A DNA stretch of 64,000 nucleotides from Acidobacteriota bacterium (lineage in GTDB: Bacteria; Acidobacteriota; UBA6911; RPQK01; JADFOI01), in assembly GCA_963663035.1 (NCBI GenBank), contig OY760074.1, forward strand, positions 2,240,001 to 2,304,000. Reading direction: 5' to 3'. Shown piece by piece: positions 1 through 64,000 of this stretch. The notes beneath the pieces are model-generated. The model had not been told where the DNA came from. It searched no databases and saw nothing but the letters and a program-made list of their open reading frames with translations. Within the stretch, counting starts at the first letter, position 1. Each line of letters starts with the position of its first letter. The position numbers and the translations under genes were made by a program.

Positions 1-1
1 G

Positions 2-1588
2 CAGAGTCCGCAGGGAGAGGGTTTTGAGGGAGCCCAGGAGCAGTGGGAGGCCCTGTCCAAGTGGGTACAGCAGACAGAGACCGGGGAGCGCTCCGAATTG
101 AGTTGGATGGGTGATGAGGATGTTCTTTGGAGACATCTTGATGCTCGAAGCGACACCTGCACAGGGCAAAGGTGCTCGCTCTTTGACCAGTGCTACGTGA
201 CCCGAATGCGCCAGAGGGCTCTGGAGTCCGATCTGATCGTGGTCAACCATGCGCTGTTATTCGCACATCTGGCCCTTGAAAACGATGAGATCGGCTGCCT
301 GCTGCCCAATTTTTCCGTCCTTATTCTGGATGAAGCCCACGAAGTTGAGGAGATTGCAGCCAACCACTTCGGAAAGCGGATCAGCCACTATCAGATCGAA
401 GAGTTTTGCCGTCAGTCCGGTAAAGTTTTTTCGGACTCTGCCGAGTTAGCAGGCCTGGTGGCTAAGGTTCAAGCCTCTTCAACCGCTTTTTTCAACTCAT
501 TTCCGGGCCTCATGGGGCGCTATTCCCTGAATTTTTATCAGCAACCGGACGGGATGACCCTCGACCTGCGCACTGAAGTTCTCGAAGAGTTCCGACGGCT
601 GCAACGATCACTTCTGGCCCTCCACCACAACCTCCAGAACCAGAGTCAACTCCCAGGCGATTCCGATCCGCTGGTTCGTCGCCTGGAACAGATGTCGGCT
701 ACCTTGGAAGAGATCTTTAACCTGGAAGACTCCGAAAACGTTTACTGGTTCGAGAAGAGGTCGCGAGGAGTCTTTCTCCATGTCAACCCAATCGAAGTCG
801 CGCCGATCCTACGGGAGAAGCTCTTTTCAAGAACCGACACAACCATTCTCACATCGGCCACTCTCACCACCAATAACGATTTCGAATACTTCAAGGAAAG
901 ACTGGGTATTCCGGAGCCCAGGGAAGTGATTGCAGCCAGCGAATTCAACTATTCAGAACAAGCCATTCTCTACATCCCTCGGTCCTTTCCTGAGCCCCGC
1001 TCACCCCATTATCTCCCCCGTGCTCTCACTGAGATTCAGGAGATTCTTGGCATTACCCGAGGATATGCCTTCTTGCTTTTCACCAGTTTCGCTCACATGA
1101 ATTGTGTTTATGAAGCCCTCCGTGAAAGGACTTCTTTTCCACTGCTACGGCAGGGAGATCTGCCCAAGAATCAGCTGCTGGAGAGGTTCAGAGCAACACC
1201 CCACGCCGTGCTCTGCGCGACCTCCAGTTTTTGGCAGGGAGTGGACGTTCAGGGCGATGCTTTACGTGCTGTCATTATTGACAAATTGCCTTTTCTCGTG
1301 CCCACTGAGCCCCTGGTCGCTGCCCGCATTAACTGGCTGGAAAAAGAGGGAGCCAATCCCTTTCTGCGCTACACTGTTCCCCAAGCCATTATTACCCTGA
1401 AGCAAGGGTTGGGCAGGCTTATCCGGTCCCGTCAGGACCGGGGAATTCTGGCTGTCCTTGACACACGGCTTCGCACTCGGAGTTACGGCAAGCTCTTCCT
1501 GCAAAGCTTGCCAAATTGTGCCGTAACCGATAAAATTGAAGAGTTACGAGACTTCTGTCAGGAAAAAGCATCAGGAATAAAGAGATAG
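2..1588 (+). CDS. DinG/YoaA-family ATP-dependent DNA helicase, 5'-truncated by the window edge
   Basis: The frame is open from base 2 (W..TETGERSEL). It has the DEAH box (ILDEAHE), Fe-S-type Cys (CTGQRC...C), VVNHALL, TSATL, GVDVQG and QGLGRLIRS motifs. Confidence 0.9.
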   Translation, partial: QSPQGEGFEGAQEQWEALSKWVQQTETGERSELSWMGDEDVLWRHLDARSDTCTGQRCSLFDQCYVTRMRQRALESDLIVVNHALLFAHLALENDEIGCLLPNFSVLILDEAHEVEEIAANHFGKRISHYQIEEFCRQSGKVFSDSAELAGLVAKVQASSTAFFNSFPGLMGRYSLNFYQQPDGMTLDLRTEVLEEFRRLQRSLLALHHNLQNQSQLPGDSDPLVRRLEQMSATLEEIFNLEDSENVYWFEKRSRGVFLHVNPIEVAPILREKLFSRTDTTILTSATLTTNNDFEYFKERLGIPEPREVIAASEFNYSEQAILYIPRSFPEPRSPHYLPRALTEIQEILGITRGYAFLLFTSFAHMNCVYEALRERTSFPLLRQGDLPKNQLLERFRATPHAVLCATSSFWQGVDVQGDALRAVIIDKLPFLVPTEPLVAARINWLEKEGANPFLRYTVPQAIITLKQGLGRLIRSRQDRGILAVLDTRLRTRSYGKLFLQSLPNCAVTDKIEELRDFCQEKASGIKR

Positions 1589-1602
1589 AAGGGAGTCAAT
1601 AT

Positions 1603-2619
1603 ATGAAGGGCAACACCACAAGAATTCTTCTCTTTACCCTTTTTTCAACTTTGTTCATCGCCCACCTTCATGCTCAACTCGGTGCCGTGTGGGGAACAGT
1701 AGCAGACGAGGAGGGTAATCCTATCGAGGACGTCTTGATCAGAATCGAAGGCATGGAATCTACAAGAAAGTACCAGGTCGAGACCGACTCAAAGGGTCAA
1801 TTCCTGCACACAACAGTCACACGACAGGGGACTTACCGTGTCATAGCCCAAAAAGAAGGCTACGAAAGCACTTACATAGAAAACCTGCGAGTTGGCACTG
1901 ATCGGAGTGATAGGACCGGAAACGTCGAGTTCACCATGGTCAGGGGGAAGGCAGGCCTGTTAGCTTTTGAAATGAGTGATGAAGACATGGAGGCGCTAGT
2001 AGTATCCGCTGAGGAGGCGGAAAAGCTTGCAGAATCCGCTGAGGAAGTCAGACTCAATCTCGATCAAGGGCTGGCACTATACAATCAAGGGCAATACGAG
2101 CAAGCTCTGGAGATTTTCAACGCTGCAGCGGCATTGGATGGGAAGCAACCGACACTGTGGGCCAATGTTGGCAACGCCTACTCGAAAATGAATCAGCATG
2201 AGCAGGCTATTGTGGCCTATGCTAAGGCGATCGCGCTGGCGCCGGAGGACCACACTCTTTATCAGAATCTGGGTGGCATCTATGGCGCCATGGGGAATAC
2301 GGCAAAGGCTCAGGAACTCTATGAAAAGGCAGTCGGTCTCAGTGCCTATGGGGATCCCAAGGATGCCGCCGTCAACTACTACAATATGGGCGTCACCTTC
2401 ATCAACGCCGGTCAGAGTGCAGAAGCCGTCGAGGCTCTCACCAAAGCGATCGAGGCGGATCCTGCCCACGCAGAATCACACTACCAATTGGGGATCTCGC
2501 TGCTGGGAAACAACGAGCTGGAAGGAAGTCTGGAGCACCTGAGCTCCTACCTTGAGCTTTCCCCGAACGGACCCAATGTCGACGCGGCTAAGTCGCTGAT
2601 CGAAATGCTTGGACCTTAG
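1603..2619 (+). CDS. Exported TPR protein with an N-terminal carboxypeptidase-regulatory-like domain
   Basis: Signal peptide (..LHA/Q), GTVADEEGNPI beta-domain start, and several TPR repeats (YNMG..AV..KAIE.DP). Confidence 0.8.
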   Translation: MKGNTTRILLFTLFSTLFIAHLHAQLGAVWGTVADEEGNPIEDVLIRIEGMESTRKYQVETDSKGQFLHTTVTRQGTYRVIAQKEGYESTYIENLRVGTDRSDRTGNVEFTMVRGKAGLLAFEMSDEDMEALVVSAEEAEKLAESAEEVRLNLDQGLALYNQGQYEQALEIFNAAAALDGKQPTLWANVGNAYSKMNQHEQAIVAYAKAIALAPEDHTLYQNLGGIYGAMGNTAKAQELYEKAVGLSAYGDPKDAAVNYYNMGVTFINAGQSAEAVEALTKAIEADPAHAESHYQLGISLLGNNELEGSLEHLSSYLELSPNGPNVDAAKSLIEMLGP

Positions 2620-2666
2620 TACTCACTGAGCTAACAAGGCTCGGAGTTTCTACGCGTTTAATCTAG

Positions 2667-2870
2667 CCCGAATTATTCATAGGTTCTCGTCATGAAGCGG
2701 CGAAAGCGCCGGTCTGACAAGGCGCGCGAGGGGTACCCGCCACGGGTCGGCTCCCGCAAACGTACTCTTGAGTACGTTGAGGAGGCGAGGGGTACCCGCT
2801 TGCGGGTCGCGCAACGCTGGCGGGGCGGATGATTTAGCCGCTGCAGTAGAGAATTTGTGAATAATCCGGG
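2667..2870. mobile_element. MITE family A copy 1 (IS1380-type ends)
   Basis: Terminal IRs are CCCGAATTATTCATAGG and rc CCCGGATTATTCACAAA. It follows CTAG, and its interior recurs at five other loci. Confidence 0.85.
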
Positions 2871-2876
2871 CTGACG

Positions 2877-3566
2877 TCACTTGTAGCGCTCAGCTGCCTG
2901 GCAGCCTAACTGAGCCAGATCAGAAAGTGCCGACAATGCAGCTTGGCGAACCTCTTCGCTATCATCCTCGGTTAGCGAAATCATTTCCTGCAAGACGGTA
3001 TCGGGAAGCTCGCTGGGGCGGTGCCAATAAGCCACAGCCAGTTCCATGACTGCCTGGGCACGCAGCTCTGTGTCCTTTTCCCTCATGAGATTGGTCAGTT
3101 CTTTCACCGCAACCACGGCACCTTGCTGCGCGAGATTTCCAATGGCTGAAAGAACCCAGCTCTTTCGATGGGAAACCAAAGGGCTCCCTCGGGAGGCCAG
3201 CTTGTAAATGTTCAGAAGCAGCTCAACGGCCTGGCCATCCCCCATCTCCCCCAGAGCGTTAATTATGGAGGCTTGCAAAGACCCGGTGCCCTTACCCTTA
3301 AAGGTGGCAGGCCTCATGAAAACTTTGTAGAGAGGCTCAATGGCGCGGGGATCGCCGAGGCTGCCAAGAGCCACAGCAGAGAATTCTCTTTGCTCCCGTT
3401 TCCCCGATTGGAGAAGCTTGAGAAGAGGATCAAAAAACAAGGGAGAGCGGACGATGCTGATGTGAGGAAGGGCCTCATAAAGCTTCTTTTCGTTTCCCTC
3501 CTCCAGAATTTTCAGACAGGTCTCAGTAAGCCTCTCGCGACCGCCAATGTCTGTGCCACGATACAT
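2877..3566 (-). CDS. HEAT-repeat protein
   Basis: Repeated A..ALG.LGD..A.E.L motifs. Confidence 0.75.
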   Translation of the reverse strand: MYRGTDIGGRERLTETCLKILEEGNEKKLYEALPHISIVRSPLFFDPLLKLLQSGKREQREFSAVALGSLGDPRAIEPLYKVFMRPATFKGKGTGSLQASIINALGEMGDGQAVELLLNIYKLASRGSPLVSHRKSWVLSAIGNLAQQGAVVAVKELTNLMREKDTELRAQAVMELAVAYWHRPSELPDTVLQEMISLTEDDSEEVRQAALSALSDLAQLGCQAAERYK

Positions 3567-3738
3567 AGTTTCTCAGCGAGTCCGAGTAGAGGAAAGGTCG
3601 TATGCATTTTCGCTCACCATGAAATTCTACCGTTGAAGACCCCAGTTTGGCATGGGCAATCTCCACTCCCTAAGCAACTCCTTTCCTCAAAGCATCCAAG
3701 GCTTTTTTAGACATTATTATGATAACATACACCCTTCT

Positions 3739-4338
3739 ATGCACAGCAAACAGTTGGTTACCGGCGCGGTCGGAATAGTGATCGGCTTTATCCTGGGATT
3801 CTTTACTTTTCAGGTTCTCGTGCAAGACCCATCAGGAGTGGGCGAACAGGGGTCTGCGACCAGCGCTTCAGCTTCCTCTCAGCTTCCAGCGGAGCATCCT
3901 CCCGAGGAAGTGATGGAAAGCCTGCGCGAACTTCAGAGCCTGGCACAAACTGATCCACAGGACAGTCAGGTCCGAATATCAATCGGAGATTCCTATTACG
4001 ATATGGGCCGCTTCGATGCAGCGATCGATTGGTATGAACAAGCCCTGCAGCTGGAACCGAACAATGTGAACGTACGGACTGATCTTGGAACCGCTTACTT
4101 GTACAGCGGCAACCCAATCAAGGCCGTGGACCGGTACAAACGATCGCTCGAAATCGAACCTGACCATGTCCAGACACTGCAGAATATTAGTGTGGCCTAC
4201 CTTTCGACCAGCAACTATGCCGAAGCGGTCGCGAATTTGGAAAAGCTGCTCGAGTTTCATCCAGACTATCCTCAGCGACAGGAAATCGAGCAGCAGATTG
4301 CGTCTATAAGAAACAACATGCAAGGAGATCCTCCTTAA
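3739..4338 (+). CDS. Membrane-anchored TPR protein
   Basis: N-terminal TM helix, LPAEHP motif and three TPRs. The start is placed at MHSKQ (ORF track starts at 3652). Confidence 0.75.
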   Translation: MHSKQLVTGAVGIVIGFILGFFTFQVLVQDPSGVGEQGSATSASASSQLPAEHPPEEVMESLRELQSLAQTDPQDSQVRISIGDSYYDMGRFDAAIDWYEQALQLEPNNVNVRTDLGTAYLYSGNPIKAVDRYKRSLEIEPDHVQTLQNISVAYLSTSNYAEAVANLEKLLEFHPDYPQRQEIEQQIASIRNNMQGDPP

Positions 4339-4608
4339 GTACTCCCTTTGAAAAATACGATGACGTTTGCGGATGGGGCTTGCGAGGCGAGGTCGCGAAG
4401 GGAGGAGGAGGCGATGCAGAGACATCGACGACGACGAGAGACAAAGAGATCGCCCGCAACCCCCATCCGCCCAAAGGGTTGGGGCGGGATGGGCCCATCT
4501 CTTTGTTGCTCCTCCTCGCCGATGTCTCGACATCGACTCGTCGTCGCGCCTCGATCTGGGCTCCGTCGCGCTCCCAACAAACGTCATCGTATTTTTGAAA
4601 GTGAGTAC
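4339..4608. mobile_element. MITE family B copy 1 (270 bp)
   Basis: About 30-bp terminal IRs GTACTC(C/A)CTTT(G/C)AAAAATACGATGACG, flanked by TAA/TAA. The interior recurs at four other loci. Confidence 0.85.
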
Positions 4609-4613
4609 TAAAG

Positions 4614-4928
4614 ATGGTCTGGATCAGCAGGATTCTTTATTTTCTTCTCTTGTTGGTCGGCTTCAGATTGATCGGCTCCTTTTTCGCCCGAGTTTTCACT
4701 GCATCGAAGAACGCAAGAGCCAGATCAGGTGCCGGCTCAAACCAAGCTGGAAAAACGATTGCCGGTCAAATGATCAAGGACCCCCAATGCGGCATGTACG
4801 TCGCCACGGACTTGGCGGTTGCGGCGGAAGTGAACGGACAAACTTTTCACTTTTGCTCCGAGGAGTGCCGCAATCACTTCATCAACGAGCAAGTGAGGAA
4901 CAACCGAACTAACAGACAAGCGGTGTGA
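4614..4928 (+). CDS. YHS/TRASH-domain membrane protein
   Basis: N-terminal TM helix, then DPQCGMYV...FCSEEC. Confidence 0.8.
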   Translation: MVWISRILYFLLLLVGFRLIGSFFARVFTASKNARARSGAGSNQAGKTIAGQMIKDPQCGMYVATDLAVAAEVNGQTFHFCSEECRNHFINEQVRNNRTNRQAV

Positions 4929-4974
4929 CCATGCCCGTGGTTTCCTGCACCACCCTGCCACGAGGGCCCTTTCT

Positions 4975-5829
4975 GTGAAAATTGGTATCGTAGCTAAACC
5001 CCACAGCACGAATTTTGCTGCCACTCTGGAGGAAGTCTTGACGTGGCTGCGAGCTCGGGGCTGCGAGATCATTGTGGAGGACAGCATCGTTCAGACTGTG
5101 AAGCTGAAGGACGTGGTCACCGCAACTCGGGAGAAACTTGCAGAGCTAGTGGATGTCATCGTGGTCTTCGGTGGGGACGGCACCATGCTCTCCGTGGCGC
5201 GGTCTATTCAAGGTCGCGCCACTCCGATTCTCGGCGTCAATATGGGTTCTCTGGGATTCCTGACCGAAATAACGCTGGATGAACTCTATCCTACACTGGA
5301 GCAGCTGTTGGAAGGCAAGCACACGATCGATCGCCGTAGTATGCTCAAAATTGAGGTCCTGAGCACCAACGGTTCAGTGAGAACCTACCACGCCCTCAAC
5401 GACGCCGTCATCAACAAAGGAGCGATGGCCCGGATCATTAGCATGGACACATTTGTCAATGAGGACTTCATTGCTAATTTTCCGGCCGACGGGATGATTA
5501 TCTCCACTCCTACAGGCTCTACAGCATATTCTCTGTCAGCCGGCGGTCCAGTCCTCTATCCAACCCTTGACTCCGTGGTGCTGACTCCCATTTGTTCCCA
5601 CACACTGACCAATCGTCCCTTGGTGATTCCGGCGGAAAACAGCATTCGTGTGGTGGTGAAATCCGGTGAAGATGTCATGTTGACGGTTGATGGCCAGGTG
5701 GGGGTGGCCTTGAAGGAGGGAGAAGAGATTCGCTGTTCCCAGTCAGACTATCGGATCGAACTGATTCAGCCCGGCAATAAAGGCTTCTTCGATGTTCTCC
5801 GGGAGAAGTTAAAGTGGGGAGAAAGGTAG
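4975..5829 (+). CDS. nadK: NAD(+) kinase
   Basis: GGDGT, GVNMGSLGFL, LND and STPTGSTAYSLSAGGP motifs. Confidence 0.95.
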   Translation: MKIGIVAKPHSTNFAATLEEVLTWLRARGCEIIVEDSIVQTVKLKDVVTATREKLAELVDVIVVFGGDGTMLSVARSIQGRATPILGVNMGSLGFLTEITLDELYPTLEQLLEGKHTIDRRSMLKIEVLSTNGSVRTYHALNDAVINKGAMARIISMDTFVNEDFIANFPADGMIISTPTGSTAYSLSAGGPVLYPTLDSVVLTPICSHTLTNRPLVIPAENSIRVVVKSGEDVMLTVDGQVGVALKEGEEIRCSQSDYRIELIQPGNKGFFDVLREKLKWGER

Positions 5830-5847
5830 AGCTCGCTACGCGGGCCT

Positions 5848-6891
5848 ATGCAATTCGGAATCGTTCTGGACAGCATCTTTACACGCCATTCTACGCCAGC
5901 AGGGCATCCAGAACGGCCCGCGCGGATTGAGGCAATCCTGGAAGCCGTTGAAAGGTGGGACCAAACCCGACAGTTAGTGCGAATCGCACCCAGCCCTGTG
6001 CCAGAGGAGTCGATCCTTGCCGTGCACACCAGCGAGCACTTTCAAGGCATCCGGCGCACGGCTGGGCAGAGCGTTGCTCAGCTCGATCCGGATACCTACA
6101 CCAGTCCTGATTCATTCCAGACTGCCATTCTGGCAGCCGGAAGCGTTGTGACTCTCCTGGACCAGTTACTGGAAAAGCACATCGACTCTGGATTTGCCCT
6201 GATTCGGCCACCGGGCCACCATGCTGAGAGCAACCGGGCGATGGGATTTTGTCTCCTCAACAACGTCGCGGTTGCTGCCGAGTGGGCTATCAGCAACGGT
6301 GGGTTAGAGAAGGTGGCCATTGTTGATTTTGACGTCCACCACGGAAACGGAACTCAGGAGATCTTCTACTCGCGGTCCGATGTACTCTACCTGTCCACCC
6401 ATCAGTATCCCTTTTACCCAGGGACCGGTCATTTCAATGAGATGGGTGAGAGTCAGGGTGAAGGCTTCACCGTCAACTTTCCGCTTCGCGCCGGCGGTGG
6501 AAATCATTTTTACTGCTCTCTCTTCAGTGACTTCGTGCTTCCTATGATTCGCCAATTTGATCCCAACCTGATTTTGGTTTCAGCCGGCTACGATGCCCAC
6601 AGGAGTGATCCCCTGGCCGGCATGAATCTCGAAACAGAGGGATTCGGTCAGCTCTTCAATCTGCTCAACTCCGTAGCACAAGAGATTTGTGAGGGTCGTA
6701 TCGTGTATGTCCTGGAAGGAGGGTACAACTTGAAGGCCTTGTCGGAGGCCGTTGTCTGTTCCATTGCCACAACAGTGAATCCCCAAAACTTTCCAATCCA
6801 GGAGGAGCAGGCCGTGGAATACATGAATTATCGAGAACAGGCACGGCAGGTTTTCTCGCGCCACTGGGAAGTGGGGAACGCTAACCACTGA
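5848..6891 (+). CDS. Zn-dependent histone-deacetylase-family protein
   Basis: HPERP, RPPGHH, DFDVHHGNGT, SAGYDAH and LEGGY motifs. Confidence 0.93.
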   Translation: MQFGIVLDSIFTRHSTPAGHPERPARIEAILEAVERWDQTRQLVRIAPSPVPEESILAVHTSEHFQGIRRTAGQSVAQLDPDTYTSPDSFQTAILAAGSVVTLLDQLLEKHIDSGFALIRPPGHHAESNRAMGFCLLNNVAVAAEWAISNGGLEKVAIVDFDVHHGNGTQEIFYSRSDVLYLSTHQYPFYPGTGHFNEMGESQGEGFTVNFPLRAGGGNHFYCSLFSDFVLPMIRQFDPNLILVSAGYDAHRSDPLAGMNLETEGFGQLFNLLNSVAQEICEGRIVYVLEGGYNLKALSEAVVCSIATTVNPQNFPIQEEQAVEYMNYREQARQVFSRHWEVGNANH

Positions 6892-6942
6892 CCACTGACC
6901 ACTGACCACTGACAACTGACAACTGACAGCTGACAGCTGACA
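6884..6942 (+). repeat. Heptamer tandem repeat (ACCACTG)4(ACAACTG)2(ACAGCTG)2
   Basis: Read directly from the sequence; it contains the stop codon of the deacetylase gene. Confidence 0.95.
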
Positions 6943-6949
6943 TGGGAGT

Positions 6950-7723
6950 TCAGAAGTCGGGCTGGCCGGCTCTTTCCCAGGCCATCCACCACAGGGAGCC
7001 CACTCGATAAGCGGCTTGATTCAAGCGCTCTTCCACGACCGTTCCCACTTGGTCAAACAGAAGGCTGAAGTACTGATCAGGGTATTGCTTTCGGTCTATT
7101 CCCAATTCTGAAACGATCCGTCGATCGGCCAGGAGAATCTTCTCCACCCACTGGTGACTCTCCAGAACAATATCGTAAAGCGTCGGCTGTACCTGTCCAA
7201 GATCGGTTGGAGCGGATTCCGAAAAATGAATCTGGTCAAGATTGAAATTCACCAGGTCACTTTCAAATCGAGCATGGAGCCCCACCTGTCCCGTGAGCTG
7301 ACCGTCGAAGTTCTCGGTGGTATGAAAAGGTTGGTGAAGATCAGCCACATAGTGGGAGAGATCTGAGCCGTAAAGCAAGATCTGTTCAAGATCCCGGCGC
7401 TGGAAGGCTTCGACCAGTCGGTTGAAGGTCCCGTGCGCTGCCCACAGGCCGGTCCCGTTTCTCTGTACTGTCTCTTCCCCCAACTGACCGACTAACTGGC
7501 CGTAATCCAGTTCGAGAAGGGAGAAGGGGAACTCACCATATCGTTCCAGATCAACAAAGTGGCGAGAGGATTCCTCCGGATCCCGATCCTTTCGGTAATC
7601 AGGGACCATGGTTTGCGCAACGACGCTGCTGCGGTGCTTCGAAAGGAGCTCTTCGAGATGCCCCTCGAGGTTATCGATAGCCCTGTTGGTCACCCAGTGG
7701 TGCCCGCTGGGACCCCAGGCCAA
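6950..7723 (-). CDS. S1/P1 nuclease / Zn phospholipase C-like protein
   Basis: Mature N-terminus WG..GH, plus HFVD, HYVADLHQPFH and H..FES Zn-ligand motifs. The start is uncertain (see findings). Confidence 0.85.
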   Translation of the reverse strand: MAWGPSGHHWVTNRAIDNLEGHLEELLSKHRSSVVAQTMVPDYRKDRDPEESSRHFVDLERYGEFPFSLLELDYGQLVGQLGEETVQRNGTGLWAAHGTFNRLVEAFQRRDLEQILLYGSDLSHYVADLHQPFHTTENFDGQLTGQVGLHARFESDLVNFNLDQIHFSESAPTDLGQVQPTLYDIVLESHQWVEKILLADRRIVSELGIDRKQYPDQYFSLLFDQVGTVVEERLNQAAYRVGSLWWMAWERAGQPDF

Positions 7724-7776
7724 ACACTCCGATGTGAAAAAAACACAGAAGCAGACAATCGAAAAGAGGGGAAGGC

Positions 7777-8055
7777 TTAGACTGCCTGTTGGAATTTTCG
7801 TTTCAACTCCTCAGGCAGTCGATAGACGATCTGGCACGTTTCGCACTTGAGAAGAATAAGTTTTGGATCTTCCGGAAACTCTTGCCTGATCTCTTCGCGC
7901 AACTGCTTATCCGGCTCGTTGTAGTAACCGGCGAAAGGATGGTAGCGCTTGAGCCCTCCATGGCAGGGCTTTCCTTTGCCACCTGGCGCGGTACAAACTA
8001 CCTGTTTCGGTACAAGGTCTTTGATCACAGAATTCCCCCTGTTAAAGCTCTCCAT
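7777..8055 (-). CDS. Small Cys-containing (Zn-ribbon-like) hypothetical protein
   Basis: C-x8-C...CxxC pattern; lies co-directionally between polX and the nuclease gene. Confidence 0.6.
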   Translation of the reverse strand: MESFNRGNSVIKDLVPKQVVCTAPGGKGKPCHGGLKRYHPFAGYYNEPDKQLREEIRQEFPEDPKLILLKCETCQIVYRLPEELKRKFQQAV

Positions 8056-8090
8056 TGTAGCGAACAGGACTTACAGATTCCACGTTTCCC

Positions 8091-8118
8091 TGTCAGGTGT
8101 CAGCTGTCAGTGGTCAGC
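8091..8118 (-). repeat. Degenerate CTGACMN heptamer repeat at the polX stop
   Basis: The minus strand reads GCTGACCACTGACAGCTGACACCTGACA, the same unit as at 6884. Confidence 0.75.
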
Positions 8119-9871
8119 GTTTCCCATATTTCTCTTTTTTCAGCACTCTGGTCAGCTCTTCAAGTGGGTAGGTATTAATTACATCCTTTGCTTCCAGCCA
8201 ACCACGTCTGGCAGTAAAGACTCCATATTCGGTATAGCGAAGCATTCGGAGGTTGTGACTGTCGGAGTTGATACTGATCAAGGCTCCCTGATCGCAGGCC
8301 ATACGACAGTGAACGTCGCTCAAGTCCAGGCGCTCCGGGTAGGCGTTGATCTCCAAACACACCCTGTTCTCTCGAGCTGTTTTAATCACCTGCTCCAAGT
8401 CAACCGCATAGGGTGCTCGTCGTGTGAGCAGACGCCCGGTGGGATGAGCCAGGATATTCACATTAGGGTTCTCCAGGGCACGACAGATTCTCAAAGTCAT
8501 CTCCTTGCGGGTAAGATTGAACCGGCTGTGTACTGAAGCAATGACAACATCCAGGCGGGAAAGGACTTCATCGCTCAGATCCAGTTCCCCCTCACTCAGG
8601 ATGTCGACCTCAATTCCTTTGAAAATGTGAATCTTAGAGATCTGGGATGCCACCCGGTCGATCTCCTCAATTTGATCAAGAAGCCTTTTTTCATCCAGTC
8701 CACGGGCCATAGCCAGAGCCTTGCTATGGTCCGTAATGGCAATGTATTGATATCCCGCTTGTATCCCGGCTGCGGCCATCTCCTGGATCGTGTTCCGACC
8801 ATCGGTGGCCTTTGTGTGCATATGCAAATCGCCGCGAATGTCTTCTAGTTTGATCAGATCAGGCAATCGGCCAGTTTCCGCCTTTTCAATTTCTCCTCGG
8901 TTTTCTCTAAGCTCGGGTGGTATGGGTGACAGTTTCAACAGCCTGTAGATATCCTCTTCACTTTCACCGGCCACTTTCTCTGGAAGATCCTTTTTCTCTC
9001 CATTGCCGAGCCGAAAGAGACCATATTCACTAATCTTGTAACCCATACGTTTGGCTCTTTCTCGCAGGGCGACGTTATGTGCTTTGGAGCCAGTAAAATA
9101 CTGGAGGGCGGCGCCAAAGGATTCATCCTCCAGCACTCGCAGATCGGCTTGGAGTCCTCGGCCCAAGACGACTGAGGCTTTGGTGTCTCCTTTGGCCAAC
9201 ACCTCTTTGACATCGCGATGTTCAGTGAAGGCATCGATGACTTCCACAGGAGACTCACAGGTCACCAGGATATCGATATCGCCAACGGTTTCGCGTCTAC
9301 GCCTCACGCTGCCGGCGGCCGCAATTCGCTTGACCTTGACCCTCGATCGAAGGTCATCCATTATTCCCTGGCAGATTTCGATGCCGTCGTCGAGGCGAAA
9401 GCGACCTTGGAGAAGTCGATGGTCCTGGATGGCCTTAAGAATCTTCGCCTCGCTTTTTTCCCCCATCCCCGGCAAGGATCGCAACTGTTCCCCTCGAGCC
9501 GCCTTCTCCAACTCATCAATGGTGCTGATATTCAGGGTCTTCCAAAACAACCTGATCTTCTTGGGGCCCAGGTTCTGTAATTCCAGCAGAGTGAGAAGTG
9601 ACGGAGGGATCTCCTTCTTTAAATCTTCAAAGTCCTGGCTTCGTCCGGTCTCGGCAATCTCCTGGATCATACCGATCGTGCCTTTTCCGATCCCAGAGAT
9701 GCTGCGAAGCTTTTCGGCGTCCTCCTGAGAGGCATGAGCACCATTGAAGCTGAGATCCCGAATGATTTGAGCGGCTCTCCGGAAGGATCGGATTCGAAAG
9801 GGATTACCTTCCTGAATCTCGAGAATATCCGCAATATCGCTGAAGATCCTGGCCAGCTCTTTGTTCTCCAT
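8114..9871 (-). CDS. polX: DNA polymerase X fused to a PHP domain
   Basis: HhH motifs, GS.RR...GDIDIL, QYFTGSK.HN, and PHP motifs HMHT, TDH and NSDSH. Confidence 0.95.
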   Translation of the reverse strand: MENKELARIFSDIADILEIQEGNPFRIRSFRRAAQIIRDLSFNGAHASQEDAEKLRSISGIGKGTIGMIQEIAETGRSQDFEDLKKEIPPSLLTLLELQNLGPKKIRLFWKTLNISTIDELEKAARGEQLRSLPGMGEKSEAKILKAIQDHRLLQGRFRLDDGIEICQGIMDDLRSRVKVKRIAAAGSVRRRRETVGDIDILVTCESPVEVIDAFTEHRDVKEVLAKGDTKASVVLGRGLQADLRVLEDESFGAALQYFTGSKAHNVALRERAKRMGYKISEYGLFRLGNGEKKDLPEKVAGESEEDIYRLLKLSPIPPELRENRGEIEKAETGRLPDLIKLEDIRGDLHMHTKATDGRNTIQEMAAAGIQAGYQYIAITDHSKALAMARGLDEKRLLDQIEEIDRVASQISKIHIFKGIEVDILSEGELDLSDEVLSRLDVVIASVHSRFNLTRKEMTLRICRALENPNVNILAHPTGRLLTRRAPYAVDLEQVIKTARENRVCLEINAYPERLDLSDVHCRMACDQGALISINSDSHNLRMLRYTEYGVFTARRGWLEAKDVINTYPLEELTRVLKKEKYGKR

Positions 9872-9876
9872 TAGTC

Positions 9877-11229
9877 CTAGTCCCGCAACCGCAGCAGCCG
9901 CTCGGCGGCCGCATGCAACACATCCATGGATTTACAAAAGGCGAAACGAATAAACCGTCTGCCCATTTCGGGTCGATGATAGAAACTACTGCCCGGCACT
10001 GCGGCAACCCCGTAGGTCTTAACCAGTTGATCGACAAATCGAACGTCATCCAGATCTGTCAGTGGCGAGATGTCGACCATAATGTAGTAGGCACCAGATG
10101 GTGTCCAAACCTTGAACCCAACTTCTTGCAGCCTCCCCACCAGATAATCCCGGCGCTCTCGATATTCTGAGGCCAGCTGCTTGTAGTACTGCCGATCCGT
10201 CCCCATTGCCTTAGTACTCCCTTTCATAAATACGGTAACGTTTGCGGATGGGGCTTGCGAGGCGAAATCGCGAAGAGAGGAGGAGGCGATGCAGAGACAT
10301 CGACTCGTCGTCGCGCCTCAATCTGGGCTCCGTCGCGCTCCCAACAAACATTACCGTATTTATGAAAGTGAGTACTCATCACCAGCTTCCTGCAAAGGAG
10401 CGGCCGCTCCAACCGTCAGGAAATCATGAATCTTGCGGATGCCGTCGGTGAGATCCGGGGGCGCGATAATGTATCCAATCCGCCAGCCCGTCACACTGAA
10501 GGTCTTGGAAAGTCCGCTGATGGTGATGGTCCGGTCCCTCATCCCGGAGAAGAGTGCAAGGGGATGATGACACTGACCGTCATAAACAATGTGCTCATAG
10601 ATCTCATCGGTAATGACGTAAAAATCGTAAGTCTTGGCAAGTGCAGACAGCTGTCCAAGTTCCTCCCGGAAAAACACCTTTCCTGAAGGATTGTTTGGAG
10701 TATTGAGTATCAGGGCACGGATCCCCCCCTGGGACTGGGCCTCTTGAATCTTCTTTTCGAGTTCCTGAAAGTCGAAGGTCCAATCGCGATCCGGGTCAAG
10801 GGCAACATAGAGGGGTGAAGCACCGGCAATGATGGCATCGGGACCATAGTTTTCATAAAAGGGCTCAAAGACAAGCACTTGATCTCCAGGATTGACCAGC
10901 GCCAGAATCGAAGAAATCATGCACTCGGTCGCACCACAGGCCACCGTGACTTCTCTTTCAGGGTCAATCTCCCAGTCATAGAATTCCCTGTACTTTTCAG
11001 CAATTGCCTGCCGGAGTCCAGCGGCACCCCAGGTAATGGCGTACTGGTTAATATCGTCTTGAATCGCCTGGCAAGCAGCGCTCTTAATCTCCTGAGGCGC
11101 TGGGAAATTAGGGAATCCTTGAGCCAGATTAATGGCATCATATTGCATCGCAAAACGCGTCATTTCTCGAATGACAGATTCGGTAAAGTGGGTGACCTTC
11201 TGGCTGGTCCGATGGGGTGACGTCGGCAT
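9877..11229 (-). pseudogene. PLP-dependent class I/II aminotransferase split by MITE B copy 2
   Basis: AINLAQGFP, NTPNNPSG, DEIY and SKTFSVTGWRIGY lie in the 5' part, and the C-terminus (IRFAFCK) lies in the same frame beyond the insert. Confidence 0.88.
10214..10375. mobile_element. MITE family B copy 2 (162 bp, internal deletion)
   Basis: Same IR family as copy 1. It lacks 108 bp between two GACATCGAC direct repeats and is flanked by TTA/TCA. Confidence 0.88.
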
Positions 11230-11231
11230 GG

Positions 11232-11259
11232 CTAACAGCTGACAACTGACAACTGACAT
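11232..11259 (+). repeat. CTGACAA heptamer repeat
   Basis: CTAACAG CTGACAA CTGACAA CTGACAT, just upstream of the aminotransferase ATG. Confidence 0.75.
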
Positions 11260-11278
11260 GAAGAGAAAGTTAGAAATT

Positions 11279-12076
11279 TCAACTTTTCTCTTCCCGGAGC
11301 TGTGAGGTGGCTGAGGGAAGATCGGGAACCAGGGCCGATGCCTCTGGAACTTCCTGTATTTCCGGAGGAATCCACTCAATGCTGTCCGGTTCCTTCTCCA
11401 CTTCAGGAGACGAAGTCTTTCCTTCCGAAGCGGCCAGCCGCTGCAGGTAGTGGTTTTTCAGAACGAGTACGACCAGGTGGGTGAGTAATTCCAGGGAATC
11501 CAGAGGAAGCGAAGCTGACGAGTCAGCATAAAGAACCACCGGAACAGAGTCTCCAAAGACGAGCGGGATACACACAGCCATCTGCGAAGCTTTTCCCGAC
11601 TGCTTTGACCAGGGAAAGGTGTGATCCAGATCGCCTTCACTGAAAACGATTTGTCTCTGCATAGCGGCCCGGATGATAGGATTTTCCTGGTCTTGGCCCT
11701 CCACCGCCTGGACATGTTCCAGATCAAAACCGATCGCTTTCCAGGGGAGATACTTCTCCTCTTCTTTCAGAAAGAGAATTCCCCTGCTCACAAGAGCTTG
11801 AGCTTCCTCAAAATAGGTGGCCAGGATCTGTTCCTGGGTTTTGCCGGTGGCTAGTTTCTGATGGGCCGCGTTGACTCGCTTGAGCTCTAATCCAGATGCA
11901 ATTGAGGGACTTTTCTGGGTAACGGCTGGAGTATCCCGGTCAAGCTGCGGAGGGCAATCGAGTGCCTTAAGCCTGGATTCAATTTCCTCTTTGGCTGTCT
12001 CAAGCTGAGACTCGATGGCAGTGAGCTTTTCCTGAATGCCGGCCAGAGAGTCTCTCAGGGTTTGTGATCTCGACAA
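11279..12076 (-). CDS. Coiled-coil plus GAF-like domain protein, possibly truncated
   Basis: N-terminal coiled coil and a GAF-like CIPLV...VLYAD strand. Confidence 0.55.
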   Translation of the reverse strand: MSRSQTLRDSLAGIQEKLTAIESQLETAKEEIESRLKALDCPPQLDRDTPAVTQKSPSIASGLELKRVNAAHQKLATGKTQEQILATYFEEAQALVSRGILFLKEEEKYLPWKAIGFDLEHVQAVEGQDQENPIIRAAMQRQIVFSEGDLDHTFPWSKQSGKASQMAVCIPLVFGDSVPVVLYADSSASLPLDSLELLTHLVVLVLKNHYLQRLAASEGKTSSPEVEKEPDSIEWIPPEIQEVPEASALVPDLPSATSQLREEKS

Positions 12077-12210
12077 ATCCTTCTCTTCCTCCCACCTTGG
12101 TGCGGACTTTCCCCCGGTCGTGGGGCAATCTTAGAAACTTGCCATCCTCACTGTCAACTCATGAAAATGATTGTGATATAAGGGTCCTCATCAAGAACAC
12201 AATACCCAGC

Positions 12211-14385
12211 ATGCTCACAGAACTGCAAGGGCAGATAGAACGAATCACCTTCATCAACGAAGAGAATAGCTTCACCATCGCTAAGGTGAAAGTTCCGGGC
12301 CAGCGCGAGCTAGCGACCGTGGTGGGAAACCTGGTGGCTCTCACGCCGGGAGAAGTCCTCCTGATGAAGGGTGAGTGGACCAATCATCCCCGATACGGCA
12401 GGCAGTTCCAGGTGTTGAATTTCAAATCTCAGGTCCCAGCCTCTGTCTATGGCATCAAGAGATACCTGGGCTCCGGTCTCATTAAGGGCATCGGCCCGAT
12501 CATGGCCCAGAGAATCGTCAAGAGGTTCGGCGATAAAACTCTCGATGTCATCGAAAATGAACTGGAAAGGCTGACCGAGGTCCAGGGTATCGGAAAGAAA
12601 CGGATCGCCATGATCAGAACGGCCTGGGACGAACAGCAGGAGATTCGGGAGGTCATGCTGTTCCTGCAGACCCATGGGATCAGCTCAGGATATGCCGCCA
12701 AGATTTTCAAACACTATGGCCGTCAGTCCATCGAGGTGGTTCAGAAAAACCCCTACCGTCTGGCCGTGGACATTCTAGGGATAGGCTTTGTCACGGCTGA
12801 CTCCATCGCGGAGAAACTGGGATTCGCAAAGGATTCGGAGCTGAGGGCGGAGGCGGGAATCCTCTATGTCCTCCATCAATTGACCAATGAGGGTCATGTC
12901 TACTACCCCTACGAACCCCTGATCGAGAAGTGTCAGGAGATTCTCCAAGTGGACAGGGAGGTCATCCTCAAAGCCTTTGGCACCATCGCCTTGGATAAGA
13001 GGATAGTCATCGAGGATCAAAGCGACGACAGCGACAACTTCAAGGAACACCAAAAGGATGTCTATTTAGCGACACTCTATCTCTGCGAGACCGGCATATC
13101 CCACCGACTGAAGACCCTGATCTCCGCACCCAAGACCATTCGGAGAGTCGACACCGACAAAGCCATCGAATGGGTCCAGAAGCAGCTTGCCATTACTCTA
13201 GCTGCAAGACAGATCGGGGCAGTGAGGTGTGCTGTGGAGGAAAAGGTGATGGTGATCACCGGTGGGCCTGGAACCGGAAAAACGACCATCATTAACGCCA
13301 TTCTAAAGATCTTTGCCAAGCTCACGGTTAACATCATGTTGGCAGCCCCCACCGGCAGGGCTGCCAAACGGATGAATCAGGCAACAGGTCACGAGGCCAA
13401 GACGATTCATCGCATGCTCGAATTCAGTCTTCAAAAGGGAGGCTTCCAGAAAAACGAGACCCATCCTCTGACATGCGATTTGCTCATCGTGGATGAAGCT
13501 TCAATGATCGATACGGTGCTCATGCACCACCTTCTGAAGGCCATTCCTCCCAGAGCCACCCTGGTCCTGGTTGGAGATGTCAATCAGCTCCCTTCTGTGG
13601 GTCCTGGAAATGTTCTCCAGGACATCATCGCCTCGGGAGTTGTGCGGGTAGTCAAGCTCAGTGAGATCTTTCGTCAGGCCCAGGAAAGCTCAATCATCGT
13701 CAACGCCCACAAAATCAACCGTGGTCTTCTGCCAGCACTGACTCCTCCGCGAGCTCAACTGGAGGACTTCTATTTTATCGAACAGGAAGACCCTGAAGCG
13801 GTCCTGAGCACTGTACTGGAGCTGACCCAGGAACGCATCCCCGGGCGGTTTGGATTCCATCCCCTCAACGACATTCAGGTGCTCACTCCCATGCACAAAG
13901 GAGTGGTGGGTGCAGAGAATCTCAACACTGAGCTCCAAAAAGCGTTCAATCCGACACCAGCGGGGGTGATTCGAGGAGGAAGGAACTTTCGGATCAGAGA
14001 CAAGGTTATGCAAATCAAGAACAATTACGACAAGGCCGTTTTCAACGGCGACATTGGCCGGATAACCCGGATAACGTCGGAGTCCCAAGAAGTCCTCATC
14101 TCCTTCGATGGCCGGGATGTGTTGTACGATTTCACGGACCTGGACGAGATTGTTCTAGCTTACGCCATATCCGTGCACAAGTCCCAGGGCTCCGAGTATC
14201 CAGCCGTGATCATCCCCATCGTCATGCAGCACTATATCCTTTTGCAGCGGAACTTGATTTACACTGCGGTGACCAGGGGCAGAAAGTTAGTGGTGATGGT
14301 GGGAACCAAGAAAGCCTTGGCGGTTGGGGTTAAGAACGACAAAACACGAAAACGCTATTCACGTTTACGAAACAGACTGGGTTGA
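12211..14385 (+). CDS. recD2: RecD2 ATP-dependent helicase
   Basis: HhH domains, GGPGTGKTT, APTGRAA, VDEASM and HKSQGSE motifs. The start is placed at MLTELQG. Confidence 0.93.
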   Translation: MLTELQGQIERITFINEENSFTIAKVKVPGQRELATVVGNLVALTPGEVLLMKGEWTNHPRYGRQFQVLNFKSQVPASVYGIKRYLGSGLIKGIGPIMAQRIVKRFGDKTLDVIENELERLTEVQGIGKKRIAMIRTAWDEQQEIREVMLFLQTHGISSGYAAKIFKHYGRQSIEVVQKNPYRLAVDILGIGFVTADSIAEKLGFAKDSELRAEAGILYVLHQLTNEGHVYYPYEPLIEKCQEILQVDREVILKAFGTIALDKRIVIEDQSDDSDNFKEHQKDVYLATLYLCETGISHRLKTLISAPKTIRRVDTDKAIEWVQKQLAITLAARQIGAVRCAVEEKVMVITGGPGTGKTTIINAILKIFAKLTVNIMLAAPTGRAAKRMNQATGHEAKTIHRMLEFSLQKGGFQKNETHPLTCDLLIVDEASMIDTVLMHHLLKAIPPRATLVLVGDVNQLPSVGPGNVLQDIIASGVVRVVKLSEIFRQAQESSIIVNAHKINRGLLPALTPPRAQLEDFYFIEQEDPEAVLSTVLELTQERIPGRFGFHPLNDIQVLTPMHKGVVGAENLNTELQKAFNPTPAGVIRGGRNFRIRDKVMQIKNNYDKAVFNGDIGRITRITSESQEVLISFDGRDVLYDFTDLDEIVLAYAISVHKSQGSEYPAVIIPIVMQHYILLQRNLIYTAVTRGRKLVVMVGTKKALAVGVKNDKTRKRYSRLRNRLG

Positions 14386-14398
14386 TTAAGCCCGGATT

Positions 14399-15154
14399 AT
14401 GCAGATCACCATTTTAGGCAGTGGGACTTCTATTCCCCATCCTCAGCGTGCTTCTCCCGGTCTGGTGATCCGTTTCAACCAAACGACTATCCTGGTGGAT
14501 CCCAGCTCCGGTTCCCTGCACCGCGCTGAGCGGCACGGAGCAGCAGTAAAGGACATCGACTACGTCCTGTTCTCCCATTATCATCCGGACCACACGGGGG
14601 ATTTGGGCCCGTTTCTCTTTGCCCTCAGGAACTCGGAGTACTTCGGCTCCAAGAAGCTCAGGCTCATGGGACCACCTGGATTGAAGGACCTCCACCGTGG
14701 CCTGCTGGATTTCTACGGCAGTTGGATTCACCTGGAAAGTGAGCGTTTGACGATTCGCGAGATCTGGGACGATCAACTGAAGTTCCCCGACTGGGCTGTC
14801 CGCTCACTGCCTGTCCCTCACACGGAAAGCAGTCTTGGATATCGTTTCACAGACTCCGAGGGGAAGGTCTTTGCCTACTCCGGGGATACTGACTATGCTG
14901 AGGCATTGATCGAGCTATCCCAGGATGCTGACGCCGCCTTGATCGAAGCCGCCCAGCCGTCGGGACTCAAACTGGAAGGCCATCTCACACCCCACTTGGC
15001 CGGACAGATTGCTCAAAAGGCAGCTGCCAAGCGGCTCATCCTCACCCACCTGTATCCGGTGTGTGATGACTATGATCTGCTCTCGGAGATTCGCAGTTCG
15101 GGGTACCAAGGTCAGGCCGAGATCGCCCAGGATGGGATGAAGATCAACCTTTAG
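14399..15154 (+). CDS. Metallo-beta-lactamase-fold hydrolase (RNase Z-like)
   Basis: ILGSG, HYHPDH, YSGDT and LTHLYP motifs. Confidence 0.85.
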   Translation: MQITILGSGTSIPHPQRASPGLVIRFNQTTILVDPSSGSLHRAERHGAAVKDIDYVLFSHYHPDHTGDLGPFLFALRNSEYFGSKKLRLMGPPGLKDLHRGLLDFYGSWIHLESERLTIREIWDDQLKFPDWAVRSLPVPHTESSLGYRFTDSEGKVFAYSGDTDYAEALIELSQDADAALIEAAQPSGLKLEGHLTPHLAGQIAQKAAAKRLILTHLYPVCDDYDLLSEIRSSGYQGQAEIAQDGMKINL

Positions 15155-15163
15155 AAGGGGTAG

Positions 15164-15401
15164 CCCGCATTGCTCACACCAGCTCGTGGCGAAGCGGCGG
15201 AAGGGCTGGAAAACAGAGCCGTGGGCTTTAGCCCACGGGCCCGCAGGCTAAAGCCTGCGGCTCCGACTGGCGCGCGAGGGGTACCCGCAAACGTACTCTT
15301 GAGTACGTTGAGGAGCCGAGGGGTACCCGCTTGCGGGTCGCGCAACACAGTCAGGTCGGCTCATTGCGCCGATGCAGTAGAGCAGGTGTGAGAAGTGCGG
15401 G
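15164..15401. mobile_element. MITE family A copy 2 (subtype carrying a REP doublet)
   Basis: IRs CCCGCATTGCTCACACC and rc CCCGCACTTCTCACACC, family A core, and internal GGGCTTTAGCCC palindromes. Confidence 0.85.
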
Positions 15402-15402
15402 C

Positions 15403-16599
15403 TCAGAGACTCACCGCCGAGGTCGACGCATTGTAACACTCGGTTGCAGCCTCCACCCCGGCTCCCTGGGCGCAGTGAAAGCCCTGCCTGCGCAAGCAGG
15501 TCTCCAGAGCGAAAAGAAAGTAGAGCACATTCTGAGCCTGGCTGTTCTCCCCCATCAACCCCACTCGCCAAACCTTCCCCTTCAAGTCACCCAGACCTCC
15601 GCCGATTTCCAGATTGAACTGGCTCAGCAGCTCACTTCGAACTTTCCCATCATCCACACCGGCAGGGATGCACACCGTATTCAACGACCACAGACGATAT
15701 TCGGGGTCTACGTGCATCTGCAACCCCAGTCCCTCGAATCCCGCCACCAGAGCTGTGTGATTTTGCCGGTGGCGATCGAAGCGTTCCTCCAGTCCCTCTT
15801 CCACAATGATCTTCAGCGCTTCACACAAGGCATAATTCATCGAGATGGGTGCCGTGTGATGGTACGCCCGCTCCTCACCCCAATAGGACCGGAGGAGGTT
15901 AAAGTCCAGGTACCAGCTTCTGCATGGGCTGGTGCGGGTTTTCAACTTCGCTTCAGCCTTGGGAGAAAGGGTAATGGGCGCAAGTCCAGGAGGACAGCTC
16001 AAGCACTTTTGAGTCCCGCTGTAACAAATATCGATACCCCAGGAATCGACTTCGACGGGGTGTCCTCCCAGAGAGGTCACGGCATCCACCAGCAGCAGTG
16101 AATCGAGGCTGTTACAAATTTCCCGGATGGGCTCCAAAGGTTGGAGGACTCCGGTGGAGGTTTCAGCATGCACGACGGCTATGATGCTCGGTTGGCACTT
16201 CTGGGCGGCCTCAAGCATGGCTTTCCCGCCGAGAGGCTCACCAAAGGGAGCGGAAACCACCGTGCAGTCACCGCCATTCCGGCGGACCATCTCTGCGATC
16301 CGCTGCCCGAAAACCCCGTTGACACCAACCAGGACAGACTCTCCCTCCTCAACAAAATTGGCGACTGAGGCCTCCATCCCAGCAGTTCCAGTTCCTGACA
16401 GTGGAATGGTGAAAGGGTTGCCGGTTTGAAAGACGCGCCGCAGAAGGTCCTGAATTGTATTCATGATCTCCACGAACTCGGGATCGAGATGACCGACCAG
16501 CGGCCGGCTCATGGCTCGAAGGACCCGAGACGGCACATTTGATGGCCCCGGTCCCATCAACAACCTTCCTTCTTTGCCCTTCTGTGTCAGTCTCTTCAT
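15403..16599 (-). CDS. Alanine-glyoxylate / serine-pyruvate aminotransferase (class V)
   Basis: [27 protein letters not shown] and YHHT motifs. Confidence 0.92.
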
Positions 16600-16644
16600 C
16601 TTTTCATCGAGCCTCCGTGACCCAATGAAGTATATAATTGTGTA

Positions 16645-17091
16645 GTGAGAGTCACCAGTCCCACTTTTCCAGCTGGCGGCGCCATTCCCATGAAGCACAC
16701 CTGTGAAGGTCTGGATGTCTCACCGGCGCTCAGGTGGAAAGAGGTTCCGGAAGGAACGAAGAGTTTCGCGCTCACCGTCACCGATCCAGACGCGCCTATG
16801 GAATGGATTCACTGGTTGGTCTGTGACCTTCCACTCGATGTCCGAATGATTTCAGAAGGCGGGCCAGTTCCCACGGGGGCCAAAGAAATACGAAATGATT
16901 TTGGGAAAGAAGCCTATGGTGGTCCCTGCCCTCCCAGTGGAACGCATCGCTACTACTTCACCCTCTATGCACTGGACACGGAGCATCTACTCGCGAGGAA
17001 GGAAAACTTTCTCGAACTGTGCAAAAAGCACCTGATAGAGAAGGCTGAGCTCATGGGCCGATATCAGCGAGGATCCACGGGCGGGATCTGA
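16645..17091 (+). CDS. YbhB/YbcL (PEBP) family protein
   Basis: DPDAP, WIHW, GPCPP..HRY motifs. Confidence 0.9.
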
Positions 17092-17179
17092 TACCTCCAC
17101 CCGTCCCTTTTCGGTGGCCGGGTCGTCATTTCCAGACTTTTCGTAGGCTGCCATCCATTGCTTTGCGTTTTCCAGACAG

Positions 17180-17415
17180 GCCCGTGGGCTAAAGCCCACG
17201 GCTCTGACTGATCCTCGTTACCTCCTATCAGAGCCGCAGGCTTTAGCCTGCGGGCCAGCTCAGCACTAGCCGTTCTGTGAACGGCTCCGCTGCTACGGCA
17301 AGGCCGTACTTTCGGGCCGCTCACAGAGCGGCCGCTACAATTTCGCGGCCTGAGGCCGCTCCCACATTCTCCCAGCCGCAAGGAGCGGAAGGTGGGAGCC
17401 GCCTCAGTGCGGCGA
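17180..17415. repeat. Mosaic cluster of REP-like palindromes (three types)
   Basis: An inverted pair at 17180-17206 and 17228-17256, rc GTAGCGGCCGCTCTGTGAGCGGCC at 17315-17338, and a GTGGGAGC..CCTCAG pair at 17343-17415. Confidence 0.75.
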
Positions 17416-17628
17416 AGTAGCCTGCGGGACTGCGCAACACTCTCCCATTTTCGCCCGTGGCCTAAATAGCCTCGCTCGAGGGTGTGAGAAATGCCGACTC
17501 GTGGAGTATAATCAGCTCTGACGAGCGGGCAGACTTCGCAGGAAATCAAGTATTAACTTCCTTCTCCGTGTCTTCCCTATAGGGAATCAGTGCTCAACGT
17601 TGAGTTCAGCAAAGAAAGGTTCTAGAAG

Positions 17629-18576
17629 ATGGATTACCGCCAATCCCGCCAAGAGATCGTTGAAAAAAACAAAGGCATGAGGGACAAGCGCACCAGCCTG
17701 GAAGAGGCCGTGGGCATGATTAAAAATGAAGACCATGTGGCCGTTGGAGGACTTCAATACACCCGCACACCCATGGGAGTCCTGTGGGAGATCATCCGGC
17801 AGAAAAAGCGAGATATCACCTTCTATAAACCTCTGATGAGTTTCGAGGGGGATTGGCTCTTTGTCTCGGGGGCCATGGGCAAGGCCGTGACCAGCTGGTT
17901 CAGCGGTGGGGTAACCTGGGGAGTATCAAAAATCATGCGCAGTTTTGCCGAGAAGGATCCCAGCACCTTTGAGGAATGGAGCTTGCTGGGACTCTCGCTG
18001 ATGTTTAAGGCGGGAGCCATGGGAATTCCTTCTATCCCAACCAAATCCATGCTGGGTTCTGACCTGGAGAAAAGCAGGGGTTTAAAACGCTTCACCTGCC
18101 CTTATTCCGGCGAAGAGCTTCTCTTGATACCTGCGGTCAATCCCGACGTCGCAGTTATTCATTCCCAAATTGCGGACATCTACGGGAACGCTCAGATCTT
18201 TGGTCCCCCGTGCCTGGACATAGAAACCGCCAAGGCGGCCAGCCGGGTCATCTTGACGACTGAGCAAATCGTGGATAATGAGCACATTCGGGATGCTCCC
18301 AACTCGACCAACATACCCTTTTTCTGCGTAGATGCCGTGGTAGAATTGCCCTTCGGCTGCTATCCACATGAATGTTATGGACGGTATGAACCTGCCTATG
18401 AAAAGCTGGGAGAGTATGGGCAGGGTTTACTGCAAGCCAAAGATAAAATAGGCTTTGTACGGGAGTTCCTGGAAAAGTTCTTCTACCAACCGACGGACTT
18501 TGATGAGTACCTGTCCTTATTCGGTGTGAAGAGCTTACTGGAAACCACTCGAAGGGGAAGAATTTGGCCGCAGTAA
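17629..18576 (+). CDS. Class I CoA-transferase subunit A (glutaconate CoA-transferase-like)
   Basis: AGAMGIP, CPYSGE, PDVA.IH.Q.AD.YGN and VDAVV motifs. Confidence 0.88.
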   Translation: MDYRQSRQEIVEKNKGMRDKRTSLEEAVGMIKNEDHVAVGGLQYTRTPMGVLWEIIRQKKRDITFYKPLMSFEGDWLFVSGAMGKAVTSWFSGGVTWGVSKIMRSFAEKDPSTFEEWSLLGLSLMFKAGAMGIPSIPTKSMLGSDLEKSRGLKRFTCPYSGEELLLIPAVNPDVAVIHSQIADIYGNAQIFGPPCLDIETAKAASRVILTTEQIVDNEHIRDAPNSTNIPFFCVDAVVELPFGCYPHECYGRYEPAYEKLGEYGQGLLQAKDKIGFVREFLEKFFYQPTDFDEYLSLFGVKSLLETTRRGRIWPQ

Positions 18577-19343
18577 ACGACTATAACCCAGCTGAGCTCA
18601 CAGTAATCATGGGCTCTCGTGCTTTACAAGATGGTCAGATTGTGTTCGCCGGAGCTGGGCTTCCACTGCTCTCGGCGATTCTGGCCCAGAAGCTACACGC
18701 ACCCAGCTTGGCCATCCTCTTCGAGGTTGGAGGTGTCGCACCCATCATCAAAAATCTGCCGCGCTCAACGAATGAAGCACGATCGGTACGCCGTTCCGTA
18801 GCCACCCCTGCCACAGTCGACATGATGCTCTATCTCCAGCGGGGTTTCGTCGATGTCGGCTTTCTGGGAGGTGCACAGATCGACCGTCACGGAAATATCA
18901 ACAGCAGCTGCATCGGGACACCAGAGAAGCCAAAGGTCAGGCTGCCGGGAAGTGGTGGGGCCAATGATATCGCCAGTTCCGCCAATAAGGTCTTCATCAT
19001 CAGCTACCATGAAAAGAGACGCTTTGTGGAAGAGGTGGACTACGTGACCAGTCCCGGTTTCTTAAACGGTGGAGATGCTCGAGAGAAGACGGGATTACTG
19101 GGCGGAGGAGTAGAGAGGGTCATCACGAATCTGGGTGTCCTGGAGTTCGAAGCTAAAACCCGGGAAATGCAGCTAACAGCCCTACACCCGGGCATCAGTG
19201 AGGAAGAAGTCCTGGAAAAAACTGGTTTCAACCTGAATATCTGTGAGGACTTGGAGGTTACCACGCCTCCATCGGATGAGGAGTTAGAGTCTCTCCGTGC
19301 ACTCGATCCCGAAAAACGATACCTCAAAGCCGGAGAGTTTTAA
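18564..19343 (+). CDS. Class I CoA-transferase subunit B
   Basis: Putative catalytic Glu in LFEVG, plus FLGGAQID..GN and RLPGSGGANDI. Confidence 0.88.
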   Translation: MAAVNDYNPAELTVIMGSRALQDGQIVFAGAGLPLLSAILAQKLHAPSLAILFEVGGVAPIIKNLPRSTNEARSVRRSVATPATVDMMLYLQRGFVDVGFLGGAQIDRHGNINSSCIGTPEKPKVRLPGSGGANDIASSANKVFIISYHEKRRFVEEVDYVTSPGFLNGGDAREKTGLLGGGVERVITNLGVLEFEAKTREMQLTALHPGISEEEVLEKTGFNLNICEDLEVTTPPSDEELESLRALDPEKRYLKAGEF

Positions 19344-19388
19344 GGCTCGCTCGACGCGAGTTCACAAACCAAAAGGGAGAAAGACGCG

Positions 19389-20756
19389 ATGCTTGGTAAT
19401 GATTTCAGGAGCTTTCTTCAAGAAATGAAGAAGAAGCTCCCCTCAAACTATCTCGAGATTGACAAGGAGATTTCTCCGCTCTACGAAACGACCGCCATAG
19501 TCACCAAATTGGAGAGGCAGAAACGCACCCCCATTCTGCACTTTAAAAACGTCAAGGACACCGAGTTCCCGGTCGTGGTCAATACCTGTGCTTCGCGCAC
19601 CACGGTGGCAGCTGCTCTAGATGTGGACAAGCGTGAACTGCCCCAGAAGTATCGGGATGCTTTGAACAACCTCATCGAACCGGAGCTCATCGAGAAGGGG
19701 CCGGTACAGGAAGTTGTTCAGGTGGGTGATCAGGTAGACATTTTAAAGCTCCCTCAGATGCGCTATCACGATACGGACGGCGCCTCCTACATCAGTGGCG
19801 GCATTGTCATGGCCAAGGATCCGGACACCGGTGCCTACAACAGCAGCTATGACCGATTGATGATCAAGGGTTCCAAGAAGCTGGGAATCTATATGACGCC
19901 CGGGAAGCACCTCAGTCAGATCTACGAGAAGGCTGAGCAGCGAAATGAGCCTATGGAGTTGGCCATCGCTTTGGGAAACCACCCTGCCTGGTGTATGGGG
20001 GCTCTCTTCATTGGTTCCTATGCCACAGATGAGCGGCATGTGATGGGGGGCTTAATGGGTTCTCCTCTGGAAGTGGTTCAGGCACAGACCGTGGACTTGC
20101 AGGTGCCGGCCCGATCCGAAATTGTGATTGAGGGCGAGATACCTCCCTTTGAACGCGAAGAGGAAGGTCCCTACGGCGAGTTTACGGGGTACTCAGCCGG
20201 CCAGGTGCGCCGGCCGTTTATCAATGTCAAAGCCATCACTCATCGTAAGGGCGCCATCTTTCAGGATATTTGCGGTGGACCCCACAGAGAACTGCTGCTG
20301 ATGAGTACGATTCCCATGGAACCCAGCATCCTCGATTTCCTGCAAAAAAATATTCCAGCTGTTCAAAGCGTCCGCTGCCCAGCTCCCTTTACCTTATTCG
20401 TTTCCATCAAGAAGTCACGGGACGGGCAGGCCAAGCAGGTTCTTCTGACGGCGTTCGCCGCCGACATGCAAGTGAAACATTGTGTCGTCGTAGATGATGA
20501 TATAGACCTGACCAACAGCCAGGCAGTCATCCAGGCCATCGCAACCCGAGCTCAGGGGGACAGAGATCTGTTCATCGTCAAGGGTGTCTCCCACGATGAG
20601 CTGGACCCCTCCAGGCCGGAGGGAAAACCCATTAGCGACAAGGTGGGGATCGATGCCACCGCAAAACCGTCACTGGAGATTTTTGCGGACAAGCCAAAGG
20701 TCCCGGCAGAGGTCATGGAGCGGATCAATTTAGAGGACTACGTGGGCAAGGACTGA
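19389..20756 (+). CDS. UbiD-family (prFMN) decarboxylase
   Basis: EGPYGEFTGY (E-x4-E), VVVDDDID and GIDAT motifs. Confidence 0.92.
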   Translation: MLGNDFRSFLQEMKKKLPSNYLEIDKEISPLYETTAIVTKLERQKRTPILHFKNVKDTEFPVVVNTCASRTTVAAALDVDKRELPQKYRDALNNLIEPELIEKGPVQEVVQVGDQVDILKLPQMRYHDTDGASYISGGIVMAKDPDTGAYNSSYDRLMIKGSKKLGIYMTPGKHLSQIYEKAEQRNEPMELAIALGNHPAWCMGALFIGSYATDERHVMGGLMGSPLEVVQAQTVDLQVPARSEIVIEGEIPPFEREEEGPYGEFTGYSAGQVRRPFINVKAITHRKGAIFQDICGGPHRELLLMSTIPMEPSILDFLQKNIPAVQSVRCPAPFTLFVSIKKSRDGQAKQVLLTAFAADMQVKHCVVVDDDIDLTNSQAVIQAIATRAQGDRDLFIVKGVSHDELDPSRPEGKPISDKVGIDATAKPSLEIFADKPKVPAEVMERINLEDYVGKD

Positions 20757-20760
20757 ATCT

Positions 20761-21714
20761 ATGGTGAGATCTTACAAAGAATTAAGGGAAGTCATCGAGA
20801 ACAAGGACCGGGGATTGCGGGAGAAGGTGATGTCTCTGACAGAGGCGATCAGTCTGATCCAGGATGGTGACCATGTGGCTGCCGGAGGATGTCACTACTC
20901 CAGGACGCCTATGGCGGCTATCTGGGAGATCATTCGGCAGAAGAAAAAGGAGCTGGTTTACTCCAGGAGTATCTCCTCAACCGATGGAGACCTGCTCCTG
21001 GTGTCGGGAGCCACTCAACACGTCATCACCAGCTGGTTCAGTCCGGGAGTCACCTGGGGTGTGTCACGGGCCATGCGCCACTATATCCAGGAAAAGCTGG
21101 CCGTCTACGAGGAGTGGAGCCACATGACTCTTGGTCTCCGCTACCGTGCCGGCGCTATGGGGATTCCCTTTATTCCTGCCAGATCCATGTTGGGCTCTGA
21201 CCTTCTCCCCCGCTTGACGGAGATCAAAGAGATGCAGTGCCCTTATACAGGAGAGAAACTCGCTTTAATCCCAGCCCTCAATCCCAATGTGGCCATCCTG
21301 CACACCCAGCGCTGCGACTCCTATGGAAATGTCCAGAGCGAGGGACTCCCCTTTATGGACGATGATATTGCCCGTGCCGCCGACAAGGTGATTGTCACGA
21401 CCGAGAGAATCATCAGCAACGATCAGGTCAGAAGAGCGCCCGACCGGACCTCCATCCCCTTCTTCATGGTCGACGCGGTGGTAGAGGTTCCCTATGGGTG
21501 TCTTCCTCACGAATGTTATGGGTACTATGAGCCCGATTTCAGTCACATGGACTACTACGTGAAGCTGATGATGGGAAAAGGACCTGAAGGTGTTCAGGAA
21601 TACCTTGAGCAGTACGTGTACGCTCCAGAGTCCTGGTCCCATTTTCTGGGGATGTTAGACTTCAAGGATATCCTTCAGGCGACGAAGGATGGAAGAAGTG
21701 TTTACAATGACTAA
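20761..21714 (+). CDS. Class I CoA-transferase subunit A (second paralog)
   Basis: Paralog of 17629-18576 (RTPM..WEIIRQKK, TSWFS.GVTWGVS, PHECYG.YEP). Confidence 0.88.
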   Translation: MVRSYKELREVIENKDRGLREKVMSLTEAISLIQDGDHVAAGGCHYSRTPMAAIWEIIRQKKKELVYSRSISSTDGDLLLVSGATQHVITSWFSPGVTWGVSRAMRHYIQEKLAVYEEWSHMTLGLRYRAGAMGIPFIPARSMLGSDLLPRLTEIKEMQCPYTGEKLALIPALNPNVAILHTQRCDSYGNVQSEGLPFMDDDIARAADKVIVTTERIISNDQVRRAPDRTSIPFFMVDAVVEVPYGCLPHECYGYYEPDFSHMDYYVKLMMGKGPEGVQEYLEQYVYAPESWSHFLGMLDFKDILQATKDGRSVYND

Positions 21715-22486
21715 CCCTTACAACACTGCCGAGCTGGTCGCGATCATGAGCGCCAGAATCCTGGAAGACGGAAAGATCGTCTTCGGTGGAGCTGGCATGC
21801 CGCTCATTTCGTGTGTCCTGGCCCAAAAGATGCACGCCCCTCGACTGACAATCCTTTTTGAAGGGGGTGTGATCGGTCCTCACATTGAACCCAACAAATT
21901 GCCTCCTTCCACAAACGAGCAGAGAGCAGCGCGAAGAGGCAACATGCATCTCACCATCACCGATGTCCTCCTTCTTCAACAGCGTGGCTACGTGGACTAC
22001 GGTTTTCTTGGTGGCGCTCAGATTGACCAATTCGGAAACTTGAACAGCTCCTTCATCGGTGATGCGGACAACCCCCGGGTGCGCCTGCCGGGAACAGGTG
22101 GGGCCAACGATATCGCCAGCCTGGCATCGAAGATCTTGATCGCCATGCACCACGAGAAAAGGCGCTTCGTGGAAAAGGTCGATTTCATCACCACCCCGGG
22201 ATACCTTCAGGGAGGAGACAGTCGCGAGAAGGCCGGTTTGACCGCGGGAGGGATCTACAAGGTGATCACTCATCTAGGCCTGTTCGGCTTTGACCCAACC
22301 ACCCGCAGGATGTGCCTGGAAGCCCTCCACCCCGGGGCCAGCGTTGAAGAAGTGGCAGAGAGAACCGACTTTGAGATGCTCATGCCCGATGAGATTCAGT
22401 ACACCCAGCCGCCCACGGAGGAAGAGCTTCGAATACTCAGGGAGTTGGACCCCGATCAACGTTATACGCGAGCCAAAGAAGAGTAG
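21707..22486 (+). CDS. Class I CoA-transferase subunit B (second paralog)
   Basis: LFEGG, FLGGAQID and RLPGTGGANDI motifs; ATGACTAA overlap with subunit A. Confidence 0.88.
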   Translation: MTNPYNTAELVAIMSARILEDGKIVFGGAGMPLISCVLAQKMHAPRLTILFEGGVIGPHIEPNKLPPSTNEQRAARRGNMHLTITDVLLLQQRGYVDYGFLGGAQIDQFGNLNSSFIGDADNPRVRLPGTGGANDIASLASKILIAMHHEKRRFVEKVDFITTPGYLQGGDSREKAGLTAGGIYKVITHLGLFGFDPTTRRMCLEALHPGASVEEVAERTDFEMLMPDEIQYTQPPTEEELRILRELDPDQRYTRAKEE

Positions 22487-22493
22487 AAAGACG

Positions 22494-22694
22494 TTACTGC
22501 TGTCTGACTCGAAAGGGGAACGACAGGAAGCCAGCTGCGGCGACGTAAGGAACGAGTTCTCCCCATATCCGAGGCTCATCGATGAGCCCCACCACGAACA
22601 TCGCGCAAGCAAACACGGGTACAACAATCAATTGCCTTCTCAGGACGACCGGCACGTTCTTCCAGAATACCAGTAGCGGAACCCACAGGTAACC
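22494..22694 (-). pseudogene. 3' remnant of a membrane-protein gene cut by the IS3 end
   Basis: Hydrophobic open frame GYLWVPLLVFW...GLIDEPRIWGELVPY... begins exactly at the IS3 terminus. Confidence 0.5.
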
Positions 22695-22788
22695 TGACCT
22701 GCCCCCACGAACGAGTCCACCCTCTATGCTAGACCCGGGACCATTTGAAGTCCACTCCAAGGGATTGGATCCAGTGCCTGCGACCTAG

Positions 22789-24427
22789 CCCGGATTATTC
22801 ATAAATTCTGAAGAAGGGGTCTGATCGAGGGCACAAAAAGATGCCGTACCTCTTTGATATAAAAGGGGTTATGAAACAACTCCAAACCAAAAAGGTACGG
22901 CCCAGCGATGCATCAGTCTGCCAGATCAACTTGCCATCTCACCCTGACAGAAAAGTGGTGGCTCGATTCGATGGAGGCCGGCTCTCCTCCGATGCCGGGC
23001 TGCTGTGTCTGTACGCCCTGGATCAACAGCACGGACTGACGGCTGGCTTTGCCTCCTGCCTGAAGGACGCTCGAGATAGCCGCTACGTCCGCCACCAGAT
23101 TCGCGAACTGCTCACCCAGCGCAGCTTTCAGATCGTGGCCGGCTATGAGGACTGCAACGATGCCGACAGCTTGCGCTCGGATCCCATCTTCAAGACCGTG
23201 TGTGATCGGCTGCCGGAAAGCGATCCGGATCTGGCTTCTCAACCCACGCTGTCGCGACTGGAGAACTCGGTGGACTCGAAGGATCTCACTCGCCTGGGAC
23301 AGTGGCTGCTGGAGACCTACTTGAAGCACCGCAAGAAGAGCCGGCCCGAGAAGATCATCCTGGACATCGACAGCACGGATGACGTCACGCATGGGCAGCA
23401 GGAGTTCAGCTTTTACCACGGCTATTATCGCGAGCACATGTATCATCCGCTGCTGCTATTCGATGGCGAGACGGGCGATCTGGTATGTGCGCTACTGCGG
23501 CCCGGCAACCAGGGGGCGGCCGCCCACGCGGTGGCGGTTCTCAAACGGGTGGTGGCCCGGATGCGCCAGGTTCTGGGATCCGATGTTCCGATCGAAGTGC
23601 GAGCCGACAGTGGCTTTGCGACGCCGGCACTGTACGAGTTCTGTGAGGAGGAAAAACTGCAGTATGTGGTGGGCTTTGCCCGCAACTCCCGGCTGGCGGC
23701 CACCGTCGAGCCCTTGGTTGAGCAGGTGCAAGCAGACTATGACGACTCAGGAGAAAAGCAACGCCAGTTCACCGAGCTCGTCTATCAGGCCGACAGTTGG
23801 GACCGGGAGCGGCGCATGGTGGCCAAGGTGGAAGTGAGCGAGCGCGGGTTCAACCGTCGCTTTGTGGTCACCAACCGCCAGGATCTCACGGCCGGGCAGC
23901 TGTATGACCACTACATCGGACGGGGCCAGTGCGAGAACTTCGTGAAAGCTTTCAAAAAAGATCTGGCCATGGATCGCTTGAGCTGCCACCGTTTCCTGGC
24001 CAACCAGTTCCGACTCTTCATCCACGCCCTGGCCTATGTCTTAATCCTGCGCCTGCGGGATTACCTGTGCGGGACTCCCTGGCACAACCTGGAGATTGAG
24101 ACGCTCCGCCGCCGCCTGTTCAAAATCGGTGCCCGGGTTCGGGAAACTTCTCGTCGCATCTGGGTGCACCTGGCATCGTCTTATCCCGAACAAAAGCTCT
24201 TCGCATTACTGATGCACCGTCTGTGTCCCACCTGACGGTCCCCTGACTCCCTGCGCCAACACAGATATACAGCCCCCTGCGGGCCGAGCTGTTTCCGGAA
24301 GGGGCTCTCGCTTCATCTCTATTCGGCTCAACAAGCTTGGACGCCTTGTAATCGCACCTGAACACACTCTCAGCCCTGAACTTCCGCAGAAAATCGACAC
24401 TCACCCCAAACTTATGAATAATTGCGG
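22789..24427 (+). mobile_element. IS1380-family insertion sequence
   Basis: IRs CCCGGATTATTCATAA and rc CCGCAATTATTCATAA, with a CTAG duplication at 22785-22788 and 24428-24431. Confidence 0.92.
22841..24235 (+). CDS. IS1380-family DDE transposase
   Basis: FDGG.LSSDAG, GYED.ND, LDIDST, RADSGF and Y..RG..EN..K motifs. Confidence 0.93.
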   Translation: MPYLFDIKGVMKQLQTKKVRPSDASVCQINLPSHPDRKVVARFDGGRLSSDAGLLCLYALDQQHGLTAGFASCLKDARDSRYVRHQIRELLTQRSFQIVAGYEDCNDADSLRSDPIFKTVCDRLPESDPDLASQPTLSRLENSVDSKDLTRLGQWLLETYLKHRKKSRPEKIILDIDSTDDVTHGQQEFSFYHGYYREHMYHPLLLFDGETGDLVCALLRPGNQGAAAHAVAVLKRVVARMRQVLGSDVPIEVRADSGFATPALYEFCEEEKLQYVVGFARNSRLAATVEPLVEQVQADYDDSGEKQRQFTELVYQADSWDRERRMVAKVEVSERGFNRRFVVTNRQDLTAGQLYDHYIGRGQCENFVKAFKKDLAMDRLSCHRFLANQFRLFIHALAYVLILRLRDYLCGTPWHNLEIETLRRRLFKIGARVRETSRRIWVHLASSYPEQKLFALLMHRLCPT

Positions 24428-25263
24428 CTAGGTAGTTTGGCCTCTGGCGCCGGCGGCCGATAGGCCAAGGCGCTGTGAGGCCGGATCTGATTGTAATCCC
24501 TCCGCCAGCGTTCTACCAACACCTTGGCTTCCCCCAGCGTGTCGAAGATCTCCATGTTCAGCAGCTCATCCCGTAGTTTCCCGTTGAAACTCTCAATGTA
24601 CCCATTCTCCCAGGGGCTGCCCGGCTCGATGTACAAGGTCCTTACCCCAACAGCCTGCAGCCAGTCCCGGACCGCCTGTGCCGTAAACTCCGATCCGTTA
24701 TCGGACCGGATAAACTCAGGCACTCCCCGATCAACGAATAACTCCGCCAGCCGGTCCAACACGTCTTGGCGATTCATCTGCCGTTTCACATCAATGGCGA
24801 GGCACTCTCTGGTGTACTCATCCAGGATCGTCAATAGCCGAAAGGCTCGCCCATCATGGGTCCGTTCATGCACGAAATCATAGCTCCAGACGTGGTTCTT
24901 GCGAGCCGCTCGTAACCGAACACAGGAACCGTCATTAAGCCACAGCCTCCTTCGTTTCGGCTGTCTGGACGGGACTTTCAGCCCTTCTTGTCTCCACAGC
25001 CTCTCCACCCGCTTAGGATTCACCTTCCACCCTTCCCCATGAAGTATCGCCGTGACCCGCCGGTAGCCATAACGCCCGTATTGCGTAGCCAACTCCACCA
25101 TCCGGGCCACCAATCGGGCCTCATCATCGGGAATTTGCCTTTCCCTTCGCTGGGTCGATCGAACCTGTCCCAGCACTTGGCAGGCCCGACGTTCGGAGAC
25201 TCGCTCTGCTCCTAATCGCTCTCGTACCCACATCACCGCTCGTCTCCTGTTCGCCGGGTCTAG
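24412..25263 (-). CDS. IS3 OrfB transposase (DDE); native C-terminus displaced by IS1380
   Basis: YGYRR, WSYDF, SDNG.EF, PW.NG.IESFN and RPHSAL motifs. Confidence 0.9.
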
Positions 25264-25538
25264 AAGTTTCCCGAGGACACTTCCTTCAGGATCTGCTTGT
25301 CCAAAGACAGATCCGCCACCAGCTTCTTCAACCGGGTATTCTCCTTCTCCAACACCTTCAACCTCTTGGCCTGGTCCAACCGGAGCCCTCCGTACTCTTT
25401 GCGCCACCGGTAGTAGGTCTGCTCGCTCACCCCCATCTGCTTCGACACCTGTCCCACCCTCTGTCCTTGGGCCAGACCCACCTCTGCCTCACGCAGCTTC
25501 ATGATGATCTGTTCTGCCCTAAACCGCTTCCCTGCCAT
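25260..25538 (-). CDS. IS3 OrfA (HTH protein)
   Basis: [21 protein letters not shown] pattern and a leucine zipper. Confidence 0.9.
25266..25272 (-). promoter_or_regulatory. -1 frameshift slippery heptamer G-GGA-AAC at the orfA/orfB overlap
   Basis: The plus strand reads GTTTCCC, an X-XXY-YYZ pattern at the end of orfA as in IS3 elements. Confidence 0.75.
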
Positions 25539-25604
25539 CCTTGCCTCCTTCCTAAACCGGAAATCCTAACATTCAAACTGGACTCGTTTTAGGGGGCAAG
25601 GTCA

Positions 25605-26309
25605 GAGGACACTGCGCCCCAGAGAACGTCCACTAGCCAAGCCGTCCACCCAGGCCACTGAGTAGGTATAGTCCTGGTCCTCCTCTTCCAACAATCGCAT
25701 GGTTTCATCCAGGTTCGGAGTGCGCTGATACTGGACGCGAATGAAGGCTGTCTCAATGGGACGTAACTGTAAGCTGACGCTTAGAATCATTCCCGTGAGT
25801 CCCATACCGCCCACGGTTGCCCAAAAAAGATCGGAGTTTTCCTCTCTGGAGAGACGAACCTGCTGGCCATTGGCCTGCAATAGCTCCAAGTCGAGAAGAA
25901 AATTGGAAAGCGACCCGTCCTGGTGATGATTCTTTCCGTGAACATCACAGGCAACCGCGCCCCCGATGGTGACAAATTTGGTGCCGGGGGTCACGGGTAG
26001 GAACCATCCCCGGGGTACGAAGATTTTCAGGATCTCCTCTAGCGTCACGCCAGCTTCACAGCTCAACACGCCGGTGTCTGGCTCGAAGCTCAAAAAGCGA
26101 TTGATCCGCTCGGTGAGGACAACACCACAATCTCGGTTCAGAGCAGCATCGCCGTAGCTTCTCCCCAAACCACGTCCAATGTAGTTGGTTTCTTTTCGAC
26201 TCTGAAGAACAGCTGCGATGGCACTCACCGTCTCCGGTCGATAGATGTGGCCGCGGCTACTCCGAAAGCATCCCCAGCCGCTGAGTTCTTGGTCGACAAA
26301 CTTGTCCAT
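25605..26309 (-). pseudogene. FAD-binding oxidoreductase (DprE1-like), 3'-truncated by IS3
   Basis: SGWG, RGLGRSYGD, VTPGT.FVT.GGA.A.DVHGKNHH and GGMGLTG motifs; the frame ends at the IS3 terminus. Confidence 0.85.
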
Positions 26310-26399
26310 GGGAGACGGCGGGCCTGATTCTATCAAACTCCCTACGACTGTTTGCGCACCTCTCAAACACAAATCCACCCATGTTTCGCTGCAACTATT

Positions 26400-27224
26400 T
26401 CATTCGATGGCGAGGATCCGGGACCCGTTGGCCCACAGAATCTTGTGCTTGGCTTCCTCACTGAGAGTGAGATTCCTGAATGTCTCCAGGTTGTTGCCGA
26501 TATCGGCGTCCGGCCAATCGCTGCCGAAAAGCACCTTGTCCGAGAGACGCTCCAGATCTGGCCAATAGTCCAGCAGACGCTGAGGAGGCAGACCCGAAAC
26601 ATCGAAGTACACGTTCTTGTGAAGGCGCACCAGCGCAGCTGCTCGATCGTACCAAAGCATTCGTCCACCATGGCACATGATGATGGTCAGGTCGGGAAAG
26701 TCCACCGCCACATCGTCCCAGAAAAGTGGATCGCCGTACTTGATCCGCGAACCTGCGAAGACCGAGCTGCCGGTGTGAGCCATCACCGGGATTCCCAGCT
26801 CCTGCGCCTTGGCATACAGGGGATAGAGCATGGGCTGGTTCGGGTAGAAGTACTGGTAAGTCGGGTACAGCTTCAGGCCCCGGAACCCTTGTTCCTGGAT
26901 CGCCACATCCAAGCCCTTTGCGGGATTGAGCACCATGTACGGATTGAAGGTGCAGAAGGGAATCAACCGGCCATTGCTGGCCGCCGTAAACTTCTGGACG
27001 TAGTCGTTCGGAATCACCGCGGAAGTAATGACCGCTGTTTCGGCCAATACCACGGCATGATCGACACCTGCTTCATCCAGGAGAGCCAGGAAATTCTCAG
27101 GATGAGAATAGGATTCTAGAAACTCGTCCAAGCCTCCTTCTCGGTGGGAACTCAAAAATGCTCTGTACTCGGGCGGCATGTTGGGGTCGGGACGAACCGC
27201 GTGGGTGTGAAAATCCAGAATCAT
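26400..27224 (-). CDS. Amidohydrolase_2-family protein
   Basis: DFHTH, GLKLYP, HTG, CHGG and LFGSDWP motifs. Confidence 0.88.
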   Translation of the reverse strand: MILDFHTHAVRPDPNMPPEYRAFLSSHREGGLDEFLESYSHPENFLALLDEAGVDHAVVLAETAVITSAVIPNDYVQKFTAASNGRLIPFCTFNPYMVLNPAKGLDVAIQEQGFRGLKLYPTYQYFYPNQPMLYPLYAKAQELGIPVMAHTGSSVFAGSRIKYGDPLFWDDVAVDFPDLTIIMCHGGRMLWYDRAAALVRLHKNVYFDVSGLPPQRLLDYWPDLERLSDKVLFGSDWPDADIGNNLETFRNLTLSEEAKHKILWANGSRILAIE

Positions 27225-27374
27225 AATCGAGGCGATTGTAATGGGGGGGAGAAAGAGCGTCAACTAACCGCTGACAAGACCTGGAGCCTGAATTCCGGGC
27301 TCGGTGCGTTGACACCCGAACCTTCCTACTCTACATTCTTTCTAGAATCTGTATGCTCGCTATTTTAAGGAGGA

Positions 27375-28943
27375 TTGATAATGAATGAGGTTGCGGAGCT
27401 CTCCATCCCTGAGAGGATCAATATGGCTTACCAGGCCTGTGATCAGTGGGCTGAGGGTCCTGATTGCGAGAATCTCGCGATGATCCTGGACGACCAAAAG
27501 ATCACCTGGAGCGAACTTCGGGACTCAGTCAACCGAATAGGAAATGCCCTGTTGGGACTGGATATTCAGAAGGGCGATCGAGTCATGCTGAGATCTCAAA
27601 ACTGCCTGGAACTGCACTACGCCATCCTCGCCTGCATGAAGATAGGAGCTGTACCGGTTCCAACCAGCAGTTTGTTTGGTGCCAAGGAGGTCCAACATAT
27701 TCTCAATGACACCCAGGCGGTAGCCGCCATTGTACACTCTGAAAGTCTCGCAGTCTTTGATCAGGTTGAAAGCGAGCTTCTCAAGCACTTGATAGTCATC
27801 GGTGAGAGCAGCGATCAAGGCACTTCTCTGGCAGAGATGATCAAGGATGCTTCCACAGAGCTCAAATGTGAGGACACCAAGAGCAGCGACGAAGCCTTTA
27901 TGCTTTACACCTCAGGTACAACCTCTGTCCCAAAAGGCATTGTCCACGCCCATCGCTGGTTAATCGCCACCGGCGAACCGATTGCGAAAGTTGAAATGGA
28001 GCTGAAACCTGGAGATGTGACGCTGTCAGTCGCTGAGGTCAACTGGATGTATCCGTTTGGTTGCAATTTCTTCTACCCTCTCTACTGCGGTGCAACCGCG
28101 GGCCTTTATCAGGGAAGATTCGACCCGGAGAGGACTTTCGGCTACATAGAAAAATATGGGGCCACACATTTCATTGGCAATCCCACAGTTTTCAAACGAA
28201 TGCTGCTGGTAGAGGAAGCGGAAAAGCGGTGGGACTGCTCCTCCCTGAAGATGGGCTTGAGTTCTGGAGAAACACTGCCTCCTTACGTATTCAAGACCTG
28301 GAAGTCTCACTTTGACTGCGAGATCTATGATTCGATGGGTCAAACAGAGATCCACATCTTTTGTTGCACGAGACCCGGGGTAGTCAAGCTCAGCACCATG
28401 GGGAAGCCTTTTGCCGGAGTCCCGCCTGTGGCTGTACTGGATAAGGATGGAAGCGAAGTTCCAAGCGGTGAAGTGGGGTATCTTGCCATCAGAGGAGACC
28501 ACCCCGGCCTGGCTCTGAGATATGAAAATCAAGAAGAAATCTGGAAATCCAGATTCCAGAAAGGTTGGTACCTCACCGGTGATATGTCGTACATCGATGA
28601 GGAGGGTTTCTTCTGGTTTGTCTCGAGGTCTGATGATCTGATCAAGAGTAGGGGCTACCTGATTAGTCCAAAAGAAGTCGAGGACACCCTGCAGGAACAC
28701 AATGCTGTGCTGGAAGCAGCGGTAGTGGGAAAGAAAGATCAGATTTTAGGCCAGCTCGTGAAGGCCTTCATTGTCCTTCGACCCGACCACAGTCCCTCGG
28801 AAGAACTGGGAGAAGAGCTCCGCCAGATGACTCGCAAATTGATCGCCCCCTATAAGGTTCCGAAGGAAATCGAGTTCATCGATTCATTTCCCAAAACTGT
28901 CACGGGAAAGATTATCAGGAGAGACCTGAGAGACAAGGAGTAA
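27375..28943 (+). CDS. Acyl/aryl-CoA ligase (benzoate-CoA-ligase-like ANL enzyme)
   Basis: YTSGTT..PKG, GQTE, TGD, R.DD.IK and PKT.TGKI motifs. Confidence 0.9.
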   Translation: MIMNEVAELSIPERINMAYQACDQWAEGPDCENLAMILDDQKITWSELRDSVNRIGNALLGLDIQKGDRVMLRSQNCLELHYAILACMKIGAVPVPTSSLFGAKEVQHILNDTQAVAAIVHSESLAVFDQVESELLKHLIVIGESSDQGTSLAEMIKDASTELKCEDTKSSDEAFMLYTSGTTSVPKGIVHAHRWLIATGEPIAKVEMELKPGDVTLSVAEVNWMYPFGCNFFYPLYCGATAGLYQGRFDPERTFGYIEKYGATHFIGNPTVFKRMLLVEEAEKRWDCSSLKMGLSSGETLPPYVFKTWKSHFDCEIYDSMGQTEIHIFCCTRPGVVKLSTMGKPFAGVPPVAVLDKDGSEVPSGEVGYLAIRGDHPGLALRYENQEEIWKSRFQKGWYLTGDMSYIDEEGFFWFVSRSDDLIKSRGYLISPKEVEDTLQEHNAVLEAAVVGKKDQILGQLVKAFIVLRPDHSPSEELGEELRQMTRKLIAPYKVPKEIEFIDSFPKTVTGKIIRRDLRDKE

Positions 28944-28949
28944 TGAAAG

Positions 28950-29094
28950 CCCGAACGATGCATAGGTTTTCGTAACGAGGCGCCGAAAGCGCCGTCCTGA
29001 CCAGGCGCGCGAGGGGTACCCGCTTGCGGGTCGCGCAACGCAGTCAGGGCGGATGATTAGGGAGCCACAGTAGAAAATCTATGCATCGTCCGGG
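28950..29094. mobile_element. MITE family A copy 3 (145 bp, central hairpin deleted)
   Basis: IRs CCCGAACGATGCATAG and rc CCCGGACGATGCATAG. The deletion falls between the AGGGGTACCCGC repeats seen in copy 1. Confidence 0.85.
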
Positions 29095-29106
29095 CTAAGC
29101 CGCATC

Positions 29107-29496
29107 TCAGCCGGGGATCGAGTGGAGTGAGCAGTAAACACTTCCGCCCTCCACCCTGAAGCGGCCACCGTCAGGACAAGGCAGGATGGTAATGCCGTCG
29201 TTTTCCAGATCCTCGAGGGTCGGTTCTTTGCCCGGATGGGTGATGCTCCAGGTCATCAAGGCACGTTCGAGGGCCTGACGGTTCATCTGGCAAGCCATTT
29301 CCTGCCCGGCACTTTTCACCACGGTGCCGGTCTTGATCGTCTGCGTCACCCCGAACTGGTCGCTATAGCCGAAGTACAAAAGCCCGACAATCGCCAAGGC
29401 CACCAAGATAGAAATGAAGCTGAAACCTCGCTGGGACTCCACCTTGGTTTTCACTTTCACAAAAGGATTTACCACACATTTATTGTAACATTTCAA
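29107..29496 (-). CDS. Small pilin/pseudopilin-like protein
   Basis: QRG/FSFISILVALAIV class III signal-like motif and a C-terminal CP.GG...C..H. The true start is probably downstream of 29496. Confidence 0.65.
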   Translation of the reverse strand: MKCYNKCVVNPFVKVKTKVESQRGFSFISILVALAIVGLLYFGYSDQFGVTQTIKTGTVVKSAGQEMACQMNRQALERALMTWSITHPGKEPTLEDLENDGITILPCPDGGRFRVEGGSVYCSLHSIPG

Positions 29497-29560
29497 CTCC
29501 GTGCTCAGTCCTTGAGAGAGGCTGAAATCTTGGGATCTAATGGGAACTACCGAGGAATAG

Positions 29561-29588
29561 TCAGAGCCGTGGGCTTTAGCCCACGGGG
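29561..29588 (+). repeat. Single REP-like palindrome TCAGAGCCGTGGGCTTTAGCCCACGG
   Basis: Identical to the reverse complement of the unit at 17180. Confidence 0.8.
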
Positions 29589-29602
29589 CAGTCAGCCCCT
29601 CA

Positions 29603-29983
29603 CTACCATTTGTCAGCGTACTCGGAAATCACGGGAATCGTCAGCCGTTCCCCTTGGAGCGCCTTGACGATGGCGAAGAGGTGAAAGAAGAAAATAATCA
29701 ACAAGAGAAAAGGAGAGAAGCCAAAGCCGATGATGAGTCCAAGACCTGGCAGGACAGAGATGACTGCCAGAGCCACAAAGAGAGCCAGCCAGCTCAAGGT
29801 CAAAACGAGTCCGTGCTTGGCATGCCACTGTACCTCAGCATCATCTGGTTCCACCAAAAGTGGAATCAGGGCTAAAAATCCCATGTAAGCTAAAATCAAG
29901 AGCGCCGCCTGATTCAAAGGTTTCTGCTGAGGTAGCGGCGGTGAACTCTTCTGCTCTTCGGGGGCCTCAGGTGTGTCTTTCAT
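29603..29983 (-). CDS. DUF4870-like membrane protein
   Basis: LAY.G...IP...VQWHAK.G and KA..GE...IP.I pattern with three TM helices; start placed at MKDTPE. Confidence 0.75.
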   Translation of the reverse strand: MKDTPEAPEEQKSSPPLPQQKPLNQAALLILAYMGFLALIPLLVEPDDAEVQWHAKHGLVLTLSWLALFVALAVISVLPGLGLIIGFGFSPFLLLIIFFFHLFAIVKALQGERLTIPVISEYADKW

Positions 29984-30137
29984 CGTATCTACTGGTAGCC
30001 TAGCGAAAGCCCGCAAATCCGTCAATTCAGAGACGGAAGAAGCAGCGTCCTTGACCCCCTTTTCATCTCCAAGATACAATCCCCTGGCCACCATGAGTGG
30101 TTTTGTCTCAAGTCTTCCGCCGAAAAGGAGAACCACA

Positions 30138-31844
30138 ATGAAAAAGGTTGTCTGGACCGCGCCCCTTGCTCTTCTTCTCTCTGCCCTGTCGTGCAGCCCG
30201 GCTTCGGCTCCCAGCGACTCCCCCTCTGATTCAGCCCGTGTCATCGAGGTGGAGTTCCCGGGAGACCGTGGGCGGAGCGAAGAGCGCAACCCGGAGTACG
30301 AGGCCAAGTGGGACGAGTTTTACACAAGCCCACACGACAGCGGGGACACCCTGGTGATTGGCACCATCGGTGACGCTGACTCCTTACACCCGCTGACTTT
30401 GGCGACAAGGGGCGCCGATCGGATCACGGGTCTTTTGTTTCTGGGCCTGACCAGAACAAATCCGGACTTTTCCCACGCTCCCTCGCTGGCAAAGTCGTGG
30501 GAGTTCTCAGAAGACCATCTGGAACTTACCTTTCACCTGCGGGACGATGTTTTCTGGCATGACGGGGAAAAGACTACCGCTCACGACGTCAAGTTCGGCT
30601 TCGAAAAGGCTCGGAATCCTAAAATTGGTTGGTCCGCCATCAAATGGCTGCAATTCATCAAGGAGTGTCAGGTCATAGACGATTACACCGTCAAGTTCAT
30701 CTTCGAGCAGATTTATCCCTACCAACTGATGGATGCTGTTGTGGCTCCCGTCCTGCCCAAGCATATTCTGGACAGGGTGCCGGACGAGGAAATGATCAAC
30801 ACCGAGTTTAACCGCGATCCTGTGGGCAACGGACCCTTCCGCTTTAAGGAGTGGAAGCCACAGCAGTATATCGAGGTGGAGGCCAACCAGGATTTCTATG
30901 CCGGCCGGCCCCCGCTTGACCGCATTATCTTCAAAGTAGTTCCCGACCAGGAGAATCTTGTCATCCAACTCAAAAGCGGTGAGATCGACTTTATGGAGAG
31001 AGTGCCGCCCCGTTTCTTTACGGAACTCTCTCGACAGGTAGATCTGGTGGCACACACCTATTTCGGCCGCGCTTACAGCTACGTTGGCTGGAACCTCCGC
31101 AATCCTCTCTTCCAGAGCAAGAAGGTGCGGCAGGCTCTGACCATGGCCATCAACCGCCAGGAAATCATCGACTCCCTCCTCCTGGAGTTCGGTCAGATCC
31201 CTACAGGTCCAGTGCTGCCCATCATCTGGGCACACAACCCGAATCTGCCCGATTTCCCCTACGACCCGGAAAAGGCCAGGCGATACCTGGGGGAAGAAGG
31301 GTGGAGGGACACGGATGGGGACGGCTGGCTGGACAAGAACGGCAAGCGCTTTTCCTTCACTTTGAAGACCAACAAGGGCAATCAGATCCGTGAGGACATC
31401 CTGATTTTTCTTCAAGACATGTTCAAGGAGGTGGGGATCGAAGTCACACCCAACATCCTGGAGTGGACCGTATTCAGTGGGGACTTGGAAAAGAAGAACT
31501 TCGAAGCTGCCGTAGCAGGCTGGAGCGTCGCGCTCAAAATGGATATGACCACCATCTGGCACTCCAATTCCATTGACGACAAATTCAACTTCGTCTCCTA
31601 TTCCAACCCCGAATTTGACCAACTCAACGACGCCGCAATCTTTGAGAGTGACGCTGAGAAGGCCAAGGAGATGTGGTGGCGAATCCAGGAGATGATTGCC
31701 GAGGATCAACCCTACACTTTTCTCTATATGCCCAAGGACATCAATTTTGTCCACAAGCGCTTCCAAAATGTCCAGATGGAAGCGGTGGGATGGAGTTACA
31801 ACCTGAATCAGTGGTGGGCTCCCAAGGATCAGCAAAAGTACTGA
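30138..31844 (+). CDS. Peptide/nickel ABC transporter substrate-binding lipoprotein (family 5)
   Basis: AGGAG RBS, lipobox LSC, LAKSWE, F.LR.DV.WHDG...TA.DV and GNGPF motifs. Confidence 0.92.
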   Translation: MKKVVWTAPLALLLSALSCSPASAPSDSPSDSARVIEVEFPGDRGRSEERNPEYEAKWDEFYTSPHDSGDTLVIGTIGDADSLHPLTLATRGADRITGLLFLGLTRTNPDFSHAPSLAKSWEFSEDHLELTFHLRDDVFWHDGEKTTAHDVKFGFEKARNPKIGWSAIKWLQFIKECQVIDDYTVKFIFEQIYPYQLMDAVVAPVLPKHILDRVPDEEMINTEFNRDPVGNGPFRFKEWKPQQYIEVEANQDFYAGRPPLDRIIFKVVPDQENLVIQLKSGEIDFMERVPPRFFTELSRQVDLVAHTYFGRAYSYVGWNLRNPLFQSKKVRQALTMAINRQEIIDSLLLEFGQIPTGPVLPIIWAHNPNLPDFPYDPEKARRYLGEEGWRDTDGDGWLDKNGKRFSFTLKTNKGNQIREDILIFLQDMFKEVGIEVTPNILEWTVFSGDLEKKNFEAAVAGWSVALKMDMTTIWHSNSIDDKFNFVSYSNPEFDQLNDAAIFESDAEKAKEMWWRIQEMIAEDQPYTFLYMPKDINFVHKRFQNVQMEAVGWSYNLNQWWAPKDQQKY

Positions 31845-31915
31845 AGTTCTCCGGCTCAATCTCCTGAAAAACCGAGGGCAGCGGATTTTGCCGTTCGGAG
31901 AGAGTTTGGAATATG

Positions 31916-32089
31916 CCCGGAGTATGCATAGGTTCTCGTCATGAAGCGGCGAAAGCGCCGGCCTGACAAGGCGCGCGACGGAAGCCCCCGCAAACGTACT
32001 CTTGAGTACGTTGAGGAGGCTGATCGAGTGCAACGCTGGCAGGGCGGATGATTTCGCTGCTGCAGTAGAGAATTTATGCATATTCCGGG
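31916..32089. mobile_element. MITE family A copy 4
   Basis: IRs CCCGGAGTATGCATAG and rc CCCGGAATATGCATAA, with the family A core. Confidence 0.85.
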
Positions 32090-32108
32090 CAAACAGACAC
32101 GGCCCTGA

Positions 32109-33089
32109 ATGCACACCTATATCATCCGCCGTATTCTGATTTCGATCCCCCTGCTCTTCGGACTGCTCACCATCAACTTCTTTCTGATCCACGCCGCCCC
32201 GGGAGATCCGACAGATATCTTCTTCAACCCCGATATGGATCCTGAGGCCCGCGAGAACATCCGCCGCGTCTATGGACTGGACCAGCCGCTGGGTGTGCAG
32301 TATTTGAGGTACATCCAGGGCGTCGTTCTTAAATTCGAGTTCGGCTATTCCATCGCCAAGAAGCGACCGGTCAGAGACGAAATCCTGGATGCTCTCCCCA
32401 ACACCATTCAGCTCTCCGCCCTGGCCCTGCTCATCGAACTCACACTGGGAATTGCCCTGGGCATCCTGGCAGCTGTCAAACAGCAGTCCGCCTTCGACAA
32501 CGTCACCCGTGTCACGGCGCTGACCTTTTATTCGATGCCATCCTTCTACCTGGGACTCCTGCTGTTGTTTCTCTTTGCGGGCGGCGTTTCTGCCAGCCAC
32601 TGGTTCCCGGCCTCGGGAATGATCGACATCGTGCGCCATGAGTCGATGAGCACGCTTGGGCAAATCGGGGACCGAGCCATCCATATCCTCCTGCCCAGCC
32701 TGACGCTGGGAGTCGGCGCCGCCGCAGGAATCTCCCGTTACATGCGAGGAGAGCTGCTGGAGGTCATCCGCCAGGACTACATGCGCACGGCCCAGGCCAA
32801 GGGTCTGACCGAGAGAGTCGTCGTTTTCAAGCACGGTCTGCGCAACGCCCTGATGCCCATTATCACGATCGTGGGATTGAGTCTGCCCTTTCTCTTCAGC
32901 GGAGCGGTCATCGTGGAGCAGGTCTTTGGCTGGCCAGGCATGGGTCGTGTCGCGGTGGATGCGGCATTTCAGCGCGACTACTCCATGTTCCTGGCCGTCA
33001 ACCTGATCTTCGGGACCATGGTGGTACTGGGCAACCTGGTGGCGGACATCCTGTATGCGATTGTGGATCCACGAGTGAGGCTTTCCTGA
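32109..33089 (+). CDS. ABC transporter permease (OppB/DppB-like)
   Basis: YIIRR, APGDP, TA.AKGL (EAA loop) and DPRVR motifs. Confidence 0.92.
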   Translation: MHTYIIRRILISIPLLFGLLTINFFLIHAAPGDPTDIFFNPDMDPEARENIRRVYGLDQPLGVQYLRYIQGVVLKFEFGYSIAKKRPVRDEILDALPNTIQLSALALLIELTLGIALGILAAVKQQSAFDNVTRVTALTFYSMPSFYLGLLLLFLFAGGVSASHWFPASGMIDIVRHESMSTLGQIGDRAIHILLPSLTLGVGAAAGISRYMRGELLEVIRQDYMRTAQAKGLTERVVVFKHGLRNALMPIITIVGLSLPFLFSGAVIVEQVFGWPGMGRVAVDAAFQRDYSMFLAVNLIFGTMVVLGNLVADILYAIVDPRVRLS

Positions 33090-33092
33090 ATC

Positions 33093-34247
33093 ATGTCACC
33101 ATCTGACTGGCTTCCAGGTTTGGGTCATCGGCGTCTGGGCCAGCCCCTCAAGGGGGCAACGGTTCTGGGTCTCTTCGTCCTGTTTTTGGGCATCGCCGGC
33201 TGGCACGCTCCTACCATGTGGGCATCGCTCTCCCACACACTGGAGAGGCTGTGGGGAACAAACATACCCTACAATTCACGGGACCTGGATTTTCTGGTCA
33301 GTACCCTCTTTGTCCTGGGGATGCTGGTCGCCATCCCGCTCTACTCGGGCATTTCCTGCCGACGGAAGCAGCAAGCCGACCGCCTGACCCGGCTGCCTGA
33401 AAGTCAGTGGTCCATCGTCAAGCGGCAGTTCCAACGGAACCGGTTGGCCGTTGTCGGGGTAGTCATTATTCTGGCACTCTATCTGGTTGCCTTCCTATGC
33501 CCTTTTCTGGCGCCCTATGATCCGGTAGAGCAAGGCGACCGGGTGCAGGAACGCTTGCTCCCTCCCTCGCTTGATCACCTGCTGGGAACGGATCGCTTCG
33601 CGCGAGACGTGTTCAGCCGTGTCATCTATGGCTCGAGGATCTCTCTGCTGGTCGGCTTTCTGGCCATGGGCCTGGCGGTGACCATTGGAACTCTGGTGGG
33701 AGCGGTGGCCGGTTACTACGGCGGCTGGGTGGACAGCGTGATCATGCGCTTCGTAGACATGATGCTCTCCTTTCCCACGCTCATCCTGATCATCACGGTG
33801 ATCGCCCTGTGGCGGAACCAGTCCATCTGGATCATCATTACGGTCATTGGACTGATGTCGTGGATGGGAGTCGCCCGGCTGGTGCGCGGGCAGTTTCTGG
33901 CGCTCAAGGAGCGCGAGTTCTTTCAAGCGGCGCGGGCCCTGGGGGCAGGAGCCGGGCGCTTGATCTTCCGCCATTTGCTGCCCAATTCCCTGACCCCCAT
34001 CATCGTTTCGGCCACGCTGCGAGTCGGCAACACCATCCTGCTGGAGGCCTCGCTGAGCTACCTGGGTCTGGGAGTCCAGCCTCCAACTCCCAGTTGGGGA
34101 AACATCGTGTACGACACCAAGGGAAACCTCTTCACCGAGTGGTGGATGCCCCTGGTCGCGGGACTGGCGATCGTTGTGACGGTGGTGGGGTACAACCTGC
34201 TGGGCGATGGTCTGCGAGACGCCCTGGATCCGCGGCTCAGGAAGTAA
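33093..34247 (+). CDS. ABC transporter permease (OppC/DppC-like) with an N-terminal extension
   Basis: LGTD...RD, SYLGLG..PP..SWG and GDGLRDALDPR motifs. Confidence 0.92.
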   Translation: MSPSDWLPGLGHRRLGQPLKGATVLGLFVLFLGIAGWHAPTMWASLSHTLERLWGTNIPYNSRDLDFLVSTLFVLGMLVAIPLYSGISCRRKQQADRLTRLPESQWSIVKRQFQRNRLAVVGVVIILALYLVAFLCPFLAPYDPVEQGDRVQERLLPPSLDHLLGTDRFARDVFSRVIYGSRISLLVGFLAMGLAVTIGTLVGAVAGYYGGWVDSVIMRFVDMMLSFPTLILIITVIALWRNQSIWIIITVIGLMSWMGVARLVRGQFLALKEREFFQAARALGAGAGRLIFRHLLPNSLTPIIVSATLRVGNTILLEASLSYLGLGVQPPTPSWGNIVYDTKGNLFTEWWMPLVAGLAIVVTVVGYNLLGDGLRDALDPRLRK

Positions 34248-34279
34248 CACAAGTGAAGAAGTCTGCCGGAACAGCAACC

Positions 34280-35299
34280 ATGACCCAAACCCAGGACCAG
34301 AGCTCCCCTCACATGGAAGTCCGGAATTTGAAGACCTACTTCTACACTGAGGACGGCGTGGTTCGCGCGGTCGACGGTCTCAGTTACGCGCTGAGCAAGG
34401 GTGAGACAGTTGGCCTGGTAGGTGAGAGTGGGTGCGGGAAATCCGTCTCTGCCCTGTCTGTGATGCGGCTCATCGCCTCGCCCGGCAAGATCGTGGAAGG
34501 CGAAATTCTGCTGGACGGGCTCAATCTGCTCCAATGCTCCGAGCCGGAGATGCGTCAGGTGCGCGGAAACCGCATCTCGATGATCTTTCAGGAGCCCATG
34601 ACATCGCTCAATCCGGTGTTCACGATTGGCAACCAGATCATGGAGGCGATTCGCGTCCACCAGGACGTCTCCCGCAACGAGGCCCGCGATCGGACCATCG
34701 CCATGCTGGGCAAGGTGAAGATCTCGGCCGCCCAGACACGCATAGATGAATACCCGCATCAAATGTCGGGCGGAATGCGGCAGCGGGTCATGATCGCCAT
34801 GGCTCTGGCCTGCAACCCTGAGGTACTCATTGCGGATGAACCGACCACGGCCCTGGATGTGACTATCCAGGCCCAGATCATGGAGCTTCTGGCCGAATTG
34901 CAAAGCGACTTCCAGATGTCAATCCTACTGATCACCCACAACCTGGGGTTAGTGGCGGAAGTTTCAGACCACGTGGCCGTGATGTACGCCTCCAAGGTGG
35001 TCGAAAGCAGCAGCACGAGAGAGCTCTTCGCCTCGCCTCTCCACCCCTACACCCACGGCCTCTTGACCTCCGTGCCCACCCTGGGCATGTCGAAGGATCA
35101 AAAGCTGAATGTCATACCCGGCCAGGTACCCAACCCTCTACAATTCCCAGCGGGCTGTAGGTTTCACCCTCGCTGCCCGGTGGCCGAGCAGCGATGCCGG
35201 CAGGAGGAACCGCCACTTCGCCAGGTTAAGCCGGGACACTGGGCAGCCTGCCACCTAATCGAAAACGGAAAGTCCCCCATGAAGGGAGCAGAGCGGTGA
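34280..35299 (+). CDS. ABC transporter ATPase (OppD/DppD-like)
   Basis: [21 protein letters not shown] and GCRFHPRC motifs; start approximate. Confidence 0.92.
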
Positions 35300-36294
35300 G
35301 CCCACAAGCCCTGTTACGAGTGGAACACCTCAAGAACTATTTCCCGGTCCGCCAGGGAGTGTTCTCCCGCGTTGCCGCCTACGTGAAGGCAGTGGATGAT
35401 ATCTCCTTTGAAGTCGGGGCTGGTGAAACCATGGGGCTGGTGGGAGAAAGCGGCTGCGGCAAAACCACCGTGGGTCACTCGATTCTCCGCCTGATCGAGG
35501 CCACCGGGGGAACAGTGGAGTTTGGAGGAAAAGACCTCGCGAAGATGCCTGCCGTTGAGCTGCGCGCCATGCGACAGCATATGCAGATCATTTTCCAGGA
35601 TCCCTTCAGCTCGCTGAATCCCCGCATGACCGTGGGTGCAATTATCGGGGAAGCTCTGGCCATTCACGGTCGAGGCAACCGCAGGGAACGGGCCCAGAAG
35701 GTTCGTGAAACGCTGGAGAAGTGCGGCTTGAATCCAGCTTATGTCAACCGCTTCCCTCATGAGTTCTCGGGCGGCCAAAGGCAGCGCATCGGCATCGCTC
35801 GGGCACTGGTCCTGAGTCCAAAATTTATCGTCTGCGACGAACCGGTTTCCGCCCTGGACGTGTCGATCCAGTCACAGATCATCAATCTACTGGCTGACCT
35901 CAAGGAACGCTACAACCTGGCCTACCTCTTTATCGCTCACGATTTATCGGTGGTCGAATACATCAGCGATCGGGTTGCGGTAATGTATCTGGGAAAAATC
36001 GTCGAGCTGGCGGACAGCAGAGAGCTGTATGGCAACCCGCTTCACCCTTATACTCAAGCTCTGCTGTCGGCCGTGCCCGTTCCTGACCCAACCAGGCGGA
36101 AACAGCGGACGATCTTGCCTGGCGACGTCCCATCTCCACTCAACCCTCCCTCGGGATGCCGCTTTCATCCCCGCTGCCCACTGGCGGTCGATATCTGCAA
36201 GAGAGTGGAACCGCGGGAACTGGACGTGGACGGGCACAAGGTTTGGTGCCATGTCGTGGAGGAGCAAATCACGGGCTCAAAGCCTGAATCTTAG
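35296..36294 (+). CDS. ABC transporter ATPase (OppF/DppF-like)
   Basis: [16 protein letters not shown] and CDEPVSALD motifs. Confidence 0.92.
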
Positions 36295-36343
36295 CCGGGA
36301 TTTCGCATGACAAATCAGAGATCTTCGGTATACTACGGCCTTC

Positions 36344-38770
36344 ATGTTTGGCCCGCACTTCTCACACCTGCTCTACTGCATCGGCGAAATGATCCGACCT
36401 GACTACGTTTCACGACCCGCAAGCGGGTACCCCTCGGCTCCTCAACGTACTCAAGAGTACGTTTGCGGGGGCCGACCCGTGGCGGGTGCCCCTCGCGCGC
36501 CAGTCGGAGCCGCAGGCTTTAGCCTGCGGGCCCGTGGGCTAAAGCCCACGGCTCTGTTTTCCGTCCCTTCCGCCGCTTCGCGACGACCTGGTGTGAGAAA
36601 TGCGGACTTTAGCGGCTGGACTCAAAAAGTACACCTGCTCCTGGGGATAGCGCTGCTGGGATGCTGGTGGACACAGGATATCTTTGGCGCCGACGAGGAG
36701 AAGACACTCACCGCGCTCTACATCACCTCTCCAATTGTGGTTGACGGAACCCTCGACGAGGCGGAGTGGAGCCTTGCACAGCCAGCCACTGATTTTATTC
36801 AGACCGAGCCCAGAGAGGGAGAACCGGCCACAGAACCCACCGAGGTACGGCTTCTTTATGACGATGAGTACCTCTATGTCGGGGTCTATTGCTTTGACTC
36901 GGCGGGTCAAGAGGGTCTCGTTGTGACCGACGTGAGAAGAGATTACCCCCCTGCTCAAACTGATCACTTCGCAATGCTGCTGGATACCTTTGACGATAAT
37001 CGCAACGGCTTTCTCTTCGGTACTAACCCGGCAGGAGCCATGCGCGAGGGTCAGATAGGAGGAGACGGTCAGACTACCAACTTTGATTGGGACGCCGTTT
37101 GGTCCGTGAAGACCAAACTCACAGACTCGGGCTGGCAGATTGAAATGGCGATTCCCTTCAAGACCTTACGCTTCCGGGACAACGAACGCCAGACTTGGGG
37201 AGTGAATTTTGTGCGACGGATTCGTCGCAAGAACGAAGACACCCACTGGACACACATTCCACGTCCTTACCGAATGAGCAGGGTCTCACTGGCGGGTGAA
37301 CTGGACGGCATTAGCGGTATCCGTCAAGGGCGTAACCTTTATTTCAAACCCTACCTCTTAGCTCCTGTCTTGCGCCGTGAAGGGGATGACATCGATTTTC
37401 TTCCCGATGCGGGTTTTGACGCCAAATACGGAGTCACTTCAGGCCTGACCCTGGATTTGACTGTCAACACCGACTTTGCCCAGGTTGAAGCGGACCAGCA
37501 ACAGATCAATTTGACTCGATTCAGCCTCTTTTTTCCCGAGAAGCGCGAGTTTTTCCTGGAAAACTCCAATATCTTTGGGTTTGGCACCCCGGCCAGAGGG
37601 TTTCGCGCTTCGCGCGACCTCATTCCTTTTTTCAGCCGCAGGATTGGCATCTCCGGAGGCGATCTGGTGCCCATCCTGGGAGGCCTCCGCCTCAGCGGAA
37701 CCGCTGGCAAATATCGTGTGGGCGTTCTTTCCATGCAGACCGATGAATTCGAAGACACTCCGACCACCAACTTTTCCGTGGCCCGGGTTCGCCGAGATCT
37801 CTTTCTCAACTCAGACATCGGTGCCATCTTTGTCAACAAACAGGTCAGCGGCGGCGAGTTTAATCGCACCTACGGCCTGGATACCAATTTGAGCTTCTTT
37901 CGATATCTGGACATTTCTTCTTTTCTGCTGAAAACCGCTACCACCGGGGAGCAAGGCAAGGATGCGGCTGGGAGTTTCCGCATCAGTTGGAATGACCGGC
38001 TGTTCGATATCCATGGTGATCATCTCTCCATCCAGGAGAACTTCAATCCCGAAGTGGGCTTTGCGCCCCGCAAAGGGATTCGAAAAAGTACAGGAACATT
38101 CACTGTTCGACCAAGACCTGGGGAGAGGATCCCCTGGATTCGGGAGTTTCGACCCAACATTGGAATTGAGTACCTGACCAACCAGGAGAACTTGCTGGAG
38201 ACTCGAATCATTACCCAAAATGTGCAGGTTTCATTTGAGAACAGCAGTAGCCTGTGGTTCACCCGCCGGGAGAACTTCGAACGTCTGGACGAAGCTTTCG
38301 AGATCCGGGATAATCAACTCATCCCGGCCGGTGACTATTCAACCACGGACTACAACTTTTCCTTTAACAGCGACAGGAGTCGCATGTTCAGAGGCAATCT
38401 CACACTCAGGACAGCTAGTTTCTGGGATGGCGAAAAGGATTCCCTCCAGCTGGGATTTGGGTTCCAGCCGGGCTACCAGTTTGGAGCCGAGGTCTCCTGG
38501 GCCCATGACGACATCTCTCTGCCCTCAGGGAACTTCAAAACCAACCTGGTAACGACACGCTGGCGCTATTCCTTCAGCCCCATTATGTTCTTGAACGCGC
38601 TGATCCAGTACAACGATACCAGAGAGGAAATTGCCAGCAACCTCCGCTTCAATTTTACCTACAAACCCCTCAGTGATTTCTTTCTGGTCTACAATGAGAG
38701 GCGCAGCACCACCGGAGAGGTCACGGAGAGGGCCTTGATCGGGAAGCTCACCTACGTCTTTGACTTCTAG
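36344..38770 (+). CDS. CBM9-like plus DUF5916-like outer-membrane protein, with an in-frame MITE near its start
   Basis: DG.LDE..W, E..IPF..LRF and N.DF.QVEAD...NL.RF..FFPEKR.FF.E motifs, and a C-terminal Phe. Confidence 0.75.
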   Translation: MFGPHFSHLLYCIGEMIRPDYVSRPASGYPSAPQRTQEYVCGGRPVAGAPRAPVGAAGFSLRARGLKPTALFSVPSAASRRPGVRNADFSGWTQKVHLLLGIALLGCWWTQDIFGADEEKTLTALYITSPIVVDGTLDEAEWSLAQPATDFIQTEPREGEPATEPTEVRLLYDDEYLYVGVYCFDSAGQEGLVVTDVRRDYPPAQTDHFAMLLDTFDDNRNGFLFGTNPAGAMREGQIGGDGQTTNFDWDAVWSVKTKLTDSGWQIEMAIPFKTLRFRDNERQTWGVNFVRRIRRKNEDTHWTHIPRPYRMSRVSLAGELDGISGIRQGRNLYFKPYLLAPVLRREGDDIDFLPDAGFDAKYGVTSGLTLDLTVNTDFAQVEADQQQINLTRFSLFFPEKREFFLENSNIFGFGTPARGFRASRDLIPFFSRRIGISGGDLVPILGGLRLSGTAGKYRVGVLSMQTDEFEDTPTTNFSVARVRRDLFLNSDIGAIFVNKQVSGGEFNRTYGLDTNLSFFRYLDISSFLLKTATTGEQGKDAAGSFRISWNDRLFDIHGDHLSIQENFNPEVGFAPRKGIRKSTGTFTVRPRPGERIPWIREFRPNIGIEYLTNQENLLETRIITQNVQVSFENSSSLWFTRRENFERLDEAFEIRDNQLIPAGDYSTTDYNFSFNSDRSRMFRGNLTLRTASFWDGEKDSLQLGFGFQPGYQFGAEVSWAHDDISLPSGNFKTNLVTTRWRYSFSPIMFLNALIQYNDTREEIASNLRFNFTYKPLSDFFLVYNERRSTTGEVTERALIGKLTYVFDF
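36352..36606. mobile_element. MITE family A copy 5 (inverted, REP-doublet subtype, 255 bp)
   Basis: Near reverse complement of 15164-15401, with IRs CCCGCACTTCTCACACC and rc TCCGCATTTCTCACACC. Confidence 0.85.
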
Positions 38771-38779
38771 TCCGGCAGG

Positions 38780-40261
38780 CTAGTCACCCAGCAGGTCATG
38801 CCATTTCTTCTTGAGCTTCTCTTGAAGCTCGGGACTCGCCTCTGCCACGGGGGGGAAGACGTCCAGATACTCATAGGCCCGGCAAGCATCGATGATGGCA
38901 CGCGTGTTATAGGGCACCTTCTGATCGAAGGTCACGTTCTGGGGATCGCCTCTGGAACCCCAGGCTCGAGTGATGATTTCAATATCACGGGCTGGATCGG
39001 AGCGGGTCACCACGGCCCACATGACATTCTGAAGATCGGAGGGGTCGATGTCATCATCCACCACGATCACATAGCGGCCAAGATAGGCTCCGACATGGCA
39101 CTGGGAAGCCACCAACCCAGCCTGGCGGGCATGACCCTGATAGCCCTGTTTGATGGAGACCACCAGCAGCATGCGTGCTCCACCCACCTCATCGGCCCAG
39201 CAGCCGACCACTCCAGGAACTCCAGCCTTCTCCAGCGCTTCGTGGAGCAGAGCGGAACGCATGATGGTCTTGGAGTATGAGTAATCGTGGGGCGGGCGAG
39301 CGGGAGGCGTCCCTAAAAGAATGGGGTCGTTACGATAGTACACGCGTTCCACCTCCAGCACCGGCACTCCCTTTTCGCTGCCGGAGTAATAGCCGTGGAA
39401 CTCACCTAAGGGACCTTCCATCTTGAAATTACCAGGCTGACACCAGCCTTCCAGCACCAACTCCGATGCGGCAGGCATGGGCAGACCCGTGACTTCGCCC
39501 TTGATGACCTGCACCGGCTCACCCAAGACAGCGCCCACATAGTTGTACTCGGACAGTCCGTAGGTCACCTCCAGACCAGCGAACAGGAATAGAAGCGGAT
39601 GGTGGCCAAGAGAGACTACCACGGGAAAAGGCTTCCCGGCGTTGAAGTAGCGATCAATCTGCTGGCGTCCGTGCTTACCGGCCACCATGTTGAGAGCACA
39701 GGTGCGCTCATCGTGCACCATCATGCGATAGGCACCCAGGTTGATCCACTCCGAATCCAGATCCTGGGTGACCACCACACTGCCAGTGCCAATGTACCGT
39801 CCTCCGTCCTTCTCATGCCACTTGGGCACGGGAAAATCCAAAAGGTTGATCTCTTTTCCGGCTATGACGTTCTCAAGGACCGGCCCATCCTCCACATACT
39901 GCGGAGGAAATTCGACGGACAAGGCTTCCCATTGCGGGGGCTTACCTCGCAGAGCCTGAACCAGCTCCGCACTGCTGAGATGAGTGGGAAACCCCAGTGT
40001 CGCGGCCAGGCGCGCTGGGCTGCCCGTGCTGCCCGTCAGCACCCGATAGCCGGAGGGGTAATCGACGATGTCGTCGAAGAGCAGAGAGGAGCCGCGCTGG
40101 CGATTGTTGATCTCGGTGATGCCGCCCAGTTCCAGATCCCAGTGGGCACCGCTGACGTGTTTGAGCTCACCGAACTGCTCGACGGTGGACAGCCAGCTGC
40201 GCAAATCCCAGGTGTTCGACAGGGATGTGGTCTCGGGAACAGCGCTTACTTTCTCAGCCAT
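38780..40261 (-). CDS. UbiD-family decarboxylase (second, divergent paralog)
   Basis: DLRSWL, DGGRYIGT, GAYR, EGPLGEFHGYY and VDDDID motifs. Confidence 0.92.
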   Translation of the reverse strand: MAEKVSAVPETTSLSNTWDLRSWLSTVEQFGELKHVSGAHWDLELGGITEINNRQRGSSLLFDDIVDYPSGYRVLTGSTGSPARLAATLGFPTHLSSAELVQALRGKPPQWEALSVEFPPQYVEDGPVLENVIAGKEINLLDFPVPKWHEKDGGRYIGTGSVVVTQDLDSEWINLGAYRMMVHDERTCALNMVAGKHGRQQIDRYFNAGKPFPVVVSLGHHPLLFLFAGLEVTYGLSEYNYVGAVLGEPVQVIKGEVTGLPMPAASELVLEGWCQPGNFKMEGPLGEFHGYYSGSEKGVPVLEVERVYYRNDPILLGTPPARPPHDYSYSKTIMRSALLHEALEKAGVPGVVGCWADEVGGARMLLVVSIKQGYQGHARQAGLVASQCHVGAYLGRYVIVVDDDIDPSDLQNVMWAVVTRSDPARDIEIITRAWGSRGDPQNVTFDQKVPYNTRAIIDACRAYEYLDVFPPVAEASPELQEKLKKKWHDLLGD

Positions 40262-40278
40262 TTTCCTTCGCGGCCCAA

Positions 40279-40920
40279 TTACTCTTGCCAATCGATTTGT
40301 TTGTAATAAGCGCGGCGTCTTTCCTCTTCCTCCCAGGTCAGGGGCCCCTGGAATCCGGCTACATCCCAGCCAGTCTTCAGCCGCTTCGTGTTGGGGTTGG
40401 TAATCTGGTGGGTGTCCCCAGACGACAAAACGGGAACATCATCGGCATCTCTGGCAATCCTGTGCTCAGGATAGTTCTGATAGTAGACCGACAGCACCCG
40501 AACCCGCGAGAGCCGATAGATGCTCTGAAGTTTGCTCAACAGCTGCTCATCGGCGATCCTGCTCCCCTCAATGATCAGTCGCAGATAATCGGCCCGCTCC
40601 GATTCGCTCAGTTGAAGAAAGGTCCTGTTCCCAAAAAAAGGAGTCGAACTAGTGTTGAATAGAGCCAGATCCTCATCGGAGATGCCGGTTAACCCTTTCA
40701 TCACTTCCGCCGTGATGTTGTACGGCTCGAGGCTTTTGTAGCCGGGATCGTTGGGCTCAGTGGGAATGAGTGTATCCCCCAGGGCCGCAAAGACGGTTGT
40801 GCGGTCCACTGTAGTCGCTACTGGCACTTGTGCTGCTGCAGCCGCCACAGTGGGAATGGCAGCTGCTCCCATGCCCGTCGTTTTCAGGAAATCTCTTCTG
40901 GATACATCCTTCTTGCCCAT
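40279..40920 (-). CDS. Tat-exported small subunit (gluconate-2-dehydrogenase gamma-like)
   Basis: SRRDFLK signal, DTLIP motif, and position beside a GMC flavoprotein. Confidence 0.65.
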   Translation of the reverse strand: MGKKDVSRRDFLKTTGMGAAAIPTVAAAAAQVPVATTVDRTTVFAALGDTLIPTEPNDPGYKSLEPYNITAEVMKGLTGISDEDLALFNTSSTPFFGNRTFLQLSESERADYLRLIIEGSRIADEQLLSKLQSIYRLSRVRVLSVYYQNYPEHRIARDADDVPVLSSGDTHQITNPNTKRLKTGWDVAGFQGPLTWEEEERRRAYYKQIDWQE

Positions 40921-40922
40921 AC

Positions 40923-41570
40923 CTATTCCCTCCAATCGATCTTTTCAACTATTGCCCTGCGGCGTTGCTCTTCTTCCCAGGTCAGTGGCCCCATGAATCC
41001 GCTAGCATCCCATCCCGTGACCAGCCCCTTGGTATTTGGATTGGTAATCTGGTGGGTGTCGCCTGGGAGAAGAATGGGGACTCCTTTGTCATCGCGCGGA
41101 AGTACGTGCTCGGGATAGTTGCTGTAATAAACCTGGAAGATTTTTTGTCGGACTCTCCTTAAGGTCTGCTGGAGTTTCTCCCCTGTCTCCTTGTCCTCAA
41201 ATTGATCCCCTGAGAAAACGGCATCAAAATAGCTGGCTCGTTCTGATTGATTCAACTGCAGAAAACTCTTCCTCGAGAACATCTCTCCCGCCTGACCGTC
41301 AAACAGCACCAACTCTTCATCGCTCACCTGCAGCTCCTTCAACACTTCAACCGTAATGTTGTAGGGCTCCAATGTCTGGTATCCAGGATCCCCGGGATCG
41401 CTGGGAATCAGGGTATCCCCAATGGCAGCCACCACGGCAGTCCGATCCAGATCCAGGGCGGCCGGTGGGGTCTGGCAAGACTGCAAACTCACCAGAGCCA
41501 CAGCCGTTGCCGTGGCCCCCGAGCCCGATTTCTTTAAGAAATCTCTCCTGGAGACCTTTCGCTTTGACAT
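40923..41570 (-). CDS. Tat-exported small subunit paralog, possibly a lipoprotein
   Basis: SRRDFLK and LQSC. It shares LEPYNIT.EV, NYPEH, GDTHQITNPNTK and GPLTWEEE with its neighbour. Confidence 0.65.
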   Translation of the reverse strand: MSKRKVSRRDFLKKSGSGATATAVALVSLQSCQTPPAALDLDRTAVVAAIGDTLIPSDPGDPGYQTLEPYNITVEVLKELQVSDEELVLFDGQAGEMFSRKSFLQLNQSERASYFDAVFSGDQFEDKETGEKLQQTLRRVRQKIFQVYYSNYPEHVLPRDDKGVPILLPGDTHQITNPNTKGLVTGWDASGFMGPLTWEEEQRRRAIVEKIDWRE

Positions 41571-41594
41571 GTCAACTCTACCTTTCATAGCCGC

Positions 41595-43112
41595 CTAACC
41601 TTTGAAGTGACGCTCGATCATGCGGCCTGCCGCAAAGACTGTTACGGATGCCTGTGGCGTGCCGGTGTTTCCAGTGGTCACTCGAGGAATCACGCTCCCA
41701 TCACAAATGAGCAGATTGTCCACATCGTGTGACTCAAAGTATGGGTTGACCACAGACGTCTTGGGGTCGATTCCCGCCCGGCAGGAACCCACCTTGTGCG
41801 AACCGCCGGTTCTGGGTGAGAGGTTTTCGGGGATTTGACCTGATGTGATCTTACTGGCTCCCATCTGCTCCAGAACATCGCGGGCAATCTCAATTCCCTC
41901 TTTAGCCCGTCTGAGGGTCAGGCTGTGGTCACCGCCATAGAGAAGTTGTCCATCCGGGTCGATGTACCAGCGTCCGGTGGCCTTGCTCACACTCGCGGAA
42001 AGGGATCCTGTGCGGAGGACTCCTTTTTCGCGCATATACTGCTTGTGCTCTCGGCCATAGAGCGGCGCATAAGTGTTGAGGGCCGCCGAAGCGGGCATGC
42101 GGTAATTCCCAAACCCGGCCCGGAACAGAAGCCTCCCTTCGCCATCCGTCTGGTCGTCGTGAATCATGTAGTAGCCGCCGATATTTCCCAACTCTCCATC
42201 TCCCAGCGGCTCATCGAATAGTGCGCTGACACCCCCCCCCGCGCGAGGATGCCCATCGATGTGTTTTCCGATGTTGGAATTCTCCACGATGATTGGATTC
42301 CCTTTCCATTCCCGGGGCCCATAGCCAGAGCGCATCAACAGCAGTGGGGTATTCATGTATCCGCCTGAGACGATGATTTTATCGGCCGCAATTTCGTAGT
42401 CAGTGCCCCCTGTCCTACAGTGGAGGCTGCGCGCAATCCCCCGCTCCCCGTTGGCATCGATCTGGATCTTCTCCACATAGGTGTCTGGAATAATTTCCAC
42501 TCCGTGTTTCTCGGCCACCGGGATATAGGTCACCACAGTGCTGGAGCGCGAATCGTATTTGCACATCATGGGGCTGCTGCAGAAGCCGCAATAGATACAA
42601 TTCCGACGGGCTCCCTCCTGACGCTGCGGATCATAGCCCATCTTGCTGGCCACATCATAAAAGAGCCGGTTGCCTTGAGTGTCGATCTGGTCAGGATATT
42701 TATGGACGTTGAATTCGCGGCGGATTTCAGCCACTGCACCGCGAAGCTTGTCTTCGCTCCAGTCCACCCCGGTCTCCTGTTGCCAGTGCAGATAATCGGC
42801 AGGAAAAGGGAGAAAGGCCTGGGCACCCCAGTGGAGCGAACTTCCGCCCACGATTTTGGCCAGACTCCGATCATTGTTCCAGAGGTAGGTCCCAGCATAG
42901 CCGTCCTCCAGATTGGTAAACATTTGGCGCCGCAGGGGAGAACCGTAGCCGGGTCGAGGGGCACCCTTAAAGTAGGGTCCAGCCTCAATCAGTGCGACCG
43001 TAAGTCGATCTCCCGTTTGGGGATTGACTCCTTTTTCTGCGATTTTAGCGGCCAGAATGGGTCCGGAGAATCCGGCACCCACAATCGCCACATCGTACTT
43101 GGCCTCAGGCAT
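41595..43112 (-). CDS. GMC-family FAD oxidoreductase with a Cys cluster
   Basis: GAGFSG, GGSS, CIYCGFC....C, H.VG.CR and DGS.IP.....N motifs. Confidence 0.88.
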   Translation of the reverse strand: MPEAKYDVAIVGAGFSGPILAAKIAEKGVNPQTGDRLTVALIEAGPYFKGAPRPGYGSPLRRQMFTNLEDGYAGTYLWNNDRSLAKIVGGSSLHWGAQAFLPFPADYLHWQQETGVDWSEDKLRGAVAEIRREFNVHKYPDQIDTQGNRLFYDVASKMGYDPQRQEGARRNCIYCGFCSSPMMCKYDSRSSTVVTYIPVAEKHGVEIIPDTYVEKIQIDANGERGIARSLHCRTGGTDYEIAADKIIVSGGYMNTPLLLMRSGYGPREWKGNPIIVENSNIGKHIDGHPRAGGGVSALFDEPLGDGELGNIGGYYMIHDDQTDGEGRLLFRAGFGNYRMPASAALNTYAPLYGREHKQYMREKGVLRTGSLSASVSKATGRWYIDPDGQLLYGGDHSLTLRRAKEGIEIARDVLEQMGASKITSGQIPENLSPRTGGSHKVGSCRAGIDPKTSVVNPYFESHDVDNLLICDGSVIPRVTTGNTGTPQASVTVFAAGRMIERHFKG

Positions 43113-43160
43113 GGCAAACCTTCTTGTCTGTTAGAGAATCAGCCAATGTTAGTTTCCTTG

Positions 43161-43913
43161 TCACACTACACTGGCCAGGACGGCCTCAGACCACTCTGGG
43201 AAAAGGTCCTCGGACAAACCCAGGATGTAGTCAATGATCTCTTTGGAGGAGACCACGTTGGCATATTTTTGGTTCATATCAAAGAGGTTGATAGCATGAG
43301 AAGCCTGTCCTCGATCGAAGGTACAGTCTTCAATCACCGCAACACGATAGTTGTGAGAGAAGGCGTCGATCACAGTGCTTCGAACACAACCACTGGTGGT
43401 GGTGCCGCAACACAGGAGTTGATCGACACCGAGGGTGATCAGGTACTGTAAAAGAGGTGTACCGAAAAAAGCGCTCGGCTTCTTCTTGCGAATGCACACT
43501 TCCCCGGGCTTGGGTGCAATCAAGTCGGGAATGTCATTGGCCTGGAGCCTTGTCTCCTGTGACCTTCCTCGCCACTGATCCACGCGCTTGTTCTTGACGC
43601 CCCAGGAGTGTTTATCCAGGAAGGGATGTTGCTGATCGCCGGTGGTGTAGAGAATGGGTAGACATTTTCTCCGCGCTGCATCAAGCACCGGAACCAGCTT
43701 CTCCATCGCCTGCCAACCTTCCTCACCACAGCTGTTGGGAAACTTAAGGATAGAATCTAGGATTTCCTCTGCACGGTCGCCCACGAAGCCAAAGTTGACA
43801 TCGATGATAAGCAGCGCGGGCCGACCCTTCAGATCGGCCTCGCGCCCATACCCGGCAGCCTCAAAAACCTTCTTGTCTCTATCCGTCAGGAAGACGTCCC
43901 AAATCCTTGACAT
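43161..43913 (-). CDS. Isochorismatase-family cysteine hydrolase (maleamate amidase-like)
   Basis: D-K-C triad in IIDV, K..PSAFFGT and TTSGCVR. Confidence 0.88.
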   Translation of the reverse strand: MSRIWDVFLTDRDKKVFEAAGYGREADLKGRPALLIIDVNFGFVGDRAEEILDSILKFPNSCGEEGWQAMEKLVPVLDAARRKCLPILYTTGDQQHPFLDKHSWGVKNKRVDQWRGRSQETRLQANDIPDLIAPKPGEVCIRKKKPSAFFGTPLLQYLITLGVDQLLCCGTTTSGCVRSTVIDAFSHNYRVAVIEDCTFDRGQASHAINLFDMNQKYANVVSSKEIIDYILGLSEDLFPEWSEAVLASVV

Positions 43914-43938
43914 CCTGGACCTCCCCTCCGGTTAATTC

Positions 43939-45297
43939 CTATTCGTTTTCATAGGGAGGAAAGATTACCCGTCCACCCGGTGTCTCAAATTCGGGAATCC
44001 AATCCTCCCGCAACAGTTCGTCCGGATTCCCATACTTGGCGGCGGCCCGTCGTACTTCCGGATCATCCAGCACGGTGAGATGTCCACGATCCACCAGCGG
44101 TTGGCCATCAACTTCGAAGGTCACATAGTAGAAAAAGTTCATATCGCGATGGTTGGACGGAAGGGTGGGTGTCTCATCGACAACGCGGTTGAAGCGATCC
44201 GTTCCAAAGGCCATATGCAGCATACCAGTGCGTCTTCGAATCGGGCCGGCGGGACCAATTTTGGGATTCGTTCCCAAGGCAATCTCTTCCATCCATCCGA
44301 TGCCGGGCCCAGGATAGTAGCCGGGAAACTGGATGTTCTTGAAGCGCTCCAGAGCCGTTTTGATGTTTTCTCCTGCCACTCCGCCGCCTTCAACACGATT
44401 CACCGCTCCATTTTCCACATACAATCTGACGGTGGGAATCAAACCGGTTTGAGAGGTCACCATGACACCTTCCGCATCAGGATTGGCTGTCAGATAGGGC
44501 TCGGTGTCAGGATGAACCTCATGAGCGATTGGCCGATCCAGGGCATGTTCGCCATAAGTGGACATCCCGCGAGTCTCCTTAAAGCGCTCACGGTTGGTAT
44601 CGTCCAGGGTAAAGGTCAGATCCGTCCCGAGTGGATCGGTGACGTGAATCGTTTTACCATAGATATACCTCTGCCAGGTCTTGATGGCGATCATTTCCAG
44701 CAATTCATCGGGGTAGCTCACGGCCGGCGAAGCAAATGCTTCAGCCCTTGACCAATCGATGCTGGAGGAACGAACATTCAACTCCTGGCCGATCTGCCCG
44801 TAGTGGGTTCCTCGTGCTTGAAAACCCAGAACCATGTCGTAATCTTCGATCATGGTGGCAAGCCAACTGGGCACCACTCGGGCAATGATACCCCGAACAG
44901 CCATATAGTTGGTCGGATCAAAGTTATCGTAGTCTAGGATTTCACGGCGCTCCCGACTCAGCGTAGCACCGATATTTCTCGAAATGACATCAGTGGTCAC
45001 TCCCATTTCCTGGGCCGCAATCGCCAGTGCCTGAACCACCAGCCGGTCCATTCCACCAGCCGAGATGAGGAGTTTTTCTCCGTCCTTGAGGCCCAATCCG
45101 TATTGGGCACCAATCAACCAACTCCAGGGGCGGCGGACCAAAATTCGCGCGTTGGGTAACAATTGCTCCACGTTTGTCACTCGGTACCGTTTGGGGGATC
45201 GAGGAGCCTCCAAATCTGAACTCTGCGCGGCCAGCTCGCCGAAACAGAGCACCGCAGTAAACAGCACAACTGCCATTGCTGAAAAAAGCCTTTTCAT
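43939..45297 (-). CDS. Exported M29-aminopeptidase/NicX-like fold protein
   Basis: Signal peptide, VTDP.GTDLTF and EIALGTNP...G..H.AFG...HRD motifs. Confidence 0.55.
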   Translation of the reverse strand: MKRLFSAMAVVLFTAVLCFGELAAQSSDLEAPRSPKRYRVTNVEQLLPNARILVRRPWSWLIGAQYGLGLKDGEKLLISAGGMDRLVVQALAIAAQEMGVTTDVISRNIGATLSRERREILDYDNFDPTNYMAVRGIIARVVPSWLATMIEDYDMVLGFQARGTHYGQIGQELNVRSSSIDWSRAEAFASPAVSYPDELLEMIAIKTWQRYIYGKTIHVTDPLGTDLTFTLDDTNRERFKETRGMSTYGEHALDRPIAHEVHPDTEPYLTANPDAEGVMVTSQTGLIPTVRLYVENGAVNRVEGGGVAGENIKTALERFKNIQFPGYYPGPGIGWMEEIALGTNPKIGPAGPIRRRTGMLHMAFGTDRFNRVVDETPTLPSNHRDMNFFYYVTFEVDGQPLVDRGHLTVLDDPEVRRAAAKYGNPDELLREDWIPEFETPGGRVIFPPYENE

Positions 45298-45390
45298 GAC
45301 ACTTCCTCCCATGTACTTATTCTAATGTTGGATCATCCTACTTTCTCTGGACAATCGACGCAAGGACTCTTTTTCCTTGATTTACCGGCA

Positions 45391-47724
45391 TCATCTCTCT
45401 CCAAGAGAGGGAATCCAATCCTCTTGAAGCAACTCTTCCACTGATCCAAGTTGCTCAGCCAATTCCTGGACCTCTGCATCATCCAGAGCTGTGAGATGGC
45501 CCAGGTCAATGAGGATCCTTGGCCCACCTGCGTTCAGGAGGCCGAAGTACATAGCGAGGGGAAGACGTCCCTCGTTTTCGGCCCAGGGCCCCAGCGAAAC
45601 AGAAACAACCCCGGATCGCTGGGTGGCTGCATAGTAAGACCACAACAGAGAAGAAAATCCGCTCACTGCAGCCGGGAGAGGAAAAGCCTTCGGGTTCACC
45701 CCGAAGCTCACCTCAAGAAATCCTCCCTGGGCAGTCGCCGTCCTGACAGCATTCGCGAGCCGGGCGCTTGCATCCAATTCCACGACCTGGCTCTGACCGA
45801 TGTGAATCTCTGTGCGTGGCACCCTCCCCGAGAAGATGTTGGAGGTCACGATGATTCCCTCCACACCCCTGTCCTTGGGAACCATCCGGAAGCGGATGTT
45901 GCCGGGAAATACGGACCAGTTCCTGGCAAAGGGACTTCGCACCACGTCGTAATCGAAAATCAGGCTGGTTCCGATGTTGTTGGACAGAATGATGGTGCTT
46001 TCTGCTTGCAGTTCTTCCTCCACTTTCCGCCCGATGAGCTCCAGAAGTTGGGGAGGGTAGGTGGCCCATTTTGAGGTGAGCAATTCGGGAATAGCGACTA
46101 CCCCAACCCAACGGGTACGGATACTTTCCAGCCAGGAGTCCATGTCCTGACCGTCTATGGTGAGTTGGGGGAGATGAAAATAGGATAGAGAGAGAACGCA
46201 ATCGGCCTCTTCGATGGCCTGTTTCAGCTCTGCGGAAAAGTTTCTCGCGACTGCCTGTTGAAGAAGGGAAAGAGCTTCCGTGTCTGGCTCAGGCACCTGT
46301 GTGCTGATCGTTCTCACCTGAGCGTCGGTTTCTGCAAGCGCTGCCTCCAGCCCTTCCAAACTCAGCAGCGGGACCGAATCGTCGGTGATGATCAGCACCT
46401 TTTCATCCCCGCTAATTCCAGCCACATCCTGGATGAGAAGTTCCAGAGCTGGCAAAAGAGGATCGACTGTCGTGATGGGCTCAATGGTGGGGGCTCTGGA
46501 TTCCGGAAAAGTTCCCGGTAAAACTGTGCACTGGACCACCAGGAGCTCCGTTCCTCCCAGCGCTTCCGCCAGTTGGAGCACCTCAGGGTCTCTGAGGGCC
46601 ATAGGGTAGCCCTCCCGGAAAACCTCTTCGCCGTCTGCCCAGACCGAAGGAAAGTAGACCTGAAGAAAGAAAGACTGTGATGGATCCTCGCCCCAGAAAC
46701 CCATACGCATAGCACCCGCTCTCCCGGCGCTGGACAACTGATTGTGGAGCGCGGCGGAACCTGTCAAGGGCTTGGGAAGACGCACCGATCTGGGATGCAG
46801 GGCCCAACCGACCGTGTGTAGTTGGAAGGACTCCCGATCCTGTAATTTCAGCAGCTCTCCAATTTCTCCGCCTCCCTGAAGCGAAACCATGCGGCCAGCT
46901 TCTATGCCCATTCGCAGCAGAGGCATGAATCCGGTGGAGATGGAGTGACTGACAACCGATCCACGCATGTCCTCGCCGGGTGTGACCTGGACCCAGGCGT
47001 TGTAGGGAAAGGCAAGGGAAGGAGCCGGTGGAGAATGGGTGACGTTCCCGGGCGTAAAGGTGAGAGCTGTGCCAGCAGGATCCGTGACCCGGATGGTCTT
47101 TGCCTGACCGAGTTGCAGCGCAATTTTTTCGGCTAGCAAATCAATGATCTCAGGGGGGTAAAAAGCCCCCGGGGCAGCCAGCAGCTCGGGAACAGCCGTC
47201 ACCGAAATGAAACGGAGCTGGCCGCTCTCAATTTGTCCGGAAAGGAGCGGCTCCTTCAGAAATTCAGGATTGATATAAGCGAGAGCCAAGACCACATCAG
47301 CTGTGCGGACTTCATCCCATGTCTCTTGCGGCCACCAGTCTCTCCAGTGCTGTTCCTGTAAGAGTGTGACCGTGTCTGAAGTGGGTGAAAGAGGGATAGA
47401 ATGCGTCCGGACCTCCGCCTTCTTCTCCAGAGCAGCCTGCTCAAAAACCTGTAGCAGCAGGGGATTGATGCTGGAATCTGAGAGGATTAAAACGTTGTCT
47501 CCGGGTACAACCAGGGCGACCTCACCGATCACCTTCCTGGCCGCTTGCAGCAATGGCTCTGGGCGAAACACCGGCTTGAGGGTAATCGGCTCGAGGTACT
47601 CGGGAAGAGAATACCCCCCTGGCATGGTTGGCAGTTGGGCCCAGACCGGCTCCGGCCCTTGTAAGATCAACGTACTCAAGGATAGAAAGAAAAGCGTTCT
47701 TTTAAAGATCAAAAGACAAGTCAC
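45391..47724 (-). CDS. Exported protein with two degenerate copies of the neighbouring fold
   Basis: Signal peptide and internal duplication. It shares VTDP.GT.LTF and GHLT.LDD.EV..LL.EDWIP with 43939-45297. Confidence 0.55.
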   Translation of the reverse strand: MTCLLIFKRTLFFLSLSTLILQGPEPVWAQLPTMPGGYSLPEYLEPITLKPVFRPEPLLQAARKVIGEVALVVPGDNVLILSDSSINPLLLQVFEQAALEKKAEVRTHSIPLSPTSDTVTLLQEQHWRDWWPQETWDEVRTADVVLALAYINPEFLKEPLLSGQIESGQLRFISVTAVPELLAAPGAFYPPEIIDLLAEKIALQLGQAKTIRVTDPAGTALTFTPGNVTHSPPAPSLAFPYNAWVQVTPGEDMRGSVVSHSISTGFMPLLRMGIEAGRMVSLQGGGEIGELLKLQDRESFQLHTVGWALHPRSVRLPKPLTGSAALHNQLSSAGRAGAMRMGFWGEDPSQSFFLQVYFPSVWADGEEVFREGYPMALRDPEVLQLAEALGGTELLVVQCTVLPGTFPESRAPTIEPITTVDPLLPALELLIQDVAGISGDEKVLIITDDSVPLLSLEGLEAALAETDAQVRTISTQVPEPDTEALSLLQQAVARNFSAELKQAIEEADCVLSLSYFHLPQLTIDGQDMDSWLESIRTRWVGVVAIPELLTSKWATYPPQLLELIGRKVEEELQAESTIILSNNIGTSLIFDYDVVRSPFARNWSVFPGNIRFRMVPKDRGVEGIIVTSNIFSGRVPRTEIHIGQSQVVELDASARLANAVRTATAQGGFLEVSFGVNPKAFPLPAAVSGFSSLLWSYYAATQRSGVVSVSLGPWAENEGRLPLAMYFGLLNAGGPRILIDLGHLTALDDAEVQELAEQLGSVEELLQEDWIPSLGER

Positions 47725-47841
47725 CCCAAGTTTTAGCCTTAATTTAGGAAGTTGAAAGCCCGAAGATTTTACAACTTTTTTCTCCCAGGATACAATCCTC
47801 CCACGATAGAAGTCTTAAACTGTTGATTAGGAGGCACATCG

Positions 47842-48897
47842 ATGGGGGATACCCTTCCAAAGCTCAAGGCGGCCGCAGTACAGGCGGCGCCCATACTGCT
47901 CGATCGTGAAGCAACCGTTGCCAAGGCCTGTCGGCTCATCGAGGAAGCCGGCGACTCTGGAGCAAAGGTGATCGGCTTTCCCGAGTGCTACATCCCAGGA
48001 CATCCCTATTGGTATGACTTCTACGTAGCAAACGATCCGATCTGTAGCTCCTTCAATCTGGAACTCTTCAAGAATGCTGTGGTCGCGCCAAGTCCCGCCA
48101 CCGAGGCACTGGGACAAGCGGCGCGGCGTGCCCAGGCTTATGTGGTGATGGGCATCGCCGAAAAGGACGCGGGCAGCTACGGCACCCTCTATAACACTCA
48201 GCTTTTCTTCGGGCCCGATGGCACTCTGCTGGGAAAGCATCGGAAACTTGTCCCCACCAGCTGGGAACGTCTGGTTCACACGGGTGGTGATGGGAGTACC
48301 TTGAACACATTTGACACTCCTTTTGGCGGACTCTCAGGTCTCATTTGCGGCGAGAACATCAATAGTCTGGCGCGTACCGCCCTGCTGCTGGAGGGCGAAG
48401 TGGTTCATGTAGCAAGCTGGCCAGCCTTCGCCACTCAGGGCTACGAACGCCAGTTCCACACCATGGATGTCCGAATGCGTTACTACGCTTTCGAAGGGCG
48501 CATCTTCGTCATTTCGGCGGCCTCCGTGTGGAGCGAAGAAATGAAAGATGTGCTTCAACTGGACTCCCACGCCCGCGCCCGCTTTATCGGCGATGGAGGT
48601 CATTCTGGAGTTCTCGATCCGATGGGCGACTACATCGCCGGTCCCCAGGACGAAGGTGAGACAATCCTTTACGCTGACCTGGATTTGGAGCAGGTCACAA
48701 AGGGCAAGCTACTGCATGACGTCACCGGCCATTACCAGCGCTTTGACGTTTTCTCTCTCCAGGTGAATCGACAGGCCTACGGGCCCAATCTCGTTGGGCC
48801 AGGAGCGGAAAAGCAAGTTGGGCCGCTGGAGGGCAGCCCGGAAAGCGAAGCGGACAGCGACGTGCTTGTGCATGACCCAGATCTCGTCCAGACTTAG
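47842..48897 (+). CDS. Nitrilase
   Basis: AAVQAAP, FPE, HRKL.PT..ER, ICGEN and D..GHY.R.DV motifs. Confidence 0.9.
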   Translation: MGDTLPKLKAAAVQAAPILLDREATVAKACRLIEEAGDSGAKVIGFPECYIPGHPYWYDFYVANDPICSSFNLELFKNAVVAPSPATEALGQAARRAQAYVVMGIAEKDAGSYGTLYNTQLFFGPDGTLLGKHRKLVPTSWERLVHTGGDGSTLNTFDTPFGGLSGLICGENINSLARTALLLEGEVVHVASWPAFATQGYERQFHTMDVRMRYYAFEGRIFVISAASVWSEEMKDVLQLDSHARARFIGDGGHSGVLDPMGDYIAGPQDEGETILYADLDLEQVTKGKLLHDVTGHYQRFDVFSLQVNRQAYGPNLVGPGAEKQVGPLEGSPESEADSDVLVHDPDLVQT

Positions 48898-48951
48898 TCG
48901 AGAGACCGCCCATCAGCCTAACCGGGCATTTCATCTGTTATACTTCCGTAA

Positions 48952-49281
48952 GTGATGCGGTTAGACATTATCCTTACCAACATCGACTCCGTTCCTGGGA
49001 AAACGGTTGTCGAACACTTTGGGTTGGTCCAGGGAGCCACCATTCGAGCGAAGCACCTCGGCACGGACACCCTGGCCGCGCTGAAAAATCTCGTCGGCGG
49101 GGAACTCAAGGGATACACCAAACTCCTGCAAGAGTCTCGTCAGGAGGCTACCGAGCGTATGGTTGACCAGGCCAAAGAGCTTGGAGCCAACGCCATCATC
49201 AATGTCCGCTTTGCCACCTCCTCGGTGGCTAAGGGGGCCGCGGAGCTCTTCGCTTACGGGACCGCCGTTCGAGTGGAATAG
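48952..49281 (+). CDS. YbjQ (UPF0145) family protein
   Basis: GGEL.GYT, GANA and AYGTAV motifs. Confidence 0.9.
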   Translation: MMRLDIILTNIDSVPGKTVVEHFGLVQGATIRAKHLGTDTLAALKNLVGGELKGYTKLLQESRQEATERMVDQAKELGANAIINVRFATSSVAKGAAELFAYGTAVRVE

Positions 49282-49285
49282 ATCG

Positions 49286-49738
49286 ATGTTTGATCTGGCT
49301 ATTTTCCTCACCCTGATGGCTGTGGGGTACTTTGCCGGTCGAGCGGCAGAGCATCAACACTACAAATCAATCCTGCTCCGTGAAAAGGTTTCAATGCGCC
49401 TGCCAACCGTGACCAGCGCAATGCTTCCGGAAGGGGACCGAGTCGAAAAGACGTTTCTGGTTTCCGGAAGCTGTGTGGTCTCCATCGACTATTTCAAGCG
49501 CATCCTGGCAGGGCTTCGAAACCTCGTTGGCGGGAGAATGACAGCTTACGAAACACTGATTGACCGTGCTCGCCGCGAAGCTATCCTGAGAATGAAGCAT
49601 GAGGCTCTTGGCAGTCATATCATTGTCAATATGCGACTGGAAACGGCCAGTGTTTTCAGTTCCACCGAACGAAACAGCATTGGTAGTGTCGAGGTCTTCG
49701 CCTACGGGACGGCGGTCAAGCTGAAACGGATCTCTTGA
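49286..49738 (+). CDS. Membrane-anchored YbjQ-like protein
   Basis: TM helix, DYFK, GG...YE.L.DRARREA and YGTA motifs; start at MFDL. Confidence 0.8.
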   Translation: MFDLAIFLTLMAVGYFAGRAAEHQHYKSILLREKVSMRLPTVTSAMLPEGDRVEKTFLVSGSCVVSIDYFKRILAGLRNLVGGRMTAYETLIDRARREAILRMKHEALGSHIIVNMRLETASVFSSTERNSIGSVEVFAYGTAVKLKRIS

Positions 49739-50550
49739 AGTACACTCCCAAGCTGCTGAGCGAAAACATCAACATTTCCCAGACCCATCCGCTCAAAGAG
49801 TTTGCCATCCTCACTGGAGGCATTCTGGGGGCGCTGATCCTGATTTACGTGCTGTCGGGACTTGCCCTGGAGCTGGTGGTGGTCCCACGCATACCGGTCG
49901 GTGTGGAGCGATCCCTGGGTGAGCTGTTTCTGGGGAACTATACCCTCCAGGAATCGGCCGAGACCCAGTACCTTCAGAAAATCCTGGACCGGTTGGTGGA
50001 ACACCTCCCTCCACAGGCGCTCGATTTCCTGCTCCATGTCGAGGAGAATCCGGCTGTCAATGCCATGGCGCTGCCGGGTGGCCATATCGTGCTCTATAGA
50101 GGTCTGCTCGACCGGATCGACTCGGAGAACGAACTGGCCATGATTCTCGGACATGAACTCGGCCACTTTGCCAAGCGCCACCATCTCAGAGGGTTGGGAC
50201 GGGGTCTGGTGCTGCTGGTTCTCTCCACCGCCATGCTGGGGGACCAGAGCGGGATCACCCAGTTTCTCCAGAACAGTCTGGCCACGGTCGAGTCCAAATT
50301 CTCCCAAGGGCAGGAACGAGAAGTCGACCAATACGGCCTCCATCTTCTTCAGAAATCTTATGGCCACGTGGCCGGGGCCACCGACTTCTTCGAACGGATT
50401 CAAAAGGAGGAACCCCGAGGCCACCTGGCCTACTTCTTCGCCTCCCATCCCTCGCCGGCCAACCGCGTCGATTCCCTGCAGGAGTTGATCGCCGCCGCCC
50501 GATATCCAATCAGAGAAAAGACGCCGCTGGCTCTCCCAGAAAGTCCTTGA
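49735..50550 (+). CDS. M48-family metallopeptidase
   Basis: NAMALPGG, HELGH, E.E.D and SHP motifs. Confidence 0.9.
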   Translation: MKYTPKLLSENINISQTHPLKEFAILTGGILGALILIYVLSGLALELVVVPRIPVGVERSLGELFLGNYTLQESAETQYLQKILDRLVEHLPPQALDFLLHVEENPAVNAMALPGGHIVLYRGLLDRIDSENELAMILGHELGHFAKRHHLRGLGRGLVLLVLSTAMLGDQSGITQFLQNSLATVESKFSQGQEREVDQYGLHLLQKSYGHVAGATDFFERIQKEEPRGHLAYFFASHPSPANRVDSLQELIAAARYPIREKTPLALPESP

Positions 50551-50565
50551 TGGCCGCCCAGCTAA

Positions 50566-50837
50566 GTGCTCCCTTCCAAACATACGGTGATGTTTGCGGA
50601 GAGGGCTTGTGAGGCAAGGTCAAGGAGCGAGAAGGAGGCGATGTCCCAGGACATCATCGACGACGAGCGACGAAGAGATTGACCGCAACCCCCCTCCGCC
50701 CAAAGGGTTGCGGCGCTGCGCCTCCATCTTCTATGTTGCTCCTCCTGGGCGATATCCCGTATCGACTCGTCGGAGCGCCTTGAATACGGGGGCGGAGCGC
50801 TAGCAACAAAGATTATCGTATGTTTGGAAGTGAGCAC
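50566..50837. mobile_element. MITE family B copy 3 (diverged)
   Basis: IRs GTGCTC(C/A)CTTCCAAACATACG at both ends; the interior is homologous to copy 1. Confidence 0.82.
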
Positions 50838-50980
50838 TATGACGTGTCGTCACTTGTCGGAGTGTAAACTTCCGTTGACACTTTCGCAGGCCTCGACGGT
50901 TCCAGGTGTATCCCAAGACTCGCCTATAACTCCAATTATTACAATAGCTTAATAGCATTCTACCAGTAATCCTTCATCTC

Positions 50981-50996
50981 TGGAACAGGAATTGCT
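50981..50996 (+). promoter_or_regulatory. Putative sigma54 (-24/-12) promoter
   Basis: TGGAAC-AGGAA-TTGCT with exact GG-N10-GC spacing. An AT-rich tract and a TGT-N12-ACA motif (50863-50880) lie upstream. Confidence 0.55.
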
Positions 50997-51278
50997 CTAG
51001 TAAGGAGACTGATGTGTCGTCCTTGAGTTAAACCGGCCATACATACCGATCAAAGCTGCTTTGGCTCGCGAACTGAAATGACAAAAGAGGGAGGTAGAAT
51101 TTGTTTCAACCGATGAAATCAGTCTTGTGGTCTGATTGATGGAGAACCTGCTAGGGTTTCCCATCAATCGAATCCTAAAGACACACGACCGGCAGGTGTG
51201 CGCCCTACAGAATCTGTCTAGGGCGCACGACCCTGTTTTCCTCAGGCCCTCCTACAACTCAGCCCCGATAACTACTAG

Positions 51279-51317
51279 CCCGGATGACGCATATATTCTC
51301 TACTGCAGCGGCGAATC
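51279..51317. mobile_element. One-ended remnant of MITE family A
   Basis: CTAG|CCCGGATGACGCATATATTCTCTACTGCAGCGGCGAA resembles the end of copy 6 (CCCGGATTATGTATAAATTCTCTACTGCAGC). Confidence 0.65.
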
Positions 51318-52151
51318 CACGGAAGCGGCTCGTTTGCGCCCTCCTGCCACCAGATAGACTACCGACCCAATTCCCCACAGCAACAAAGTAAAAATCAGGC
51401 CTTCGACCACATGACCGAACATGTGCCCCCAAGTGTTCGCTTCCTGTGGACCCGGATGACGCATATAGTACTGCAGCGGCGTAGCGGCTCGTTTGCGCCC
51501 TCCTGCCACCAGAAGTACCGACCCAATCGATGCCCCCAAGTGTTCGCTTCCTGTGGACCCGTGTAGTAAGTATCGATTCCTCCAAAGTCATCGATGGCAA
51601 TGCCGAGAATCACAAACAGCATGGCGGAGAAAGCAAACAAAGCAGCCAGAACAAGTAGATCGCGAAAAGTCCCCCCCCCGGCGTGCCACTGCCACGGAAT
51701 AGATCAGCATAATGATGGGGAGCAGTATGGTGAGGCTCACCCAGTTCGTCCCTTGCTCAGAAGGAATCTGAAAAAGGGGTTGGAGTAGAAAGCGCACTAT
51801 CGCCATCAGCAGCAGTAGTCCTATTCCCACGCGAGCGTCTCTCAGTACTCACTTTCATAAATACGGTAACGTTTGTTGGGAGCGCGACGGAGCCCAGATC
51901 GAGGCGCGACGACGAGTCGATGTCGAGACATCGGCGAGGAGGAGCAACACAGAGATGGGCCCGTCCCGCCCCAACCCTTCGGGCGAATGGGGGTTGCGGG
52001 CGATCTCTTTGTCTCTCGTCGTCGTCGATGTCAGGACATCGCCTCCTCCTCCCTTCGCAACCTCGCCTCGCAAGCCCTATCCGCAGACGTGATCGTATTT
52101 ATGAAAGGGAGTACTAAGGTACTGACTAAACGGTTTGTCAAAAAGCTTCAT
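51300..52151 (-). pseudogene. Membrane-protein gene disrupted by MITE B copy 4, a G9 frameshift and a partial duplication
   Basis: Reconstructs to MKLFDKPFSQYLRDARVGIGLLLL...GGTFRDLL...GPQEANTWGHMFGH...DSPLQ, with an AAGGAA RBS. Confidence 0.7.
51845..52114. mobile_element. MITE family B copy 4 (inverted, 270 bp)
   Basis: Near reverse complement of 4339-4608, flanked by TCA/TAA. Confidence 0.88.
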
Positions 52152-52160
52152 TTGTTCCTT

Positions 52161-54428
52161 CTAAAGAGCTGCTAGAAACGAGACAATCTGCTCCTGGGTA
52201 TCTCCAATATCCTCGTATAGGATTCCATGTTTGTTTGACGGCACCATCACAACGTTCTTTTTGCTGGTACCCAGCTTTTCATGGATGAGTTCGGCGCTTT
52301 TGGGATCAACGGTTGGGTCGTCAGTTCCCTGAATGAGGGTGACAGGACACTGCACTTCGGGCAGACGTTCTTCCAGCTCGTCCAACATGCTCTGCAGCTC
52401 GTACAGACCGCGGATGGGCTTGTTGCGGTAGTTGATATGGGGATGCTCTGGCTTGGTCGGGCCAAAAGGCATGATGCCTTCAAAGGATGAAACCCAGCGT
52501 ACCAGCCGGTTGGCTCGGTGAACAAGTGGCACAAAGATCAGGCTGCGGTCCCGGAACTTCAGGGGCACGGAGATAGCTGCTACTCCAACCAGCCGATCGG
52601 GGCGCTCAGCGGCCAGAAGAAGTGACAGGCCTCCGCCGGTTGAGAATCCGACCAGGCAGAGGCGGCGCGCAAACGCCGACAATACCTGAAAACCTTCTCG
52701 CACCGGCTCCAGCCAATCCTGCCAACTCCTCTCGCGGAGATCCCAGGGAGAAGTACCGTGACCCTTCAGTCGTACTCCCATCACAGGATAACCGAGGGAG
52801 TGCAGTCTCTCACCAAAGGGACGGACCTCGGCGGGCGAGGCCGTGAACCCGTGCACCAGTACGACGCCCAGTTCTTTGCTCTCTTGGGGGAGCAGTAGGA
52901 ACGGCTCCCCGCTCTCAGTAAAAGTCTCCTGCTGGTTGACCTCCTCATAGCGAGGTTTGGAAAAGGACTTCCTGTCCCAGGAGTAAGCAATGAGTTGGTC
53001 ATCAAAGCGCAGCTTGGCCATCGTTTGGGCGTCCAGCAGTGAGGCTTTCTCGATCGACTGCTCGACCGAACGGGAGACCCCGGCGAGGGGCTCAACTTCG
53101 TTGGCATAGACCACCACCAGGTTCTCGAGACGGATCTCGTCGAACTCGTGCTCCTGGCAGAGCTTGGGGAGAAACCGGTATCGTCCCCTGACTTCCTCGA
53201 CAAGATCCATGGAGACGGTGGTGTTTAGAAACTGCTCCAGCCCCGGGCATCGGCCCTGGAGGACCCCACTATAACCCTGTGGGTCTTTGAGACTTCGATG
53301 AAGGTGAAGGGAAGATTCCTTCTGGGCGTCTTTAACCGCCAGGTAGAGGATCTTGCGGAACAGGCCCTGATCAATTTCCGTTTGCCCTTTGTCCACTAAA
53401 GTCAGGATGATCGATGAAGCCAGGTGACTGAGATGAACGGTCACGCCGGTATACATCCTGTGCATGTACTCGTCTCTGATTTTCCGGGCCTTGCCTCCCA
53501 TGCGCCTGGCGATGAAGCGGGCATTCCACCTCCCCCCTTCGGGCATCAGCCCGAAGAATCCATCCAGGGAATCGATCTTACGACCCAGACGAGTCATGAT
53601 CTTCCGCTCCCACCAGCGCCAAAACCTGGGGGGTTGCACCGGTTCACCCAGACGAATATCCATGTCCGTGTCCTTGAGGAGGATATTGCCCTCGATCAAC
53701 AGTTCCTCAGAAAGCCGGCGGCTCAGTCCCCTGCTCAGGAGCTCCCCCACCTTCCGCAGGATGTTGTCGTTGACTCGGATGGGATAGAAGGTGATGGTAG
53801 CGGGTACAATAAGGGTGGGCCGACGCGCCGCAGTCAACAGCGCTTCCTCACTCTCCAGACCCAGGGCCTCAACCCATGCCTCCACACGCCTCATGTTTCC
53901 TGACTTATGGGCCAGCAGGACGGCCGTCTTGAAGGCGTCCAGAGCGAGTGCCAGGACAGCGGCTCCGGTGTGGTGTTTGCGCCTCTTTTTTGCCATGCGC
54001 GAGTAAACTCTATAGTTGCCTCCACTATCTACCACCCGGCGATCCTTCACCATTCCGCCCTCTGGAAAAATGATCACCTTTCGACCCCGCAGGATTTCTT
54101 GGGCCAAAAGCGGGAGAAGCCTGGGATGGTTATTGGGTACTGCTCCCACCTTCAACAGATAGTTTGACAAGGCAGAACCTTCGACAAAGAAATCGCTGGA
54201 GGCCACCGAGCAGCAAAAGGCCCCGGTCTCCTGGTAAATCAGGTACTGGGGAATAAAGGTCTCAAAGCGCGCAAAGTGGTTAAAGAGAAAGATTTCTCCG
54301 GCCTCGACCTGGCCTGTGTGATGCAGCTTGAGATTGACTCGCAGAATCTTCTTCAGGATCTTGAAGATCCGGACGGACCACTCATAAGTGGCCTGGTTGA
54401 TCTGCAGAGGATCCCTTTGTTCTGGCAT
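52161..54428 (-). CDS. PlsC-like acyltransferase fused to an alpha/beta hydrolase (esterase/lipase)
   Basis: NHFARFE and FPEGG in the N-terminal part; HGF, GHG, GFSTG and D..V..H in the C-terminal part. Confidence 0.8.
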   Translation of the reverse strand: MPEQRDPLQINQATYEWSVRIFKILKKILRVNLKLHHTGQVEAGEIFLFNHFARFETFIPQYLIYQETGAFCCSVASSDFFVEGSALSNYLLKVGAVPNNHPRLLPLLAQEILRGRKVIIFPEGGMVKDRRVVDSGGNYRVYSRMAKKRRKHHTGAAVLALALDAFKTAVLLAHKSGNMRRVEAWVEALGLESEEALLTAARRPTLIVPATITFYPIRVNDNILRKVGELLSRGLSRRLSEELLIEGNILLKDTDMDIRLGEPVQPPRFWRWWERKIMTRLGRKIDSLDGFFGLMPEGGRWNARFIARRMGGKARKIRDEYMHRMYTGVTVHLSHLASSIILTLVDKGQTEIDQGLFRKILYLAVKDAQKESSLHLHRSLKDPQGYSGVLQGRCPGLEQFLNTTVSMDLVEEVRGRYRFLPKLCQEHEFDEIRLENLVVVYANEVEPLAGVSRSVEQSIEKASLLDAQTMAKLRFDDQLIAYSWDRKSFSKPRYEEVNQQETFTESGEPFLLLPQESKELGVVLVHGFTASPAEVRPFGERLHSLGYPVMGVRLKGHGTSPWDLRERSWQDWLEPVREGFQVLSAFARRLCLVGFSTGGGLSLLLAAERPDRLVGVAAISVPLKFRDRSLIFVPLVHRANRLVRWVSSFEGIMPFGPTKPEHPHINYRNKPIRGLYELQSMLDELEERLPEVQCPVTLIQGTDDPTVDPKSAELIHEKLGTSKKNVVMVPSNKHGILYEDIGDTQEQIVSFLAAL

Positions 54429-55095
54429 TCTTAACCGTCGCCTCACTGCTCTGGTACTGAACCAGAAACTCCAGGAGTTGGATTTGCTCCCCCTCTTCCA
54501 TCTGAAGGAACTCGAGAGCAACTTCATTGAGAGGTTTTCCGTCGCGTTGGGTTGGATGCGATCGAACCACCCATCCGACGGCATTCAGGGGATGGGAGTC
54601 GGGAAAATAGAGGTTGATCTCCAGCTTATCTCCCGCTTTCAAGAGAAGGCTGGTCTCAAATAACAACCCGCCCACACTGATATTTTCGGTCTCGGAGTTG
54701 ACAACTCTCTCGCCGTTGAGTTGTGGGTCGGCAGCGTCAATGACGGTAAACCAGAAAGGAATGTGCATGTTCAGCCGAGGGGACTTTCTCCGCTGCACGG
54801 TTATCCCTTTATCATGAACTGAGATGGCCAAGTGTCGTTTGCCGGAGGAAGCAAGGTTGACGACCTCGCCCTCCCAGTAATAGACAACAGCCTCTTCATC
54901 CCAGTATTTGAGTCGAACCTTCTCTCCTTCCTGAAACAGGTCCTGTGAGGTGGGTCTGGCAAGCTCCAACCAGATTTCAGCTGGAGAGCTTTCTACGATA
55001 GTAGCGGCGAGAGTCTCCTTCGAGTCCCCCTGGATGGAGATAGCTAGCCCTGCCGTCGGGTACTGGCCGAGGCCAGCAACGCCCTTGTCAATCAT
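54382..55095 (-). CDS. PilZ-domain (YcgR-like) c-di-GMP receptor
   Basis: QRRKSPR (RxxxR) and ENISVGG (NxSxxG) motifs. Confidence 0.85.
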   Translation of the reverse strand: MIDKGVAGLGQYPTAGLAISIQGDSKETLAATIVESSPAEIWLELARPTSQDLFQEGEKVRLKYWDEEAVVYYWEGEVVNLASSGKRHLAISVHDKGITVQRRKSPRLNMHIPFWFTVIDAADPQLNGERVVNSETENISVGGLLFETSLLLKAGDKLEINLYFPDSHPLNAVGWVVRSHPTQRDGKPLNEVALEFLQMEEGEQIQLLEFLVQYQSSEATVKNARTKGSSADQPGHL

Positions 55096-55167
55096 TTGCC
55101 CTGCCTTTCAAGGCTCTAGAGTACTCAATACTACCACAGGGGTCTGCACGAGAAGGCGCTTCCTGCC

Positions 55168-56211
55168 CTAGGTTTTGATCTGCAGTTGCACTTGCTCGAT
55201 TCCCGCCACTATCAGGACCCACTGAAGCTGCATCTGGTCCCGAATCGGCATGGCTCTCAAACCTCTCTGCGACGCGTCTTCGCCAACAGCGGTGGACACA
55301 TTCTGCTCGGACCCTAATCTGTCCTTCCATTCTTCAATCAGCTCTTTCCATCGTAAAGCTTCTGGATCGGGAGGACCCAGAGTTTCACCCACTTTCGGGA
55401 GGATAAACAGCGGCATTTCAGTGACAAGGGTGAGCGGATCACCCCCCACAGAACGAATCGTCTCCATCGAACTGGGCCGGAACTTTCTGGCAGTGAGTTC
55501 GTCCTGACGATCAAGAAAAAACTGGGTCATCGCTTTCGAATCAGGGCGAGTGCAAAATCCCTCTTCAAGCCGGCGGAATCCTTTCTCACCCTGACGGTCG
55601 ACGTCATGAAGGCGATATCCCAATTCTTTCACGGCTCGTCTGCATTTGGCTTTCAGCTCTTCACAGCGCGACAACCAGGCAGGTTCGATCAAAAACCAGG
55701 GTCCACCTGCAAATGCTATCCCATGTAAAGAGACATGAAGGTGGAATGAGTCCTCGGCCTTCATCCACCAGGCGGCAACGCTCTTATTCTCGGGCCGCGC
55801 ATCCACATCCCTCCGATCACGGGGAAAACCGAACTCGATGTCATCACCGGGAAGCTCGCGTCTCACCTGACTGAGATATTGAATGAAGTCGATTTGTTCG
55901 TCCCGGTCCCGGTACCATGAACGATTCACCGCTTCTCCGTCAGGGTTAGCATGGGGAACGATCCACCACTGATAATCTTCTAGAACCGGTGAGTGCTTCG
56001 GAAGATGAGAGAGATAGGAGACGAAGTGCCTCAAAAAGCGAGGACCGACTGGCTCGTCGGCATGACATCCAGCGATGAGGCTGATTCGGAATGCCCCCTG
56101 GCCCAAACAATAACCGGCCAAGGATCTCCGCTCCCGGGAGTAGCCGATCAGTTCTCCCTGGGGAAGAGAAGCTGGCGAAGCAGTCACGATTTCTTGGAAA
56201 AGCTCCTGCAT
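55168..56211 (-). CDS. M14-family zinc carboxypeptidase-like protein
   Basis: IG.SRE.R, HADE (HxxE), NPDG and SLHG motifs. Confidence 0.8.
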   Translation of the reverse strand: MQELFQEIVTASPASLPQGELIGYSRERRSLAGYCLGQGAFRISLIAGCHADEPVGPRFLRHFVSYLSHLPKHSPVLEDYQWWIVPHANPDGEAVNRSWYRDRDEQIDFIQYLSQVRRELPGDDIEFGFPRDRRDVDARPENKSVAAWWMKAEDSFHLHVSLHGIAFAGGPWFLIEPAWLSRCEELKAKCRRAVKELGYRLHDVDRQGEKGFRRLEEGFCTRPDSKAMTQFFLDRQDELTARKFRPSSMETIRSVGGDPLTLVTEMPLFILPKVGETLGPPDPEALRWKELIEEWKDRLGSEQNVSTAVGEDASQRGLRAMPIRDQMQLQWVLIVAGIEQVQLQIKT

Positions 56212-56217
56212 GCTTTA

Positions 56218-56490
56218 GTGTCTCGTCCCATGAATACCATAACGTTTGTGGCGAGCGCGACGGCAACGAGTTCACGAAGCGACGACGACGCGATGTCTGT
56301 GTGCATCGCGGAGGAGGAGCGACAAAGAAATTGATGCCGTCCCGCCGCCACCCTTCGGGCTGATGGGGGTTGCGGGCGATCTCTGCGTCGCTCGTCGTCG
56401 CCAATGTCCCTGCATCACCTCCTCCTCGCTCCTTGATCTCCCCTCCCAAGCCCCATCAGCAAACGTCATGCTATTCATGGGACGAGATAC
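56218..56490. mobile_element. MITE family B copy 5 (inverted, diverged)
   Basis: IRs GT(G/A)TCTCGTCCCATGAATA at both ends; the interior is homologous to copy 4. Confidence 0.8.
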
Positions 56491-56535
56491 TAGCCCGGGT
56501 TATGCACCTCTAAAAAGGATATACTAGTCCGGCTT

Positions 56536-57465
56536 ATGAGAGTCGCCGGGATTCAATTCTCCTGTGAAGAGTCCAAGGAACAAAACATCAGCAAGGCGGG
56601 AGAGCTGATAAAATCTGCTATTGAGCGTTGCCAACCCCAACTCATTTGTCTTCAGGAGCTCTTCACCACACGCTATTTTCCCAGTCAATTTGACTATAAT
56701 TTCTTCAACCTGGCGGAGAGTATTCCCGGGCCCACCACCACCAGAATGGCTCAGCTCGCCCAACAACATGGCGTCTATATTATTGCCCCCGTCTATGAAG
56801 AGGCAGAGCCGAACCTCTACTTCAACAGTGCCCCTCTGATCTCTCCCGATGGCAAGATCCTGGGTGTCACCAGGAAAATCCATATCCCGCTCTTTGACTA
56901 TACCCTCAAAGATGACACCAATGGAGAGATCAGACACATCTCTTCCTATGAAAAGTTCTACTATGCTGGTGGGAACGATGTCCCGATTTTCGATACTGAT
57001 ATCGGCAAGATAGGGATTCTGATCTGCTGGGATAACGAGTTCCCTGAATTGTGGAGACTTCTGGAGATGAAAGGAGTCGAATTTGTATTTTCTCCCTATG
57101 CCATGTCCAGACCCACGGGCGAGTTTTTTAAGGAGCAGTGGCTCTTTGAGGCCAGGTGCTGCGCCTACTACTTCACGACTTATGTCATGAAGGTGAATCG
57201 GGTCGGCCCGGAGGGAGAGATGGTCTATCGTGGGAGAAGTCTGGTTATCGATCCCACTGGAAAGTTAATCGCTGGTCCCGCAAGTGAAGAGAAAGACGAC
57301 ATCCTGTGGGCGGATATCGATCTGAAGACGGTCAGAGAGCTGAGAAACAGAAGACCCAGGCTCATGAACAGGAGACCTGAGGTTTACAGACAACTCTCCG
57401 AACCCCTGGCCAAACTCGAGAACATCTACGGCGGAGAGCCCACCCCCCATGGCAAAACCATCTGA
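56536..57465 (+). CDS. Carbon-nitrogen hydrolase (N-carbamoylputrescine amidase / ureidopropionase-like)
   Basis: E-K-C triad in LQELF, RK.HIP and ICWD, plus YEK.YY. Confidence 0.85.
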   Translation: MRVAGIQFSCEESKEQNISKAGELIKSAIERCQPQLICLQELFTTRYFPSQFDYNFFNLAESIPGPTTTRMAQLAQQHGVYIIAPVYEEAEPNLYFNSAPLISPDGKILGVTRKIHIPLFDYTLKDDTNGEIRHISSYEKFYYAGGNDVPIFDTDIGKIGILICWDNEFPELWRLLEMKGVEFVFSPYAMSRPTGEFFKEQWLFEARCCAYYFTTYVMKVNRVGPEGEMVYRGRSLVIDPTGKLIAGPASEEKDDILWADIDLKTVRELRNRRPRLMNRRPEVYRQLSEPLAKLENIYGGEPTPHGKTI

Positions 57466-57469
57466 CTTT

Positions 57470-57533
57470 TCGCGGCCTGAGGCGGCTCCCACGTGGGAGC
57501 CGCCTCAAATTCGGCACCTGAGGTGCCTCCCAC
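57470..57533. repeat. REP-like GTGGGAGCCGCCTCA palindrome cluster between convergent genes
   Basis: TGAGGCGGCTCCCAC-GTGGGAGCCGCCTCA is a perfect inverted repeat of the same unit as at 17343-17415. Confidence 0.75.
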
Positions 57534-57562
57534 GGACCATAGAATCATTTGAGCAACACGCC

Positions 57563-58900
57563 CTAGGATTTAGGATTTTGACTCTTGAGTCCCCTTTTCC
57601 TGCTTCCACGAAACAGCAAGCGAATCGGGGTGGCATAGAAACCATACTTCTCACGCAGACGGTTCACCACGAAGCGCTGGGTTGAAAAATGCAGTTTTTG
57701 GGAAGCGCGGGTGAAAAAAACAAAGGTTGGCGGAGTCACCGCTACCTGGGCAGCATACTTGACGGGGAACCTCCAGGAACGGCCTGCCGACGACAGCATA
57801 GGTTGAAGGTCCGTCTCCAGAAACTTGTTGAGTTCAGCTGTCGGAACGCGCAGCAGTCGAGCCTTCTGGGCCTCCCCGACGAGCTCAAGGATCTTAGTGA
57901 CCCGCAAACCCGTCTTTGCGGAGACAAAGATCATCGGTGCGTAGTCCAGAAAGCGCATGCGCAAACGAAACTCCGTCTCCAAGCGGGCTGCCGTGTGAGT
58001 GTCCCGAGCAATCAAATCCCACTTGTTGACCACCACGATGACCGATCTGCCCGCTTGATGGGCATAGCCTCCGATGGTGGCATCCAGCTTGGTGGCCCCT
58101 TCCGTGGCCTCGATCACTAATAGAACGACGTCGGCTCGCTCCAGGCTTTTTCGCGCCATCAGAACACACAACTTTTCCGCCTCGAGTTCTGTTTTTCCCT
58201 TGCGGCGAATTCCCGCCGTATCGATCAGACGATAGGACTGACCTTTGAACTGCAAAACGGAATCAATTGCATCACGAGTGGTACCTGGGAGGTCAGTGAC
58301 AATGGCTCGCTCTTGACCCAGGAGGCGATTCAGCAGTGAAGACTTGCCGACGTTGGGACGACCAATGATGGCAACCCTGAGTTCTTCTTCGCTGCTTGAC
58401 TCCGCCGATTCTGGAATGCGTTCCAGGATCTCCTCAACCAGGACCGAAACCCCCAGTTTGTGCTCAGCGGAAACCGAGTAAAGCATTTTCACACCAAAGC
58501 TATAGAATTGCGCCACCTCTGGTTCCAGTTGCGGGACATCCACTTTGTTGACCACCAAAAGAAACTCCCTGCCGCGGGAGCGCAAAAGAGAATTCAAGGT
58601 CTCGTCCAGTGGACTGATGCCCTGGCGGGCATCCACTACAAAGAGAATGAGGTCAGCTTCCTCCATGGCGATTTCCGCCTGCTGCAGGATCCTCTCCGGA
58701 ATGATCTCTTTCTGGTCAGGAATGAGCCCACCGGTGTCGATCACCTCGAATTGCTTCCCATTCCATCGAGCCATTTCGAAGAGGCGATCCCGAGTTATTC
58801 CCGGTTCTTTCCCTACAATGGCCTTGCGTTTACGGGTGAGCCGATTAAAGAGGGTGGATTTCCCCACGTTTGGTCTTCCAACGATGGCGACTCGATACAT
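57563..58900 (-). CDS. der: Ribosome biogenesis GTPase Der (EngA)
   Basis: Two GRPNVGKS G-domains with DTGG/DTAG and NKVD/NKWD. Confidence 0.96.
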   Translation of the reverse strand: MYRVAIVGRPNVGKSTLFNRLTRKRKAIVGKEPGITRDRLFEMARWNGKQFEVIDTGGLIPDQKEIIPERILQQAEIAMEEADLILFVVDARQGISPLDETLNSLLRSRGREFLLVVNKVDVPQLEPEVAQFYSFGVKMLYSVSAEHKLGVSVLVEEILERIPESAESSSEEELRVAIIGRPNVGKSSLLNRLLGQERAIVTDLPGTTRDAIDSVLQFKGQSYRLIDTAGIRRKGKTELEAEKLCVLMARKSLERADVVLLVIEATEGATKLDATIGGYAHQAGRSVIVVVNKWDLIARDTHTAARLETEFRLRMRFLDYAPMIFVSAKTGLRVTKILELVGEAQKARLLRVPTAELNKFLETDLQPMLSSAGRSWRFPVKYAAQVAVTPPTFVFFTRASQKLHFSTQRFVVNRLREKYGFYATPIRLLFRGSRKRGLKSQNPKS

Positions 58901-58911
58901 GTCAACGTTAG

Positions 58912-59117
58912 CCCGGATTATGTATAAATTCTCTACTGCAGCAACGAAATCATCCGCCCTGCCTGCGTTGCGCGACCCACAAGCGGGGTACCCCTCGGTC
59001 TCCTCAACGTACTATACAGTACGTTGCGGGGGCCGACCCGCAAGCGGGTACCCCTCGCGCGCCTTGTCAGGTCGGCGCTTTCGTCGCTTCGTGACGAGAA
59101 CCTATACATCATTCGGG
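58912..59117. mobile_element. MITE family A copy 6 (inverted)
   Basis: IRs CCCGGATTATGTATAA and rc CCCGAATGATGTATAG; it contains the hflX stop codon. Confidence 0.85.
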
Positions 59118-60368
59118 CTCATCCACGAATTGCCGATAGCGGCCAAGATCCGCAAGAGGTAAGGAAGCCCGCAGATGAATGCCGTCTTCACGGTATTCCT
59201 GTGAGCGAATGTTCGCTCGCTGCCGCAGCTTTGAAACCAGATCCCCCCGATGCAAGGGGATGGTCAGGTGGACTTCCCGGTAATTTCGATTGATCAAAAA
59301 CTCAATTTTCTGAAGAAGTCGAGGCAACCCTTCTTTGCTTCGAGCCGAGATAAAAGCATGCTCGAGTGAAGTATCGACATGGGGAGCTTGTTTTAACAGA
59401 TCGATCTTATTGAACGCTTCCAGGACAGGAGTGCCCTCCAGACCAATCTCATCTAAGACCTCATAGACGGCTTGCCGCAGTGCCTGATAATTGGGATGTG
59501 AAACGTCAATCACGTGAAGAATCAGATCCGCCTCCAGGGTTTCCTCCAGTGTGGCGTGGAAGGCTGCCACCAGCGTGTGGGGAAGTTTCCGGATGAATCC
59601 GACCGTGTCACTGAGGAGAGTCTCCTGACCCGAATCCAGACTCATCTTGCGAACCAGGGGATCCAGGGTGGCAAACATCCTCCGGCTGACATAGGTTTCT
59701 TGGTCGGTCAGAGCGTTGAAAAGGGTCGATTTTCCTGCATTGGTGTACCCCACCAAACTGATGGTGGGAATGGGCACTCCCTGGCGCTTACGGCGCTGCA
59801 GTGCCCGTCTGGCTTCCAGTCTCTGCAACTCCCTTTTCAGGCGCGAAATCCGCACCCGGATGGTGCGACGATCGACCTCGAGTTTTGTCTCGCCAGGTCC
59901 ACGAGTCCCAATGCCGCCTCCCAGACGAGATAAGGTCAAGCCAGCGCCCGTGAGCCGCGGCAACCAATACTCCATCTGGGCCAGCTCCACTTGCAGCTTC
60001 CCCTCTCGGCTTTGCGCCCTTTGAGTAAAGATGTCCAGAATGAGCTCGCTGCGATCGATGATCTTCGTCTCCAGAAACTCTTCCAGGTGGCGAAGCTGAG
60101 CCGGTGTTAAATCCTCGTTAAAAATCACCAGATCGGCCTGGCAGCCCAATACCGAATTCTGAATCTCCTCCAACTTCCCCCTCCCCACCAGAAAGGAGGG
60201 ATCGGGTTTGGATTTTTCCTGAAGAAAGACTTCCGATACCTCTGCTCCGGCGCTGACTGCCAGCTCCTCCAGTTCCCTCAAGGACTCCTTTTCAAAGGAA
60301 CGGTGGCGGCCATCCCGGCAAACACCGACGAGAACGGCGCGCTCTGGACGCGCTGAGGTTGCTTCCAT
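59109..60368 (-). CDS. hflX: GTPase HflX
   Basis: GGIGTRGPGETKLE, GYTNAGKST, DTVGFI and NKID motifs. Confidence 0.96.
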   Translation of the reverse strand: MEATSARPERAVLVGVCRDGRHRSFEKESLRELEELAVSAGAEVSEVFLQEKSKPDPSFLVGRGKLEEIQNSVLGCQADLVIFNEDLTPAQLRHLEEFLETKIIDRSELILDIFTQRAQSREGKLQVELAQMEYWLPRLTGAGLTLSRLGGGIGTRGPGETKLEVDRRTIRVRISRLKRELQRLEARRALQRRKRQGVPIPTISLVGYTNAGKSTLFNALTDQETYVSRRMFATLDPLVRKMSLDSGQETLLSDTVGFIRKLPHTLVAAFHATLEETLEADLILHVIDVSHPNYQALRQAVYEVLDEIGLEGTPVLEAFNKIDLLKQAPHVDTSLEHAFISARSKEGLPRLLQKIEFLINRNYREVHLTIPLHRGDLVSKLRQRANIRSQEYREDGIHLRASLPLADLGRYRQFVDEPE

Positions 60369-60407
60369 TTTGTTTGATTGTATCTTAACTCGAGTGGAAT
60401 CAGCTGA

Positions 60408-61409
60408 TCAGCCGGCGCTCACAGGGACACCCTCTTCCGTGAAATATTTGAAGATCTGTTCTCCGTGGAAGCGCCCCGTCTCGATAAAAATGCGGTTGGT
60501 CATCTTCCCACACACAACCGAGCCAGCCAGATAGATTCCCTTTACATTTGTCTCCAGCGTTTTGGGATCGCTTTTGGGAATGCAGGTTTCCGGGTTAACC
60601 TCTATTCCCATCATCTCCAGAAAACTCACCGAGGGATGATAACCCGTCATAGCCAACACAAAGTCATTCTCCACCTTCTTCGCTCCCTCAGGGGTAGAGA
60701 TGAGAATCTCTGTCTCTCCAATCTCCTTCACCGTACTGGAAAAATAGGCCTTGATCTCACCCCGCTTGATGCGATTGTTAATGTCGGGTAAAACCCAGTA
60801 TTTCACCTCCCTGCCCATGGCCTCACCCCGGTGAATCAGAGTCACTTCGGCGCCTCCGTTGCGATATAAATCCAATGCCGTCTCAGCCGCCGAGTTTTGA
60901 CCTCCAATCACGGCTACCTTCTTCTGGAAATAAGGGTGGCAATCAGGATAATAATGGCTGACCTTGGAAAGATTCTCACCAGGAATATCCAGCATATTGG
61001 GGTTGTCATAATAACCCGTGGCAATGATCAGCCTCCTTGACCGATATTCTTGCTTTTGATCAAGGCGATCCTTACTCCGCACCAGAAAGTCATTTTCCTG
61101 GCCCTCCACCGAGATCACTCGCTCGTGGTACTTGATGGGAAGCTCGAAGTCTTCTGCAACACGTCGATAATATTTCAAACCATCCAGCCGCTTTGGCTTC
61201 TCCGAGGAGACAATCATGGGAATGCCGCCGATTTCGAGCAACTCTGGCGTGGTGAAGAATGTCATATTGGTTGGAAAATGGAAGATCGAATTGACCAGGC
61301 AACCCTTCTCAATCAACCAAAAGTCAAGGTTTCTCTGTTTCGCTTCAATGGCACAGGCCAGACCTGCAGGGCCCCCTCCAACGATGATCCAATCCAGTAG
61401 TCGATTCAT
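60408..61409 (-). CDS. ypdA: YpdA-family putative bacillithiol disulfide reductase
   Basis: GGGPAG, EKG.LVNS...P..M.FF, ATGYYD, KYW..P and FIE.GR.H motifs. Confidence 0.85.
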   Translation of the reverse strand: MNRLLDWIIVGGGPAGLACAIEAKQRNLDFWLIEKGCLVNSIFHFPTNMTFFTTPELLEIGGIPMIVSSEKPKRLDGLKYYRRVAEDFELPIKYHERVISVEGQENDFLVRSKDRLDQKQEYRSRRLIIATGYYDNPNMLDIPGENLSKVSHYYPDCHPYFQKKVAVIGGQNSAAETALDLYRNGGAEVTLIHRGEAMGREVKYWVLPDINNRIKRGEIKAYFSSTVKEIGETEILISTPEGAKKVENDFVLAMTGYHPSVSFLEMMGIEVNPETCIPKSDPKTLETNVKGIYLAGSVVCGKMTNRIFIETGRFHGEQIFKYFTEEGVPVSAG

Positions 61410-61438
61410 TGACACAATCTCTCCAGCTTATCTAGAAT
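61409..61438 (+). promoter_or_regulatory. Putative sigma70 promoter of the tRNA
   Basis: TTGACA-N18-TAGAAT ending 10 nt before the tRNA; it overlaps the ypdA start on the other strand. Confidence 0.65.
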
Positions 61439-61448
61439 AGCGATTTGC

Positions 61449-61525
61449 GGGCGATTAGCTCAGCTGGCTAGAGCGCCGCCTTCACACGGCGGAGGTCACT
61501 GGTTCAAGTCCAGTATCGCCCACCA
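61449..61525 (+). tRNA. tRNA-Val(CAC)
   Basis: Acceptor stem GGGCGAT/ATCGCCC, anticodon arm CCGCC-TTCACAC-GGCGG, GGTTCAAGTCC T-arm and encoded CCA. Confidence 0.96.
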
Positions 61526-61617
61526 AATCCGCCCAAAAAAAAGAGGGCAGGAACTGTTCAGGACCCGCCCTTGCGCCACTTGCATCTTAGCAAAGATTTT
61601 CCGGAGGAACCAGGGCC

Positions 61618-62625
61618 TCAAGAGACCCGGACGTGCTGGACCAGAACTTTCATTGTGTCGGAGATACCGTCTGGAGCCAGGAGCGTCTTGAGACCAAGAC
61701 GTTCTTCTGCTCTCTCCGGGTTGAAGAAACCTTGGGCCTCCTCCTCCTGAAGACGCTGCTCCAGTCCCCGATCGAAAAGAAAGTGCCGCTGGGTCCTCAA
61801 AGGATCGCTCGTCCAGCCCAAGCTGGCGCCTGTATTGGCCATCACTTCGAAGTTAACGTGGGAGGTGATGTCCTGGTGGCCCATATTGATATAGGGGTTT
61901 GGAATCACCTGATGACGGTGATAACAGAGGAGAGTTCCATGGGTTCGATCCACTGAGTTATATTCTTCCCAGTCATAGCCATAATCCACAGTCAGGACAA
62001 CTCCGGACTCAATGCGCCTATCCAAATCCTCCAACACTTCGACCATACGGAGATTGACTTCGTATTCACAACCATCTCGCCACTCCTTGAACCCACTTCT
62101 CATGTACTCAAGGATCCGAGGATCTTCGCTCTCACCTTCCACCTCGGAGATCTCCTCGCCAACCGTGACATAAATCTCCTGCAGCTTCGACCCTCTCACC
62201 CTGACGCGATGCACCGGAAGGGCGTCGAAAAATTCATTAGAGAAGACAATCCCCTGAATGCGATCCGGCAATGCCACCCCCACTTCCACCGGAAGGTACT
62301 CCACGCAATCAAACACTTCAGGATAGCGCTCCTCCAATCGCTTCAGAATATCCCGACCCAGGAATCCCTCTCCCACCCCCAACTCCACCAAATGAAAAGG
62401 CCTGGGCTGGGAAAGCAGCTTGAAGTACTCAACAAAAGCACTTGCCAGGCTGTGAGCAAAGAACCGATGAGTGTAAGGGGAAGTATAGTAGTCTCCCTGG
62501 GGGCCAAAGATCTTGTCCTTGGTCGTGTAATAGCCCTGGTGTGGGTCGTAGAGACAGAAGTCCATGAAGCGTTCGAAGGTGATGCTTTGATGTTTCCAGG
62601 GAAGATCCACGGATGACAAGCTCAA
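61618..62625 (-). CDS. SAM-dependent methyltransferase (MidA/NDUFAF7 family)
   Basis: F..FM...LY.P..GYY, GD..TSP, ELG.GEG, NE.FDALP, DYG and DIT.HVNF motifs. Confidence 0.88.
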   Translation of the reverse strand: MSLSSVDLPWKHQSITFERFMDFCLYDPHQGYYTTKDKIFGPQGDYYTSPYTHRFFAHSLASAFVEYFKLLSQPRPFHLVELGVGEGFLGRDILKRLEERYPEVFDCVEYLPVEVGVALPDRIQGIVFSNEFFDALPVHRVRVRGSKLQEIYVTVGEEISEVEGESEDPRILEYMRSGFKEWRDGCEYEVNLRMVEVLEDLDRRIESGVVLTVDYGYDWEEYNSVDRTHGTLLCYHRHQVIPNPYINMGHQDITSHVNFEVMANTGASLGWTSDPLRTQRHFLFDRGLEQRLQEEEAQGFFNPERAEERLGLKTLLAPDGISDTMKVLVQHVRVS

Positions 62626-62671
62626 GATGACGCTCTAAAGGAGGACCAGTCCTTTCCCGAATTCAGTCAGC

Positions 62672-63127
62672 TCAGTTCTCCTTCACCACTTCCAGGGAGT
62701 TGAAAAAGAACCCAATCTCAATGCGGGCAGTCTCAGGGTTGTCACTGCCATGAACCGAATTTCGTTCGATGCTTTCACCGAAGCGCTGGCGAATCGTTCC
62801 CTCCTCGGCCTGACCGGGGTCGGTTGCACCCATGATCTTGCGCCAGAGAGCAATGGCTTCCTTCCCACCTAACACCATGACAAAGATGGGTCCTTCAGTC
62901 ATAAATCGAGTCAGGCTCTCAAAAAAGCTTTTGTCTCGATGAACGTGGTAAAAGCTTTCGGCCTGCTGCCTCGTCAGGTGGAAAACCTGACCTGAAACCA
63001 TGGATAGTTGCTTTTCTTCAGCCATGGCAATGATCGATCCGACAAGGTTCCTGCTGAACGCATCAGGCTTGATGATGGCCAATGTTCTTTCCTGCAACTT
63101 AGTGACTCTCCACTTCCTGGCTCCCAA
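62672..63127 (-). CDS. ndk: Nucleoside-diphosphate kinase
   Basis: ERTL.IIKPD, GAT.P...GTIR and N..HGSD motifs; the true start is probably a few codons downstream. Confidence 0.95.
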   Translation of the reverse strand: MGARKWRVTKLQERTLAIIKPDAFSRNLVGSIIAMAEEKQLSMVSGQVFHLTRQQAESFYHVHRDKSFFESLTRFMTEGPIFVMVLGGKEAIALWRKIMGATDPGQAEEGTIRQRFGESIERNSVHGSDNPETARIEIGFFFNSLEVVKEN

Positions 63128-63147
63128 ACCCTTGGGTTTTCACTCCT

Positions 63148-63999
63148 CTATGACAGAACCGCTTCCATGGTCGCTCCGATCTCAGCAGGACTCTCCACGA
63201 CCTGGATTCCACATTCCGTCATTTTCTTCATCTTCTCTGCTGCAGTCCCCTGGCCCTGGGAAATGATGGCTCCGGCATGTCCCATGCGTCGGCCGGGCGG
63301 CGCAGTCTGGCCTGCTATGAATCCGACCACCGGCTTCTTCATGTGCGCCTTGATGTACTGGGCGGCTTCTTCTTCGGCCGATCCGCCGATCTCCCCGATC
63401 ATCACCACAGCATCCGTCTCCGGATCCTCATTGAAGGCCTTCAGAACATCAATAAAACCGGTGCCGACGATGGGATCGCCTCCAATGCCGATGCAGGTGC
63501 TCTGACCAATATTGCGAGAAGTCAACTGCTGAACCGCCTCATAAGTCAAAGTTCCACTTCGAGAGATGCATCCCACCGTCCCTGCCTGGTGGATCGGCCC
63601 CGGCATGATTCCAATCTTACATTCACCTGGAGATATGATGCCGGGACAATTGGGCCCAATGAGCCTGCTCTCTCTTCCCTGCATAAAGTGAGTCACTCGT
63701 ACCATGTCCAGGATCGGGACTCCTTCAGTAATACAGACAACCAATTGGAGCTCAGCATCAACCGCTTCCATGATCGCATCAGCGGCAAACAGCGCAGGCA
63801 CGAAAATCATGCTTGTATCGGCAGCTTCCTGCTCCACGGCCTCTTTGACCGTATTGTAGACAGGAACACCGTCTTGACTCATGCCCCCCTTACCAGGAGT
63901 CACCCCGGCCACTATCTGGGTTCCGTATTCGCGGCACTGGGCCGTGTGAAAACTTCCCTCCCGGCCCGTGATTCCTTGAACCACCACTCGTGTGTCTTT
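63148..63999 (-). CDS. sucD: Succinyl-CoA synthetase alpha subunit, 5'-truncated by the window edge
   Basis: [23 protein letters not shown] and RMGHAGA motifs. Confidence 0.97.
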
Positions 64000-64000
64000 A

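Follow-up and report, generated by a model that had tools for sequence, protein, structure and literature searches.

Two interspersed repeat families, A and B, in the complete 3.59-Mb genome of a soil-type Acidobacteriota bacterium very probably (about 85%) have one shared, selected and structured core in common, carried within MITE-like elements. Judged from their sequences, the A core and the B units are one motif family, and this kinship is accepted because independent models link A and B via other genomes. The same core is found inside mini-elements with many different ends in several phyla, and it is on this account probably functional and not filler. A third core-bearing family, C, lies elsewhere in the same genome.

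BLAST of the genome gave approximately 199 loci for family A and 52 for family B, with 126 full-length copies of A (150-270 nt) and 26 of B. Family A exists in 150-, 180-, 195-, 210- and 260-nt forms with internal insertions at fixed points, and the elements have a mosaic build, with hairpin modules inserted and copies nested. The apical part of A is not indispensable, since its G/A helix and hairpin have been swapped for another hairpin in about 50 of the 126 full copies. One A copy (G000:1169389) holds a perfected palindrome. Three covariance models were used, all home-made and with E-values that are rough: R1, built from A only and covering the A core; R2, for the B unit; and R3, with 62 positions, built from 55 B-type units, all of them taken from other genomes and none belonging to family A. 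The window, i.e., the whole 64-kb stretch of DNA analysed, contains the following copies.

2665..2873, + strand: family A copy 1, 209-nt form, in which the frame carries a pair of additional GGGGTACCCGC..GCGGGTCG hairpins besides the apical one; core apex 2750-2786; R1 E 3.5e-5, R3 E 0.17 on the + strand (2755-2783).
15262..15403, + strand: family A copy 2, left end diverged (BLAST span 15284-15403, core-model span 15262-15336); R1 E 2.5e-5, R3 E 0.17 (15286-15314).
28948..29096, + strand: family A copy 3, 150-nt form, AAGG/CAACGC frame retained, GGGGTACCCGCTTGCGGGTCG hairpin in place of the apical G/A helix and hairpin; R1 E 3e-4, R3 E 0.0035 (28998-29049).
31915..32092, + strand: family A copy 4, 178-nt simple form, single rod fold (z -10.0) with the core, 31962-32042, at its apex; R1 E 1.3e-20, R3 E 0.0075 (31974-32035).
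36351..36524, - strand: family A copy 5, core apex 36431-36473; R1 E 1.8e-5, R3 E 0.17 on the - strand (36439-36467).
51277..51315, - strand: family A end fragment, from BLAST.
58910..59119, - strand: family A copy 6, 210-nt form, core 58957-59071; R1 E 4.9e-4, R3 E 0.27 (58957-59069).
4338..4610, + strand: family B copy 1, 273 nt, two inverted core units, 4391-4452 (+) and 4495-4556 (-); R2 match, R3 E 5.8e-15 and 3.2e-20.
10213..10377, + strand: family B copy 2, a short form of 165 nt whose single unit, 10266-10326, is a hybrid; R2 E 1.7e-5, R3 E 0.031 (10275-10316).
50565..50839, + strand: family B copy 3, of a subfamily with AGTGCTCC ends, units 50618-50681 (+) and 50725-50785 (-); R2 match, R3 E 3.1e-17 and 1.4e-14.
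51843..52115, - strand: family B copy 4, units 51897-51958 (+) and 52001-52062 (-); R3 E 2e-20 and 1.4e-11; fold z -9.97.
56233..56475, - strand: family B copy 5, diverged ends, units 56270-56333 (+) and 56377-56438 (-); R2 match, R3 E 1.8e-16 and 4.4e-20.

The fold of an entire element is a rod (z about -10 for A copy 4 and B copy 4), and the 178-nt simple form is the usual form of family A in other genomes. The strings quoted in a preliminary description of this DNA for A copy 4 and B copy 4, the outer stems and the unit of B copy 3 are all present at the coordinates given there; AAGGCGCG occupies 31968-31975 and GCAACGC 32030-32036 in A copy 4, and GAGGCGCG occupies 51901-51908 and GCAACAC 51944-51950 in B copy 4.

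The core is a domain of about 60-80 nt in which an outer stem of free sequence encloses, in order, AAGGCGCG, a G/A-rich helix, a terminal hairpin, TCGAGGAG and GCAACGC. The helix has G-C pairs spaced by tandem G.A pairs, with strands of (GAC)n/(GAG)n type, and the stem of the terminal hairpin varies freely in sequence with pairing retained. Compensatory changes, proposed in the preliminary description, are real in both families: 9 of 19 pairs have them in the A core and 10 of 12 in the units (n = 55). Among 629 pair cells of the 55 units, 96.3% were paired versus 74.4% in shuffled alignments (reached by 0 of 500 shuffles), double-change cells numbered 105 versus 28.9 in shuffles, and slid controls gave 0.01-0.055 versus 0.491 for the true register, these being counts of cells and not of independent events, with alignment A3 fitted to a model. 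Non-canonical positions (G.A, C.A, a bulged A, and a G.U beside the hairpin) are conserved as well, so that the core combines conserved unpaired or non-canonical positions with stems covarying above controls, the generic signature of a selected structured motif. Compensatory changes in a DNA palindrome can, on the other hand, also arise without selection, by intra-hairpin repair. GAGGAGG was considered as a free motif and rejected; it is a helix strand and covaries (GAGCAGG opposite CCCGCGC in G040 and G028).

Within this genome the A-B similarity claimed in the preliminary description is not significant on its own. The A nhmmer profile gave zero matches among 26 B copies at E<=100, and the B profile gave eight weak matches among 126 A copies (E>=17), none in the core. 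Smith-Waterman alignment of A with B scored z -0.64 to 1.70 against dinucleotide shuffles in 10 settings, the score was equalled by 303/500 and 7/500 shuffles in further runs, and alignments anchored on the element terminus gave z -1.6 to 2.15. R1 recovered all six A cores and none of nine B units at E<=10, and R2 all nine B units and none of the six A cores. A flank test anchored on the hairpin was suggestive to borderline, the best B contexts outscoring all 3172 other hairpin contexts and their own shuffles reaching the score 3, 35, 33 and 0 times in 2000 each.

The link appears through other genomes. With filters off, R3 found 8/8 full B units of the window at E<=1.4e-11, and ranks 9-15 (both strands, 128 kb) were the six A cores, all on the correct strand and two at E<0.01, and the short B unit; only four unrelated matches were obtained (E 0.33-0.8). 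Among 35 loci of family A in other genomes, 32 had an R3 match to the A core, 25 of these at E<0.01 (best E 5e-7). Conversely, R1 matched B-type units in 7 of 28 loci searched (E 2e-4 to 7e-3), and it also matched the L149 unit, where its hit (E 6e-4) coincides in position with that of R2. One core shared by A and B, as first described, is thus borne out by searches using sequences of other genomes.

The core is better conserved than the surrounding arms and ends. Eleven genomes of other classes match the 178-nt A element only at positions of about 52-122, at 73-86% identity, and the arms are unmatched. The flanks AAGGCGCGACGACGA and TCGAGGAGGAGCAACGC are near-constant across phylum labels, and the hairpin stem differs (CGTAT/ATACG, GTGCC/GGCAC, AATATT, CGATG/CATCG, CGTAG/CTACG). 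Carriers include Acidobacteriota and MAGs labelled Planctomycetota, Thermodesulfobacteriota, Methylomirabilota and a CPR lineage, the labels being those of the MAG records, with mis-binning possible for genomes with few copies. Copy number ranges from tens to more than 100 per genome, a 0.7-Mb CPR genome being among the carriers, and in G329 the identical ends number about 100 and the units at least 137.

The elements have the shape of a rod, and TA or CTAG flanks most of them; being short, non-coding and multi-copy with terminal inverted repeats in A, in B and in other genomes, they qualify as MITEs. In family A (n = 109) TA flanks the left end in 59, the right in 70 and both in 31, counted without an empty-site comparison; family B has T-N-A on both sides, with the middle base agreeing in 5/26. 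Unit-bearing elements of other genomes have terminal inverted repeats in 41 of 50 cases, most starting at CTAG, with arms of 13-45 nt and spans of approximately 165-190 or 275-290 nt. End types form 28 clusters by a script that over-splits and about 15 by eye, and further end types, for which a search had been suggested, were found in family C and in other phyla. The ends had been called unrelated, which does not hold for many of them: they have a loose ..CCTGT.A.CAG.. pattern in common with an IS630-family element of G077. The proposal of a functional motif with the ends of different transposons stands as to a shared, structured, conserved core with many end types, but many of the ends are related.

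A linked transposase did not come to light. DDE_3 (PF13358) is absent from this complete genome (G000) and from G118, G155, G332, G333, G331 and G330, with a fragment only in G329, and DDE_Tnp_4 was absent from the five genomes searched. R3 found no core closer than 1.5 kb to either Y1 transposase (PF01797) gene of this genome, nor to any of eight other transposase loci examined. Long-spaced pairs of A or B ends were not found, save copies interrupted by other insertion sequences, and the same goes for an autonomous element whose ends match and which encodes a DDE transposase, the end likeness of the G077 element being loose. Rfam 15 returned tRNA only for the window at the gathering threshold; when copies of A and B and seven canonical-core loci were scanned by E-value, the best match was MIR1858 (32.6 bits versus a cut-off of 137), and the core thus matches no described family there.

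The best explanation as a whole, favoured with some reserve, is an old maintained apical domain in a large MITE group. Families A, B and C would be branches of a single large group of non-autonomous mobile elements, all keeping one old, selectively maintained apical stem-loop domain, with ends acted on by diverse IS630-type enzymes or by another enzyme. The domain may act in cis, folded from one strand with a set polarity (in keeping with the excess of G.U over A.C cells on the modelled strand), as a putative recognition site for a protein needed for spread or persistence of the element, e.g., in helping the ends of a very short element to meet or in transcript processing; this specific mechanism is put forward tentatively and is somewhat less likely than not.

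A rather unlikely but serious alternative is that the core is a structured RNA acting after transcription (a message processing or stability element, or a small RNA) and spread by MITEs, its conservation reflecting an RNA-protein or RNA-RNA interaction useful to host or element and not transposition. G.U cells exceed A.C cells on the modelled strand (20 versus 6 in units, 31 versus 7 in the A core), and the conserved G.A positions and hairpin-adjacent G.U, together with the CCCTTCGGG or CCCGAAGGG centre loops of two-unit elements, point the same way. Sheared G.A helices and GNA loops are, however, stable in DNA too, two-unit elements have one unit per strand, and orientation relative to flanking genes is unbiased (A 35 same/37 opposite, B 9/8). 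Sequences of A and B occur in contigs of three metatranscriptome runs, one contig joining a B copy to a relative of the neighbouring gene, but element depth in the RNA libraries relative to the DNA run is low compared with an expressed neighbour gene, and the contigs give neither strand nor ends; the lack of an Rfam match also counts against this alternative.

The odds are likewise against the core being the recognition module of an undescribed mobilisation or processing system, in which a protein would read folded RNA or lagging/leading-strand DNA at the rod apex and the 'inverted ends' would largely be the base of the rod. Such a system would explain high copy number without a matching DDE transposase and the presence of one domain across at least five phylum labels.

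That the core is functionless inherited filler, with ends exchanged or drifted around a successful interior and horizontal spread mimicking conservation, is improbable. Family B is 92-93% identical in G029 and G035, genomes of other taxonomic families, which suggests transfer, the approximately 100 identical G329 copies show, by their sequence identity, recent bursts, and the mosaic build fits filler as well. Neutrality nevertheless predicts flanks diverging as fast as stem and arms, whereas the flanks are near-constant and stems are replaced with pairing kept, and the mismatched positions (G.A, C.A, bulged A) are themselves conserved.

A leftover leader of parental insertion sequences, with a hairpin hiding the transposase RBS (GGAGG) and the ATG (in CGATG), was suggested by B L-type units, in which GGAGGAGG precedes an ATG by 2-5 nt, some 76 nt in from the end of the element, and an open frame continues beyond the element. 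It is weakened to the point of being very improbable: the ATG is unconserved (stems CGTAT, GTGCC, AATATT, CGTAG, CGTAC), hairpins differ in length by other than multiples of three, GAGGAGG covaries with the strand opposite it, the leader of the IS630-family element examined (G077) lacks the core, and none adjoins 10 other transposase loci. Chance resemblance of two GC-rich palindromic repeats, for which the failed A-B searches within this genome spoke, is scarcely credible and is refuted by the R3 matches in the window, where six A cores rank directly below the B units on the right strand, and in A loci of other genomes, barring composition-only scoring by these models; enrichment in shuffle-based nhmmer was weak.

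Among known systems, IS630/Tc1-mariner MITEs are likewise short, non-coding, high-copy and intergenic, with terminal inverted repeats, a TA in a CTAG-like target and long-hairpin folds, and the Correia elements of Neisseria, bacterial MITEs of this type, have a known central functional site; here, in contrast, one covarying internal domain is common to many end types in several phyla, and most carrier genomes searched lack a cognate transposase. ERIC/IRU of enterobacteria and BOX repeats are imperfectly palindromic over about 130 nt, have a conserved inverted repeat at their centre and, like family A, have size variants through internal insertions at fixed points, but they have a single end type and narrow hosts, whereas the core described here crosses both phylum labels and end types. 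Integron attC sites resemble the core in having conserved flanks round a variable terminal structure and conserved unpaired bases, and their active form is one particular strand folded on itself; the core lacks the attC box consensus (by reading), there is no integrase link, and the present elements are dispersed, not in cassette arrays. Coral CMITEs are eukaryotic and piggyBac-linked, with no covarying hairpin mentioned in the abstract (PMC2872659), and have no sequence relation to the present core. REP/BIME hairpins are described as short palindromes, mobilised by RAYT tyrosine transposases, that are recognised in the form of folded single strands; they often occur as dimers and in some cases lie within longer inverted repeats, and a distinct group of such transposases is noted in Acidobacteria (PMC3733652). 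Judged by eye, the core has no terminal GTAG or CGTC tag at the position defined there. The present elements also differ from REP/RAYT systems in their long inverted ends and TA flanks, and neither Y1 transposase gene of this genome has a core nearby.

MITE interiors are usually regarded as neutral leftovers. Here an interior of about 60-80 nt has covarying stems and near-constant non-canonical flanks common to many end types. The 62-position model with its defined consensus is a testable handle, and the core can serve in practice to flag the repeats at which metagenome assemblies break. If active as RNA, the domain would represent a widespread structured RNA class absent from Rfam; if required for spread, it would point to a new step in how very short transposons move, or to a new factor involved.

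The strings quoted in the preliminary description lie exactly at their coordinates, and A and B are genuine interspersed repeat families of the source genome (G000; one contig, 3.59 Mb, 54.5% G+C), in which the window is contig C1, 2240001-2304000; one protein of this genome has relatives with Acidobacteriota labels. Family A has ends GCCSGGATTATGCATAGGTTYTCGT and comprises 199 BLAST loci, with 126 full-length copies, and seven loci inside the window; of 109 copies, 59 have TA at the left end and 70 have it at the right end. Family B has ends AGTACTCCCTTTCATAAATACGG and comprises 52 loci, with 26 full copies, five being inside the window. The tetranucleotide CTAG is scarce in this genome (2882 sites). 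Both families fold as long rods (z scores: A copy 4, -10.0; B copy 4, -9.97). Family A falls into size classes of about 150, 180, 195, 210, and 260 nt, with additional hairpin modules at fixed points; one module, GGGGTACCCGCTTGCGGGTCG, substitutes for the apical helix and hairpin in approximately 50 of the 126 full copies and is nearly exclusive to the family (174 of 176 matches). In family B, two inverted units flank a short centre, and there is also a 165-nt form with a single hybrid unit. The following repeat-related features were observed in the window and elsewhere in the genome.

Window 6889-7205: intergenic gap where summed depth is very high both in the DNA run and in each of the three RNA-library runs, with loose ends at 6894-6938; suggests a further short repeat or conserved element there
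Window 23907-24431, minus strand: part of a repeat with about 30 copies in G000, 99.6-100% identical over about 525 nt; presumably a very active insertion sequence
Window 51413-51454 and 51520-51561: in the stretch separating an A fragment from B copy 4, a pair of 42-nt direct repeats with 88% similarity, lying 107 nt apart
G000 contig C1, 468928-468998, and many sites outside the window (e.g., 48434, 177130, 325801): REP-like hairpins CCGTGGGCTTTAGCCCACGG and CCGCAGGCTAAAGCCTGCGG, single or paired about 25 nt apart, with 121 and 79 matches outside family A, present also within the 260-nt A forms, and not found near the two Y1 transposase genes of G000

The preliminary description proposed that A and B, having unrelated ends, carry one common core. 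Inside G000 alone, an nhmmer profile search of A against B gives nothing useful, and local and terminus-anchored alignments do not score above dinucleotide shuffles or random genomic windows. On the window, the covariance model of the A core (R1; built on 28 sequences from six genomes, with compensatory changes in 9 of its 19 pairs) matches six of six A cores and none of the nine B units even at E ≤ 10, and the reverse model (R2; 43 B units) matches all nine B units and no A core. A hairpin-anchored test is suggestive, placing the B flanks closer to the A flanks than any of 3172 other hairpin contexts, with a score equalled by composition-matched shuffles in 0 to 35 of 2000. The composite pattern AGGCG[CT]G, 7-bp hairpin, GAGGA, GCAAC matches solely 11 copies each of A and B, and carries little weight, being defined post hoc. 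Comparisons of A cores with distant units are likewise weak: with an nhmmer profile of 25 such units, 33% of 42 A cores exceed the 95th percentile of shuffles, with a maximum of only 3.8 bits, and pairwise local alignments reach z values up to 3.4. The interim verdict from the G000-only tests (similarity no better than shuffles, A-B link not supported) is overturned by the data from other genomes.

Among 41 genomes (G000 counted), 25 have family A and 27 have family B, both being dispersed through genus, family, and order. A match to the simple A element of 178 nt at E ≤ 1e-5 is present in 18 of 301 sampled genomes, and in 11 of these, all from other classes or distant families, the core alone (positions ~52-122) still matches at 73-86% identity. 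A-like loci in those distant genomes have the same build and related ends (GCCCGCATTTCTCA..), with unalignable arms and an intact core, in which stems are swapped with pairing kept, e.g., GCGGACC/GGTCCGT in genome G304. Of 151 genomes from the phylum, 26 have B-type units detected by R2; outside G000 they sit in rod-shaped elements, mostly CTAG-bounded, with quite different ends. Their consensus, GATC-AAGGCGCG-AGGAGGAGG-CGATGC..GCATCG-TCGACGACGAG-CAACGC-CGAGATCG, has the same frame as the A core, and some units are plain intermediates; one, in locus L149 (..GACGCAGG-CGATG..CATCG-TCGAGGAGGCG..), is matched both by R1 (E 6e-4) and by R2. Two B copies from hosts in other taxonomic families of the order (L015 in G029 and L017 in G035) are 90-93% identical to the window copy, which suggests recent horizontal spread.

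The decisive tests are those in which a model of one family is applied to the other. In a 75-kb search with filters off, R1, made from A only, recognises B-type units outside G000: seven loci have E values between 2e-4 and 7e-3, and three more have 0.012-0.015. A third model, R3, rests on 55 B-type units, with G000 sequences and A-type units left out. On the window, it ranks the eight full B units first. The six A cores follow directly, accompanied by the short B unit; every one of these cores is on the correct strand, and two have E < 0.01. There are only four unrelated matches (E 0.33-0.8). Of 35 loci fetched as family A in other genomes, 32 have their A core matched by R3 (E < 0.01 in 25 loci; best 5e-7). 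One unpublished genome (G017) gave loci L098, L107, L113, and L140, which make up 2 of the 55 rows of the alignment behind R3, 2 of the 35 family-A loci, and one end type; none of the conclusions depends solely on this genome. Because R3 matches A cores both in the window and in other genomes, and R1 matches B-type units of other genomes, A and B carry one motif, from whose common form the G000 copies of each have drifted differently. The proposed likeness of the A and B cores is therefore borne out through these models and other genomes, but not inside G000 alone, where tests are negative or borderline.

Pairing and double changes in the core units exceed those in shuffles, and covariation exceeds that in slid controls. 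In the 55-unit alignment, 96.3% of 629 pair cells are standard pairs vs. 74.4% in shuffles (0 of 500 equal it), both-sided changes occur in 105 cells vs. 28.9, and the covariation score is 0.491 vs. 0.01-0.055 in slid controls. In the inner helix, three G-C steps flip together between two unit types (CG 30/GC 24 at one pair, CG 32/GC 18 at another), which accounts for the exchange of sides between (GAG)n and (GAC)n; in our own reading, tandem G.A pairs can form between these steps. In the A core, GAGGAGG pairs with CCCCCGC and covaries, the pair being GAGCAGG with CCCGCGC in G040 and G028, and a bulged A is retained along with a G.A and a C.A. On the modelled strand, G.U cells exceed A.C cells by 20 to 6 in the units and by 31 to 7 in the A core, a weak sign that one defined strand folds.

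The same apex occurs in a third family of G000, C (GACCGCAGG-CGTAGCC-TAA-GCTACG-TCGAGGATCG; ~125 nt, ends GCGGGTGTTCAGGGAGG). A whole-genome scan of G000 with R3 gives 89 matches, of which 83 are at B loci, five at C copies, and one at a B remnant. Nine of the 26 full B copies are inserted in the TA of the apical loop of the C core hairpin (G000, contig C1, 480133-480531, and eight similar places), and the B-in-C composite of ~400 nt has itself multiplied. In another genome (G199, L111:900-1290), an A-type element has its core interrupted by a single-unit element of 214 nt whose ends read CAGCCCGTGATCAAAGTCCTG.

A pattern scan of 185,579 species genomes was too permissive, R2 confirming units in 15 of the 80 loci among the matches listed, and the taxa of loci without such confirmation are not evidence. 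Among the matches listed, seven of the 15 confirmed loci are labelled Acidobacteriota or Thermoanaerobaculia, and the others are Phycisphaeraceae (two contigs), Brocadiaceae, Methylomirabilota, Thermodesulfobacteriota, Candidatus Staskawiczbacteria, and "bacterium" (two). Across the confirmed loci the hairpin varies, with near-identical flanks AAGGCGCGACGACGA and TCGAGGAGGAGCAACGC. R3 finds the core repeatedly in five of these genomes.

R3 matches in genomes carrying R2-confirmed loci
G329, Phycisphaeraceae: at least 137
G332, Thermodesulfobacteriota: 50
G331, Brocadiaceae: 10
G333, Ca. Staskawiczbacteria (0.7 Mb): 10
G330, Methylomirabilota: 3

The Phycisphaeraceae genome has 100 end matches, mostly at contig ends (0 with a reversed-pattern control), and its copies lying wholly inside a contig are ~158 nt long. 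The core is found in other genomes with further end types: inverted ends were found by script in 41 of 50 elements, giving 28 clusters, which are over-split, and ~15 types by eye. Many of these types have ..CCTGT.A.CAG.. in common with the ends of an IS630-family element of genome G077.

A coding function of the core is ruled out because hairpin lengths break any common frame. A role as transposase leader is rejected as well, the leader of the G077 IS630-family element being without the core and no core lying next to the tested transposase genes. The preliminary description also looked to a linked protein gene, which did not emerge: at the 10 tested loci, no Y1, DDE_3, or DDE_Tnp_1 gene has a core beside it. 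An IS630-type gene was not found in the carriers G000, G118, G155, G332, G333, G331, and G330, nor a DDE_Tnp_4 gene in any of five genomes tried. Long-spaced end pairs in G000, considered as a parent insertion sequence, are instead interrupted copies or enclose a non-transposase gene. An IS256-like gene interrupts an A copy and an IS3-like two-frame element interrupts a B copy (contig C1, 1121540-1123146 and 3446405-3447947), and an A-like end pair brackets an ordinary 721-aa gene. A solo end in G329 (contig C31) is rejected as a parent remnant, its neighbour being an ordinary repeat-rich protein gene. In G077, a unit-bearing MITE abuts an end of each of the four fetched copies (L143, L145, L147, and L149) of one IS630-family element (363-370 aa), and at L149 the TAG is shared by the element and the adjoining MITE. 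Target preference may account for this arrangement, as may chance, the genome being very rich in repeats.

No Rfam 15 family matches the core, and the core strings were not found in the literature searched. No bacterial precedent was found in the literature on Acidobacteria MITEs or on MITEs with a conserved interior and differing ends; the supplements of a 2024 census of conserved MITEs (PMC11602168) could hold these elements. The closest idea to a core with differing ends, in the literature searched, is the coral CMITE report (PMC2872659). A palindromic-repeat survey (PMC3733652) describes a special tyrosine transposase group with long inverted repeats in Acidobacteria, and in the neighbourhoods of the tested transposase loci no link was found between the core and Y1 tyrosine transposases.

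The main rival to the reading of the core as a single-strand fold and putative protein site is that it acts at the RNA level. Metatranscriptome contigs do contain A and B sequence; they are uninformative on strand, ends, and level, and their uncovered parts carry no meaning. The orientation of the elements relative to neighbouring genes is random. With the G000 origin and terminus taken from GC skew (~3.20 and ~1.22 Mb), 47 of the 126 family A copies have their sense strand on the leading-strand sequence and 79 have it on the lagging-strand sequence (p = 0.0055), and the replication orientation of family B (10 against 16) is not significant. In the best reading, the core would be a domain under selection, folding as a single strand and serving its element in cis as a putative protein site.

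Follow-up and report, generated by a model that had tools for sequence, protein, structure and literature searches.

Background

Insertion sequences of the IS1380 family (IS1380, ISEcp1; ISfinder) have tips that start with CC and produce a 4-bp target duplication. In Escherichia coli, quasipalindrome template-switch mutagenesis makes imperfect inverted repeats perfect, acting in short patches and on any type of substitution, and has been described for short stems with short loops. REPINs, in the part of Bertels and Rainey (2011; PMC3116915) drawn on here, are non-coding doublets that are mobilised by a RAYT tyrosine transposase and form a long hairpin in single-stranded DNA or RNA, while their singlets and remnants decay. 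Bcr1 of the Bacillus cereus group is presented, in the portion of Delihas (2011; PMC3184786) used here, as a transcribed mobile repeat of about 155 bp with 5-bp target duplications, in which compensatory changes keep the double-stranded structure.

The window analysed here, a stretch of 64,000 nucleotides from an uncultured marine Acidobacteriota (genome G000), contains copies of two repeat families, A and B (Table 1), both of which are non-coding, non-autonomous miniature transposons (MITEs). They resemble REPINs in being hairpin-forming doublets with decaying remnants, but the ends of family A are DDE transposon ends and not REP sequences. The two PF01797 (Y1-transposase) matches in the genome, at 346 kb and 2.32 Mb, have their nearest A copies at 7.1 and 31.9 kb and their nearest B copies at 21.7 and 53.0 kb; an association with RAYTs was rejected, as no copy of either family lies within 7 kb of either gene. 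One of the two Y1-transposase genes is flanked by a different, REP-like repeat. With bcr1 the families share mobility and compensatory changes that preserve double-stranded structure; however, bcr1 is reported as transcribed in the text cited above, whereas A and B are known here from DNA sequence, and the changes that appear identically at both ends of a copy (hereafter mirrored changes) concentrate in transposase-type tips. The difference from quasipalindrome mutagenesis is that the arms of A and B lie 100-230 nt apart, and that homogenisation is weakest in the shortest palindromes of the family (26 nt).

The common view of transposon ends is that they are binding sites for proteins and decay each on its own, whereas here the two ends evolve as a pair. 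Such paired-end evolution is known from folded mobile repeats, REPINs and bcr1 being similar in this, and the present case adds a well-quantified example. The data set (about 240 copies in a single genome) is large enough to part subfamily descent from true mirroring.

Results and discussion

Families A and B and the resident IS1380-type element

Family A occupies 204 loci in G000 and ranges in size from 149 to 272 nt, while family B has about 55 loci. Each family comprises four subfamilies with their own end pairs. End statistics for family A are based on 181 copies out of 189 full-length matches, five being unanchorable and three having short flanks. Among the window copies, A2 has two additional hairpin modules and is missing at the matching site of the sister genome G002, B2 lacks the central 110 nt, and the tandem duplication behind the family A fragment is not found in other strains.

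Table 1. Mobile elements of the window, with left end and reverse complement (rc) of the right end where given
Element	Position	Strand	Description	Ends (left / rc right)
A1	2665-2873	+	family A, subfamily S4, 209 nt	TTATTCAT / TTATTCAC
B1	4338-4609	+	family B, subfamily Ba, 272 nt	AAAAATACGATGACG on both ends
B2	10213-10376	+	family B, short 164-nt form	CATAAATACGGTAA on both ends
A2	15162-15404	+	family A, subfamily S2, CACACC-type ends	TTGCTCACACC / CTTCTCACACC
Resident insertion sequence	22787-24429	+	IS1380-type, one of 28 near-identical full copies	
A3	28948-29097	+	family A, 149-nt basic form	ACGATGCATAG / ACGATGCATAG
A4	31914-32094	+	family A, subfamily S4, 181 nt	TATGCATA / TATGCATA
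A5	36349-36608	-	family A, subfamily S2, 260 nt; 94-95% complementary to A2	
B3	50565-50838	+	family B, subfamily Bd	GTGCTC.CTTCCAAACATACG on both ends
Family A fragment	51276-51560	+	right-end fragment, then 107-nt tandem duplication	
B4	51844-52115	-	family B, subfamily Ba; 94% complementary to B1 over 272 nt	
B5	56217-56491	-	family B, subfamily Bb, GTCTCGTCCC-type ends	TCTCGTCCCATGAATA on both ends
A6	58909-59119	-	family A, subfamily S4, 211 nt	ATGTATA / ATGTATA

The open reading frame of the resident insertion sequence (IS; 22841-24235) encodes a 464-aa DDE transposase that matches PF13701 (DDE_Tnp_1_4) with 505.9 bits over profile positions 5-430 of 435. The genome has 34 matches to this family, of which 28 are full-length copies. 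The ends are CCCGGATTATTCATAAATTC and CCGCAATTATTCATAAGTTT with CTAG on either flank, and CTAG stands on both sides of 25 of the 28 copies (CTAA on both sides of one). The DDE_Tnp_1_4 transposase, the tips starting with CC and the 4-bp target duplication, here CTAG at the autonomous copies, are all IS1380-like. We therefore take the element to belong with IS1380 and ISEcp1, assuming the family features as given in ISfinder.

Family A shares its first 16-17 nt with IS1380-type ends from this genome and from other Acidobacteriota metagenome-assembled genomes (MAGs), and the S4 ends, CCCGGATTATGCATAGG and CCCGGATTATGCATAAATTC, are terminal inverted repeats in common with the resident element. The resident IS probably drives family A or is a cousin of the element that does. 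Family A nevertheless differs from IS1380-family elements in three ways: it is long and imperfectly palindromic over its whole length, and its hairpin modules are exchangeable; its two ends agree more closely than do those of the resident IS; and CTAG is kept on both sides in only 15/181 copies (left 71/181, right 42/181), the inner AG/CT being retained in about 94% of the ends. The empty sites in G000 carry CTAA- or CTAC-like words, junction mapping being imprecise. For family B, an nhmmer search of this genome combined with a fuzzy search for conserved end words found no autonomous partner; the end words occur in the genome only in B copies, short forms and solo ends.

Subfamily founders and the co-variation of ends

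According to the initial annotation, the two ends of each element co-vary, so that every copy has its own matched pair. All nine end pairs quoted there (A1-A4, A6, B1-B3 and B5) are present in the sequence, and the co-variation extends genome-wide through the 181 family A copies: the left end equals its own right end at position 5 in 176/181 copies (96.4 when shuffled) and at position 13 in 175/181 (98.1 when shuffled). The accompanying premise, that independent point mutation cannot give this pattern, is borne out as well. Within the A subfamilies, 121 cells show the same change at both ends, 18 show different changes at both ends and 237 are one-sided, against 27.8 both-changed cells expected under independence. 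This expectation is built on per-position rates, and parallel changes at mutation hot spots are rejected for the same reason. Moreover, ends cluster by copy within subfamilies: over positions 3-17 a left end lies at a mean distance of 1.19 from its own right end, but of 2.11 from those of the other copies in its subfamily.

Two layers can be told apart. In the first, subfamily founders with matched end pairs explain most of the listed co-variation. A2, B2 and B5 show the consensus ends of their subfamilies (Ba for B2), and the ends of A4 are near the family A consensus, TATGCATA being that consensus itself. Only A1, A3, A6, B1 and B3 carry copy-specific mirrored changes among the quoted pairs: G>T at end position 13 of A1, which gives the base of the resident IS ends; positions 9, 10 and 22 of A3; C>T at position 14 of A6; a private AAAAA at the left and right ends of B1; and a private CCAAACATACG at those of B3. 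Subfamilies explain much of the list because cognate insertion sequences exist for some variants. For instance, the S4-type end CCCGGATTATGCATAA is the inverted repeat at both ends of an IS1380-type element (L094) in another Acidobacteriota MAG, and the T13 of A1 is found in the resident IS. For the CACACC type, no IS was found in this genome or among the best 80 of 582 transposase relatives.

Private changes mirrored between the ends

In the second layer, single copies show an identical private substitution left and right at roughly eight times the frequency that independent mutation would give. Family A has 82 mirrored against 230 one-sided changes after removal of six hybrids; between one and three mirrored changes are present in 60/175 copies, and most of these changes are singletons. 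Family B has 18 mirrored against 74 one-sided changes, with 7.6 both-changed cases expected under independence.

One explanation would extend the founders to the whole pattern: each pair is inherited from a founder fitted to one transposase variant, and the apparently private variants are unsampled lineages. The four A and four B subfamilies with their own end pairs and the IS with S4-type ends in another MAG are in its favour, as is T at position 13, which is mirrored in three non-hybrid copies and is the resident IS base. We nevertheless consider it quite unlikely. It leaves unexplained how a founder came by an identical change left and right, the tips of the resident IS are themselves unmatched, and the mirrored changes of the 60/175 copies are mostly singletons. 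Furthermore, of the 15 genomes searched, the 14 others of the family lack the doubly mirrored variant GCCGGGCTTATCCATA, which is restricted to the two ends of a single copy, and the CACACC type has no IS within the searches described above. Adaptation to different transposase variants, one of the causes first suggested for the pairs, fits the subfamily layer but fails for the mirrored changes. Transposase fit cannot account for the latter, because the very active resident IS has mismatched ends (at three of the first eight positions, with at least 28 moves) and GCCGGGCTTATCCATA is confined to a single copy. Since IS relatives, which have propagated one-sided end variants to eight, four and three copies, and the resident IS move with unmatched ends, paired ends are no general need of this transposase.

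Folding and strand bias

Both families are predicted to fold as very stable rods or Y shapes in which the terminal inverted repeats close the stem. Predicted RNA folding energies are -87 to -132 kcal/mol, and A3 folded as DNA is a rod (z = -6.5). Predicted pairs tend to change together: in the 149-nt form of A (46 sequences, 50 pairs) 164 cells are doubly changed against 41.6 +/- 4.9 in shuffled data, and in B (37 sequences, 62 pairs) 208 against 78.9 +/- 9.0, values that none of 300 shuffles reached in either family. The four B copies compared within the window show a kept double change in 21/88 predicted pairs.

Counted by cells, one-sided transitions favour a top-strand G.T by 80 to 42, and counted by distinct events by 45 to 25 (n = 70, p about 0.02); among the standing differences between arms the wobbles number 337 on the top strand against 45 on the bottom strand. 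The bias tracks the element's own top strand independently of replication direction (48:28 and 32:14 in the two classes) and of gene direction (22:13 and 19:8).

We tentatively favour the reading that end pairing is maintained in a fold-back of the top strand, with selection for the closing stem as its cause, and we hold it with somewhat less than even confidence. With the element's own top strand folded back on itself as a single strand, base pairing between the ends would be what is preserved, presumably through selection among copies for a paired closing stem. Pairing would be restored site by site, because the tip side of mirrored sites has no deficit of mismatches (20 observed, 18.8 expected) and the adjacent positions 18 and 19 mostly change singly (right-end AG in 18 copies, GA in nine, GG in two). 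Given the same single changes and the absence of any tract signature, simple arm-to-arm conversion or homogenisation in long tracts is not supported.

Orthologous copies and internally deleted remnants

Thirty G002 copies have both flanks mapped; the G000 site is empty for 12, shared for seven and unclear for 11. The in-place comparison is a small sample, with seven shared insertions in a fragmented G002 assembly, six of them aligned at the ends, and it leaves out the other sister genomes, which are 75-84% identical. In these six pairs, end positions 1-24 contain 10 substitutions, none of them mirrored. We also identified 31 internally deleted 26-nt remnants, in which changes are mostly one-sided and only four have perfect arms. 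On the favoured reading, pairing would therefore be restored in transposing lineages and not in resident copies, because 0/10 substitutions are mirrored in the orthologous pairs and the remnants are mostly one-sided.

Six of the seven orthologous pairs contain inverted or swapped hairpin modules (276/203, 201/149, 223/208, 186/197, 207/202 and 217/148 nt), and repeat-mediated rearrangement is thus frequent in these elements.

Possible causes: selection for pairing or copying through the hairpin

Another possible cause is hairpin-templated copying, in which a mutation at one end is copied to the other in the folded element in one step and without selection for pairing. The route might be short-patch template switching, mismatch repair of the stem, or the resection of a 3' end that the transposase has made and that is paired with the other tip, followed by refilling. 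A fold-back copying step of this kind is nearly as likely as selection and fits the high rate of mirroring better. Mirrored pairs amount to about 0.45 per copy over about 22 pairs, so that the rate per pair nearly equals the one-sided rate per site, and if a mirrored pair is counted as one event, the outer stem and the unpaired sites evolve at 0.052 and 0.053 events per base, respectively. Under selection, mutation-limited compensation should be far rarer than this; for instance, the 149 nt of the copy at genome position 193776 contain, beside two mirrored pairs, a single further change that is truly private.

The position of the changes also favours copying. The mirrored share falls inward from the tips, from 18/41 (44%) at positions 3-6 to 42/159 (26%) at 7-14 and 13/79 (16%) at 15-24, although tip pairs add least to stem stability, and inner stems have far fewer private double changes per single change (0.08 against 0.55), both of which count against selection for pairing. 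Mirrored transversions are as frequent as transitions, modules are readily inverted or swapped, and of the nine or so distinct substitutions among the near-identical IS copies, one, present in two copies, gives left-end position 5 the base of the right end. The successful transposition of the resident IS with its mismatched tips and the spread of one-sided variants in its relatives weigh against selection too.

Copying has difficulties of its own. One-sided mismatches common to G000 and G002 (position 12 in L035, position 9 in L041) have stayed in place since the species diverged, 78/117 copies retain G.T wobbles at positions 18 and 19, the 26-nt palindromic remnants are not homogenised, and there is no tract signature. 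Moreover, the top-strand wobble bias is not predicted by copying unless one strand alone folds.

A more specific proposal, which we regard as unlikely, would have the DDE-MITE moved as a one-strand fold-back. The transposase-made 3' end of one tip would pair with the other tip, and mismatched bases close to this 3' end would be cut back and resynthesised on the opposite arm, each transposition thereby making one tip the exact complement of the other. This would jointly explain the tip gradient, the high rate and the strand-specific wobble bias, and also why long autonomous copies and dead remnants show no mirroring; if true, a DDE transposon family would have a step that is single-stranded and depends on a hairpin. 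More generally, a real pairing requirement would bear on the way in which a transposase made elsewhere captures short elements, and could tell live from dead copies in metagenome-assembled genomes.

Possible roles in host RNA

The rods could instead act as terminators or mRNA stabilisers at gene ends, with the stems under selection in the host. Of 165 intergenic A copies, 145 follow the end of at least one gene (55 in convergent and 90 in tandem contexts; gene orientation taken from a longest-ORF map and not from annotation), although CTAG targeting is enough to account for their position at stop codons. Between orthologous copies the arms diverge by about 4% (22/540), against 14.7% at third codon positions and 12.8% in other intergenic sequence; in place, however, no change is mirrored in the six pairs. 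Element-like contigs also occur in two metatranscriptome runs, as assembled contigs that pool many copies and organisms and may include DNA carry-over. Such contigs reveal neither the strand nor the ends of transcripts, and the contig cover in these two RNA libraries is no evidence of transcription.

The orientation of family A to flanking genes is random (46 to 44), and therefore a role in host mRNA is not supported. The wobble bias, likewise, follows the strand of the element and not that of the gene. As 12 of the 19 classifiable G002 copies are missing in G000, the copies are dispensable and young. Rfam covariance models at gathering score matched only a tRNA (61449-61522) in the 64-kb window, and no Rfam family corresponds to the elements. 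We hence judge a host-level RNA function very unlikely.

Origin of the 26-nt palindromes

We also considered whether the outer 17 nt might be a palindromic target into which the core inserted. This was rejected, for outer type and interior subfamily go closely together and the empty sites in G000 lack both the outer and the core parts. In addition, no type but ATGCAT has 26-nt palindromes, and in that type internal deletion is made possible by an 8-nt direct repeat. One 26-nt palindrome and the full G002 copy at the same site share a private base.

Two families of palindromic elements in the genome

The window spans G000:C1:2240001-2304000, and repeat finding in it revealed two families of short elements, the MITE families A and B, both non-coding and internally palindromic. 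Family A is represented there by six full copies and one fragment; family B has four full copies, each about 272 nt long, and a shorter 164-nt form. Profiles derived from these copies were used to scan the whole genome (a single contig of 3,594,683 bp, 54% G+C), and merging the strands gave 55 loci for family B (39 full length) and 204 for family A (189 full length). The family is present in 15 of the 21 related genomes searched, the one under study included, and in all six other genomes of the genus. Family A copies are predicted to form rods (-87 to -132 kcal/mol as RNA; z = -6.5 against shuffles for the DNA fold of A3), and the predicted fold of family B combines a closing stem of about 31 pairs with two long hairpins side by side.

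Cumulative GC skew places the origin of replication near 3.20 Mb and the terminus near 1.22 Mb. The orientation of family A is biased with respect to replication: of 181 copies, 110 have the lagging-strand sequence as their top strand and 71 the leading-strand sequence. Relative to the flanking genes the orientation is unbiased (46 to 44). Solo A-type tips also occur in the window, and a degenerate A-like tip (AGCCCGGGTTATGCAC...) adjoins the right end of B5. Next to the family A end fragment lies a 107-nt tandem duplication; contigs from two DNA runs join position 51423 directly to 51531, indicating that other strains lack it.

Family A shares its ends with an IS1380-type insertion sequence

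Family A has the ends of an IS1380-type insertion sequence. Apart from the MITE loci, its terminal words are found at the termini of a 1,643-bp element with 28 full, almost identical copies, whose 464-aa ORF matches Pfam DDE_Tnp_1_4 (506 bits). This resident element is flanked by CTAG on both sides in 25 of the 28 copies and by CTAA on both sides in one, which implies that the true element begins at CC and that AG/CT (positions 1-2, numbered from the outer tip inward) belongs to the target duplication. Among the best 80 of 582 loci, other Acidobacteriota MAGs carry transposase relatives (63-74% identity) with CCCGGATTATGCA... at their ends and with CTAG or CTAA duplications. One type of these insertion sequences (L094) carries CCCGGATTATGCATAA at both ends, the exact tip of the family A subfamily S4. 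The inner AG/CT is kept in about 94% of the MITE ends, and only 15 of 181 copies have the full CTAG at both flanks.

The 28 resident copies hold only about nine distinct substitutions; two copies share a C to G change at left-end position 5, which gives the right-end base. An IS3-type transposase gene abuts the IS1380-type copy in the window, the pair forming a 2.8-kb repeated block. About 180 repeated blocks of at least 600 nt occur in the genome, with size classes near 1285, 1390 and 1655 nt.

Locations of the features discussed (G000:C1, contig of the genome under study)
Feature	Location	Strand	Remark
Copy of the 1,643-bp IS1380-type element	window 22787-24429	+	
IS3-type transposase	window 24412-25407	-	331-aa ORF; rve, rve_3, HTH_21
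Solo A-type tips	window 14389, 17499, 36293		
107-nt tandem duplication	window 51324-51560		
Degenerate A-like tip	window 56492-56560		
Family B interior with triplet runs (example)	window 4400-4530		
Family A copy mirrored at positions 8 and 13	genome position 193776		
IS1380-type copies with the position 5 change	G000:C1:155030 and 3340579		
26-nt palindrome (example)	G000:C1:2123089-2123114		
161-aa Y1 transposase gene	G000:C1:346000-347300		IS200/RAYT-like
Family A copies orthologous with the sister genome (L020, L025, L027, L035, L041, L058, L075)			arms nearly identical

Two layers of co-variation between the ends

The initial annotation held that the two ends of each element co-vary, each copy having its own matched pair, and the end strings that it quoted were all present on reading the sequence. 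This co-variation is real and statistically solid, and most of it is ordinary MITE subfamily structure. When family A was grouped on interior sequence (left positions 25-40), independently of the tips, four groups of 57, 54, 32 and 38 copies emerged with their own tip pairs, GCCGGGATTATGCATA, GCCCGCATTTCTCACACC, GCCCGCATTATGCATA and GCCCGGATTATGCATA respectively; family B likewise comprises four groups (14, 15, 5 and 5 copies). This layer explains how A2 and A5 differ from the remaining A copies, and how B5 and B3 differ from B1, B2 and B4. Co-variation of subfamily depth is present in all stems, with 164 doubly changed cells in the 149-nt form of family A against 41.6 +/- 4.9 with shuffled partners (46 distinct sequences), and 208 against 78.9 +/- 9.0 in family B (37 sequences). 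None of 300 shuffles attained the observed value in either family, and the signal was lost when the partner was slid by 1-3 columns.

Beyond the subfamilies there is a residue of clean, quantified paired evolution of transposon ends. Changes were counted per cell within subfamilies, only at tip positions where the consensus ends agree. In the raw count for family A, both ends had changed in the same way (mirrored) in 121 cells and in different ways in 18, and 237 cells were one-sided; 27.8 both-changed cells are expected under independence. Six copies with at least four mirrored changes are subfamily hybrids and were left out of a refined count, in which the remaining 175 copies show 82 mirrored and 230 one-sided changes (one mirrored change in 41 copies, two in 16 and three in 3). 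Family B has 18 mirrored and 74 one-sided changes, with 7.6 both-changed cells expected. Within the window, private mirrored changes occur in A1, A3, A6, B1 and B3. One copy elsewhere combines mirrored pairs at positions 8 and 13 with a single other truly private change in 149 nt, and its 16-mer is found only at its own two ends and in none of the 14 other genomes with the family. That subfamilies alone account for the matched ends is thus improbable, although they make up most of the co-variation.

Transversions are as frequent as transitions among the mirrored changes. The mirrored share falls from the tips inward (18/41 at positions 3-6, 42/159 at 7-14 and 13/79 at 15-24), and there are 0.55 double changes per single change in the outer 17 pairs against 0.08 in the inner stems, whose pairs are taken from a predicted fold and could be partly in error. 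No tract signature appeared, as mismatches on the tip side of mirrored sites number 20 against 18.8 expected, and standing G.T pairs at positions 18-19 are mostly resolved singly. One-sided transitions leave 80 cells with a G.T wobble on the top strand of the element and 42 with one on the bottom strand (45 versus 25 distinct events). This bias persists whichever way a copy is oriented to replication or to its flanking genes, and is therefore a property of the element rather than of host replication or transcription; that the stems are kept for a role as host RNA seems most improbable of all.

Fit to the transposase was rejected as the cause of the private mirrored changes. The resident insertion sequence, whose tips mismatch at three of the first eight positions, reached 28 copies, and its relatives (best 80 of 582 loci) spread one-sided end variants in 8, 4 and 3 copies; moreover, a private change shared by the two ends of a single copy is not something that a transposase can demand. 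It may contribute at position 13, where a mirrored G to T change in three non-hybrid copies, A1 among them, gives the base of the resident element.

Mirrored changes in resting copies and in lineages

Searches of the sister genome, whose flanking genes are 88-93% identical, yielded 37 different family A copies whose flanks could be used, and both flanks could be mapped for 30. Of these 30 copies, 12 occupy sites that are empty in the genome under study, 7 are shared and 11 could not be assigned, so that turnover is fast. In the six shared copies with alignable ends, none of the 10 substitutions in positions 1-24 is mirrored, and some one-sided mismatches are common to both species and hence older than the split. 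Over the terminal 45 nt of both arms, 22 of 540 positions (about 4%) are different; divergence at these loci is 14.7% for third codon positions and 12.8% for other intergenic sites. In the centres, whole hairpin modules have been inserted, lost, swapped or inverted in six of the seven pairs; GGGGTACCCGC..GCGGGTC, for instance, occurs as its reverse complement.

Also present in the genome are 31 palindromes, 26 nt long and AGCCSGSATTATGCATAATSCSGGCT-like, each two family A tips fused at an ATGCAT core. At the site of one of them the sister genome has a full 206-nt copy with the same private base, and hence these palindromes are remnants of internal deletions. Their changes are mostly one-sided, and only 4 of the 31 have perfect arms. 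Although the sample is small, these comparisons point to mirroring arising in transposing lineages and not in resting copies.

What could keep the ends paired

Our data favour pairing of both ends as the preserved feature, which would take place as one defined single strand folds back on itself, and do not decide between selection and copying. Selection among transposing copies for a paired closing stem is a plausible but tentative reading. It fits the wobble bias, the persistent wobbles, the site-by-site pattern and the lack of mirroring in place; against it, mirrored pairs are, per pair, nearly as frequent as single changes per site, and mirroring is most frequent in the tip pairs, which contribute least to stability. 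Copying within the fold-back would fit both this rate and the tip-to-interior gradient, but neither the mismatches that persist nor the 26-nt remnants, whose arms are not homogenised; we regard it as somewhat less likely than selection.

Compensatory changes across the hairpin are described as common for REPINs in a passage of PMC3116915, and likewise for bcr1 repeats in a summary in PMC3184786. Family A was rejected as a REPIN, since its ends are DDE transposon ends and no A or B copies lie near either Y1-transposase gene of the genome. A limited literature search found no account of mirrored end substitutions in IS1380-type MITEs, and IS1380 is absent from the text of one review searched for the name.

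Further observations on family B and a Y1 transposase

A genome-wide profile search and a search for conserved end words found no partner element for family B. Read by eye in the window copies, its flanks look like T-N-A triplets. Many copies have GTAG-containing flanks that are themselves repeated. Eleven copies lie between divergent and four between convergent genes, and in tandem contexts 13 run along the gene direction and 3 against it. Inside the element, GAG GAG GAG runs stand opposite GAC GAC GAC runs; they mismatch at every third base in a simple rod fold, and each run pairs inside its own side hairpin in the consensus fold. One Y1 transposase gene has a third and distinct REP-like repeat on either side, in inverted orientation (GCCCCGAAGGGGC and CCCAGGGC..GCCTTGGG hairpins), and is a candidate RAYT with its own REPs.
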